DNA of 64,000 nucleotides from Scenedesmus sp. PABB004 (lineage: Eukaryota). The notes below the pieces were generated by a model, which saw only the letters and a list, made by a program, of their open reading frames with translations, searched no databases and was not told where the DNA came from. Location of the stretch: NCBI GenBank assembly GCA_014905635.1, contig JABVCE010000005.1, positions 868,001-932,000 of the forward strand, read 5' to 3'. Positions within the stretch are counted from its first letter, which is position 1, and each line of letters begins with the position of its first letter. Both the position numbers and the translations under genes were made by a program. This document shows positions 1-64,000 of the stretch, one piece after another.

Positions 1-28
1 CGGCGGCGCGAACAAGGCCGGGGGCAGC

Positions 29-2080
29 ATGCCGCCGACGCCGGTCAAGGGCGCGCCCGGCGCGGACCCCGCGCCGTCGAGCCGGCGCCGCACGGCCTGC
101 CGCATCGCGGTGCCGCTGCTGCTCCTGCTGGTGGCGGCGGGCGTCGGCATCGGCGCGTGGCAGGGCCTCGCCGCGCGCGGCCGCGCGCAGACGGCGGCCG
201 CGCGGGCGGGCCAGCCGCTCGTGTTTGAGGTCACCATGGCCGCGGACGCGCCCGACGCGCCCCGCGCCTGCGAGGCCTGGCTGGGCAGCCCCGAGGTGCG
301 CCCCGGCGCGGCGCCGGGGCGCGCGCGCCGCCGCCGCCGGGGCGCGCGCGCCGCCGCCGCCGTCCACGCTGCGCCGCCCCGCTCTCGCCGCGCGCCCCGC
401 GCCGCGCCCTGCCTCACCGCGCCGCCGTGCACGTCGCTGCCCGTGTGCCCGCAGCGCGTGGCTGGCTTTGCTGACGTCATCTCTGGCGGCTACGCGCACG
501 CGCTCAACATCCCCGCCCCCGACCTGGCCGTGAGCTGGGTGGAGTGCGGCGGCGTGGTGCACCGCGCCCCCGCGCGCGGCGTGCTCACGGCCGCGGCCGA
601 CGCGGCGAGCCAGCCCGGCGGCAGCGCGGACGCCGAGCCCGCCGCGCCTCGCCGCGCACTGCTGGAGGGCGGCGCAGCGCCCACAACCGACGTGGCGGCC
701 GCGTTCTCGCTGCCCGCGCCGGCGGACGCGAGCGAGCACGCGCGGCTGACGCAGACGGTGCTGTCCGGCTCGGGCGCCATCCTGGCGGAGCCGCTCAGCC
801 AGCTGCTGGGCGTGGCGGTGACGGTCAAGTCGGTGGAGCAGGTCAGCGGCCCCGCGGCGGCCGAGCCGCCCGCACCGGCGGCGGCGCAGCCCGCGCCCGC
901 GGCGCAGCCGCTCGCGCCCGAGGAGGCCGTGGCGCAGCCCGAGCCTGTGGCGCAGCCCGAGCCTGCGGCGCAGCCCGAGCCTGTGGCGCAGCCGGAGCCC
1001 GCCGCGCAGCCCGCTGCGCAGCCGGAGCCCGTGGCGCCGCAGCCGGCTGCAACCCAGCCCGCGCCCCAGGCGCAGGCGCCCAAGCCCGCGCCTGCCAAGC
1101 AGGCCAAGGCCGCCCCGGCCGCCGCCGGCGCCGCGCCCGGCGCGGCGGCTGCTGCGGCGGCGCCCGAGCCTGCCAGCGCTCCCGTCGGCCTGGCGGCGAC
1201 GCCGGCCTGCTCCAAGCCGCCCTCGCCCCTCACGGCAGTGGAGGACAACGCGGGCCGGCTGTGGGGCTGGGAGTCTGGCGGCAGCTGCCTCTTTGTCGGC
1301 GCCGGCGCTGCCGACCTCGACCACGCGGGCGACGACAGCGCCTGGCGCGCCGCGCCCGCGTGCGAGGCGGCGCCCGGCCCGCGCAACGCCGTCGTCGACG
1401 GCGACGGCCGCGCCTGGGGCTGGGAGGGCGGCGCGAGCTGCGCGTTCCGCGACGTCTCGTACGTGCCGTTCGCGCCGGGGGTGCCGCAGCCCACCTGGGC
1501 GGCGGCGCCGGCGTGCGGCTTTGAGCCAACCGCGACCAACAGCGTCACCGACGTCGACGGCCGGCTGTGGGGCTGGCGCGACGACGACCAGAGCTGCGCC
1601 TTCCGCGACGAGCCCGCCGCCCTGCAGCCGGCGGCGGTCGGCGGCAACATGCGGCTGGCGGCGCCGCCCGCCGCCGCCGCCGACAAGGCCCCGGCGGCGG
1701 CGCCGCCCGCCGCCGTCAAGGCGACCAAGGCGGCGGCGCCGCCCGCCGCCGGCAAGCGCAAGCCCGCGCGCCCGAGCAACCGGCCCCGCGAGGTGCCCGT
1801 GGAGGCGCCGGTCAGCCGGCCCGCCGCGGCGTCGTTCGCCGCGGCCACGCCCATGGCGGCGTGGCCCGCGGCCGTGGCGACCGACTTTGTGTTTGCGCCC
1901 GACGCGCCCGCGCCGATGCCGGAGTGGCCCGCCGGCCCGACGTACGCGGTCGCGGCGCCGCCCGCGCGCGTGGGCGCCGTCGCGCCGCCCGCGCCGCTCC
2001 CCGCGCCGCCGGCGGAGGAGGTGGAGCTCGCCGCGCCCGTCGCGCTGCCGGAGCTGCTCGCGGCGCAGCCCAAGGCCTGA
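29..2080 (+). CDS. Type II membrane-anchored protein with Pro/Ala/Gln linker and 3 CBM10-like Cys/Trp repeats
   Basis: Predicted exons 29-295 and 455-2080, with an in-frame GT-AG intron at 296-454. N-terminal hydrophobic helix IAVPLLLLLVAAGVGIGAW, then (AQPEP)n linker, then three PAC-x~12-DxxGRxWGWx4-5SCxF repeats at about 1202-1606. Confidence 0.75.
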   Translation: MPPTPVKGAPGADPAPSSRRRTACRIAVPLLLLLVAAGVGIGAWQGLAARGRAQTAAARAGQPLVFEVTMAADAPDAPRACEAWLGSPEVRPGAAPGRARRRRRGARAAAAVHAAPPRSRRAPRAAPCLTAPPCTSLPVCPQRVAGFADVISGGYAHALNIPAPDLAVSWVECGGVVHRAPARGVLTAAADAASQPGGSADAEPAAPRRALLEGGAAPTTDVAAAFSLPAPADASEHARLTQTVLSGSGAILAEPLSQLLGVAVTVKSVEQVSGPAAAEPPAPAAAQPAPAAQPLAPEEAVAQPEPVAQPEPAAQPEPVAQPEPAAQPAAQPEPVAPQPAATQPAPQAQAPKPAPAKQAKAAPAAAGAAPGAAAAAAAPEPASAPVGLAATPACSKPPSPLTAVEDNAGRLWGWESGGSCLFVGAGAADLDHAGDDSAWRAAPACEAAPGPRNAVVDGDGRAWGWEGGASCAFRDVSYVPFAPGVPQPTWAAAPACGFEPTATNSVTDVDGRLWGWRDDDQSCAFRDEPAALQPAAVGGNMRLAAPPAAAADKAPAAAPPAAVKATKAAAPPAAGKRKPARPSNRPREVPVEAPVSRPAAASFAAATPMAAWPAAVATDFVFAPDAPAPMPEWPAGPTYAVAAPPARVGAVAPPAPLPAPPAEEVELAAPVALPELLAAQPKA

Positions 2081-2706
2081 TCGCGTGCCGCGTGACTGCT
2101 GCTGTGGCTCCATGTGTGTGGGGAATGATTGACCGAGAAGAAGACGCTGCGGTGCTAGCAGGGGCGCGGCAGGTAGTTTGGCAGAAGGAGGAGCCAGGGG
2201 TCGGGAGCCAGGGGGCACGCGCGTTGGCGCCGGCGACCAGCGGCGGCGGCCTGGGCCGGCTGGCTGGCCGGGAAGCGATAGGCTGCCGCGTGAGACTAGA
2301 CGTGAACAGGAGCAACACCGCGATGGCTCGGCCCCCGCTCGACGAGGGCGCGCGCCGACTACCGGCCGCATCTCGAACCCGCACTCCGGAGTGCGACTCG
2401 CTCCCGGATTGGCGCCCATACCAGGGTCCATTCCGCACTGCCACGAGTCATTTTTGAGCTCGCCGCAGCCCCTGGACGCCGCGCGTGAGCTCTACCGCGC
2501 GCCAGTCGCGGGCCGCGCCGCGTGGCCGCGCCGTGCGGGACCCATGAGCTGCGCTTCGACGCTAAAGCAGCTCGAGTAGCCCGCACGTCAGCCTAGCCCA
2601 GGCCGCCGCGGCCTGGGGCGCCGGCGGCGGCGCGGGGCAGCGGCAGCGGCGCGCACTCGGCCACGCGGGCGCGCCCAGCGCCTGAGCCAGCCGCAGCGCA
2701 GGCAGC

Positions 2707-5700
2707 ATGAAGCACCGTGACAAGAAGAAGCCGCCGGTGCCGCCGGCGGAGCGGCAGCAGCAGCAGCCGCCGCCGCAGCAGCCTCAGCCAGCGCAGCTCG
2801 CGCACCTGCAGGCGCTCCAGCAGCAGCAGCAGCAGCAGCAGCAGGCGGCGGCGTGGTCGCAGCAGGAGCAGCAGTTCCAGCAGCTGGAGCAGTTCACGCC
2901 GCCGCCGCTGCAGCCGCTGCAGACGGGGCGGCCGCCGGCGGCGCCGGCGCAGTCGCACTTTGCGCTGCCGCCGGCGGGGCTGCCGACCAGCCCCACGCCG
3001 GGCGCGCCGAGCCCCGGCGGCAGCGCGCTGCGCCTCACGCCGCGCAGCAGCTCGGGCGGCGGCGTGCCGCGGCCGCAGAGCGCGGGCCTCGCGGCGCGCA
3101 TCACCGCGGCGGAGCTGGCGGCGGCGGGCACGTTCGACCCCGCCAGCTGGGCGGCCGCGGCGGCCGAGGCGGTGCGGGCCGACCAGGAGGCGGCGGCAGA
3201 GGCGGCGCGGCGCGAGCGCGCCCAGGACGAGGAGCGGCGCCGCCAGGAGCAGGCGCGCGCGTCCGCGGCGGCCCTCGCGGCCGCGCGCGTGTCGGCGGCG
3301 CACACGCACGGCCTCTCGACCGAGGGCAGCGCGGCGTCGGACTCGGCGCTGGGCGGCGGGCCGGCTCAGGGGCAGGCCATCCAGAGCAGCCCTGCCTTTC
3401 GCTTCGCGCGCGACTCGGAGGCCGGCAGCTCGGCGGCGGCGGAGCACGGCCCCGGCCTCACACCCCGCAGCGCCCTCGCGCCCAGCCCGCGCGGGCCGCC
3501 CGGCGCCGCCAGCCCCGCGCACGGCGCCTCGCCGGCCGCTGCGGCCGCGGCGGCCCTCGCGGCCGCGACCGCGAGCTACGCGAGCAGCTCGCCGGCGGGC
3601 AGCTTCAGCAGCGGCCCCATGCGCGGCGCCAGCCCCTGGCAGCAGGCGTCGGCGGCGCCCCCGCCCGGCGTGAAGGACCCCGCGGCCATCGCCGCCGAGT
3701 ACGTGCAGCTGCGCCAGGGCGAGCCGCCGGGCGGCGCCTTTCGCTTCCCCCCGCCGGCGCTGCCGCACCCCGGCGAGCCGGGGCTGCGGCAGCAGTACGC
3801 CGGCTCGCCGCGCGCGCCGCCGCCGGCCGCGTGGGCGGGCGCGGCCGCAGGCGCGGGCGCTGGCGCGGCCGCGGCCGAGGCGCCGCCCGACTCGCCGATG
3901 CGCGCCGCCGCGGCCGCGCTGCGCCAGCAGCAGCAGGCGGCGGCGATGCAGCGGCTCACCAGCTTCCCGGTTGCCGCGCTGGACCCCGACACGCAGTCGG
4001 GCTCGCCCTACTCGGCCGGCGCGCCGCACTCGGGCTCGCTCGGCCTGCGGGAGCTGCAGCCTGTGTCGGGCCAGGGCACGCCGCAGGGGTCGCCCGACCG
4101 CGCACGCATGAGGACGCTCATGGCGGCCGAGAGCGCGCTGCGCTCGCGGCGGCGCACCAACAGCCCGGGCGGCTCGCCCCGCGCGGCGGTGGGCGTGGCG
4201 GAGACGGAGCTGCGGCGGCGTCAGACGGGCTCGTCCGCGGGCGGCAGCCTGCACGGGCGCCGGCCCTCCGACGGCAGCGCCGAGGGCGCGCGCGGCGCTG
4301 GCGCCGAGGGCGTGGCGGCCGCGGCCGCGGCGGGGGCGGCGGCGGCTACGGCCGGGGCGAGCGGAGCAGCTTGGTGGCACGGTGGGTGCGGGCGCGGTGC
4401 CGCTGCGGCGGCAGCAGGATTGGGGGGGGGGGGGACGCGGAGGGGCCGCGCGGCCGGGCGAGCGCACCGCTGACCGCCGCCCCGCGCGCCCGCCCCGCAG
4501 GCACGCAGCGTGGCCGCTCGGCCCGCAGCTCGGCTGCGGGCGGGCCCGCCGACGTGGAGGCGCCGCAGGCGGGGCGGCGGCGCAGCAGGCTCAGCAGCAG
4601 CGGCGACGGCGCCGACAAGGCGGCGCGGCCGGCCGGGCGCCGCCTGCGCGGCAACAGGCTGCTCTGGTGCGGCCTCGCGGCGCTGGCCCTGCTGCTCGTC
4701 GCCGCGGGCGTGGGCGTGGGCGTGTGGCAGGGCGTGGTCGTGCCGCGCCAGCGCCGCGCGTCGGCGCTCGCGGGCGCGGGCGCGGCCGCGCCGCTCGCGT
4801 TCAAGGTCACCGTGTCGGCGCCGGCGGCGGAGCCGCCGGTCTCGTGCGCCAAGTGGTTCGGCAGCACCCAGGTGCGGGCGGGCCCCGCCACTGCGCCGCG
4901 GCCGGCGTCAGCGCACGAGTTGCGCGGCATGCGGTGTGCCAACCGCGCGCCGCCGCCGCCGCCGCCTCGTTCGCAGCGCCTGGATGACTACCGCGCCGTG
5001 TTTGTGTCCTCCTACGCCACCGCGCTGCGCCTGCCGCCGGCGAGCTTCGACGTGACGCAAGTGCAGTGCGGCGGCGCGGCGATGCTGGCCGCCAGGCCGG
5101 AGAGCGGCGCGGGCGAGGCGGGCGCCGGCGGCGGCGCCGCGGGCGCGCAGGTGCTCGCGGCGGCCGCGGCCGCCGCCGGCGCGGCGGGCGGGCGGGCGCT
5201 GCTGCAGGCGCCGCGCGGCGCCGGCGCCGGCGCCGGCGCGACGGACATCGCCACCACCTTCACGGTGCCCGCGCCGGACGACCCGCTCGAGCGCGCGCGC
5301 CTGGTCGACCGCATCGTGTGGGGCAGCCAGGACATCCTCACGTCCCCGCTCAGCGACTTCCTGGGCGTGCCGGTGAGCTTCGGCTCCATCGAGCAGGTCG
5401 GCGGGCCGCGCGGCGCCGGCGGCGCGGCGCCGGCGGCGCCGGGCGCCGCGACGAGCCGCGACGCTGCGACGCCGCTGGGGCAGCTGCCGCCGGCGCGCGC
5501 GGGGCTGCCGCCGGCCGCGCCGCCGGGGCGGCCGGCCGTGGCGCCGGACCTGCCGCCGGGCGCGGTGCCGGCGACGGTGGAGGAGACGCCGGCGCGCGAG
5601 CCGGGCGCGCCGCTGGCGCCGGGGGCGGCCGCCGCCAAGCCGCCGGCCGCCAAGCCGCCGGCCGCCAAGCCGCCGGCGGCCAAGCCGCCGGCGGCCAAGC

Positions 5701-6475
5701 CGCCCGCGCGGCCGCCGCGGCCGTCGCCGCGGCCGCTGCCGGCCGACCCCCTTTACGACTCTGCGCCCGCGTGCGGCGGCCCGCCGACCGTGGGCACGGC
5801 GGTGGCGGACAGCGAGGGGCGGCTGTGGGGCTGGGAGAACTGGCGCAGCTGCGCGTTCCGGGGGTACGCCTCGGTGCAGCCGGAGCGGCGCGACCGCGCG
5901 TGGCGCGCCGCGCCGGCGTGCGCGGGCGCGGCGACACCGGACAACAGCGTGCGCGACGGCAACGGGCTGCCGTGGGGCTGGCAGAACAGCGCGAGCTGCG
6001 CGTTCCGGGAGCCCGGCGACGAGCCGCCCCCCGACGCGGCGCAGCCGGCGTGGGCGGATGCGCCGGGCTGCGCGTTCCCCCCCACGCCCGTGAACAGCGT
6101 GAGCGACAGCGAGGGGCAGCGCTGGGGCTGGCAGGCGGGGAAGAGCTGCGCCTTCCGAGGGGAGTACACGCAGGCGGCGTGGGCGGGGACCATCACGTGG
6201 CAGGCGGCGCCGACGTGCGGCGATACGCCCGACAGCCTCAACTCGCTCCCCGACGCCGACGGCCGGCTGTGGGGCTGGCGGGACGGCAAGAGCTGCGCCT
6301 TCCGGGTGAGCGGCGCGGCGGCGGAGGGGGCAGACTGGGCAGGGCGAGGAGGAGGAGGAGAGGGGGAGAGGGGGCTACCGCGCGCCAGCCAGGCCGCTGA
6401 AGGCTCGCCGCCCACCGCGCGCTCACGCTGCCACGCGCTACCGCCACGCTCGCCTCGCACCCGCAGCCTGCCTGA
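2707..6475 (+). CDS. Paralog of the upstream gene: long disordered Ser/Pro/Gln N-terminus, one TM helix, 4 CBM10-like repeats
   Basis: Predicted exons 2707-4381, 4501-4871, 4977-6305 and 6467-6475, all frame-consistent GT-AG. TM helix LLWCGLAALALLLVAAGVGVGVWQG. Shares an intron position with gene 1 (after WxGSxQ/E). (KPPAA)n linker and four WGW-x4-SCAFR repeats at about 5766-6305. Confidence 0.72.
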
Positions 6476-6890
6476 GAGCTGGCGGCGCTGCGGCGGCACT
6501 GGGGTGGCACTGGGGTGGCACTGGGACGGCACAACCGCGGCGGCAGCACGACCACTGCATCCAACACAGCACGGCCAGCACGTCGCGGCGAGCTCGCCCT
6601 CGAGGGAGCACGGCGGCGGAGAGCGGTCCGGAGGCGGGCGCCGCAGTTACTGTGACCGCCGTTCCACGCGATCCGCTTCGCGCACGCCAAAGCAAGCTGC
6701 CAGCTCAGCCCCCACCGCTGCTAACAATCCTGCGCGCGCATGCACACCCCCCAAAAATGCAATGCTGCACACCCACGCACCGCTCCGACGGTGGGGTGAG
6801 CGGCTCGCAAAGCTGCGTAGCTTGAGTTTTAGGAACAGAGCCCCCCCCCCCCCGCTGCAACACACGCGCCTCTCTCACGCACACTCCCCG

Positions 6891-8521
6891 TCAGCCCGAC
6901 TGCACCGCGGCGGCGTCGCGCTTGCGCGCCCGCGCGCGCGACACGACCACGACCGCGCGCGCCGCCGGCTCGGCCGCAGCAGCCGCAGCGCCGGCCTCGG
7001 CGTCCGCAGGCTGCGCGCGGGGCTGCTCGGGCGGCAGCTCGCCCGCCGCAAACTGGGCAAACGCGGACACCATGCGCTGCGGCGGCTGCGCCTGCCCGCC
7101 CGTCGCGCCATGCTGCGTGGCGGCCGCCGCGCCGTGCCCCCGGCCCAGCAGCGCCAGCAGCGGCGTCAGCTCGGCACGCGGCGGCCGCCGGCTCGCCGGG
7201 TGGGCTGCCCCGGCCGCGCCCGCCACGTCCAGGCGCCGCTGCGCGCCCTGCCTGCCGCCGCGGGGCTTTGTCGCGCTGCCGCGGGCCACGCCGCCGCCCT
7301 GGCTCGGGGCGCCGCTGAGCTCCTGCAGCGCCAGCGCCGCGGCAACGGAGGGGCTTGGGCTGATGGTGGCGGCAGCCCCCACGCGCAGCGGCTGCTGCGG
7401 GGACGACAGCTGCGCCGGCTCCGCGAGCAGGTTCTCGGCTGCGCGCTGCCCGGCCTGGGTGGCCTGCTCAAGGATGCGCCGCACCGCCGCCGCCGCCGCG
7501 TCCTCGGCTGCCGCGACTGCCGCGGCCGCGGCTGCGGCCGCGACCGCCTCCGCGTCGCTGGCGGCGGCCGCCGCCGCCGCCGCCGCCGCCCGCTGCCACT
7601 CCGCGCTGCCGCCGGCCGGCCCCTGCTGTGCCCGCTGCCCGCGCGGCTCCGGCTGCCCGCCTGCGGCTGCCTCGTCCGTGAGCAGACTCAGGCTCCCCCC
7701 AAAGGTGAAGGTGCCCCCCAGCCGCAGCCGCACCGCCAGGCAGCGCCCGTCGTCCGTCGCCTCGCAGCTGAGCAGCTCCAGCGGCGGCGGCGCCGCGCCC
7801 GGCTCGCCCTGGCCGCCGGGGCGCTCGCTCGCCGGCGCCGGCGCGTCCGCGGCGCCCGGCCGTTGCGGGGCGGCAGCGGCGGCCTGCAGCGCGCCGCGCC
7901 CGGCAGCCAGGGCGCGTGCGCGGCCGCCGCTGCCGCGACGGCCGCCGCGGCCGCCGCCGCCGCCGCCGCCGCCGCGGCCGCGGTCGGGGGCGCGCCGACG
8001 CCGACGTCGCCGCCCACTTGCGGCAAGGCCATGCCCGGCCTCCACTGGTTGACCGGCCCCCGCCGGCGCTGCTTGACACGCCCCCCACCGCTCCCGGGGT
8101 GCTCAGCAGCTCCCGGCTGCAGCTCCGCCGCGCCCGGCCACCTGGCGGGCGGGAGCCAGCCTGACGCCGGCGCTGCGTGCAGCGCCGGCCAGCCGCCGGG
8201 CGCCGAACGTTGGCCGCGCCCTGCGGGGGCCGTGAGTGCGCTGCGGTGAGTGCGGTGCGCTGGGGCTTGGGCCGCGGCGCTGCGAGCTCGGCGCGCTGCG
8301 AGCACGCGCGGTCAGATCAATCCGGCCAGCAGCTGGGGCCAGCGGCGCCGACGCGATCGAGCAGCCGGCGCGCCCGCGAGTGAGCTAGATCGGCGTTACT
8401 GCGTTCCGGGAGAGCGCGCAGCGGGAGCAGCGGGACCAGGCAGCCCTCACCGGTGCCGGCCGAGCCCGCGCCGCCGCTCGGCGCCGCGGCCATGTCGCGC
8501 CGGGGCTGTCGCGGTCGGCAT
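6891..8521 (-). CDS. Hypothetical Ala/Gly/Pro-rich protein; 5' structure uncertain
   Basis: Coding-like segment LELLSCEATDDGRCLAVRLRLGGTFTFGGSLSLL ending at the stop at 6891. Likely intron 8241-8450 (GTGAG donor). A frame change near 7910 is needed to join the parts, and the start codon is tentative. Confidence 0.35.
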
Positions 8522-8975
8522 GGCGGACGTCACATGGCCGGGCCGCCCCCCGGCCGCGGCGGCGGGCGCGCCAGGTGCGTGCGGCCGGCGGCGCCGCTGG
8601 CCAGCCGCGCGCGTGCGGCGGCGCGTCTCCGCTGCGGACGTCGACGCGGGTGGGGGGATGCGGTGTGGCTGGTGTTTGCAGCTGGCGTTTGCCCGGGCGG
8701 CGGCGGTGACGGCGGGGTTCGCAGAGCAGGGCTGCCGGCGGCGTGGCCGCGCCGCCGGCCGCGGCCTCGGCGCCCGCCGCCGCCGCCCAGACCTCCTGTC
8801 CTGCCCGATCGTCGGAGCGGGCATCGCACGCAGGACGCCGCCAAGCAACCCCTCCCTCAGCGCAGCAGCAGGCGCGACGCTCGCCGCCGTTTGAGCTCGT
8901 CGTCGCTGCAGGATCATCAGCCGCTCACCGTGCGGACGAGCCGAGGGGGGCGCGACGGCGCTGTCCCCCACAGGC

Positions 8976-10525
8976 ATGATGCGCGCGCTGCAGCGGCGCG
9001 GCGGCAGCGGCGCGGCGGTGCCGCTGCCCGTCGCGTGCTGCCTCTGCCTGGCCTTCTACCTGTTCGGCTGCTACTCGCGCCCGGGCGGGCTCCCTGCCTC
9101 GCCAGGGGCCCAGGTGAGCAGCTGCCAGCGTGCGAGCGCATGCGCTCGGCGCGCGCTGACGGCGCCCCGCCCGCCCGCCCGCCGTGCGCCGCCCGCAGCT
9201 CGCGCCAGCACCGCGCAAGCTCCAGTCCCAGGGCTCTCAGCAGGCGCTGCAGCTGCAGTCGCAGCCGCAGTCGCAGCCGCAGCCGCAGCCGCGCCACGCG
9301 CTCGGCCTGGCGCTGCCGGGGCAGCTGCCCGACGCAGCCGAGTTTGCGGCGGCGTTCCTCGAGGCGTCGGGCCTCGCCGCGCTGCGGCCGCCCGTGACGC
9401 CGGCGGCGACCGGCGACGCGCACACGCGCGTCATCCCGTTTCAAATCCTGAGCTGGGCGCCGCGCATCGTCGTCTATCCCAACTTCATCGACGCCCGCCG
9501 CGCCGCGCACATCGTCGCGCTCGCCAAGTCGCGCATGGCGCCGTCCGGCCTCGCCTGGCGGCGCAGCGAGCGGCCCGACGAGGCGCAGCAGATCCGCACC
9601 AGCTCGGGCGTCTTCCTCGCCAGGCGCGGCGCCGGCGCCGGCGCGGCGGCCGGCGGCGCCGCGGCGGGGCGAAGGCAGGGCGCGGGCCCCAGGGTGCACG
9701 CGTTCTGACCTGTGCCGCCGCCGCCGCCGCCGCCGCGCTGCTTTGGTGGCAGGGAGGAGGACCCCAGCGGCGTGCTCGCCTGGGTGGAGGACAAGATTGC
9801 TGCCATCACGCTGCTGCCGACGAGCCACGGCGAGGTCCGCGGCGCCGCAGCCGCCACACGGCGCCACGCAGCCGCAGCCGCAGCTGCAGCCCACACGGCG
9901 CGCCGCCGCCGCGCCGCGCGCCGCAGTCGTTCAACGTGCTGCGCTACGAGCTGGACCAGAAGTACGACAGCCACATGGACACGTTTGACCCAAAGGCAAG
10001 GCGGGCGCGGGGCGGCACGCGTGGCGAATTGCGGTGCGCTCAGCCAGCCCTCGACGCGCGCGCCCGCGGCCGCGCGCAGGACTTCGGGCCGCAGCCCAGC
10101 CAGCGCATGGCCACGGTACTGCTGTACCTGTCCGACGTGCTCGAGGGCGGCGAGACGATCTTCAAGCGCGAGGGCGAACACGGTGCGGCGCGCGCGCGCG
10201 CCGCCGCCGCGCGCGCCGCGCCGCGCCGCGCCGGGCCGCGCCGTGGCCTGCGCGGCGCCCACGCGGCGCCCGCGCACACGCAGGCGCTGATGAGCCGGTG
10301 ACTGACTACGCGAGCTGCGAGCCGGACAAGTTCAAGTATCGGCCGCGCATGGGCGATGCAGTCCTGTTCTTCAGCTGCTCCCCCGACCTCACCATCGACC
10401 CCCGCTCGCTGCACGGCGGCTGCCCCGTGCGCCGAGGCGAGAAGTGGGTCGCGACCAAGTGGCTGCACGAGAAGCCGCAACCCAACTTTGCAGCAGCGGC
10501 GGCGGCGGCGGCGGCGGCTGAGTGA
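8976..10525 (+). CDS. P4H: Prolyl 4-hydroxylase (plant/algal type, N-terminal membrane anchor)
   Basis: Six predicted exons giving LSWAPRIVVYPNFI, RTSSGVFL, FNVLRYELDQKYDSHMDTF (HxD), QRMATVLLYLSDVLEGGETIF and SLHGGCPVRRGEKWVATKW. Two introns have GC donors (9624, 9996). Confidence 0.93.
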
Positions 10526-10778
10526 CGGCGAGCAACGCGCGCGACCAGGGCGCAGGACCGCTGCCGCTGAGCCTCCACTCTTCCTGCGCCCTCGCGCGCC
10601 ACCGCCGCCGCGTCGAGCAACAGCCGGGAACTCGAGCAGTGGCTTAAGACACTGCCAGCCACGCCGCGCACCGGTTTTGCGGGCCAGCCCGCGCGTCTGT
10701 TTCGGAGCATCCGCACACCTCCCGGCTCGCCCGGGCCGCAGCAGCCTCCCCCGAGCCTCGATACGAGTTACAGACGAG

Positions 10779-10785
10779 TATAAAA
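10779..10785 (+). promoter_or_regulatory. Candidate TATA box of the acyl-CoA synthetase gene
   Basis: TATAAAA about 105 nt upstream of the ATG at 10884, conspicuous in a very GC-rich background. Confidence 0.5.
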
Positions 10786-10883
10786 TCCTCACGAGCAAAG
10801 CTCAGACCCCGCGCCCGCCCGCCGCCGTCGCCGCTGCGCCCGCCCGCCGCCGTCGCCGCTGCGCCCGCCCTGAAACGCACAAC

Positions 10884-13800
10884 ATGGCGCCGCGCTGGCC
10901 GATGCTGATGGAGGTGAAAAGCGAGCGCCGGGCGACGCGCCAGACGCCCGCAGCCTCTCCTGTCTGGACCTCCCCGCTCTCCCGGGACGGCCCGCCGTCG
11001 CTGCCTGGCGTGTCGACGCTCTACGAGAGCTTTCAGTGAGCGGCGGCCAGCCGTCCAGCGCTGCCGCGCGCCCCAGGCGGCCGGCGCGGGGCCCCGCGCA
11101 CTCTGGCCCTGCACGAAAACGCCGCCCCTGCGCTGCCCCGCACCGCCCCGCCGCGCAGGGCGAGCGCCGAGCGCTGGGCGGACAAGCCGTGCCTGGGTCA
11201 CCGCCCCGTGGTCGGCGGCGTGCCGCTCGGCTTCACCTTCATCACCTACGGCGAGGCGGCCGCGCGCGTGGCGCGCCTCGCGGCGGCGTTCAAGGCCCTC
11301 GGGCTGCGCCGCGGCGACAAGGTCTGCATCCTCGGCCCCAACTCCCCCGAGTGGATGATAGGCATGCAGGTGCGCCCCCGGCGCGGCGCGGCGCGGCGGC
11401 CGGCCGGCGCACCCGCCGCCCGCGCGCGGTGCCGGCGCCGCCGGTGGCGGGCGCCGCTGACTCCGCGCTCTCTCTTGTGCACGCGCCAGGCGTGCAACCG
11501 CATGGCCTGCGTCTGCGTGCCCCTCTACGAGACGCTCGGCGAGACGGCGATCGACTACATCCTGGAGCACAGCGAGGCGCGCCTGGTCGTCGTGTCGGGG
11601 GGCCGCCTGGCGCGCGTCGCGGCCGCGCTGCGCGCGGGCGGCCGCGTCGCCGCGCTCGTCTTCTGGGGCGACGCCGCGCCCGCAGACCTCAAGGTGCGGT
11701 GACCGCATGGGGGGGGGGGGGCAGCGCTAGCCAGCAGCGCGGCGGCGCGCCGTGCAGCGCGCAGCCCGACGGCCGCCGCCCCCTGCCCGCGCGCGCAGGC
11801 GGTCGCGGCGGCCGGCGTGCGCGCGCTGAGCTTTGAGCAGGCCGTCGCGCTCGGCGGCGGCCGGCCCGCGGCGCCGGAGCCGCCGCTGCCGGGGGACCTG
11901 TCGACCATCATGTACACGAGCGGCACCACCGGTGCGCGCGCACCCCGGACTTCGAACGGGGGGTCGGCCGCGCCCCACCGGCCCCGGCCAAGGCGCTGCC
12001 CGGCGGCCGGCCAGCGCGCGGCGCGCGGCGCCCAGCGCCACGCCGCCCCGCCGCGCGCCGCGCCGCCGGCGGCAGGCACGCCCAAGGGCGTCATGATCAC
12101 GCACGCGGCGCTCGTGGCCACGATCGCGGGGTGCAACCAGTACCTCGCGAGCTTCGGCGAGACGCTCGGCCCCAACGACTCCTACCTCAGCTTCCTGCCC
12201 CTCGCGCACGTGTTCGACCGGTGCGTGTGCGGCCCGCCCCGCCCGGCGCAGCCGCAGGCGCGCACCCGCCGCCGACCGCGCCGCCGCCGCGGCCGCCGGC
12301 GCGCCGCCGCCGTCTCGCCGGGGCTCAGGCTGGCGGAGGAGTTCATGCTGCACAAGGGCGGCTGCATTGGGTACTGGCAGGGCGAGATTCCCAAGGTCTT
12401 GGACGACATCAAAGCCCTGCGTCCATCCCTGTTCTGCGGCGTGCCCCGCGTGTTCGACCGCATTTACGCCGGCATCAATGAGCAGGTATGGGGGCCGCGC
12501 CGTGCTGCCGCAGCGTGCGCGGCCACGCGCCGAGCGGGCGATCGCGGTCAACCCCGCCCGCCCGCGCCCCCACCCCGTGCCGCAGCTGCGCGCGAGCCCC
12601 CTCAAGTGGCTCGTCTTCCACCTGTGCCTCTGGCACAAGGCGCGCAACATGCGGCGCGGCATCCGCCACGACAAGGTGCGGCGCCCGGCGCCGACGTCCC
12701 ACGCCGGCTGTTGCAACCGTCCCACACCGGCGGCTGTTGCAACCAATTGGCCCCTGCGGTGACGCCCCCGACCTCGCGCGCCGCGGCCGCGCCCCGCAGG
12801 CGTCCCCGCTCGCCGACCTGCTGGCGTTCGGGTCGATCAAGGCCAAGCTCGGCGGCCGCGTGCGCCTCATCCTCAGCGGCGCCGCGCCGCTGGCCACGCG
12901 CGCGCAGGAGTTCCTCTCGGTCGCCATGTGCGCCCCAGTCATCCAGGCGAGGCCCGCCGCGCCGCAGCGCGCGCGGCCCTCGCCGCCGCGCCGCAGCGCG
13001 CGGGCCTCGCCGCCGCGCGCGCCCGCGCCCTGACCGGGCCCTGCCCCCGCCGCGCGCAGGGCTACGGCCTGACCGAGACGTGCGCCGCGTCCAGCATTGC
13101 CGAGCCCTTCCGCTGGGACACCATCGGCACCGTCGGCGCGCCCATGCCGGGTGCGCGCCGCCGCGCCGCCGCTCTGCACGCGCGCGCCGCCCCTCTCTCG
13201 ACGCGCGCGCTCAGCCCGCCGCCCCCGCTGTAGGTGTGGAGGTGCGGCTGGAGGCGGTGCCCGAGATGGGGTACGACCCCGCCGGCGAGCCGCCCGCGGG
13301 CGAGGTGTGCATCCGGGGGCCGGGCCTCTTCTCCGGCTACTTCAAGGAGCCGAAGCTCACCGCCGAGTGCATGGGTGCGCGGCGCGGCCTGGCCGCGCCG
13401 CCGGAGCCAGCCAGCACGCGCCGCGCGAGCAACGCGGTGCACGCGCGCCCCTGTGCTCACCAGCCGCCCGCGCGCCTGGCCCCCGCCCCTGCAGACGCCG
13501 ACGGCTTCTTCCACACCGGCGACATCGCGCGCCTCGTGGGCGGCGGGGCGCTGCAGATCATCGACCGCAAGAAGAACATCTTCAAGCTCAGCCAGGGTGG
13601 GTGGGCACGCAGGGCGCGGCGGCGCCAGCAGCGCGCGGCGGCGCACAGCGCGTGCAGCGGGCCGCGCCGTGGAATGCTGAGCCACCCGCGCCCGCCACCC
13701 CCCCCCCCCCCCCCCCCCACCCACCCACCCACCCCACCCGGCAGGCGAGTACGTCGCGGTGGAGAAGGTCGAGTCGGTGCTGAAGGCCTGCGCCCTGGTG

Positions 13801-14325
13801 GAGCAGGTGTGGGTGTACGGCAACAGCTTCGAGTCATGCCTCGTCGCCGTGGTGGTGCCGGCGGAGAAGGCCATCACCGCCTGGGCCGCCGCGCGCGGGC
13901 TGCCCGCTGACTACCAGGCGCGCCGCGCCGCGCCGCGCGCGCCCGCCAAAGCGACCGCCGCGCACGGCCGGCGCGCCGCCGCGTGCCCGCCCCGCCCGCC
14001 CGCGCGCCTGCCGCCCGCCCACTCCTGGCGTGCGCGCGCGCCGCGCGCCGCGCCCCGCGCGCAGGCCGTGGTCGGCTCGCCCGAGGCGCGCGCGCACGTG
14101 CTGGCGGAGCTGCAGGCGGCGGGGCGGGGCGGCAAGCTGAAGGGCTTTGAGCAGGTCCGCGCGGTCGCGCTCGAGGGCAGCCAGTTCAGCGTCGACAACG
14201 ACCTCATGACCCCCACCTTCAAGCTCAAGCGCCCCCAGCTCCTCAAGCACTACCAGGCCACCGTGGACGCCTTGTACGCGGAGCTGGCCGCCGCGGCGCG
14301 CCCCGCCAAGGCGGCCGCGTTCTGA
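10884..14325 (+). CDS. LACS: Long-chain acyl-CoA synthetase
   Basis: About 13 exons. AMP-binding motif [14 protein letters not shown], plus [48 protein letters not shown] and [13 protein letters not shown]. Confidence 0.95.
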
Positions 14326-14914
14326 GCGGGCGCCCCCGGCCGGCGCCGCGCCCGCCCCGCGGCGCGTCGATCGACGCCGTGAACCCAACCCGCCAAGCAG
14401 CGCGCGGCCGGCTGGATTTAGGCGGCGCGCTGTGGCCACCGCCATGAGCACTGGCAAGGCCGGCAGCAGCGCGTCGCGTGATCCCTTCTTCCTCCTGACG
14501 GCGCGTCACTGCCTCGTGCACGGGTTGGTGTCGCCGCTGACAGCGCTGAGAGTACTGCGCAGCGGCAGCACTGGTTTGGTTTGTATCCCTTTTCACCGCT
14601 GCTGCACAAGCAGCAAGGCCGCCGCCGCTCCCAGGCGGCGGCGCGCCAAGGGTTGGTGTGACGACCAGGGTTTGGGACGCCGCATGCGTCGGCGCCGCGG
14701 CGGGCGCTCGTCAATCAAACCGCCGCTCCTGACCAGCCCACGCAGTTGCCGCCCACCGCTCGCTCGCCAGCTCAGAGCGGGCCGAGCAGCTCGCCTCACT
14801 CGTTTGCGGCAGCAGCAGCAGCGGCGGCGGCGTGCCGGCCCGCCGCGGCGGCCAGGAGCCGGGCCGAGCCCTCGCAGCCCGTCACCGCAGTCAAAGGTCT
14901 CTCATCTGGCAGCC

Positions 14915-17185
<2,271 letters not shown>

Positions 17186-17908
17186 GGAGGAGGCGGCAGG
17201 GCAGGGCGGCGCGCGGCGTGGGGCGCCGGTGGGCTATGAAACAGGGAGGGCAGGCCACCACAGCGCCGCCAGACCGGCGGCGCGAGTCCGGGGCGGGCGC
17301 TAGCGCAGCGGCGGGCGCGCGGCGCAGCCCCGTCGCAAAGCCCCGTGCGAGAGCCGCGCCGCTCGAGCTGGTCCCTGGCTCAGCGGTGGGCAGCGCCCCC
17401 ACCAGCGTGCCGGGAATCAGCTCGCCACCCCGCCTGCCGAGGCGGCAACAGCTCGTCGTCCTGCGAGCGCTCGGCCACCCCCACGCTCGGCAGCCGCAGG
17501 TGCGCGCGCTGTTGTCTCAGCGCCACGGCGTGCGGCGCGCCTGAGCAGCGGCGCAGCGGCCCGGCGCGGCCCCCGCACGCGCGGCCAGGGCAGTTTGCGA
17601 TGGCGCAGCAGCAGCAGCCCTGCAGCCAGGGGGGGCCCAGCGCGTGGTCTGGAGCGCTGCGCGTTCAGGGTGGCGCGCGGGCAGCCGGGGCAGCCGATTG
17701 GTCACACACGGCCGCGCGCGCCGCCAACCGCAGCAGCAGCGCTCGCTGCTGCGGCGCACCGCACAGGCACCCGCACCTGCCGCCGGGCCGGCTTGCCGCA
17801 GCACCCCCTGCAGGCCCCCAGCAAGCGCACCAGCGCCGCCACTGACGGCCCCGCACCGCGCGCCCGCGCCGCGCAGCGCAGCGCGCGCCCAGCGGGCCCG
17901 CCGCCGCG

Positions 17909-20900
17909 ATGTCGCACATGAGCGAGCTCGGGCAGCTCTTCTCCAAGTCCACGACCGCAATCTTTTTCAACTACAAGGAGAAGCCCGTGCAGCGCATGCT
18001 CGACTTTGACTTCCTCTGCGGTGCGCCGCGCCGCCCGCGACGCACGCCCCGCCGCACGGGCCGGCAGCGCGCCGCCGCGCGCCGCGCCGCGAGCGCCGGC
18101 CGCCCGCGCAGGCCGCACCACGCCGAGCGTCGCGTGCATCGTGCAGCCCGGCTCCAAGGGCGGCTTCCAGAAGGTCTTCTTCGGCGACGAGGAGATTGCG
18201 ATCCCGGTGTACGGCAGGTGTGGGACTCGCCCCGCGCGCGCCGCAGCACGGCAGCCGCCCCGCGGGCGCGCTGCGGCTGCCGCGGCGCGACGGCCGCATG
18301 GCCCGGCGCGAACCGTGCTGCCGCGCCGCGCAGCACGACCGAGGCGGCCAGGAAGCACCCCAAGGCCGACGTCTTTGTCAACTATGCCTCCTTCCGCAGG
18401 TGCGCGGCGCGGGCCGCCCCACGGCGGCAGCAATGGCGGCGCACGCCCGCCGCGCCGTGCGCGCCTGCTGCGCCCGCTCACCGCCGCGCCGCCGCGCCGC
18501 CGCGCCGGCGCGCAGCGCGTTTGAGTCGACCATGGAAGCGCTCGCGACCGCGACGGTGCGCGTCGCCGCGGTCATCGCGGAGGGCGTGCCCGAGAAGGAC
18601 ACGAAGCGCCTGATCGCGTTTGCCCAGGCCAACAACAAGGTCATCATCGGCCCCGCGACCGTCGGCGGTGTGCAGGTGCGCGGCCGAGAGGCGCGCGCCC
18701 CCGCCGCTGCCCACCAGCGCCGCGCTGCCCGCCCACACGGCCCGCCGCCGCCAACCCACCGCCCACACGGCCTGCCGCCGCCAACCCGCCGCCCGCACGC
18801 CCCGCCGCCCGCCGCCCGCCGCCCGCTGCCGGCCAGGCGGGCGCGTTCAAGATCGGCGACACCGCGGGCACGCTCGACAACATCATCGCCTGCAAGCTCT
18901 ACCGCCCCGGCTCCGTCGGCTTTGTCTCCAAGAGCGGCGGCATGAGCAACGAGCTGTACAACGTCCTCTCGCGCGCGACAGACGGACTTTACGAGGGTGC
19001 GCCCCCCCGCGCCGCCGCCGCGCCGCGCCACGCCGCGCCACGCCGCGGGTCGGGGCAGGCGCCCCCCGGCCCGCACCGCGCCCGCCCCACCGCGCCCCGC
19101 GACGCGCGCGCCCCGCCAGGCATCGCGATCGGCGGCGACACGTTCCCCGGGTCGACGCTGAGCGACCACTGCGTGCGCTACCAGAACATCCCGGCCATCA
19201 AGATGATCGTCGTGCTCGGCGAGCTCGGCGGCGCCGACGAGTACAGCCTCGTCGCGGCGCTCAAGGACGGTGCGCGGCGGGCGCTGCGCCTGCGGCTGTG
19301 GGGGCCGGCGGTGGGTGCGGTGGGGAGCGTGCGTGTGGGCGAGCGAGCGTGTGTGGGCGAGCGAGTGCGGCGATGGTCAGGGCGTCGTCGACTATGCCGT
19401 GCGGCGTCATGAGGAGGAGGACATCCTGATCACGCCGCACGGCACAGTCGGTGACATCCGGACCGCCATCAGGCCGCGACCCGTTGCGTGTGTGGTGGGG
19501 GGGTGCGTGTGTGGGTGGTGGGTGGGCAGGCACGTACGGGAGGAGGCGCAGGGCGGTGGCGGCGGCCGCTGCCAGCGCGCGCCCTCGCCCACGCCGCCGC
19601 CGCAGGCAAGGTCACCAAGCCCGTGGTCGCCTGGGTGAGCGGCACGTGCGCCAAGCTGTTCAAGAGCGAGGTCCAGTTTGGCCACGCCGGCGCGCGCAGC
19701 ACGGGCGAGAGCGACAGCGCGCAGGTGCGGCGCGGCAGGGAGGCCAGGGGCGCGCGGCCGCGGACGCGCCTCGCCCCGCTGCCGCGAGCGCGCGCGCCGC
19801 CGCTCCTCCGCCCGCCGCGCCGCGCAGGCCAAGAACGCGGCGCTGGCGGCGGCGGGCGCGGTCGTGCCGGAGAGCTTTGAGGGCCTCGAGGCCGCGGTGC
19901 GCGACACCTTCAACAAGTGAGCGGCTGCCCGCCGCCGCCGCGCGCACGCGCCGGGTGGCGTCCCGGCTCACCGCGCCCCGCCGCGCCGCGGCCCTGCTCA
20001 CCGCGCCCCGCCGCGCCGCGCCGCGCCGCCAGGCTGGTCGCGGACGGCGTGCTCGTGCCGCAGCCCGACATCGCGGTGCCCGAGATCCCCATGGACCTCG
20101 CGACCGCGGTCAAGCTCAAGAAGGCGCGCGCGCGCGCGCCGGGGGGGGGGGGGGGGCGCACGCTGCGCGGCGACGCCGGCACGACCGCCTGCGCACTCAC
20201 GCGCGCCTGCGCACTCACGCCGCGCGCTCTGCACGCCGCGCGCGCACCGCCCCGCAGGTGCGCAAGCCGACCAACGTGGTGTCCACGATCTGCGACGACC
20301 GCGGCGAGGAGCCGACGTACTACGGCGTGACCATGAGCGAGCTGATCGAGGAGGAGTACGGCGTCGGCGACGTGCTCAGCCTGCTCTGGTTCAAGCGCAA
20401 GCTCCCCAAGTACGCGACCAAGTTCATGGAGATGTGAGAGGGTCGCGAGAGAGGGAGGGAGGGAGGGAGAGCGGGGCGCGGCGCAGGCGGCAGCGGGCGC
20501 GGCGCCGGCGCCCCTTGCCCGCCGCCGACCTCGCGCGGCGCGCGGCCCGCAGGTGCATCATGCTGTGCGCCGACCACGGGCCGTGCGTGTCGGGCGCGCA
20601 CAACGCGATCGTGACGAGCCGCGCGGGCAAGGACCTGGTGTCCTGCCTCGTCAGCGGCCTGCTCACGATCGGCCCCCGCTTCGGCGGCGCCATCGACGAC
20701 GCCGCGCGGTGCGGCGGCCGGGCGTGTCGCGCCGCGCCGCGCGCCGCCCGCCGCCCGCCGCCCGCCGCCCGCCGCCCGCCGCCCGCGCCGCCGCGCGGCC
20801 CCGCGCCGCGCCGCGCCACCCCTCCACGCTGCCACGCCGGCGCCGCGCGCAGGTGCTTCAAGCGCGCCGTGGACGAGGGCCTGGCGGCGCCCGAGTTTGT

Positions 20901-21697
20901 GGAGGGCCTCAAGCGCCAGGGCAAGCGCGTGCCGGGCATCGGGCACCGCATCAAGTCCAAGGACAACCGCGACAAGCGCGTGGAGCTGCTGCAGGACTAC
21001 GCGCGCAAGGTGGGGGGCGGGCTGTGACGACTGGCGCGCACACCGGCGGGCGTGCAGATGGGGGCATGCGGCGGCGCGGCGGCTGGCCCACGCACACGCT
21101 CACGCGCCCCGCCGCCCCCTCTCTCCCTCCCTCCCTCCCTCCCTCCCTCCATGCGTGCCCCCGGCGCCCTGCGCCCTCAGTTCTTCCCGGGCCACAAGCA
21201 CCTCGACTACGCGCTCACGGTCGAGGAGTACACGCTGGCCAAGGCGGCCAACCTGGTGCTCAACGTCGACGGCTGCATCGCGGCGCTCTTCCTCGACCTC
21301 CTCTACTCCAGCGGCGCCTTCACGCCCGCAGAGGCGCGCACAGCGGCGGCGGCGGCGGCGGCGCGCCTCGCGCCCCGCACCGCGCACACACACACATGCG
21401 CACCCACGCGCACGCGGCCACGCGCGCACACTCACGCAGCCACACCCGCGCACGCACACCCATGCACGCCGCGCGCACCGCAGATGTCTGACATCATCGC
21501 CGTGGGCTACCTGAACGGCCTCTTTGTGCTCGCGCGCAGCATCGGCCTCATCGGCCACGCGCTCGACCAGAAGCGCCTCGCGCAGCCCCTCTACCGCCAC
21601 CCCTGGGAGGACGTGCTCTGTGAGGCGGCGCCGCGCCGCGCGCGCGCGGCGGGGCGCAGGCCGGCAGGGGCTGGCGCGCGCGCGCGCGCACACGGGG

Positions 21698-21728
<31 letters not shown>

Positions 21729-21792
21729 GGCCGGCCCGCCGCTGACCCGCGCTCCTGCCGTCGCTGGCCGCCTGCACGCAGACACGCGCTGA
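17909..21792 (+). CDS. ACLB: ATP-citrate lyase subunit B
   Basis: About 15 exons. Motifs [53 protein letters not shown] (phospho-His), [26 protein letters not shown] and [11 protein letters not shown]. Confidence 0.96.
19375..19464 (+). ncRNA. Long intronic stem-loop (pre-miRNA-like) in ACLB intron 19270-19605
   Basis: Perfect 13-bp inverted repeat TGCCGTGCGGCGT (19395-19407) / ACGCCGCACGGCA (19432-19444). It extends outward with G-U pairs and few mismatches to 19375/19464, and inward via ATGAGGA/TCCTGAT. Confidence 0.5.
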
Positions 21793-21855
21793 GGTGCGGC
21801 TGTCGGCTGGCTGGCTGGCGCGGCGCGGGCGGTCGCGGCGCGTTGCGCGCACCGC

Positions 21856-21860
21856 TGTAA
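21856..21860 (+). terminator. Chlorophyte TGTAA polyadenylation signal of ACLB
   Basis: TGTAA 64 nt after the stop codon. A second TGTAA lies at 31318-31322, downstream of ATG18. Confidence 0.5.
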
Positions 21861-22522
21861 CTCCCCAGTGTGTCTGGCCCCGCGCGAGCGCCTCTCTGGC
21901 GCCTCGCTGTTACTCGCGCGTGCGCGCCGCTCACATGCCGCCGTTGGTTCCCACCTGACCTGCCTGCTGCTTACTACTTCAACTCTAGCTAGCTACCTGG
22001 CTAGCTAGGCTCGAACGCGCGCGCGCGATGCCTGACCTAGGAACCTGACCTATAGGCCTAGGGATGCGCTGCCGCCTGTGCACCTGACCTGACTGTGCTG
22101 CTGCCTGCACACATGCCCCCTCCTCGTGCCCCGCCGGCGCCAGCGCCGCAGCGCCAGCAAAGAACCTGCACGCGCGCAGCGCGTGGAATGACCCGCCGGC
22201 CCCCGGCCGTTCCAGGCCCAACACCCAGCACAGAGCGCAGGCCGAGACCTAGGTGCAGTGCGTCGCCTCCGGCCGCCGCCTCGGGGCCGCGTCCGTGCGC
22301 GTTCACGTTTAGGGTGCAAGTGCTGTGCGTGGCGTTCTGAGCCCCCGTGCCAATGAGAGATGCCCGCGCGTGGCGTGGCCGCCCCGCGCACGCGCGCGCG
22401 CGCGCGCCCCGCCACCGGCGGGCTGGCCGCGGCCAGCCCCGTGTTTCGTTTGCGCACCGCGCTCCCCCCTGACTGAGTCGCTCTCGCACGTAGCATATCT
22501 ACTGCACCGCACCGCGGGTCGG

Positions 22523-24135
22523 TCAGGGCTGCGCGGCCGGCGCGCGGCGCGCGGCGCGCGGCGCGCGCACGGCGCGGCGGCCGCCGGTGTCGCAGAAGAC
22601 ATCCAGGTACCAACCGTCTGGCGCGGCGCAGTACGCCTCGGCGTAGCCGTCAGGGCTGCCGTTGGCGCACGTGCCGTAGCACACGTCGCCGTCGGCGCCG
22701 TCGGCGCACACGCCGTCGCCGGCGGCCCAGTCGCCCGCGGCCGGGTCGGCCGGGGGCGGGCCGGGGCACACGACGTCGCCGCCGCCGCCGCCCGTCGGGA
22801 GGCAGTCGTCGTAGACCTCCCACCCGGCCGCGCCGCAGACCGCCTCGACCGTGCCGTCGTAGCCGGCGGCGCAGGTGGAGTCGCACACGTCGTCGGCCGC
22901 GCCGTCGGCGCAGCCGGCAAAGGGGCGTACGAGGCGCCGTCCGGGGGCGAGCCGGGGCACTGCGCGGCCGCGGCGGCCGCGCAGGTGTTGGACACCGCCC
23001 AGCCCGCGTCGGAGCACGTCGCCGACACCGTGCCGTCGTAGCCCGGCGCGCACGCGGCCGCGCAGGTCGCGCCGAGCGCGGCGTCGGCGCAGGGCGCGTC
23101 CCACGCGCCGGCGTTGGCGCCCGCGCTCGGCGCGCCGGGGCACGCGGGGCCGGCCGCGGGGACGCACGCGCCCGTCACGGCCCAGGCGCCGGGCGCGGTG
23201 CAGGTCGCGACCACGCCGCCAGTGCCGGGGGCGGGCTTGAAGCCGTCGCGGCACGCGGCGCTGCAGCGGCGCCCGACCTTGGCGTGCTTGGGGCACTTGG
23301 CGAAGGGCTGCGCGTTGGCCGCGGCGGGGGGCGACGACGCGCACTTGCCGTGGCCGCCGGTGGAGCCGCCGCCGCCGCCGCCGGTGGAGCCGCCGCCGCC
23401 GGTGGAGCCACCGCCAGTGCCATTGGAGCCACCGCCTGTGCCGCTGGCGCCCGTGCCGACGCACGCCGCGCGCGCGATCGCGCCGCCCGTGGAGTTGAAG
23501 CCCGCGGGGCAGGCAAAGCACTCGCAGAACCCGGCCCGGCTGCAGGTCGGCGGCGGCTGGCAGTCGGGGGTCGGCGTCCAGCGCCGGTGGCAGAAGCTCG
23601 GCTTGTTGAAGTACCACGATGCCGCGCTGTGCGCCGCGCCCGCGCCCGCGCCCGCGCCGCCAAAGGACACGGCCGCGGCGGCCGTCGTGGCGGCCGCGCC
23701 GCCCGCGGCGCTGGCCGACCGCCGCCACTTGACGCTCGGGCAGGTCGGCGGCGCGGTCGGCAGGGCGCCGGACGCGGGGCTCACCCAGGAGCCGTAGCCA
23801 GGCGCGCAGCCTGCGGCGGGCGGGCGAGCGATGGTGGAGGGGTGAGAAACGGCGGGGGGCGACGACGGGCGGGACCAACCCGCGGGCGTCAGCTGCCCGC
23901 CGCCCAACAGCGCGCGGGGCAGCCGCGTCCGCCCACCGCAGGTGCCGTCGCCCAGTGGAGCATAGCCGGCCGCGCAGGCGGTGCAGCGGGCGGGGTTCCA
24001 GTCGTCGCAGGTCTCGCAGCCGGGCACGTAGCAGCGGCGCTTGTACCAGCCGTGGGGCTTCCAGTACGTCGCGCTCGCCGACCCAGCCGCCGCCGCGGCC
24101 ACCAGGAGGGCCAGGGCCACGGCGGCGCGCGCCAT
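22523..24135 (-). CDS. Secreted Cys-rich protein with furin-like N-terminal segment and 4 sushi/CCP-like repeats; one apparent frameshift
   Basis: Signal peptide [22 protein letters not shown] and an in-frame intron at 23811-23936. Repeats of the form CPGxP...C...C...C..GYDG....C...GW....C continue across a frame change at 22922-22925. Confidence 0.72.
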
Positions 24136-24767
24136 GGGTGGAGGGCTCGGTGGGGAGCGGGCTTAGCTGGGCGGCGGGAGCGATCTGCGGCCGGGCAGCG
24201 GGCGGCGCGGCTCAGCAGCCCCGCTGATGGCGGTCGCCCGCGCGCCCAATCGCGCCGGCGCGCGGCTGATTTGGACGGCCCCGCTGCGGCGCGTCTCGAT
24301 CTACCGCTGCACAGGCGGCTGCGCCGCGGGCGACCCCGCCTCAGCGCGCTCCCAGGGGCGCTCCCCAGCTCAAACGCCGCGTGCGCCCCCGCCGCGCCCC
24401 CGCGCAGCGCGCTCACCCGCCAAGGCTGCGGACGGTGATACTGTGGGTTTGGGACCCGTGGGGCGTCGCGCCGCCCTAAATAGGGGCCGCAGGAAGGCGG
24501 GGTCACCCGCCAGGGGTTCAGGCACCGGGCATGCCAGAATTGGCTCTGCGCGGCGTGCCGGCCCCCGATCGGCAGTGCGCTGCGCGAGAGCTGTCGTGAG
24601 AGTCCCGATCTGGCGATGCGACCGGCCGGAGAGGCTGGGGGCGCCGCGCGACCAACAGGCAGCGGCGGCAGCTGCCGGTGACGCCGCGCCCCGCCGGCGG
24701 GCCACCCCCAACGGGGAGGCGGCGATTGCCAGGGGGTCGGCCAGGGAGGCGAGCAGCCTGAGGCTCC

Positions 24768-25289
24768 AGCGTACGGCTGGTGCGGCCGGCCGCCGCCGCA
24801 TGGCGCGCTCGCCACGCTCGCAGCCACCGTGGACGTCCGCAGCGCGCTGCCCTCGCAGCGGCGTCCTCGGCGCCCCGGGCCAGCCCCGCCGAGCTCGCGG
24901 CGGCGGGCGTCGCGGCGCACAACGCGGCGCTGCCGCCGCCGCCCGTGGGCACCTGCGCGCGCGGCGCCAGCGGCCGCGTGCCGCTGCTCGGCTTTGACGG
25001 CCGCCCCCTGCTGCTGACCGAGGCGGCGCCGGTGCCGCTCGACAGCGACGGCGCGGCGGTCACGGGCCTGCGCAGCGAGCAGCTCGCGCTGCTGCTGGGC
25101 GCGCGCGGCTGACGGACCTGCCTCGATCGGCTGCCGAGAGCCGGGCGCGCGCGGCGCGGACGGCGAGCTGTCCCTGCCCCCATGGTGGACGCAGCAGACT
25201 ATGGGCAGCACAGCGCGGCCAGCCTGGGCGGCGGTCGGCGGCAGCAGCCGCGGCCAGGCAGGGCGAGCGGCGGCCACGAGCGCGCGCGG
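24768..25289 (+). pseudogene. Inverted, degenerate, internally deleted copy of the 3' half of the gene at 31592-35854
   Basis: Matches the reverse complement of about 33285-32882 (ASPAELAAAGVAAHNAALP...LLGFDGRPLLLTEAAP) joined to about 31867-31717 (EPGARGADG..LSLP..DAADYGQ). It carries indels and an in-frame stop at 25110-25112. Confidence 0.8.
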
Positions 25290-26160
25290 CCGCGCAGCGG
25301 GACGAGGGGGACGCAGCGCTGCGGCTGCCGGCGGCTCTGCAGGCAGGCACGCGTGCGGCGCTGGCCAGCGCCGTGGCACGCGCGCGCGCAGCTCGGCCGC
25401 CGCCGCCGCCGCTTTGGTTTGGATATATACGGGCTGCACGCCCCGAGCGGGAGTGGAAGGCTCGGGCCATGCGTGGGTCAGCTGGGCGCAAGCGCCCGGT
25501 GCTTCGCCGCCCCAAAAGATAAGGTTGATAGTCATCCAACTCAATGAGTTGGAGTTCAGCTATCAAACTGAACAGAACAGATACTACACTTGATCTTAGC
25601 CAAAAAGCCGAGAAAGGTATGAAGCCGCCGATCAAGCCGCATTGGTCTTGTTGCTCGCAAGGGCCGCAAGGTTGTCGGGTGCGGCGAGGGGAGCATAACA
25701 GGGCGGCCACGTCCGGCGGCCGCTGCGCGTGTGCGCTCCATTTGTGGGATGTCGGTCGCCCAGAGGTTGGCCAGGAACATGGGCAACAGCTGGAGCACCG
25801 CAGCTGCCCGGACAGAGCCGCGTGCGGCCCGGCAGACGGCCTTGATGGCTGGGAGCGTCCTGCAAGCCGGTGCCGGCGCCGCGCGATCGCCCCGCCCCCG
25901 GCGCCCGCGGCCACACCTTGCTTTCCCGTGTTGCCGTGCGCCCGACGCGGGGTCGTGGGGGGGGGGGGGGCAGCTGTGCCTGTGCCGCCGCCGACCGCCG
26001 CTGCCGCCGCCGACCGCCGCTGCCGCCGCCGACCGCCGCTGCCGCTGACCTCGCCGACCGCCGCCAGCGGCCGGTCACCGCGCTCGCTTTCTCGCTCACC
26101 GCTCGCACGCTCACCCTGCACTCGCTCACCCTGCACTCGCTCGCTCGCTCGCTCCCACGC

Positions 26161-28864
26161 TCACGCCGCCGCCGCGGCCGCGGACGCCGCCTCCTGCTGC
26201 GCGCTGAGCACCACGCCCGCCTCGGCGGCGGCGCGGTGCGCGCTGAGCAGGGCCTCGTCGTACACGACGCCGCCCGCGCCGAGGCCGCCCGCGCGGCCGC
26301 CGCCGGCGCCGCCGCCCAGGCGCAGCGCGGACCGCAGCGCGGCCCACGCGCCCGCGGCGCGCATCGCGGCCATCGCGAGCTCCAGCCGCGCGCGGCCGAG
26401 CGCGCCCGCGAGCCACGCGCCGGCGCCGCCGGCGCCGGGGCCGCCGCCGCCGGCGCCGCCGCCGGGCTCGGCGAGCGCGCGGGCGCAGGTCTTGGCGGTG
26501 ATGACAAACGTGTTGACCGGCGCGCCGAGGCAGAGGTCGACGCTGCGCAGGCAGTCGTTGGTCTTGAGCAGCAGCAGCAGCGGGCGCGGCATGCGCAGCA
26601 GCAGGTCGCCGATCTGCTTCGCGTAGATCGCGGCGTAGCCCTGCATCATCGCGCGCTCCTCCGCGCCGCGCCCGACCGCGAGGTGCTGCAGCTGCGGCTC
26701 CACGATCTGGCACGCGGCGTGAGCGGGGCGCGGCGCGGGCGGCGTGAGCGGCGGCGCGGCGGGAGCGGGGCGTGAGCGGCGGCGTGCGGCGCGCGCGCGC
26801 GGCGCCGGGCCGGCGCGCGCGGGGCCGGGGCGGCGCGCGTGGCGCCCCACCTGGTCCCAGGGCCGCATGGTCAGCATCGCCGCGAAGAGCGGGTACGCGT
26901 CGCCCTGCGCGCGGCGCCGGCGCGCGGCGGGCGGGCTCGCGGCGCAGCAGGGCGGGAGCCGCCGCCCGCCGCGCCGCGCCGCGCCGCGCCGCGCCGCGCG
27001 CCGCCGCCCCCGGGCCGCTGCATCATCATCATCTCGCGCGCGCGCACCGCGTTCATCGACTCTGCGTGCGCCTTGATGCCCGCGCGGTCGGCAAGGATGA
27101 GCGACCGCCAGAGCGCCGCGTACTCGTGCCTGAAGGCGTCGTCGATCTGGCGGTACAGCCCGTGGTCCAGCAGCACCAGCTGCACGCCGCCGCCGGGCCC
27201 GCGCCGCACCAGCTGCGCGCGCCCGTCGCGGCGGCGCGCGGCGGTCAGTCAGCTCGGCGGCTCGGCGCAGCGCGCGCGCGCGTCGCCACGCCGCCGCTTC
27301 GCCCCGCCGCACGCCCGCACGCCCGCACGCCACCGCCCGCGCGCGGCCGCACCATGTTTGCCGCGTGGGGGTCGCAGTGCACGTCGCCGTGAATGAAGAT
27401 CATCTCGGCAAACGTCTGGCTCACGAGCGACGCGAGCGCGCGCGGCGACACGCCGAGGCGCGACAGCCCGCCGCGGTCGGTGACCTGCACGCCGTCGATG
27501 TACTCCATCGACAGCACGCGCGCCGCGCTCAGGCCGGGGAGCACCTCCGGCACGTGCACCCTGCGCGTGGCGCGGAGGCGTGGGGCGGCGCGAGAGGGGG
27601 TGGGCCGCCACCGCCGCCGCCGCGGGGCCGCGCCGCGCGCTGCCCTCCCGCCGCCCGCCCGCGCCTGCCCCCGACGGTGCTGCGCGGCGACGCGAGGTTG
27701 GCGGCGCAGCGCGCCGCGTTGGACGCCTCGTGCCGGAAGTCGAGCTCGAGCGGCAGGTTGGTCCTGACCTCATCGACGAGCCACTGGTAGTTGAAGTCTG
27801 GGAAGGCCAGCCGCGCCGCGCTCACGAGCGCCTCGATCGTCGCAACGTCGGCGGCGCACGACTCGCGCAGCCCCGCGTGCTGAACCTTGACCGCGAGCTT
27901 GCGCCCGTCGTGCGTGTGAGCGACGTGCACCTGCGGCGGCGGGGCGGGGCGCGGGGGCGCGCCGGGCGGGGGCTCGGCGCCCGCCGGGGCGCGCCGCGCG
28001 GGGCGCGCGGACGCGCTGCTGCCCCGCGCTGCCCCGCGCCGCGCCTGCGCCAGCGACGCGCTCGCGATGGGCGTGGGGCTGAAGCTCGCGAACAGCTCCT
28101 CCGGCGGCGCGCCGAGGTCCTCCCGGATCGTCTGTCGCACCTCCTCCCAGCTGCTCACGGGGCACTTGTCCAGCATGTGCGCCCGCATCGTGTGCACGTA
28201 CTCCTCGGGCAGCAGGTGATCCTGCGAGACACAGCGCAGCGCGCGGCTCGGCGCCGCCGCGCACGCTCGCGGCGCGCGGGGCGCCGGCGCCCGGCGCCTG
28301 CGCTCTGCCGCCTGCCCTCTGCGCGCGCGCACCAGCTGGCCGATGTGCTGGCCCAGCTTGATGTAGATGCCGCCGTTGTCGAAGCACAGCTTGAGCAGCC
28401 GGTCCGCGCTGCGCTGGTGGCACGCGCGCAGCGCCGCGTCGCGCGCCTCCGCGTCGCCCTCGGGCAGGCCGGCCAGCGACGACTTGTAGTCTGGCGCAGG
28501 CGCGCGCGGCGGCCGCGGCGGGGTCGGCGCCGCGGCGGGCGGGCGGCGCCGCCGGCGGCGCGGCGCACGGCGCGCGCGCACCCATGACGATGGACGCCGC
28601 GGCCGCGACGTCGCGCGCGAGGCGCGTGGGTATGAGGTAGGCCAGCCGCGCCGCCTCCCACGCGCCGTCCGACTGGCTCGCCCACGCCGCCGCGCCCGCG
28701 CCGGCGAGGTACTTGGCCCCCAGCGCGAGCTTGGAGGCGCCGGCGGGCCCCGCTGCCGCCGCCGCCGCGCCGCCGGCGGCGACGGCGCTCTGCTGCCGCG
28801 CTGCCGCCGCCGCCGCGCCGCGCGCGGCCGCCGCCAGGCGCGGCAGCGCCGCCAGGCGCTGCAT
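26161..28864 (-). CDS. ABC1/UbiB atypical kinase (ADCK1-like)
   Basis: Motifs [65 protein letters not shown] and LLLLLKTND. Ala/Arg-rich transit-like N-terminus. Confidence 0.93.
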
Positions 28865-29321
28865 GGGCGCGGCCTCGGGCCGGGGGGAGCGCGGCCGCGG
28901 TCTCAATTGGCCGCGGCGGCGCGCTGCGGTCGCGGCGCTGACCCGCCCGCTGCTGCCGCTGCTGCTGCTGCTGCTGTGGGCTGCGTCCGCGAGCGGGCCG
29001 GGCGTGAACTGGAGTCGGGTGCAGCGGCGAGTGCCGGGGCTCGGGACGGTGGGCCCAGGCGCCAGGGCTCGCGCCCGCTCAAATCGCAGCACCAGGGCGC
29101 GGGCGCCCTGGCGCCGTCTCCACAGTGTCCCGCGACGCAGCTGCTCGACGCACGCCACGCCGCAGGAGCGCGCGCCGCTGGGGCTGCTGCCCCCGACAGC
29201 AGGCTCTCCTCGCGCTCGCCAGCTCGCGCCCCGCGGAGCTCGGCGGGGCTTCTCGGCCCGCCGCGGTCGGTCTGCCGGGCGGGGATTCGGACCGGGCGGC
29301 GCGGCAGCCGCCCCGGGCGCC

Positions 29322-31202
29322 ATGGCGCCGGTGGAGGTGCTGTCCATCGCTTACAACCAGGACTACGGCTGCTTCGCCTGCGGCACGACCACGGGCTTCC
29401 GGGTGTACAACTGCGACCCCTTCAAGGAGACGGTGCGCGCGCCGGCCAGGCGCCACAGGCGCCCCCCGCCGCGGCGCGGGCCGCGCGACCGACCGCCGCC
29501 GCTGCTCCACGCAGTTTTGCCGCGGCTTCAACAACGGCGGCATCGGCATCGTGGAGATGCTCTTCCGCTGCAACATCCTGGCCATCGTGGGCGGCGGCCC
29601 GGCGCCAAAGTACCCGCCGACAAAGGCGCGCGGCTGGCGCCTCGCGGTCGCCGGCGGCGCTCGCCGCAGGCATGCGCCGCGCGGCGCCGCGCCCGCCCGC
29701 GAGCTCGCGCGCCCGCCGCCGCCGCCGCCGCGCCGGGCAGGTCATGATCTGGGACGACCACCAGGTCAAGTGCATCGGCGAGCTCAGCTTCCGCAGCCAG
29801 GCGCGCGGCGCCGGCGGGCGGGCGCGGGCGCGGCGGCCGCGCTGCGCGGCGGCGTGGCGTGCTCAGCGCGCAGCCCCGCCCCCGGCCGGCCCCGTCCTCC
29901 AGGTGCGCGCCGTGCGGCTGCGGCGCGACCGCATCGTGGTGGCGCTGGAGCACAAGGTGCTGACCTACAACTTTGCAGACCTGAAGCTGCTGCACCAGAT
30001 CGAGACGCTTGGCAACAGCCGCGGCCTGCTCGCCCTTTCCTCGGCCGCCGACGCGACCGTGCTGGCGTGCCCGGGCCTGCACACCGGCCAGGTGCGGGCG
30101 CGGCGGCGCGGCGGGCGCGGCGGCGCGGCGGGCGCGGCCGCGGCGGCGGCGCGGCGCATGACGGCGAGCAGAGCCGCGGCCAGCGGCGCGGCCAGCGGCG
30201 CGGCCGGGGGCCGACGCGCCGCCGCCGCGGCCGCCAGGTGCGCATCGAGCTGTACGACCGGAAGCAGACCAAGTTTATCAGCGCCCACAACACGCCGCTC
30301 GTTTGCCTCACGCTCTCGCTCGACGGCAAGCGCCTCGCCACCGCGAGCGACAAGGGCACGCTCGTGCGCGTGTGGAGCACCGCCGACGGCTCGCTGCTGC
30401 AGGTGCGCGCGCGGCGCGGGGGCGCGCGGCAACGTCCGAGCGCGCGTGGCGCGCCGGCAGGTCGCGCAGCGCGCCCTTACGCGCCGCCCGCCCGCCCGCC
30501 GCCGCCGCTGCGGTCGGCTCGCGCCGCAGGAGCTGCGGCGCGGCACGGAGCCGGCGCACGTGCACAGCATCGCGTTCTCCAAGCACTGCGAGTGGCTGGC
30601 GGTCAGCAGCGACAAGGGCACGGTGCACGTGTTTGCGCTCGCGCCGCACGTCGTGACCGGCAGCGAAGAGGGCGACCCGGCCAAGGCCGGCGACGCCGCG
30701 CCCGCGCCGGCGGCGGCTGCCGCCGCCGCCGCCGCGCGCCAGCAGCAGCTGCAGCAGCAGCAGGAGCAGGAGCAGCAGCAGCAGCAGGGGCGTCACAACC
30801 CGACCAGCATGCTCAGCAACCTGGTCAAGGTGCGGCGCGCCGCCGGCGCGGGCGGCCGCTCGGGGGCGCCGCGCTCGGCGCGCGCCACGCGCCGTCGTGT
30901 GACCGCGCCCCGCCCGCCCGCCCGCCCGCCCGTGCGCCCGCCGCCGCGCGCAGAGCTACGTGCCCATCCCGCTGCCCAAGTACTTTACGAGCGAGTGGTC
31001 GTTCGCGCAGTACAAGCTGACCGAGGACGACACGGGGCGCAGCCTCGTGGGCTTTGCCGCGTCCGACCCGCACGCGCTCGTGGTCATCACGCAGTCGGGG
31101 CGCTACCACAAGGTCAGCTTTGACCCCGCCAAGGGCGGCCCCTGCACCCAGACCGCCTTCGGCTGCTACATCGTGGCGGGCGAGGACGACGGCGCGAGCT
31201 GA
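29322..31202 (+). CDS. ATG18: Autophagy PROPPIN (ATG18/WIPI family)
   Basis: Seven exons. Motifs [55 protein letters not shown] (phosphoinositide site), [10 protein letters not shown] and [13 protein letters not shown]. Confidence 0.95.
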
Positions 31203-31591
31203 GCTGCGCGCGCGCCCGGGGCCTGTACATTTGATTTTTGCGCCTGTGCGCGAGCGGTGCGTGCGGTTGGGGTTGTACAACTCAGCTGTGTATGGCGGGG
31301 CGGCCTGGCCGTGAACGTGTAAGCTTGCCGGCGAGGCGTGTGACAGCGAGCCGCCGCGCCTGGCCAGGCGCGGGAGCCTGCAGCGGACAGCGGTCTCGAG
31401 CGCGGTCACAGGCGCGACGCGTACGCAGCTGCCCCTGAAGAGATCCCTGCCTCGTCACCCCCGCGAGCAACTCTTCATCGCCTTGCAGGCCGCCACGTGC
31501 GTTGGTTTACTCAGCGTCACCGTTGCCAGGAGGTCGGTCATCAATCGTCCGCCCTTCTAGAGATGCCGCGCGCTCGAGCTCCAGCTCCAGC

Positions 31592-34500
31592 TCACTCCAG
31601 CGCGGCGGAGGCCGTCAGCTCCAGCGCCGCCGCCGTGTGTGCGTCAGCCTTGCCGGCCGGCCGCGGCGCAGCAAGCTCCTCCTCCTCTCCCAGCAGCAGG
31701 AGCCGCTGCTGTGTGAGCGCGCGCTCGTGGCCGAACGAGGGCCGCCGCTCGCCCTGCCCGGCTGCTGCCGCGACGCCCAGGCTGGCCGCGCTGTACTGCC
31801 CGTAGTCGGCTGCGTCCACAATCGGCAGCGACAGCTTGCCGTCCGCGCCGCGCGCGCCCGGCTCTCCCACCAGCGGCACCTCCAGGCCCGTGCCGGCGCC
31901 CGCCGCGAGCGCGAGGCTGCCCGGCGGCGCGCCGCTGTGGGAGGCCCGCGCGCCCGACGCGGAGCCAGCCCACGAGATGCGGCGCGAGGGGGCGGCAGCC
32001 TCGGGGAGGCCGTTGGGGCCGAGCACGAGCAGCACGGGCCGCCCCGTCTCGCCGTCCACCAGCGGCCGGCCGCAGGCGTCCAGCGCGACGACGCGCGGGC
32101 GGCCGTCGGGGCCTGCTCGTACGGCGGCGGTGCAGCGGGTGAGCGGGCGAGCGGGCGAGCGGGCGAGCGGGTGAGCGGGTGAGCGGGTGGGCCCCCCTGG
32201 CAGGCAGGCAGCTACCCCCGCCGCGCAGCCCCCAGTCCCCGTGCCGCGCACCCGTGAGCGGGCGGCAGAGGCTGTCCAGCGCGACGAGGCTGCCGTCCGA
32301 GGCGTGCGCAAGCTGCAGCGGCGTGCCGTCGGGGCCCAGCAGCGGCGCGCCGTCGCGCGCGCGCGCGAGCGGCGCGCCCGCCTCGTCCAGCGCCACAATT
32401 AGCGGCCGGTTGTCCAGCCCCAGCAGCGGCATGCCGTGCGGGCCCATCAGCAGCTCCGCGGGCACGGCGCCGCCCTCGTCGTCGTCGACGCCGTCGTCGT
32501 CGCCGCCGCCGCAGCCCGCCAGCGGCGACGACTGCGGGGCGCCTGCGGGCTCGGCCGCCACGCTGCCGGCGCCCGACGGCGGCGTGCTGCCGGCGCCGGC
32601 GCTCGTGCTCGTGCGCGCGAGGCTGGGCGCGTAGCTGCCAGCCTCCTTGATGCTCCCCGACTCGTCCGACGGCTCGGCGCCGTGCGGCGGCGGCGCCGAC
32701 GCACCGGCGGCGGCCTCCGCGGCGCCCTCGCCGTCGCCGGACGAGAGGCGCGGCGGCGCGGTGGCGGCCTGGGCCGGGCCCGCGGGCGGCGCCGGCGGCG
32801 GGCGCGGCACCAGGATGATGCTGCCGTCGGGGTGCACGCCCAGCGGCCGGCCGCGGCGCGCGTCCAGCGCGACCAGCACGGGCCGGCCGATCGGGTCGGT
32901 CAGCGGCGTGCCGCGCGCGCCCAGCAGCAGCGCGAGCTGCTCGCCGCGCGGGCCCGTGACCGCCGCGCCGTCGCCGTCGAGCAGCACCGGCGGCTGCCCC
33001 GGCGCCGCCTCGGTCAGCAGCAGGGGGCGGCCGTCAAAGCCGAGCAGCACGCGGCCGCTGGCGCCGCGCGCGTAGGTGCCCACGGGCGGCGCCGGCAGCG
33101 CCGCGTTGTGCGCCGCGACGCCCGCCGCCGCGAGCTCGGCGGGGCTGGCCCCCGGCGCCGAGGACGCCGCCGCCGCGGCAGTGGCCGCCGCGAGGGCCGC
33201 CTGCTGCGCCGCCAGCGCGCCGTCCACGGCGGCGAGCGCGGCGAGCGCGCCGTGCGGCGGCGGCCGGCCGTACCAGCCGTACGCCGGCGCCCCGGGCTGC
33301 TGCGCCGCCGGGCGCTGCACCTCGCCCACGTGTGCGCGGCGGTTGGCTGACGCGTCAGCGTCGCCGCCGGCCGTGGGCGTGGCCGCGGCGACCGCGCCGG
33401 CGGCAGCGACGGCGGCGGCCGCGCCGGCGGCCGCGCCGGCTGCCTCGCCGGCACACGTCTCGCCGCGCTTGGCGCCACCGCCGCTGGACAGGCGGTCGCT
33501 GAGCTTGCGCATGAGCTTGCCGAGCTTGGGCGCCCTGCTCTTGGCGGCGTCGCCGGCGACCGAGCCGGCGGGCTCGCTGCCCTCGCCCCCGGCCGGCTCG
33601 CCGGCCTCGCCCGGCGCCTCGCCCCCGCGGCGGCGGCGGCGGCGGCGGCGGCGCGCTCCGCCTCGGCGGCCTCGCGCTCCGCCGCCACCCGCGCGCGCAG
33701 CTCGGCGGCGTACGCGCGCTCCGCCTCCTGGCGCCGGCGGAGCGCCTCGGCCGCCTTGGCGTGGCGCTCGAGCTCCGCCGCGCGCTTGGCCGCAGCCTCG
33801 GCCTCCGCCTCGGCGTGCGCCGCGTCGTCAGCGGCCTTGCGCCGCACCGCCTCGGCGTACCGCTCCGCCGCGCGGGCCTCCTCCACCTTGCGCCGCGCCC
33901 TGCGCCGCTCCGCCTCCTTCTTCTCGCGCTCGCGGCGCTCGATGGCCCGCTTGTCCGCCGCGCTCATGTCGACCAGGCGGCGGTCGATGCCCGCGCGCCG
34001 GTCCGCCTCGGCGCGCCGCGCCGCCTTGATGCGCGCGCGCTCCTCCTCCTCGGCCGCCGCAATGGCCGCCGCGCGCGCGTGCTCCTGCGGCGGCGCGGCG
34101 GACCCGGCGGCGCGGCGCTCGGCGGGCGGCCACGCGCGCAGCGCCGGCGCGGACCTGCCCGCGCCCCCCAAGGCCCACCTTGGCCATCATCGCGTACGCC
34201 GGCGACAGCGCGGCCTGCGGCGTCGACGAGCCCGGCGCGACCTCGCTGCCGGCGCCCGCCGCCCGGCCCGCTGCAGTCGCCGCCGCCGCCGCCGCGAGGT
34301 TGGCCGCGGTCAGGCCCGCCACGCGCGGAGCGCCCCCGCCCGGCGCGCCGCCGCCGGCGGCGGCGGCAGCTAGGCTGTGCGCCGAGCCGCGCGCGCAGCC
34401 AGCGAGGCCGTGCGCGGCGTCGTGCGCGTCGAGGGCATCGCACGTGAGCGCCGCCTCGCCGCCGGCGGCCGCCGCCTCCGCCTCTGCCTCCGCCTCGCTG

Positions 34501-35854
34501 AGCGTGACGACGGAATAGCCCCACGCCCGCAGCCAGGGGAGTACGTAGCGCAGCGTGGGCAGCAGCTGGCGCCGCCTGGGGCGCCGCACGGCGGGGCGGC
34601 GCGGGGTCGGCGCGGCGCGCCCGTGGCGGTAGCGCGCTGCGCCGCGCTGCCGGCCAGCCGCGCCGCGCGCTTCCACCCCTCGCCCGGGCGCCGCCGCCTC
34701 GCGCACCTGTCGTGCAGGACGATCACGGCGCCGCAGTAGGCCTTGGCGAGGACGTACAGCGCGTTGGCCAGCGGCGAGCTCACGACCGTGTCCCAGGGGA
34801 ACACGCTGCCAAGCACCGTGGTGTGCCCGGCCGCCGCGAGCGCGTCGACCATGGGCGGCGTGACGAGGCCGCCGACGGGGCGGAACCAGCGGCGCCGGGG
34901 CGCCCCGCCGCGCGGCGCCTGGTCGCTGCCGTCGGCGCCGCCGTTGGCGGCGAGCGCGGCGCCGCGGGCGGCCGAGAACACGCGCTGCAGGTCGGCAACC
35001 TCCTGCACGAGCTGCTTGGGCGGCAGCGCGTGGCTGGGCGCGGCGGCGCTCCTGCGGGCAGCGCGCGGCCGCGCGTGGGCGCGCGCGGACGGCGGCCGCG
35101 GCGGCGGTGCAGCCAGCCGGGCGTGGCGCGCGGCGGCGCGCGCGCACCAGCCCAGGCTGCCCAGCTCGTGGCCGTCCGCCAGCACGCGGCGCAGCAGCGC
35201 GCGGCCCTGCTCGGCCACGCCGTCGCCCGCGCCACGCGCGTCGGCCGCCTCGACCTGGGCGCCGCTGACGAAGAACGTCGCGCGGCAGCCCTGCTCCGCG
35301 AGCAGGTCCAGCACCGCCCCCGTGGTGCCCGCGCGCGGCCCGCCCGTGAGCGTGAGCGCGACAAACTTGCGCGCCGGCGCCGCCGCGCCGCGCGGCGGGA
35401 GCTCGAGCACCACGCCCCGGCACCAGGGCAGCCGCGCCAGCGCGCGCAGCGTCCAGCGCGAGGGCCACCAGACCTGGCGGCGCGCGCGGGCGGCGTGAGC
35501 ACGGGCGGGGTGCAGGCTGCGCCGGGCGTGCCAGCGGCACCAGCCTGGTGTGCGCACCTGCCACGCCACGAGCGCCGCGGCGCTGAAGAGCACCAGTGCG
35601 GCGTTTGAGGTCAACACGGAGACCAGGAAGGACAGCATCCACGACGCGCACGCCAGCGCGGGAGCCAGGAAGAGCGCCCAGGCGCGTGCCGAGAGCGCGA
35701 GCGCCGTGCGCAGCAGCGCCGCCGCCGCCGCGGCGCCCCCTGCCCGTACGACCGCGGCGGCCTGCGCCCCAAGCTCAAACGGTTTGCCGGAGAAGTCATA
35801 CAGCTCGCCGACCCAGCCCAGGCCCGCATCCGGCGCGCAGCAGCACTGGTCCAT
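31592..35854 (-). CDS. Membrane-anchored NodB/CE4 polysaccharide-deacetylase-like protein (catalytic motifs degenerate) with coiled coil and GxDGRP-repeat tail; one apparent frameshift
   Basis: Predicted exons 35854-35558, 35473-35148, 35051-34707, 34575-34155, 34084-32252 and 32112-31592. CE4 landmarks VALTLTGGP, RATFFVSG, GHELG, WFRPVGG, VIVLHD and GYSVVTLSE. No stop between the CE4 domain and the coiled coil. Frame change at 33622-33626. Confidence 0.62.
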
Positions 35855-36236
35855 TCCACGCCCACCGCGCGGGAGGCGCCCTGCCCGGGGCGCGCGCGGC
35901 GCGTGTGCGAGAGGGGAATGCCAGAGCGTCGAATGGATGCCCGACGGGGGGCACGGGGAAGAGGAGAGCCCCGAGTGTGGGCGCAACGACCGGTCGCCTG
36001 TTGCCCGCTAGTTTGTTCGTTTGCACCGGCGCCGGCCGCCGCGCGCGCGCTCACGCGTCGTCACTGATCGCAGCACGCCGACCGGCGGCGCGCTGCCGGC
36101 CGGCGCCGCCGTCGAAGCTGGTGACGCCGCGGTGAGACTGCGGCCGCCGCCGCGCCGCCGCCGCGGCGCCCCGCGCCTCGCCGCCGCCGGCACACGCTCA
36201 GGAGGAAGCGCTGCCACCGCGCGCCTCACGCCTGGC

Positions 36237-38680
36237 TCACTCCTGCGCCCCGCCCTTGGCCTTCTTGGCGCGCCGCTTGGGCTTGACCGCGGCCGCGAGG
36301 TCCTGCGGCGCGCTCTGGAACAGCAGCGCCTCGATCGCGTCCAGGCTCTCATGCTTCACCGCCCGCGCCGCCCCGGAGCCGCTGCCCCCGCCGCCACCGC
36401 CGCCGCCGCCGCTGCCGCCGCCCAGGAAGGCGTCCAGCCCGGCGTCGCGCGCGGGGCGCTTGGCGCCGCCCGTCGCGCCCGCCAGCCGCGCGCCGCCGGC
36501 GAGCGCCGGCGGGCGCACAAACTGCTGCTGCTGCTGCTGCTGCTGCCCCGGCCGCTGCTGCTGCGGGTCGGCGCCCGCCGGCGGCGCCTGCTCGGCGGCC
36601 GGCGCCGCCTGCTTCCTGGCCTGCTTGGCGGCGGCCGCCGCCGCCGCCGCGCCCGCCTCGGCCTCCTCGTCCCGCAGCTGCTGGCGCTGCACCGCGTCGC
36701 GGATCTCTGCGGCGGGCGGGGCGGCGTGACACGCGGCGTGACGCGGCGCGCACAGGCCCTGGGGCCGCGCGAGCGCCGCGCGAGGGCCGCGCTGCGGCCG
36801 CGCACCAGCCATGAGCCCCTCCAGGCGCTCGTCCGCCATCCCCGCGTCCGCCAGCACCGTCACGTTGCGCGGGTCCGCGGCCCCCACGCCCGCCGCGGCG
36901 CCCGCGGCGGCCGCCGCCGCGGCCGCCGCCGCGCGCGTCGCGCCGCCGCCCGCCGCCGCGCCCTGGCCGGGCAGCGAGCCGGGGCCCGCCGCCGCGGCGG
37001 CGGCCGCCGCTGCGCCCGTGTGGCGACGAACGCGCGCCTGCACGCGCGCGAGCTCGTGCGCCTGCAGCGCCTGCTGCAGCGCCGCCGCGAGCTCCGGCGC
37101 GCGCGCCGCCGCGAGCCGGACGCACCTGCGCGGCGGGCGGGCGCGCCCGTCGGCGCCGCGCGCGGGGCGCCCGCCCGCCCGCGCCCAGCGCCCGCCGCGC
37201 CGCGCCGCGAGGCCCCCCGCGCGCGTGCCGCACCGCATCATCTGTGCCGCGTCGAGCCCGATGCCCTCCGCCATCTGCCAGCCGCACACCTCGCCGTGGG
37301 GGTTCACGAAGAGCGTCGCACACCCCGCCGCCGCGGCCTCCTCCGCGCGGCACGGGTCGGCCGCGAGGATCGCGCCGCCCTGCGCGGCGGCGCGGGCGCG
37401 GGCGCGGGTCGGCGCGCGAGCCGGCGGCGCGGGGCCCCTCCCTTCCCACGGCCGTGGCAACGGCGGCAACAATGGCGGCGGGCCGCACCTCGAAGATGGC
37501 GTACGTGTGCGGCAGTGGCAGGTGGTGCAGCGTGAGCGGCTGCGGCTCGCGCACCTGCGCCGGGCGGGCGGCCGAGCGTCGGGCGCCGCCGCGGTCGCCG
37601 CGGTCGCCGCGGCCGCCGCGGTCGCCGCGGCCGCCGCGGCGGCCGCCGCCCCTCGCCGCCGCGCCTCGCCCTCCGCGCCCGCAGCGCCGCGCCGCGCCGC
37701 GCCGCGGCGGCCGTCACCTCTGGCGGGTGCACGATGACCTGCGCCTCGCCCTCCCCCGCGCTCGCGTCGACCTCCACCTCGGGCTTGCGGAACCCCAGCA
37801 GCGCCGCGAGCGCGGCGAGGCAGCACGCGTCCACCAGGTTGCCGCCCGCGTCCAGCACATGCACGTCCACGCGCAGCGACCACACCTGGCGCGGTGCGCG
37901 GCGGCGAGACGCGGAGCGCAGCGGCGGCGGCGCGGTCGGCGGGCGGTCGGCGGGCGGCGGCGGCGGCGGCGACCCGGCGCTGCGCCGCAGGCCCGTCCCC
38001 GGCCCCGCGCGCGCGTGCCGTGCTGCTCCTGGCGCAGAGGTCCGGGCCGCGCGGGTGGCCGCACCTTGCGGCCGGGCAGCACGCAGAGTGCCTCGAGGTC
38101 CAGCGCGCCGCTGCCGCGCAGGCAGCGCTCCACGAGCCGCGCCAGCTCCACCGCGCCCTCGCCCGGCCGGCCCGCCGCGAACGCCGCGCTGGCCATGGGG
38201 CTGAGCTCGACGTTGAAGCTGCGGGGCGCGCGCGGCCAGGCCGGGGCCGCCGCGTGGGCGCGCGAAGCAGCCGCCGGCCGCGCGGGAGGACCGCCGCTGC
38301 CGCCGCGCGCCGCGCGCGCCGCGCTCACCGCACGCTGCCCTCGCGGGAGCGGTCCTGGTAGGGCGCGGTGAGCTCCGCGGCGATCGCGGCCATGGCGGTC
38401 GTGGCGCCGAGCGCCACGGTCGCGCTGTGGTCGTCCAGGGCAAACGTGACCTTCAGCGGCCGCACGTCGTAGGGGGAGCGCCCGTCGAGGCGCACCTCTT
38501 CCTTGATGGCCTGGACGGCGGGCGGGGCCGTGAGCGCGCGGGGCGCCGGGCGGCGGCGCGGCTGCCGCTGCTGCTGCCGCGCTGTGGGCGCCGCGCCGCG
38601 CCAGAACAGCTGCCGGCGCGCGCCTGGACGATGAAGGCGCGTTCATTGTTGCTGAGAAACCCCTCCGCGTCGCGCTGCAT
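36237..38680 (-). CDS. RRP45: Exosome complex RNase PH-like subunit RRP45 (EXOSC9)
   Basis: Motifs LSNNERAFI, RLDGRSPYDVR, FNVELSPMAS, ALDLEALCVLPGRKVWSLRVDVHVLDAGGNLVDA and LLGFRKPEV. C-terminal DLAAAVKPKRRAKK. Confidence 0.92.
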
Positions 38681-40103
38681 GGCGGGGCCCCGCCTCACGC
38701 GCTGCTCTCGCTGCGCGGCGGCTGCGCGGCACTCTGCGGCGCTCCGGGCGCCCTGGCTCGCCCGCCACGCGTGCCACGCGTGCCACGCGCGTGTCGCCTC
38801 GACCGGAGCTCGGCGAGCTGCGTGCTGCGGGCGCCGGCGAGGCCAGGCGAAGCACCGGTGCTGTTGTTGCTGCCGGCGGTGAGCAAGCGGGCGATCGGCG
38901 ACCTGCGCGCTGGTGCCGCTGTGCTGCCGGCGACGGGCCGGACGGCAAGCGGCGCGGTGGCTCGGTGACACGGTTCACACACAGGGTCTGCCGCCGTGAC
39001 AGTGGCGCAAAATCGAGCGTGGGTCAGGGCAAAAGCCGGCCATGCAGGTCAAGGCCGAAGCCGCGCCGGCGCGGGCCGTGCGCATGGACGAGGCGGCGAG
39101 AGCGCGCGCCTTGAAAACTGCACACACGAATGGGTCGGGGACATGATTAGGCCCGCGCGCGCTGCGCGCAGCACGGGCGGCGGCGCGGGGCGCCGCCGAG
39201 GTCGTCGTCGTCAGGTGGGCGCCTGCGCGGCTGTGCTGTCGCCGCATGCAAAACGCAGGCCCCCCGCCGCCCGCGGGGCCGCGCCGTTGCGCGCGCGGCC
39301 CCGCCCGCCGGGCATCCCGAATTGGGAGCAGTGCCGCCAACACAAAACCTGCTCCTTCCTCATGTACAAAGCCAACGCCCCCCGCTGCCACGCACGCAGG
39401 CAAGCAACGCACATGGGCCCCCCGCTGCCTGGCGCGCGCCACCACGACACCGGCGCCGCGCCCAAGTGCTGCTGACAGTGCGCCCCGCCGCCCGCGCCGC
39501 GCCCGGCCGGCCGGCCGGCCTCAGCACAGCGAGGCACGTGCCGCCGCGGCGCGCGGCGCGCAGCCCTGGGGTTGTGGTGCTGCTGCTGTGGTGTTGTGGT
39601 GTTTTTGGTGCTGCAAAGCCTCGCCGGCCACACGACGACGCACTAAGCGGCGGCCGCGCTCGGGGCGGCCGCAGCCAAGGGGGAAAGAAGAACGACGCCC
39701 ACCCACAGCCCCCCGGCCCGCCTGTGTGAAGCTCGCTCGCGCGCCCTCGGGCGCGCGTTTATGCAGCCGCGGCGCGCCGCACAGCGCGGCGGCCGCGGCG
39801 CCGTCGGCGACCCGCGTCGTCGCATGCGCGCCGCTCACATGAGTAGGGGAGAGACGCCCCGGCAGCCTCGCACCCGCCCGCGCGTCATCGCACCGGCGCT
39901 CTCCGCTCGACGCACGCCCGACCAGACCAGACGACGATCAGTCCCGACCCCGCGCGCGCGCGTGGCGCGCGCTGCAGCACCGCGGCGCTGACTCTCGCTC
40001 TGCCGTCGCCGCGCCGCGCGCGCCCGCGTCCCGGCTCTCGGCGGGGCCGCGGGCGCGCGCGCGCGCGGTGCGCGACGCCCCGTGTGGAGTGACGTGCGGC
40101 CCC

Positions 40104-42601
40104 TCAGTCCTCCAGCAGCTCCGGCACGCCCTCGAGGCGGTGCGACGCGAGCGGCGCGGGCGCGGCGCCGTGGCGGCGCGCGCCGCCGCGCACGTGCACG
40201 TGGTGCGCCGAGTGCAGCACCACGCCGCGCCGCCCGGCCTTGGCCTGCAGGTCGCTCGTGCCGCCGCGCGCGCCCAGCGCGAGCGCCAGCCCGCCTGCCA
40301 CCAGCACCGTCGCGACGGCGCGGCGCTGGCTGCGCCGCCGCCCGCCGGCGCCAGCGGCGTGGCGGCACGCGCCCGCGTGGCCGCCGTTGCGGCTCGCGCT
40401 GTCGTCGCTGCACTCGCTGCACGCGGCGCCGCCGCCGCTGCTGCTGGCGGCCGAGACGCCCGAGGCCATGCTGCTCAGGGAGAAGGCGCTGTCGCTCGGG
40501 TGCAGCGCGGGCGCCGCGGCCGCGGGCGGCGGGTTGGGCGCTGCGCCCGCGCCGTACGCCGCGCCGTCGGCGGCCTGCGGGTCGACGCCGCGCCGGCGCC
40601 GCGCCTCGACGTACAGCGGCACCGTGGTGGCCAGCTTCTTGACAAAGCTCCACATGCCTGCAAGCGCGCGCACCCGGGCGGCGGCGGCGCGGGGGCGTGA
40701 GCGCGGGCGCGGCGTGCGGCGCGCACGCGGAGGGCGGCAGCCGCAGCGCGGCGGGCGAGTGAGCGCTGCACGACGGCGGCCAGGCCGGCGCGTGCGGCGG
40801 GGTGGTGGCGGCGCACCGTGCTTGACCGCGAAGCGCGCGAGGTTTTCGTTGATGCGAAAGTCCTCGTGGTGCAGCAGCACCGTCTCGCATGCGGTCGCGG
40901 GCCCGCCCCAGGGGTCGGGCACGTCGCGCGAGCGCCACATGCTGTGGAAGACCTGCATGCGCACGACCTTGCCCGCGCTGTACTGCCGCGGGTGGTCCAC
41001 CGCCTGCGCGGGCGCGGTGCAGCGCGGGCGCGGGCGTCAGCGGCGTGCGCGGGCGTCGGCGGCGGCGCGCGCGCGGGTGGCGGCCGGGGCGCGCGCGTGG
41101 CGACGGCTGCGCGCGGCAGCCCAAGCCCCAGCCCCCGGCGGCGCGCCTTGGTGCAGGCGTAGATGCCGTCGGGCTCCACAAACTCGCGGCGCGCGATCGT
41201 GTACTCGCGGTCCGAGAGGAAGGCAAACGGGAAGCGGCGCAGCCAGCGCACGACCTGCTGGCGCTGCCCAAACGCGCCGTGCTCGAGCACCTCGTGGTGG
41301 TACACCATGCCGTCCTGCGCGGCGCGCCGGCGCGGCAGGGCTCCGGGGTTGAGGGTTTGGGGCGGTCGGAGCTGCTGCCGCCGCTCCGAGGCCGGCCGCC
41401 CCTGCTGCTGCTGACCCCCCGGCTGCTGGCCCCCGCTGCTGGCCCCGGCTGCTGGCCCCAACTGGCAGCGCCATGCCCCGGGCTGCGAGGCCGCCGCCGT
41501 TGCTGCTGCGCGCCGCCGCCGCCGCCGCGGCGCGCCGGCGCACCCAGTTGCGGCGGAAGTCGTCGTCGAGGTAGAGGTCGCTGAACTCACGCGCGGTGGC
41601 ACCCGGGGAGATGGTCACGCTCTTGTACTCGGTCTTGCCGCTCGGCAGCACGCGGCGCCAGCTCGCGTAGCGCACGAGCCCCGGCACGTCGCGGCTCATC
41701 ATTGGCTCCCACGGCCCCGCGCCCTCGCACGGCCCGTCCTCGAGCGCGTGGTAGCGGAAGAAGGCGAGGTCCTTCTCGCCCACGTACCTGCGGCGGGGCG
41801 CGCGGGGCGGGTCGGCGGGCGCGGCGCCAGGCCGCTGCGGCGGCGCCAGGCTGCTGCTGTGGCGCGCGTCAGCCCAGGCGCGCGTCGGCGCCGCCGGCCG
41901 CCCCGCATGCACGCGGCGCCGGCACGGGGCTGGCCACCACGGTCGCTGCCCGGGGCCGCGGGCGCGGCCGCGCTTGCGCCCGCTGAGCCCACGGCATCTC
42001 CAGCTGGCGCCGCCGCAGCCAGGCGCTCACCAGCTGTCCATGCGCTGGCCGCACGCCGCCGCCTGGCCGCCGGCCGTCGCCGCGGCCACGGCGCCGTGGG
42101 CGGGCCACGTGAACGTCCAGCCGTTGCCGCAGGCCCACTGCAGCGTCGCGCGGAGCAGGCCCCGCGCGGTGCCGGGGTGCGCAATCGCCCGCCACGTCTC
42201 GCTGCGGCGCGTCCGGCCCGGGGCGGGCGTCAGGGGCGCGGCCAATACGTGCGCGGATCCATCATGCGCGCCGCCCGCACTCACCGCAGGATGAGCGCGG
42301 CGTGGCAGGCCAGCGCGATGTTGCGCAGGCTCCTGAAGCCCGGGAACGACAGCAGCGCCGCGGAGCGCCCGCCAGACAGCCACTTGGGGCGCGGCAGCTG
42401 CGACGCGGGCGCGCGCGGGCCTCGGCGGGCGCGCGCGGGCGGCGCAGCCCTGGCAGGCGCCCCCGCGCCCCGCCCGCGGCGCGCGCGCACCAGCAGGCCC
42501 AGCGCCAGGCCGACGGCCCACATCTGGAGGAGCGGCATCAGCGGGCTCAGCGCGCTCCACGCCGCCTCCATCTCGCGCGACACCGAGCTCCAGGCCTCCA
42601 T
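40104..42601 (-). CDS. START/SRPBCC lipid-transfer domain protein with terminal hydrophobic segments (plant PCTP/STARD7-like)
   Basis: Motifs GPWEPMMSR, YASWRR, TEYKSVTI, YLDDDFRRNWDGM, VVRWLRRFPF..SDREYTIARR, LLHHEDFRI and LARFAVKHGMWSFVKK. Confidence 0.85.
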
Positions 42602-43020
42602 CGCCGCGCCGGAGCGGTGCCGACGCGCGCGGGGGCGCCTGGCGGGCGGGCGGCGCGGGCGGGCACGGCGGCGCGCAGTGTGGCGCGCCCGGGCGGCTCG
42701 CCGGGGAGGTGCCCGGATCCGGCTCGCGGTGTTAAGAGCAGGTTGTTAGCTGGGCGCGAGTTGCTGCAGATCGGGCCGCCCCGTGTCGCGGGCAGGTGGG
42801 CGCACGGTGTCATCGCGCGCGTGCGTGCACAGCTGGGCGCCGGCCGGCCGGCACGCGGCGGCGGCGCGCGGGCGTCGGCGCCCGGCGGCGGCGGCGGCGG
42901 CGGCGGCGGCAGCCGTGTACTGACTGGTGTTGTGCGTGTGAGGCGTGGTGATCGGTCAGCCTGCCAGCAGCGGCGAGCGCCGCCCGCTGCCGGCGGCGCA
43001 GCAGCGGCGCGCGCTGCGCG

Positions 43021-44392
43021 ATGGCAGCCAACTTCTGGACCTCCACGCAGCTGTGAGAGGCGCATGGGAGCGCTCTGGAGCGGCCTGCGGGCGCGCGCGA
43101 CCGCGCGGGCTGCGCGGCAGCGGCGGCGCCCCCGAGCCCGCGCGTGCGCCGCCCGCCCGCAGCAAGTGGCTCATGCCCAAGGAGCGCCTTCTGCAGAGCC
43201 AGCAGGAGGACCGCGCCAAGGGGCTGACCGAGCACCACATACAGCAGCTGAAGGTCTACTTCACCCAGTGTGCGGCGCCGGGCGCCTCGCGGAGCAGCGC
43301 AGCAGCGCCGCCCGCCGCGGCGAGGTCGCGCGCTGACGCGCGCCGCCCCGCGCCGCGCTTGTGCGCCCGCAGACATCTACGACCTCGCCAACGCGGTGCA
43401 CGTGCGCCAGCGGTGCGCCCCGCGGCGCGGCGCCCGCCAGCGAAGCCGCCGCGCGGCCGCCCCGCGCGGCCGCCGACCCGCGCGCCGCGCGTCGCCGCCG
43501 CCGCGCCCGCAGCGTCGCCGCCACGGCGGTCGTCTACTTCCGCCGCCTCTTTGCGGGCAGCAGCTTCAGCGCGCACGACCCGCACCTCGTCGCGCCGGGG
43601 TGCCTCTACCTGGCCGGCAAGGTCGAGGAGAGCGTCGTCGCGGCGCGCGCGCTGCTCGCGAGCATGCGCCGCCTGCGCCCCGCCTGGCCCTACGAGCTGC
43701 GCGACCTGCTCGACATCGAGATGGTGCGGCGCGGTCGTCCGCCACGCCGCCCCGCCGCGCCGCGCCGCGCCGCCCGGCGCCACGCCCGGCGCAGCGCTGC
43801 GAAGCCGCGCCCGACGCCGCGCTGCGGCGCCGCGGCCGGTCGGGCCAGGTCATCCTGGAGGAGCTGGACACGCACCTGGTCGTGTTCTCGCCCTACCTCA
43901 GCCTCACCAAAATCCTCGACGGCGGCGAGGCGATGGTGCGCGACCTGGGGCAGAACGCGTGGGCCGCGCTCAACGACGCGTACCGCACCGACGCGCCGCT
44001 CGTGCACGCGCCGCACGTGCTCGCGCTCGGCTGCCTCTACCTCGCGAGCGTCGTCGCGGGCGTCGACATCACGGCCTGGCTCGAGGGCGTCGACGTCGAC
44101 ACCAGCCAGGCGCGGCGCGCTCGCCCGCGCCGCCGGCCCGGGCCGCCGCCTCCGGGGGCGCGCCGCGCACCGCAGCGCCCGGGGCGCAGCGTTGAGCCGC
44201 TGCGTGCTTGCGTGCGTGCGTGCGCAGGTGTACGCGGTGTCGCTGGAGCTCATCACGCTGTACGAGACGTATCGCGTCATCCCCACGCCCGACGAGGCCG
44301 CGCGCCTGCTCGCCGTCGTGCGCGCGCCGCCGGCGCCGGCGCCGCCGCCCGGCACGCCGCCGCCGCAGGCCGCCACGCCGCCGACCGGCTGA
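43021..44392 (+). CDS. CYCC: Cyclin C (Mediator kinase module)
   Basis: Six exons. Motifs MAANFWTSTQ, VRQRVAATAVVYFRR, DPHLVAPGCLYLAGKVEES, ILEELDTHLVVFSPY and AWAALNDAYRTD. Confidence 0.94.
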
Positions 44393-44500
44393 GCGCGCCG
44401 GGCGCGGCGCGGCGCGATTTTGGGGGGCGGCGCAGGGGCTGCGACACGCCCCGGCGCCTGTACAGTTTTTTTGCCGCGCGGCGGCGGGCTGAGCAGCCTG

Positions 44501-45023
44501 GCGCCCGCCAGACAGCCACTGAGGGGCCACTGAGGGCGCGGCAGCTGCGACGCGGGCGCGCGCGGGCCTCGGCGGGCGCGCGCGGGCGGCGCAGCCCTGG
44601 CAGGCGCCCTCGCGCCCCGCCCGCGGCGCGCGCGCACCAGCAGGCCCAGCGCCAGGCCGACGGCCCACATCTGGAGGAGCGGCATCAGCGGGCTCAGCGC
44701 GCTCCACGCCGCCTCCATCTCGCGCGACACCGAGCTCCAGGCCTCCATCGCCGCGCCGGAGCGGTGCCGACGCGCGCGGGGGCGCCTGGCGGGCGGGCGG
44801 CGCGGGCGGGCACGGCGGCGCGCAGTGTGGCGCGCCCGGGCGGCTCGCCGGGGGAGGTGCCCGGATCCGGCTCGCGGTGTTAAGAGCAGGTTGTTAGCTG
44901 GGCGCGAGTTGCTGCAGATCGGGCCGCCCCGCGTGTCGCGGGCAGGTGGGCGCACGGTTCGTCGCGCGCGTGCGTGCACAGCCGGGCGCCGGCCGGCCGG
45001 CACGCGGCGGCGCGCGGGCGTCC

Positions 45024-45070
<47 letters not shown>
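44501..45070. repeat. Near-identical direct duplication of 42365-42910 (START exon 1, intron 1, start of exon 2 and upstream region), i.e. a truncated START fragment
   Basis: The copy encodes MEAWSSVSREMEAAW again (ATG at 44748, minus strand). It has a few substitutions and indels, including an ~11-nt CCACTGAGGG-type insertion at 44521-44536. Both copies end in a (GGC)n tract. Confidence 0.92.
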
Positions 45071-45212
45071 ACCGGTGGTCAGCGGCGCCCCGGCGGCCTG
45101 CTGCGTGGCGCGCGCGCGCGCCGTTAACTGAACCGCGTGCCGTCGACCCGGCGATACCGGTGGGCCCGAACGCAGTCCTCAGCCTCCCGGCTCTCGGGTC
45201 GTCCGGTGCTGA

Positions 45213-47946
<2,734 letters not shown>

Positions 47947-48499
47947 CGCCGGCCGACGGGAGGCAGACGCGCTGCGCACGGCGGCGGCCGGCAGCGCGCT
48001 TTAGCTTGCGCCGCCGCTGCGGGCGCGGCGCAGCGGCGCCTGGCCATCCGCTCATTGGCGCGATCCCGGTCGACGGTAACGATCCGCAAGGCAGCCAGGC
48101 AGCGGAGCTGCAGCTCGAGCTCGGGCCGCCCTCCGCGACTGCGCTCGCGACCGCAGCGCAGCAGGTGCCGGACCGGCGCACGAAACGCGACGCGAACGAG
48201 CGGCCGATCGTCATCGCAGGTGCGCGACGGCCGCCGGAAGCCGGTGCCGCGCGGACCGGCGGCAGCAGCGGCGGCTGCGCGGCGCGGCGCGGCGCGCCTG
48301 GCGTGCCGTGCCCGCCCCGCGATGCCGCCAGACGTCCAGGCAGGCGATCACGCGGCCTCAACGCGCGCCCGCCGGCCGCCGCTGCCGGCCGCCGCCGCCC
48401 GCCCGCCGGCGCTGCCGCCCGCCGGCCGCCGCTCAAGTCGCCGCCCGCCCGCCCGCCGCTGACTGGCCTGCCCCGCCGCCGCTCCCGCGCGCCGCAGCG

Positions 48500-51400
48500 A
48501 TGGCCGCGGTGAACTACGTCGCCGCGTACGTGGTGCTGGGCGTGTACCTCGCCGCCGTGTGCGGCGCGGGGCTGCTCGGCGCGTTCCACACGCTCGCGCG
48601 CGGCCGCGCCGAGCCGGGCACGGCGGTGCGGCAGCACTACGTCGCCGGCGCGGGGCTCGCGACGGTCACCTGGTTCTTCACCATGTCCGCCTCCCTGTTC
48701 TCGGGCTACACAGTCAGCGGGTGCGCGGCGGCGGCCAGCGCGCCAGCGCGCGGGGGCGCTGGGCGCTGCGCGGCGGGCGGCGGGCAGGCCGCCTGACGCC
48801 GCGCGCGCGCCCCGCAGCATCGTCGCCGAGGCCTACACGCTGGGCTGGGTGGCCACGCGGTGGATCCCCGCCGGCGTGGGCGTCTACATGGGTTTCCTGT
48901 TCATGGCCCCCCGCTTCCACGGCAAGCCCTCCTCGCTCTCACGCCGCGCGCAGGCGCCCGCCGCGCGGCCTCATGCCCCCGCAGGCGCGCGCCGCGCGGC
49001 CTCACACCGCCGCCGCCGCCGCGCGCCGCGCGGCGCAGCGCTGGGCAAGTCGCGCGGCTACATGACCGTGTCGGAGTTCATCTTCGACCGCTACCTGCCA
49101 AACAGCGGCGCGCCCTGGGTGCGGCGTGCCCGCCGCCGCCGCCGCCGCCGCCGCCGGCACCGGCGGGCGCGCCCGCTGCGCTCGCGTGCGCGCCGGCCCA
49201 CGCCCCGCCGCGCGGCGCGGCGCAGGTGGCGCACACGCTGCGCGTGGTGTCGTTCATTGCGCTCCAGCTGCCCATCTTCACCTACCTCATTACCCAGTTC
49301 CAGGCCGTCGGCACCGAGGTCCGCACCTTCACCGCCGGGGCTGTGAGCCCGACCGCCGCGGTGCTCGCGGCCGCCGCGGTGCTGCTGCTCTGCGACCTGA
49401 TGGGAGGCATGCGTGCCGTCGCCTACACGGGTGCGCCGCCGTGCGGCCGGCGCTCCGCGCCGCGGCCCGCCGCTGCCGAGCCGGCCGCCGCGGCTCGCCG
49501 CCGCGCCTGTCGCCGAGCCGGCCCCCGCCGCGCCGCGTCGCTGCGCAGACGTGCTGCAGGGCTTTGTGCTGCTCGTGGGTTCGATCATCTTCCTCGTCGT
49601 GCAGCGCACCGAGCTCGGCGGCCTGCCAGCGGCGGCGGCGTTCTACCGCGACCCCGCCAACGCGGCGCTGCCCAACGTGGGCCTCATGCAGAACGTGCCG
49701 CCCGCGCCGACGATCGTGGCCTACGGTGCGCGCCGCGTGCTGTGCGCGCTGTGCCGCGCTGTGCTCTCCGCGCGGGGGCCGCGCGCTGTGCGCGCTGCGC
49801 CGTGCGCGCAGAGCTCCGCGGGGGCCCTGAGCGCCCTTGCCGCGACCCGCTCTCCTCCCGCGCACAGCCGACTTTGTGTTCAAGACGACGATCGCGGCCA
49901 CGATGTTCCCGCACCTCACGGCGCGGCTCTTTGCGGCCAAGGACGCCGCTGTCATGCGGCGCGGGATGGCGACGATGAACTTTAGCTTCTTCATCATCCA
50001 GCTCAGCTCCATGATCACCGGCTGGGTGGTGCGCGCCGCGGCCCGCGCCCCGCCCCCGCGCCCTGCCCCGCGCTCCCCTGCCGTGCCGGCCCGTGCGCTG
50101 ACCGCCGACCGCCGCGCCCGCCGCCGCCGCCGCCGCCGCCGCAGGCCATCTCTGCGCTCGCGGGGCCCCTGCCCAAGGGCACCAGCGTGTTCTCCGCCGT
50201 GCTGCTCAAGGTCGCCGCGCACGGCACGGGCCAGTCAGTGCTCTCGGCGCTGCTCCTCGCCTCGGGTGCGCGCCGGCCAGCTGTGCGACGCGCGCCATCC
50301 CCCCGCGCTGCCGCTCCCGCTCGCGCTCACGCGCGCGCCCCCGGCGCCTCCCCGCTGCGCTGCAGCCATCTCGGCGATGATGTCGACCGCCGACTCCGCT
50401 CTGCTCGCGTTCTCGTCTATGTGGGTGCGCGACCTGTTCAAGCCTTACCTTTGTCGCCGCGCCACCGAGGCGCAGCAGATTTGGTTCGGCCGGCTCATGT
50501 CGGTCGTCGGCCTCTGCATTGGTGTGCTGCTCGGCCTGCTGACCATCGAGCGCGGCGTCCCCAACCTCACCGGGCTCTTCAGCCTGCAAAACGTGCGCGC
50601 TGGCCGCCACGCGCCGGCCGCCGGAGGCTGACCGCGCCGCGCGCTGACCGCCGCGCCGCGCGCTGACCGCCGCGCCGCGCGCTGACCGCCGCGCCGCGCG
50701 CTGACCGCCGCGCCGCGCGCTGACCGCCGCGCGGCGCCCCGCCCCGCACCGCCGCAGGTCACGCCCATCCACATCGCGCCCGCGGTCTGGCTCGGCCTGC
50801 ACTGGCGCGGCCTGCGCGGCGAGGCGGTCGCGGCGGGCATGGTCGCGGGGCTCGCGACGACGGTCGGCCTCGTCTTCTCGCCCATCAACGTCAAGCTCGC
50901 GGCGGGGCTGGACCAGACGGCCTGCGGGCTCAGCACGGCCATGATTGGTTTCTTCGTCAACATCACGGTCACGGTGGGCCTCGGGCTGGCGATGCAGCAC
51001 GCGCCGCGCGGCTTTGGCGCCGCGTTTGCGCGCGTCGCGTCGGCGCTGCCCGCGTTTGAGCACGTCGACGTCGGGACGGTGCGCTGCACGCTGCTCAACC
51101 CCTGGCTCTGGGCGGCGATGGTGCCGGTGCTGCTCTTCACGTGCGCGCGGCGCGGCGCGGCGCCGCCGGGCTCGCGCCGCCGCCGCGCCGCCAGAGCCAG
51201 CGCGCGCGCGCCTCGCGCGCCGCGCTCTCAACCCCCGGCAGCCGCAAACGCACACGCGCTCAACCCTTGGCCGCCCGCCGCCGCTGCCGCCGCAGCGTGC
51301 CCTTCACGCGCCGGCCGCTCTCGCCAAACGCGTTTGTCGGCGACATGGCGGAGTGGCCGTTTGTCGCGCTGCTGCTGTCGGGCGTGCTCGCCTGCCTCGT

Positions 51401-51575
51401 CGCGTTTGCCTACAGCAGGCTCTGGACCGACTGGGCCGAGCCGGGCCTGCCCGACGGCGCGCCCGCGGGCAAGGGCGCGGACGACGTCGCAGAGGGCACG
51501 CGGGGCGCGTCGGACGCCGCGGCGCCGGCGGCGGTCGCTGGCGGCAAGGACGCGACCGTGGGCGCGGCCAGCTGA
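48500..51575 (+). CDS. Sodium:solute symporter family transporter
   Basis: Many TM segments. Motifs FFTMSASLFSGYT, GYMTVSEFIFDRY, GGMRAVAYTDVLQG and AISAMMSTADSALLA. Probable 5' UTR intron at 48220-48497. Confidence 0.88.
50627..50732 (+). repeat. Intronic 19-nt minisatellite GCTGACCGCCGCGCCGCGC
   Basis: One shortened, four full and one partial unit inside intron 50593-50757. Confidence 0.9.
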
Positions 51576-52260
51576 TCGGCCGGCGCGCGGCAGCGCCGCC
51601 GCGCTGGCGCGAGTGTCCCGCGGCTCGCAGCGGCCATTCTTTTTGTAGCTGACGGCGCACTCCCAGCACACACTGGATGCCGGCAAACACAAGTACAGCG
51701 GCTGAGCGTGGCGCGCCCATGGTTGCGTGCGGCCGTGCGCGCGGCGCCGGTCACGCCCTGCCGCCCTCTCGCAATGACTGTGAGCGGCGCTCTCTCACTG
51801 CGGCAGGTCTAGCGCGCTGCGTTCTTCTTCGGTGGAAGCACGCATCATCATTGCAAGCGGCACGCGGGCGCGCGCGCATGTGCGGCTCGCTCAGCAGCGT
51901 GCCGAGGCACGCTGCGCTGCGCTCCTGGTTGGCGTCCCCGCAGGACTGCAGCGCGGACGGTCGTCGGTCGGGCGTGCCGCGCGCGCGAGGGCCAGACGAC
52001 GGGTTGAGTAACCTTGCGACTGCGGTTCAGCGCCGACAACACCACGCGCGCTTCACAAAATCGCGGCTAGGCCAGGCAGCCGCGAGCCCTCAGCACCCCC
52101 GCGGCGCGCTGCCCGCCGACAGTGCGGCGCGCTCGCAGCCACTCTCCCTCCGGGGCGCGCGTGCCGCCAGGCGCTGGCCCGGCCGCAGCGCGGGCCCCTG
52201 CCCTGCACCCCCCGCCGCTGCTGCGGGGCGCTGTCGACGTCCGCCGCCACGACGCAGCAC

Positions 52261-53566
52261 TCACAGCACGCCCGCGTCGGCGATGAGCACGCGCTTGAGC
52301 GGGCGGTTGAATCGCTTCTCAGCGACCGTCGCGCGCTTGTCGCCCATCGCCTTGCCAGCCTCAAAGAAGGGCTGCGCGGCCGGCGGCGGCGGCGGCGGTG
52401 GCGCGCGTGTCGGGCGGCGCGCGGCGGCGGCGGCCGCCCGGGCGCGGCGGGCGCGGCGGGCGCGGCGGGCGCGGCGGGCGCGGCGGGCGCGGCGGGCGCG
52501 GCGGGCGCGGCGGGCGCAGCGGGCGGTGAGGGCGGTGCGCGCCTTGTCGTAGTAGCTGTCCCGGGGGCGCGCGAACGGCAGCGCCGACAGCGCGGCGACG
52601 ACGTCCATGCCCGCGACGACGCGCCCGACGACGAGGTTGGTTTTGTCGAGCTCCGGCGTCGGCGCGGTGGTGATCATGAAGCCCGTGCCGTTGGGCGCCT
52701 CGCCCGCCTGCTCCTTGACCGTGACCAGCTTGCCCCGCATCGCCACGAGCCGCTCCTTGACCGGCCGCTCCGTGGCCTCGCGCACGACGAGGCTGACCAG
52801 GCCCGCCGCGTCGTGCCGCGCGCTGCTCGCGGCGAGCTCCTCCTCGAGGCCCTGCATCGAGTCGCCGCCGGCGATGAGGCTCGCGCCGTCGGCGCTGTAG
52901 GACAGCGACTTGACGCCCTCGTTGCGCACGTACGTCTGCGCGTGCCCGCGGCGCCCGCGGCGGCGGGTCGCCCCCTGCGCCGCGCCGCGCCGCCGCGCTG
53001 GCTCAAGCCTGGAGGCCGCGCGCCGCTGGTGCCTGGATCAAGCCTCCGGTCGCACCGGGAAGATGCCATCAAACTTGCTCAGCCGGTAGCCCACGCCCGC
53101 CTTGCCCTCTGCGCGGCGGGGCGGGGGCCGTCGTCACACGACTGCGGCCGCGCGGCGCGCGCAGGGGGGCGCGCGCCACAGCGCGCCGCGTACCGGCGAG
53201 GTCGGCGAAGCGCGCGCCGCCGACGCCAGAGCTGTCGAGCTGCACGACGATGCGCCCGAGCGTCTCGCCCTCGACCTTGACGTCCAGGAAGACGCGCCGC
53301 CCCGCCGCGCCGGCGACAGCGGCCGCGCCTCCCTCCTCCTCCGCTCGCGCGGCACGTGGCGCCAGGAGCACCACATTCGCGGCCACCGTCGCGGCGAGCA
53401 GCTCTCGCCGGCCGACCGCGCACGCGCCGCCCGGCGCGGGCTGCTGCCGCTGCTGCTGCCGCGCGGGCGGCGCCGCGGCGGCGCGCACGGCGCCGCGCCG
53501 GCTACGCCCGCACGCTGTGCAGCTGGGGCCGCCCGCCGGCGGCCTGTGCGCGACCAGCGGCTTCAT
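52261..53566 (-). CDS. CYP26-2: Chloroplast thylakoid-lumen cyclophilin, CYP26-2-like
   Basis: Transit peptide followed by Tat signal RRELL...ARA. Motifs RVFLDVKVEGETLGRIVV, PNGTGFMIT, PELD..NLVVGRV and GDKRATVAEKRFNRP. Confidence 0.82.
52442..52516. repeat. Intronic 9-nt tandem repeat (GCGCGGCGG)n
   Basis: About eight copies in the last cyclophilin intron. Confidence 0.85.
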
Positions 53567-53891
53567 CTCTCTGGGTGCTGTCGGTCGCGGCAAGGCAAGA
53601 TCTTGCTCTTTTCCTGGCGTGGAGCGTCCCAGCTGGCACGTCTCTCGCTGTATCGCTGCTGTCGAGCGGCGGGCGGCGCGGGGAGGCTCGGGTGGCCCGG
53701 CGTAGGACTGACGGCGGCCGTAGCTTCAACCGCAACGGCTGCGGTGCTCGCCGCCCGTGCAGCTCGTCCCAGGTCGCCAGCAGCTCCCCCGCACCCACCC
53801 GGTCCCTCCCCACAGCGCGCAGGCGGGCGGTGCGCGATCCACGCGCGGCCCGGCCAGCGCTGGCTGCGGCGGCGACCAGCGCTGGTCGTCG

Positions 53892-54098
53892 TCACCAGCG
53901 CGAGGCCATGGCCGCGATCATCGCGCTGTCTCGCGCGCCCTCGGCGAAGCGGTCGGGCAGCTGCTTGCCGGCCCGCACGGCCCGCTGAGCGCGGGCGCGC
54001 GCCTGCCGCTCGCCGCCGCCGTGCTTCGCTGCCGCGGCGACGCGGCTCGCGACGTGCGCGTACTGCCCGCCGCTGGGCGAGGCCGGGCCCGGGCTGCC

Positions 54099-54129
<31 letters not shown>

Positions 54130-55882
54130 AGCAGCGCGTACGAGCCAGGGCTGCGGGGCTGCTGCTGGGGCGGCGACCGCTCGCCCGCCGCCGCCGCCGC
54201 CGCCGCCGTCAGCAAGGGCTGCGGCGTGCCGGCCTGGGCAGCGCGCAGCGAGCCGCCGCCGCTGGGCGACGCGCCGCCGCCCGGCTCGCTGCGCGCCGCC
54301 CGCTGCCGCGCGGTCGGCACCAGCGCGCGGCTGCTGCTGACGGCGCGGGGCGCGGCCGGCCCTGGCCGTCTGGTGCCGCCCTCGAGCGCCTGCTGCTGCT
54401 GCAGCAGGACCACCTGCTCGAGCGGCGGCGCCGCGCAGCCAAACGGGGCGCCGCCCGCGCCCTGCAGCGCCGCCGCGCTGAAGGCCTGCTGCAGGAAGGC
54501 CTGGGTCGCCGCCTGCGCGCGGCGCCGCCAGGGGTGTGGTCGGCCGCCGGCGGCCGGCCGCGCCCGCGCCCCGCTGCGACCCGCTGCGACCCTGCGCGCG
54601 CCTCGCGCCTGCTGGTAGCTCGCCGCCGCCGCGATCGCGCCGCTGAGCGCGTTGCTGGCCTCTCGATGGCCAAAGAGCCGCTCGATGAGGCCGTCCAGCT
54701 TGCCATTGGTGGCCTCGAGCTCGCGCTTGCGCTCGACCACCTCGTCCTTGGCCTCCGCGATGGCGGACGCCGCAAGCGCGGCCTGGCGCTTCCAGCGCTC
54801 CATCTCGGCGACCGTGGCGGCCGTGCGCCGCTCGAGCTCGGCGCGCACGCGCGCCAGCTCGCCGCGCACGCGCTCGGCCTCGCCGCGCAGCGCCGCCTCG
54901 CGCGCCTCGACGCCAGCGGCCAGCCCCGCGCGCTCGGCGGCGACCGCGCCGCGCGCGCACTCTTCGTTGTGCGCCACGGCGGCCTGCGCGCGGGGCGCGC
55001 GACGCAGGGCGCGCAACGCGCTGGGGCGCCGCCAGGAGGCGCTGCGCTGCGCGCGTGCGGTGGCAGCTCCCCAGTTCACCACCGGTGACTCACCTGCGCC
55101 TTGGCGAGCTCGCTGCGCGCGGTGTGGAGCTGGGCCTCAAAGTCGGCGCGCATCAGCTCAAGCTCCGCGCGCTCCAGCCGCACCGCCTCCTGCTCGTCCG
55201 CCAGGCTCGCGGCGCGCTGCCGCGCGTCGCGGCCGCCGGCGGCGAACGCGGCGCGCGCCTCGTCCGCGGCGGCCGCCGCGGCCGCGGCGGCCGCCTCTGC
55301 CGCGACGCGCGCCGCGGTCTCTGCCCGCAGCTGCCGCTCGTAGTGGAGCAGCATGTCCTCCAGCTCCGCCACGCCCGGCCGCCGCAGCTGCTGCAGCGGC
55401 TGCGGTGGTGGCGGTGGTGGCGGGGCCGCCGGCCGCTGCGGTGCGGCCTGCTCCAGCAGCTGCGGCGGCTGCGGCGGCTGCGCCTGCTGCGATGGCTGCG
55501 GCGGCTGCGCCTGCTGCGCCTGCTGCACCTGCTGCGGCTGGTGCACCGACTGCGCCTGATGGGGTGCCGACTGCGGCTGGTGCACCTTGCGGGGCGGCAG
55601 CGCGAGCGGCGGCGGCGCGGGCGGCTCGTTCCGGTCCTCGGGCTCGCCGCCCCGCCGCCGCCATCGCTCCTGCTGCTCTTGCTCCTGCATGTCCTGCTGC
55701 TGAGATGGCTCCTGCTCCTGCTCCAACTCCAGCGCCCCGTGCTGGGGAGCCGGTCGTTGCCCGGCGGGCGGCGGCGCGCGCTCCACGCGCGGGCGGCCGC
55801 GCGCTGGCTGCGCTGCCTGCTGGGTGAGGACCGCCTGCTGCTGCTGGCCCGACTCCGGCTTGCGGGCGAAGAGGTCCCACAT
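53892..55882 (-). CDS. Hypothetical Gln/Pro-rich coiled-coil protein; 3' end uncertain
   Basis: Starts MWDLFARKPE. Coiled-coil LEDMLLHYERQLRAE...ELEATNGKLDGLIERLF. Introns at about 54984-55093 and 54513-54608 (GC donor). Confidence 0.6.
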
Positions 55883-56351
55883 CGCCGCCACGCGGCGTGC
55901 ACCGCCGCGCCGGCGGTCAGCGCACGCCGCGACGTCCGCGTCGGCGCACGACCTGGCGGGCTGCGGGAGGCAGCTCCCGAGCGCCGCACGGGCCGTCTGT
56001 GCTCGATTTTGCTGGTCGACGCGGCGCGACGCAGCGTGCGTCGCGGCTTTGCGCTGCACCGCGCGCCGCCGCCGCCGCGGAGGCCGCGGAGTGCGCCTGC
56101 GGGCCCGCACCGCTCAGAGCGCGTGCGTGCAGCCTGGGCGGGCGGGAGTTGGAGGCGACCTCGGCGTGAGCAGCAGCTTTTCAGGCGACAGCAGCACACC
56201 ACCACCGCGCTCTGGCGGGCGTCCCCCGCTCGTCACCGCGCCCGAGGATCGCCCCGGTGCTCACGCGGCCGGCAGCGGGGCGGCGAGGCACGGACGCACC
56301 GCAGGCTCGCGCCATCAAACGAAGCACGGCCTCCTCCGGCGTGTAGGCGGC

Positions 56352-59300
56352 ATGGAGGGGCCGGGGGCGGCCGGCGGCGGGCCCCCAGCGACTCCCCAGC
56401 CAGCAGGTGCGCACCGCGCGCGAGATCGGAGGCGGCGGCGCGCGGCAGCAGCGGCGGTTGCGCGCGAGCGGGGCGCGCGCGCCGGCGGCGCGCGCGCCGC
56501 CCCTGTCCCCCGCCCGCCGTCGCTGGGGCTCTGCCGCCTCACCCGTCGCGCGCCGCGCCGCAGCCGCGCCGTCGGCCGACGCGGCCGGCGGCAGCGGCGG
56601 CGACGGCAGGGGCAAGCCTCGGCAGAAGACGCCGCTGCAGAAGGAGACGCTGGAGGCCTTCTACGCGGGTGCGCGCGCCGCGCCTGTGCCCTGCCGGCGC
56701 CACGCGGGGGCTGCTGCTCCCGCGCACAGGGACGCCGCCCGCCGCCCGTCCCTCACCCGCCGCCCGCGCGCCGCGGCGCCCGCAGCCAACCCGGCGCCCA
56801 CGCCGGCGCACCGCAAGCTGCTGGCGGAGCGCATCGGGTTGACAGAGGAGCAGGTGCAGTCGTGGTTTGTGGGCAAGCGCAAGCGGGACAAGAAGAAGGC
56901 CGAGGCCGGCACGCCCGGGCCGTCGGGCGGCCTGCCCTCCCCGGCCGGCGCCGCAGCGGCGGCGACGCCCGGCGCGAGCAGCGGCGGCGCGTTTGGCGCG
57001 TCGGGCGGCGCGCCCGCCAGCGAGGGCAGTGCCCCGGGCGGCGCGCGCGGCAGCTCGCCCGCCGCGCCCGGCAGCGGCGGGGGCGCTGCCGCCCCGAGCG
57101 GCGGCGCCCCGAGCGCCGGTGGCGGCGCCGCCGCTGCGAGCGGCGCCGCCGGCGCTGCGAGCGGCGGCGGCGGCAGCTCGATCAGCGTGATGGAGGAGCT
57201 GCTGGAGCTGGCCAAGGCCGCGCTGCCGGTGCCCTTCCGCGCTGACGGGCCGCCGCTGGTGCGTGCCGCCGCCACGCGGCGCGCCGCCGCCGCCGCCGCC
57301 GCCGCCGCGGCCGGCGCTGACGCCGCCCGCCGCCCGCCCGCGCCGCAGTCGTTTGTCTTTGACAGCGTGCCCGCGCCGCACACCAAGAAGGGCATGCAGG
57401 CCGCCGCGCTGATCGCGGCAAAGCGGCGGAAGCTGGGCGCCGACGGCGACTCCGGCGGCGACGAGCAGGGCGACGCGAAGCGGCCGCGCCTGGGCGGGTG
57501 CGGCGCGCGGCGCGCGCGGCGCCGGCCGCCGCGCCCGCGCTGCCCACGCGCTGACGCGGCTGCCGCCGCTGCCGTTGTTGCCGCCGCGCAGGCCCGACGG
57601 CGGCGGCGGCGCGGTGGACGCGCAGCAGGCATACCAGGAGGCCCTGCATGCGCAGGCGGCGCTGCACGCCAGCACGCTGGTGCGCGCGCGGCGCGCTGCA
57701 CCGCGTGTGGCCGGCGGTGGGACGGCGGGCGGCACGCCCGGGGGCCGGCGCGCGCCGCGGCCGCGCCTGATTGCCCTTGCCTGCGCGCGCCGCCGCCGGC
57801 CCGCCGCGCAGGCCGCTGCCAGCTTTGGCAGCCGTGAGGTGGTCAAGGCGGAGCGCGAGCGGCAGCGCGAGGCCGCGCGCGCGGCCAGGGAGGCCGACCG
57901 CGCGCGCACGGTGACGGACCGCGAGGCGCGGCGCCGCGAGGCCGCGGCGGAGCGGGACCGCAAGGCTGAGGAGAAGCGGCGCGTGGCTGAGGACAAGCGC
58001 CGGTGCGGCGCGGCGGCGGGCGAGGGCGGGGACGGGCCGGGAGCGACAGCGGCAGCGGCAGCGGCGTGCCCCCCTCGCGCGCCGCACAGCGCGCCACACG
58101 GGCCCGCCGCCCCGCCGCCGCCCGCAGCGGGCGCGAGATGGCCAAGGCGCTGCTGCAGCAGGAGCGCGCCGTGTCGCGGGGCACGTACCACCACGGCCCG
58201 CCGGGTGCGGGCCGCAGCGCCGCCACTGCTGGCGGCCGCGCGCGGGCGCCGCGCGCGCCCCTCCCGAGCCCCGCGCCGCCCGCCGCCCGCCGCGCACGCC
58301 GCGCAGACGACCTGGACGTTGAGATGGAGATGCTGCTCGTGCGCGCGCGCGCCACGGCGCTGGTCAGCGCGCGCGCCAAGGGCGTCGACCCTGAGACCGT
58401 GGAGGTCGTCGCGCCGCCGCGGCCAGAGTTCCCGCCGCCATACCTCATGCTGCAGGTGGGTGGCCGCGCCGCCGCGTCTTGCCGGCGCCGGCCCGGCCCG
58501 GCCGCCGGGGCTCGCTGCGCTGCGCTGCGCTGCGCTGCGCTGGGCGCGGGTCCGCGCCCGACCGCCCGCCGCCCGCCTCCGCCGTCGTGCGCCGCAGCCC
58601 GCGTTCCCGGCGGAGCTGGGCGACGAGGTCGTCGCGCAGGTCATCGAGGCGTGGGGCTTTGTCACGGGCCTCAGCGACCTCCTGGGCGTGCCGGGGTTCA
58701 CGCTCGAGTCGCTGCTCGCCGCGGTGATGCAGGGCGCGTCGAGCCCGCTGCTCGGCCTCGTGCACATCGTGCTGCTGCGCCAGGCGCAGGCAGACATGGA
58801 GGAGGCACACGCCAGCGGCATCCTGCGCGTGCGTGGCCTGACGAGGGACCAGCGGGCCGGCGCCGCCGCACGCCGCATCCCCCTCCCTCGCGCCGGGCCC
58901 TCCGCCGACGCCCGACCCGAGCGCCCGCGCCCCGCGCCGCGCCGCGCCGCCGCCGCCGCCGTCCCCGCAGTCGCCCACGGTGCACCTCGCGGACCGCGCG
59001 CTCGTCGCCGGCGCGCAGCGCCTCGAGGAGGCGTGGGCGTGGGGGCTCGACCCCGACCTCTGGCGCGCGCACCTCGGCCCGCTGACCTGGCCGGAGGTGC
59101 TACGGCAGGTCGCGGTCGTGTCGGGCGCGGGTGGGCCGCGCGTCGCGGTGCGGCCGCCGGGCGGCGACGCCGGCGCCGACGAGGGCAAGCCGCGCAAGGG
59201 CCGCGCGCCGGCGGGCGCGTTTGGGTTTGAGGGCGAGGACGTCGCGGCGGGGCGCACCGGCGACGGCCCGCTCAAGCTCGTGCTGCCGCCGCGCTTCGGC

Positions 59301-62300
59301 GAGGGCACGTGGATGGCGGCCGCGTGGCGGGTGCTCGCCGGCGTTGGGCCGCAGGGCATCTCCGTCACAGAGGTGCGTGTGTGCGCGCGCGCGCGCGGCG
59401 GGGGCGGCCGCTGCGGCCGCTCTGCGCGCTGCGGCCGCTGCGTGCGCGGGCGCCGCCGCCGCTGCGCGGCGCACCGCTGAGCGCCGGCTGAGGCCGCTGC
59501 GGCCGGCGCCGGGCTGTGGGCGCAGATGGTGCGTGTCATCGCGTCGCGCGGGTACCGCGACATCAGCACCAGCAAGAACCCCGACAACAGCCTCTCCGGG
59601 GCGCTCAGCCGCGACGTGCTCTTCCAGCGCCTGCGCGCCGGCACCTACGCGCTGCAGGCGCGGCGCGGCGGGGGGCGCGGGGCGCAGGGGCACGCAGCGC
59701 GCGGCGCGGGGTGCCTGCGGCGTCTGAGAGCCCCGCCCGCCTCCCTGCCCTGCCGCGCCACGCCGCGGCGGCGCGCAGTCTGTCGTGGCGTACCACGCGC
59801 GCATGGCGGCGGCGGGCAAGCCCGCGGTCGTGGAGCCGCCGCCCGAGGCGCTCGCGGCGGCGCCGCGCGGGGCGGGGCCGGTGGAGGAGAGCGAGGACAT
59901 GGACGACAGGTGCGGCGCGCGCGCGGTGTAGGAGGCGCGGGGCGCCGGGGCGCAGTGCACATTCACAGCGTGTCTGTGTCGGAGGGGCGGCGTCGGCACG
60001 CTTCGCCTGCCTCACGCCCGCGCCGCGCGTGCTCGTCGCCGCCCGCAGCGAGGGCGGCGAGGACGAGGCGGTCGCGCGCGCGCCCGAGGACGCGCCCGGC
60101 GCGGAGCCCTGGGTGTCGGCGCTGAAGCACGGGCCGTACGACGCGCTGCCGCTGCGGGAGCGCCTCTCCGCGCTGCTGTGGCTGGTGGGGCTGGTCATGG
60201 ACGGCATTGGCGTGCGCAAGCGCCTCGACGCGCGCGAGGCGGAGGTCGCCGCGCTCAAGCGCCAGCTCGCGGAGGACGTGCGCGCGGAGAAGAAGCGGCG
60301 CGCCGACGAGGCGGCCGCGCGCGCGCGCGCGGCGGCCGAGGAGGCGCAGCGGCGCCTCGAGCGGCTGCAGCGCGCGGCCGCGTCGGGCGAGGCGGTCGCG
60401 CCGGAGCAGATGGCCGCGGCCGCGGCCGCCGCGGCGGCGCTCAACTCGGCGGCCGGCAGCGGCAGCGCGCCGGGCGCGGCCTCGCGCGCGGCGACGCCGG
60501 GCCCCGCCGCCGGGGGCACGCCGCAGCCGGGCGCGGCCGCCGTGCCGGTCAAGCAGGAGGGCGGCGATGCGGCAGCCGCCGCAGCGGAGGTCAAGGCGGA
60601 GGGCGGCGACGCGGCGGCAGCTGCGGCGGCGGTCAAGGTCGAGGGCGGCGACGAGCCGATGCCCGACGCCGAGCCGGCCGCCGCCCAGGCGCCCAAGCAG
60701 GAGCAGCCGGCGGCGCCCACGGCGCCCGACCCCGCCGACGCGGCCGCCGCGCGCGCTGAGCTCGCCGCGGCGGTCGCGGCTGAGTCCGCGCGGCGCGCGG
60801 CGCGCGCGGAGGCGATCCGGCGCTGCGAGGAGCTCAACGTGCTGCGCCTCGAGCCGCTGGGCAGCGACCGGCGCTTCAACCGCTACTGGCTGCTCACGCC
60901 GCCGGACTGGGGCGCGACCGCGGCGTACGCGGGCGGCGCCGGCGCCGGCGGCGACGACGGCGACGCGGCGCGCGCGGGTGCGGGGCCGGCGCGGCCGTCG
61001 CGGGCTGCCGCGGCCGGCGCCGCGGCCCCGGCCGCCGACGCCGCGCCGGCCGCTGACGCCCCCCTGCTCTGCTCTGCGCGCAGGCGGGCCGCCCGACGCC
61101 AATGCAGGGCGCATCTTTGTCGAGGACGGCAACGGCGGGCGCTGGCGCGTCATGCTGCGGCCGCAGCAGCTGGACCAGCTCAAGCAGGTGGGCGGGGAGG
61201 CCCGCGGCGCGGCGCCGCGGACTGGCCGCGGCGCTGCGGGCTGGCCGCTGACGCCGCGGCGCCGCCCCGCGCCCCGTGCGCACGCAGGCGCTGGAGCCGC
61301 GGGGCGTGCGCGAGGGCGCGCTGCACGCGGCGCTGCTGCGCGTGGAGGCGTCGCTGCGCGCGGCCATGCCCGGCGCGCCCTTCGCCGTGCCGCGCCCGCT
61401 GGGTGAGCTGCGCACGCGCCCGCCGTGCGGCCGCCGCTCGCCGCGTCGCGCCACGCGCTGAGCCCCGTTCCGCGCGACCGCTGCGCGCTGCAGACCAGCA
61501 GTCGCCGGAGGAGCGTGGCGTGGCGCTGGCGGCGGCCGCGCGCTGGCTGCAGACGCAGCAGCTCACGGCACGCATGCTGACCAGCCAGGAGCAGGAGGCG
61601 GCCATCGCGGCGGCGCTGGCGGCGGCGGGGCCGCAGCAGGCGCTCGGGCCGGAGGTGCAGCAGCTGCAGGCCGACATGCTGCGCGTGGAGGCGCTGCTGG
61701 CGGACACGATGCAGGTGCGCCTGCGCATGCCAGCAGCCTGCGCCGAGCGGCGGCGGCGCCCGTGCGACCCGCAGCGACCGGGGCGCTCACGCCGCTGTGC
61801 ACGCGCGCCGGCCCGCGCAGGCGACCACCAGCTTCGACCGCCAGGCCTGGGTCGCCGCGGTCGCGGGCGCGCCCGACCTGGCCGCGCTGCGCGGCTGCCT
61901 GGCGCAGCTGGAGGCGGCGCTCGCGGCGGAGGGCTCGGACGTCGCGGAGGAGCGCAAAACGCGCGGCCAGGCCAAGGCGGAGGCGGAGCGCATCCCGCTG
62001 CTCTCGCCGGCCTGGCAGCTGCTGGCGGGCACGCCCTGCGTGAAGGGCGCGTGGCTGGCCTGCGGCGCCGAGGTCGCGGCGGCGCAGCTCGACACGCTGG
62101 GCCAGCTCGTGCCGGCGCGCCAGCTCGGCGCCGGCGAGCCCGCCGGCGACGCCGCCGCGGCCGCCGCCGCGCCGGCCGACGCGGCGGCGACCGCGGCCGC
62201 GCACCGGCGCGAGGACGCGGCGCACCGCCGCGCGCAGCTCCTCGCGGGCCTCGGCTGGCTGCCCGCCACGTCGCCCGCGCTCGCGCTGCGCCTCGCCGCG

Positions 62301-63485
62301 CTGGACGCGGTGCTGCAGTACCCCCAGCTCGGCCCCGCGCGCTGCGAGCTGGTCGGCCGGCGGTCGATGGCGTGCTATCAGTACATCACCAAGCCGCTGC
62401 CCATCTTTGCGCCCGCAACGCTGGACCAGCTGCTGGCGCAGGAGCGCGCGGCGGCGGGGCAGCAGCAGCTGGAGGCCGGCGGCGGGGGCGCGGGCGCGGG
62501 CGCGCGCGGCAGCACCAGCCCGCCCCCCGGCGAGGGCGCGGCGGCGCACGAGGCCGCGGCGGCGGCGGCGCCGCCGCCGCCGCCGCGCGCCGGCGCGCCC
62601 AGCCTCGCGGATGTGCTCGGCGGCGGGCTGCGCGTGGCGTACGGCTTCTCCCTGGCCGGGCGCGGCGCGCTGCAGCTGCTGCGCGGCCTGCCGCCCTACC
62701 CGGACTGGCTGCAGCAGGCGGCCGCGACCGACCTCGCGCTCCCCGTGAGCGCGTGGCGCGCCGACGTCGCGGCGGCGCAGGCGGACGGCACGTTTGACCT
62801 CACGCTGAACGACGTGCGCGCCGCCAAGGACGCGGAGGCCGCCGCGGCGGCGGCCAAGGCGCGCGCGGAGGCCGAGGCGCGCGCCGCCGCGCGCGCGGCC
62901 GCGCGGGCCGCCGCCGCGGCGGCGCGGGCGGCGGCCGAGGCGGAGGCGCTGGCCGAGGCCGACGCGGAGGACGAGGAGGAGGAGGAGGAGCCGCCGAGCA
63001 GCGAGGACAGCGCCGGCAAGCGCCTGCCCAAGGCCAAGCCCGGCAGGGCGCAGCCCACGCGGGCCGCCGCCGGCAGCGAGGGCGGCGGCGGCAGCGGCAG
63101 CGCCGCGCTGCCGCCCAAGGCCGGCAAGAGCCTGAAGCTCAAGCTGCCCGGCCACGCCGCGGCTGCAGCGGCAGCCAAGGCGGGCGGCGGCGGCGGCGCC
63201 GGCGGCGCGGCCAAGCCGCCGCCGGCGGGCGGCGCCAAGCTCGCCAACGGCGGCGGCGGCGCCGGCGCCGTCGCGCCCAAGCTGCGCATCAAATCCACGC
63301 TGAAGAAGCCCGCCAGCCGCGAGGCGAGTGGCTCGCGCGAGAGCAGCCCCGCGCCGCCGCGGCCGTCCAAGGGCGGCGCCGGCGGCGGCGGGCGCATCGC
63401 GGGCCGCGCGCGCCTGCGGCACCCGGCACCGGCGCGCGGCGGCGGCGGTGGGGCCGGCGTTGAGAGCTCGGAGGACGACGATTGA
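56352..63485 (+). CDS. RLT: Homeobox-DDT domain protein (RINGLET/RLT family, ISWI partner)
   Basis: Homeodomain KTPLQKETLEAFYA...QVQSWFVGKRKRDKK, DDT domain IEAWGFVTGLSDLLGVPGFTLESLL, HARE-HTH domain GYRDISTSKNPDNSLSGALSRD, WHIM1 PWVSALKHGPYDALPLRERLSAL, and WSD EPLGSDRRFNRYW...PRGVREGAL. Confidence 0.9.
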
Positions 63486-64000
63486 CCGCGCGCAGGCGTG
63501 CGGCGGCGGTGAACGAGTTGCGCGCCGCGCGTGCGGTGGCTGGTCAACTGCTTGCGGCGGCCCTACGATGGCGCCGCAGCGCCGTGACGATCGCACGACG
63601 CGCACGCTGACGCTGCAGCCGCCTGAGGCTCACCGGCCTGCGGCGGCCGCGCGGCACCGGCGCGCTGCCGCGAGCGCGCGCCCCCGGCGGCCGCGCGCCC
63701 AGCCGGGGTGCTTGGCCTGGGCCAGGCGCCGTCCTAGCTGCTCGGCCGCCGCTCGCGCTATTACTCTCCGTCCTCAAGGCTTCCGCCGCCTGAGGACGGA
63801 GCGCGGTGCCCCGCGATGCCCGCACGGCTTCCTCTGCCCTTGAATCCACCGCGCAGCCCGGCGCGGCGCGCCCCAGGGGTTGCAGAGATCGCCGACCGTG
63901 CGCACGCGCCGCGCTGGGCCTTGGCGAAGGCAAGGATGCGGGCAGCAGCACAACGCCTGCAGCAGCAGCACTCTCCGCCCAGGAAGCCCGCAGCCCCGAT

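Follow-up and report, generated by a model that had tools for sequence, protein, structure and literature searches.

Genes and GC-AG introns in the window

The stretch analysed here (the window) comprises 64 kb of nuclear DNA from Scenedesmus sp. PABB004 with a G+C content of 79%; in the tabulated data available to us, the whole genome is reported at 39.8 Mb and 78.5% G+C (PMC12571836). Manual reconstruction of its genes had yielded 23 introns beginning with GC, and on the proper strand a GC does start at each of the 23 coordinates. These introns are given below together with one further candidate in the ABC1 kinase gene (27561..27664), which was absent from the preliminary description. The caret marks the 5' splice site, and introns are named by their donor position, which on the reverse strand is the higher coordinate.

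9624..9752, forward: prolyl 4-hydroxylase, GC-AG intron, CAG^GCGCGG
9996..10079, forward: prolyl 4-hydroxylase, GC-AG intron, AAG^GCAAGG
12947..13059, forward: long-chain acyl-CoA synthetase, GC-AG intron, CAG^GCGAGG
13918..14064, forward: long-chain acyl-CoA synthetase, GC-AG intron, CAG^GCGCGC
15551..15693, forward: class-III aminotransferase, GC-AG intron, AAG^GCGCGC
16874..17008, forward: class-III aminotransferase, GC-AG intron, AAG^GCGCGC
20124..20257, forward: ATP-citrate lyase B, GC-AG intron, AAG^GCGCGC
21334..21483, forward: ATP-citrate lyase B, GC-AG intron, GAG^GCGCGC
27561..27664, reverse: ABC1 kinase gene, extra candidate GC-AG intron, CAG^GCGCGG
27931..28044, reverse: ABC1/ADCK-type kinase, GC-AG intron, CAG^GCGCGG
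29626..29740, forward: PROPPIN/WIPI (Atg18-like), GC-AG intron, AAG^GCGCGC
29801..29902, forward: PROPPIN/WIPI (Atg18-like), GC-AG intron, CAG^GCGCGC
38511..38623, reverse: Rrp45 (exosome), GC-AG intron after a 19-codon first exon, CAG^GCGCGC
41004..41146, reverse: START-domain-like gene, GC-AG intron, AAG^GCGCGC, model only
44110..44227, forward: cyclin C-like gene, GC-AG intron, CAG^GCGCGG
45531..45665, forward: UDP-galactopyranose mutase, GC-AG intron, CAG^GCACGC
45840..45931, forward: UDP-galactopyranose mutase, GC-AG intron, CAG^GCGCGG
45998..46104, forward: UDP-galactopyranose mutase, GC-AG intron, CAG^GCGCGC
46249..46387, forward: UDP-galactopyranose mutase, GC-AG intron, AAG^GCGCGC
46595..46703, forward: UDP-galactopyranose mutase, GC-AG intron, CAG^GCGCGC
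48922..49038, forward: sodium:solute symporter gene, probable GC-AG intron, ACG^GCAAGC
52372..52542, reverse: cyclophilin-type gene, GC-AG intron, AAG^GCGCGC, model only
54513..54608, reverse: coiled-coil, low-complexity gene, GC-AG intron, CAG^GCGCGA, model only
59658..59778, forward: homeobox/DDT-like gene, GC-AG intron, CAG^GCGCGG, model only

The GC-AG introns lie inside conserved enzymes, whose function would require that the introns be spliced. Reading frames and homology suggest that they are removed from RNA: the homologs lack the intervening residues at the tested introns (profiles and structure alignments), 12/23 introns have a length not divisible by 3, and an in-frame stop interrupts the 9624 intron. 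Enumeration of candidate introns of at most 300 nt gave 112 in total, 84 with GT and 28 with GC donors; the latter consist of 22 sites found earlier and six weaker extras, and 38623 is additional. The earlier estimate that about one in five introns is of the GC-AG type is thus borne out, at 23 to 29 of about 112. The high share is confirmed for the window at the level of DNA sequence, and any genome-wide share is an extrapolation from these 64 kb. A public gene model (43173-51572, protein P0001), whose locus is present letter for letter in the window, has GC donors in 6 of its 24 introns, and all six are needed to reproduce the protein.

Placement of the GC donors

Since about 16% of the dinucleotides in the window are GC, chance is a real concern, and the sites were therefore tested three ways. 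The first test was a 7-state codon-periodicity HMM carrying no splice signal, which called 138 coding segments. In the second, all frame-compatible, stop-free GT or GC donors were enumerated and scored by composition and one shared signal matrix; an AG acceptor was required, so that every chosen acceptor is AG. In the third, profiles of homologous proteins scored the junctions of 11 GC introns and 27 GT controls with the donor dinucleotide unconstrained. Further support was taken from alignments of read-through queries to solved structures and from Pfam profile coordinates across junctions.

In the HMM, 18/23 sites are at most 3 nt away from the 3' end of a coding segment. Of 87 instances of the motif AGGCGCG, 15 are equally close to such an end, compared with 0.66 expected (binomial p = 2e-16), while the control motifs gave 7/578 (CGGCGCG), 2/280 (GGGCGCG), 0/68 (AGGCGGC) and 1/59 (AGGCCGC), and the positive control AGGTGCG gave 16/40. 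In the second test the claimed donor is the best choice at 22/22 evaluated sites, and 38623 is also best once its first exon is supplied manually. In the third, the claimed GC donor is the unique best junction in 11/11 introns, and the consensus GT donor is picked in 25 of the 27 controls, the other two being off by one codon.

The profile margins are as follows. In the acyl-CoA synthetase, 12947 scores 842.0 bits (next 835.3, best GT 827.4), and 13918 scores 842.0 versus 837.0 bits, with no frame-compatible GT donor in range in the enumeration. In ATP-citrate lyase B, 20124 reaches 1213.9 bits (next 1211.2, best GT 1197.7), and 21334, which has no GT competitor in range, reaches 1213.9 versus 1208.7 bits. 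The PROPPIN/WIPI junctions score 647.6 bits at both 29626 (next 641.6, best GT 636.6) and 29801 (next 641.7, best GT 609.8). All five junctions of UDP-galactopyranose mutase score 871.1 bits: 45531 (next 868.9, best GT 864.2), 45840 (next 867.8, best GT 862.5), 45998 (865.2 for the alternative, no GT candidate), 46249 (next 864.8, best GT 849.1) and 46595 (next 865.4, best GT 835.4). Four of these are used by P0001; at 45998, P0001 has the same donor with a later acceptor (intron end 46137).

Structure alignments fix two further junctions to the residue and support two others. Aligned to 6tor_A, the 16874 read-through leaves the 45 residues encoded by the intron unpaired: the match of the upstream exon reaches chain residue 378 and that of the downstream exon resumes at 379. 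At 28044, which has no GT candidate in range in the enumeration, the exon ends at residue 147 of 5yjz_A and the next starts at 148, and the Pfam ABC1 profile passes from position 45 to 46 across the junction. At 9996, which is the best choice of the composition/signal model, chain 3itq_A continues from residue 139 to 140 and query residues 29-57 are skipped. At 9624, also best in the model (next donor 8.3 nats lower, best GT 23.1 lower), the match to chain 2jig_A ends exactly at the exon end, at query residue 142, with a further 27 residues of open frame beyond it; read-through of this intron runs into a stop. The 15551 donor is best in the model (best GT 27.5 nats lower), and Pfam Aminotran_3 continues across it, the exon ending at about profile position 88 and the next starting at about 87 (both extrapolated).

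Seven sites (38623, 41146, 44110, 48922, 52542, 54608 and 59658) are placed by the model only, apart from 44110, which is also in the public gene model and is the sole junction that reproduces P0001 there. At 38623 homology does not separate the candidate donors, and the model gives 49.3 against 37.5 for the best GT. The 41146 donor leads the next one by 14.1 nats and the best GT by 21.6; retention of this intron, whose length is not a multiple of 3, would break the frame. The length at 59658 is likewise not a multiple of 3 (next donor 10.1 nats lower, best GT 16.3 lower). At 52542 the next donor is 9.3 and the best GT 25.3 nats lower, and at 54608 the next donor is 8.0 nats lower; 44110 is also best in the model. 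The 48922 site is the weakest of the 23, being preferred by the model by only 4.0 nats. The extra candidate at 27664 is best in the model as well (next donor 6.6 nats lower, best GT 13.3 lower); the flanking Pfam ABC1 coordinates overlap by about 3 positions and its placement is provisional.

Donor signal and dependence on the exon end

The donor consensus in the window is [C/A]AG^GTGCG[C/G], and the GC class carries the same signal with C at +2. Position +3 is G in 75/78 GT and 19/22 GC donors, +4 is C in 64/78 and 19/22, and +5 is G in 78/78 and 22/22, respectively. Median intron lengths are close, at 116 nt (GT) and 119.5 nt (GC), and the genes tested have 6 to 13 introns each. Against the textbook 9-position consensus, at least 5 matches are found in 23/23 GC and 77/78 GT donors. 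The ATCC expected of U12-type introns, whose donors are of the [A/G]TATCCTT type, occurs at +3 to +6 or +2 to +5 in 0/23 GC donors.

The two classes differ at the end of the exon. The preliminary description held that all but one GC donor follow AG, that GT donors tolerate other exon ends, and that a compensation rule is at work, and the counts agree on all three points. AG precedes 22/23 GC donors, a count that is partly circular for the seven model-only sites because the shared matrix gives higher scores to exons with A at -2 and G at -1; the single exception is 48922, which follows CG. Among GT donors, 28/78 follow AG and 50/78 other ends. In other words, exons ending in AG are followed by 22 GC and 28 GT donors, and all other exons by 1 GC and 50 GT donors, so that C stands at +2 in 44% of the former and 2% of the latter. 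When only junctions defined by homology are counted, AG precedes 15/15 GC versus 11/25 GT donors (Fisher p = 3e-4).

The donor state also varies among relatives. At the intron position orthologous to 45531 (...DQ^A...), locus L023 (69% G+C) has CAG^GCGCGC, and locus L012 (75% G+C) has GAG^GTGAGG.

Origin of the GC donors

These are very probably ordinary U2-type introns in which the 5' splice site has GC in place of GT as a result of G+C pressure together with compensation at the exon end. Strong G+C pressure, through mutation bias or biased gene conversion, would turn T to C at +2, and the C would survive only where the other contacts between splice site and spliceosome are strong enough, in practice at exons ending in AG, usually CAG or AAG. 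If survival is limited to strong sites in this way, +2 would be nearly free at AG-ended exons and strictly kept as T elsewhere. The direction of this change and the identity of the snRNAs that make the contacts are inferred.

The stretches at 48922, 52542 and 54608 may instead be low-complexity coding insertions, which would make the true count a few lower. They are stop-free, and each length (117, 171 and 96 nt) is divisible by 3; P0001 reads through the first; and the homology tests fall short of all three junctions, including the solved-structure matches at 52542. The third is in frame and stop-free, and its retention is therefore conceivable; high intron retention is described for Emiliania huxleyi in the available text of Feldmesser et al. 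(PMC4028052). However, their composition when translated in the read-through frame (-0.18, -0.22 and -0.19 per nt) is non-coding, like that of GT introns (median -0.17) and far from that of exons (median +0.19). Seven other GC introns that are in frame and stop-free have the same composition and are absent from homologs, and the translations of the three stretches are runs of Arg, Ala and Pro, one of them inside a membrane transporter. Coding insertions are thus an unlikely explanation for these three sites.

It is also conceivable that the spliceosome itself has changed, in the U1 5' end or in the donor-reading parts of U5, U6 or Prp8, such that it accepts C at +2 and the GTGCG-type signal. 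In most introns the consensus GTGCG[C/G] does differ from the textbook donor at positions +4 and +6, and the GC share differs between lineages beyond what G+C content explains. No observation requires such a change, however, and the strict need for AG is a prediction of unchanged machinery: GC donors equal the weak GT donors in matches to the textbook consensus (mean 5.65, versus 5.66 where a GT donor follows an exon end other than AG). The window contains a single snRNA gene, that of U2, which is identical to the Rfam consensus across the first 47 consensus positions; we take these to include the branch-site pairing region. An altered spliceosome therefore seems quite improbable. The exon-end rule had been read as pointing to an adapted spliceosome, but compensation at GC 5' splice sites is a general, published property of the ordinary one (PMC3167603, available text) and is therefore not by itself a sign of adaptation.

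That the GC donors are an artefact of manual placement, real introns using a nearby GT while GC is merely common at 79% G+C, is very improbable and largely refuted. A frame-compatible GT does lie within 60 nt at 18/22 evaluated sites, another lies 6 nt upstream of 38623, and one alternative, GTGCAG at 45834, is fairly donor-like. Yet where the profiles had a GT to choose, the best one scored 6.9 to 37.8 bits lower, and 3 of the 11 introns had none in range; in the alternative GTs either the G at +5 found in every GT donor or the GCG at +3 to +5 found in most is missing; and neither the residue-exact structure alignments nor the AGGCGCG enrichment at signal-free segment ends fits such an artefact. 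An assembly or polishing error that replaced a true T in very GC-rich sequence is scarcely credible, as such errors would ignore the exon-end rule, the independent contig L023 has a GC donor at an orthologous position, and GC donors were confirmed by RT-PCR in another GC-rich alga (PMC4028052, available text).

Comparison with other genomes

Reading the GC donors of the window as ordinary U2-type sites places them beside several known cases. Thanaraj and Clark are said to have described a compensatory consensus at GC 5' splice sites in 2001. In the available texts, animal and plant GC sites amount to about 1% of introns and have a compensatory consensus (PMC3167603, PMC1557818). The sites described here are likewise U2-type, the weak +2 being offset at neighbouring positions, above all the last exon bases. 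In contrast to animals and plants, the share in the window is about twenty times higher, and the compensation is almost wholly on the exon side (AG), the intron side keeping GCG[C/G] with no shift towards AAGT. The earlier statement that about 1% is typical of most eukaryotes is fair, yet lineages at 14-17% and 56% have already been published.

The higher of these is E. huxleyi, with GC-AG at 56% of 241 curated junctions and 65% G+C; nine GC junctions were verified by RT-PCR, and a high G+C content is the authors' explanation for the shift (Feldmesser et al. 2014, PMC4028052, as far as available). There, as here, a GC-rich algal nuclear genome (79% G+C in our window) has GC donors as a large class, and the acceptor is still AG. 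E. huxleyi is a haptophyte, whereas Scenedesmus sp. PABB004 is a green alga with a far lower share at a higher G+C, and its GC junctions are known from sequence alone. The exon-end rule found here is absent from the available part of the E. huxleyi description. For the pelagophytes Aureococcus anophagefferens and Pelagomonas calceolata, the accessible preprint text gives predicted GC-AG shares of 14-17%, tied to high G+C, and 0.32% for a lower-GC relative (bioRxiv 10.1101/2024.10.30.620910). These values, which are gene predictions, are close to the 21-25% in the window; the pelagophytes are stramenopiles and have 0.1 to 0.9 introns per gene, well below the density of the genes tested here.

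Frey and Pucker (2020; PMC7072748) correlated genome G+C with splice-site dinucleotide G+C (r = 0.24 to 0.43) in animal, fungal and plant genomes averaging 36-47% G+C. The window follows their trend that GC-rich genomes have more GC in splice sites, but the correlations are weak, and genomes near 79% G+C do not figure in the part of their description available. Both GC enrichment in GC-rich genomes and compensation at GC donors are already known, from E. huxleyi, the pelagophytes and human GC 5' splice sites, and the window is a strong example of them.

G+C alone does not set the share. Something specific to the lineage must matter too, because E. huxleyi has 56% at 65% G+C and Scenedesmus sp. 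PABB004 about 21% at 79%. Position +2 may act as a natural titration of the splice-site strength that is needed, with a tolerance threshold that differs between lineages and sets the share rather than G+C alone; we offer this as a tentative proposal, at somewhat less than an even chance. If the exon-end dependence and the share hold genome-wide, no higher GC-AG share would be known from the green lineage, and the contrast with E. huxleyi would mean that spliceosomes of different lineages have different tolerance thresholds. In either case the window brings a green alga into the question of why GC-AG shares vary so widely among GC-rich lineages. In a 79% G+C genome, natural T/C swaps at donor +2 number in the thousands within a single cellular background, and, given the clean exon-end dependence, a quantitative test of the additivity of exon-side and intron-side contacts is therefore possible. 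In practical terms, gene finders that accept GT only or penalise GC heavily would misplace about 1 in 5 junctions in this genome and its relatives.

The public gene model over 43173-51572 illustrates the difficulty: it joins three genes into one and treats a probable intron, that at 48922, as coding.

Composition and enumeration of GC donors

The G+C content is 79% throughout the window (0.77 to 0.82 in 4-kb windows), GC dinucleotides occur everywhere, and nearly all of the sequence is open, with 654 stop-free stretches of at least 40 codons across the six frames. Because almost everything is open in six frames, open reading frames are uninformative here. The preliminary description had claimed 23 GC donors, amounting to one intron in five. 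At each of these positions a GC does begin on the assigned strand (23/23), and AG precedes all of them except 48922, which is preceded by CG (22/23). A 7-state HMM (non-coding plus three codon positions per strand), trained on the window and using codon-position composition only, with no splice signals, called 138 coding segments in the window; 18 of the 23 sites are no more than 3 nt from a segment 3' end. The motif AGGCGCG lies within 3 nt of a segment 3' end in 15 of its 87 occurrences, versus 0.66 expected (p = 2e-16), and its GT counterpart AGGTGCG lies near such an end in 16 of 40. No excess was found near segment 3' ends for the control motifs CGGCGCG (7/578), GGGCGCG (2/280), AGGCGGC (0/68), AGGCCGC (1/59) and AGCGCGC (1/145). 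The observation of a high GC-AG frequency is correct and well beyond chance.

Between neighbouring same-strand segments, every frame-compatible, stop-free combination of an AG acceptor and a GT or GC donor was then enumerated and scored by coding/non-coding composition together with one donor and one acceptor matrix, common to both donor classes. The enumeration gave 116 candidate introns (85 GT and 31 GC), of which 112 are at most 300 nt long (84 GT and 28 GC) and 102 of these lead by 3 nats or more (78 GT and 24 GC). Each of the 22 claimed sites evaluated was the best choice. For the remaining one, 38623 on the minus strand, the 19-codon first exon, uncalled by the HMM, was added by hand, and the GC donor then scored best at 49.3 versus 37.5 for a GT 6 nt upstream. 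Six further GC candidates of at most 300 nt are weak, although one among them, 27664 on the minus strand, is probable.

Additional GC candidates of at most 300 nt, all uncounted
4286, plus strand: small margin or low-complexity gene
37702, minus strand: small margin or low-complexity gene
55804, minus strand: small margin or low-complexity gene
57045, plus strand: small margin or low-complexity gene
23975, minus strand: small margin or low-complexity gene
27664, minus strand: small margin or low-complexity gene; probable

The GC "introns" longer than 300 nt at 47888 (plus strand), 53938 and 36253 (both minus strand) are probably intergenic gaps and were likewise uncounted.

Homology support for the junctions

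Homologs were fetched with single exons as queries, profiles were built from these homologs, and all frame-compatible junctions of each intron, with the donor dinucleotide free and the acceptor fixed as AG, were scored against the profiles.

Profile test of GC donors and GT controls in four genes
UDP-galactopyranose mutase: 64 homologs; GC 5/5 unique best, by 2.2 to 6.3 bits; GT controls 3/3 exact
ATP-citrate lyase B: 74 homologs; GC 2/2; GT controls 11/11 exact after one false exon was dropped
Acyl-CoA synthetase: 9 homologs; GC 2/2; GT controls 8/9 exact, one off by one codon
PROPPIN/WIPI: 66 homologs; GC 2/2; GT controls 3/4 exact, one off by one codon, 0.1 bit

In total, 11 of 11 GC donors and 25 of 27 GT controls were recovered, and the best GT alternative, where present, scored 6.9 to 37.8 bits below the GC donor. 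The mutase profile was built from 64 of the 120 matches listed (440-600 residues, with P0001, a public protein encoded in the window, left out). The exon query for acyl-CoA synthetase against a representative library returned mostly fragments, so that the 9 of 150 matches listed with 600-950 residues were used. Many of these sequences come from transcripts, as shown by MMETSP and similar labels, and are therefore free of the same annotation habits.

The ATP-citrate lyase B gene also contains a GT-AG intron of 336 nt (19270-19605, plus strand), approximately three times the usual length, in which the 139 nt at 19333-19471 have a coding-like periodicity and are absent from homologs. Without them, the profile score is 1213.9 bits instead of 1193.6; an alternative exon, a decayed exon and chance are all possible readings of this segment.

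In a read-through test against solved structures, in-frame, stop-free introns were included in one query spanning exon, intron and exon. At 16874, the first exon aligns to chain 6tor_A up to residue 378 and the second from residue 379, and the 45 intron-coded residues are unpartnered. Chain 3itq_A is continuous from 139 to 140 at 9996 while 29 query residues are skipped, which fits the 28-codon intron within one residue. The 28044 junction (minus strand) corresponds to 147|148 in 5yjz_A, and Pfam ABC1 positions 45|46 are continuous across it. At 9624, the final residue of the exon is also exactly the last one with homology to 2jig_A, even though the frame stays open beyond, and at 15551, Pfam Aminotran_3 positions continue across the junction (approximately 88, then 87). 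The Pfam search covered 97 of 122 exon translations, the other 25, from four low-complexity gene chains, being left out. Among these 97, usable profile coordinates were obtained at few junctions only, and nothing useful was found for the prolyl 4-hydroxylase exons before the last or for the UDP-galactopyranose mutase, START, WIPI and sodium:solute symporter junctions. Against solved structures, the cyclophilin read-through alignment stops short of crossing 52542, the short prolyl 4-hydroxylase exon after 9624 matched only unrelated chains, and the first exon of Rrp45 had no match; the second Rrp45 exon aligns, but the GC donor and a GT 6 nt upstream are not distinguished.

Public gene model and sites resting on the model

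A protein search with one exon found P0001 (source name "cyclin-C1-1 [Scenedesmus sp. PABB004]"; 1,473 residues), which maps letter for letter to 43173-51572 on the plus strand and requires 24 introns, each uniquely determined, 18 with GT and 6 with GC donors. The latter (44110, 45531, 45840, 45998, 46249 and 46595) are six of the seven GC donors claimed in this stretch. The gene models already deposited thus imply GC-AG introns. A table in PMC12571836 gives 39.8 Mb, 78.5% G+C and 7,092 genes for the genome of this strain, and lower G+C for its relatives Scenedesmus sp. NREL 46B-D3 (57.5%), Tetradesmus (57%) and Raphidocelis (71.5%). P0001 fuses three unrelated genes (cyclin C-like, UDP-galactopyranose mutase and sodium:solute symporter) through introns of 969, 272 and 278 nt, uses the acceptor 46137, later than the homolog-supported 46104, and reads through 48922-49038.

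Seven sites rest on the model: 38623, 41146, 44110, 48922, 52542, 54608 and 59658. Among them, 44110 is needed to reproduce P0001. Reading through the introns at 48922, 52542 and 54608 would neither shift the frame nor meet a stop, so that their retention is possible in principle; however, their read-through composition (-0.18 to -0.22 per nt) matches that of GT introns (median -0.17) and not that of exons (median +0.19). The weakest of the 23 is 48922: it wins by 4 nats, its exon does not end in AG, and P0001 reads through it. The intron after donor 52542 (52372-52542, minus strand) contains a short tandem repeat, whose read-through frame is a run of Ala-Arg-Arg units.

Donor signal and exon-end rule

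Donor composition (-1, last exon base; +2, second intron base)
Position -2: A in 34/78 GT donors and 21/22 GC donors
Position -1: G in 70/78 GT donors and 22/22 GC donors
Position +3: G in 75/78 GT donors and 19/22 GC donors
Position +4: C in 64/78 GT donors and 19/22 GC donors
Position +5: G in 78/78 GT donors and 22/22 GC donors
Position +6: C 45 and G 24 in GT donors (n = 78); C 14 and G 7 in GC donors (n = 22)

At position -3, C occurs in 12 and A in 9 of the 22 GC donors. The median intron is 116 nt long in the GT class and 119.5 nt in the GC class, none of the GC donors has a U12-type appearance, and CTNAY branch-site-like motifs do not differ between the classes (7/22 GC and 29/84 GT introns). 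Exons ending in AG are followed by 22 GC and 28 GT donors, and exons with other ends by 1 GC and 50 GT donors. Since the scoring matrix favours AG, this count was redone on homology-fixed junctions alone, where AG precedes 15 of 15 GC versus 11 of 25 GT donors (p = 3e-4). The mean number of matches to the textbook 9-position consensus is 5.65 in the GC class; among GT donors it is 5.66 where AG is absent and 6.75 where AG precedes the donor, and at least 5 matches are found in 23/23 GC and 77/78 GT donors. This pattern is expected from a fixed threshold of splice-site strength, under which C at +2 can be tolerated only if the exon end makes up for it. The compensation rule proposed in the preliminary description holds in the window, but such compensation was already known, at human GC donors (PMC3167603).

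Several GC donors, among them 16874 and 20124 (plus strand), lead directly into (GC)n repeats (AAG|GCGCGCGCGCGCGCG; bar, junction). The donor signal there is part of a simple repeat and could grow or shrink by slippage.

Mechanism, relatives and precedents

Ordinary U2-type splicing is the best reading of these introns: under G+C pressure, GC donors would have become common wherever they are compensated by the exon end, and the contacts at the donor would be those with U1, U5 and U6. The adapted spliceosome that had been proposed is not needed to account for the pattern. A complete U2 snRNA gene is found at 25429-25620 on the minus strand (Rfam RF00004, 142 bits, model positions 1-192), and its first 47 positions equal the Rfam consensus letter for letter. 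The gene lies between protein-coding genes. The branch-site pairing stretch of U2 falls within those 47 positions.

A metagenome scan with a query alignment of 25 homologs kept 80 loci, mostly intron-free or distant. Introns occur in about half of the 14 loci inspected, of which only L012 (461-590) and L023 (750-817), both high-GC, share an intron position with the mutase gene of the window, at ...DQ|A..., the same codon position as 45531. In L023 (69% G+C; intron lengths 62 to 103 nt), the donor is CAG|GCGCGC, which scores best against the profile (874.7 bits, whereas a GT 9 nt downstream reaches 869.2), and in L012 (75% G+C), it is GAG|GTGAGG. The +2 state at one old intron thus differs among relatives, and the assembly of the window is not alone in having GC donors. 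These two loci are anecdotes and provide no basis for a trend.

Published sources provide precedents. In E. huxleyi, 56% of 241 curated junctions are GC-AG, which was attributed to 65% G+C, and 9 GC junctions were confirmed by RT-PCR (PMC4028052); the GC-AG share of the window is lower despite its much higher G+C. Shares of 14-17% in Aureococcus and approximately 14% in Pelagomonas are reported, versus 0.32% in a lower-GC relative (bioRxiv 10.1101/2024.10.30.620910), and genome G+C correlates with splice-site G+C across kingdoms (PMC7072748). In the literature searched, a set lying apart from the genome paper of the strain (doi 10.1111/jam.15311, J Appl Microbiol 2022), no report of GC-AG introns in strain PABB004 or the genus Scenedesmus was found. 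The window is a clear instance, in a green alga, of a phenomenon already known.

Outside these introns, two adjoining genes at 1-2077 and 2704-6327 (plus strand) encode long Ala/Pro-rich proteins with a single hydrophobic segment followed by repeated ...D..GR.WGW....SCAFR... modules; their appearance is that of tandem paralogs encoding a secreted protein or a wall protein.
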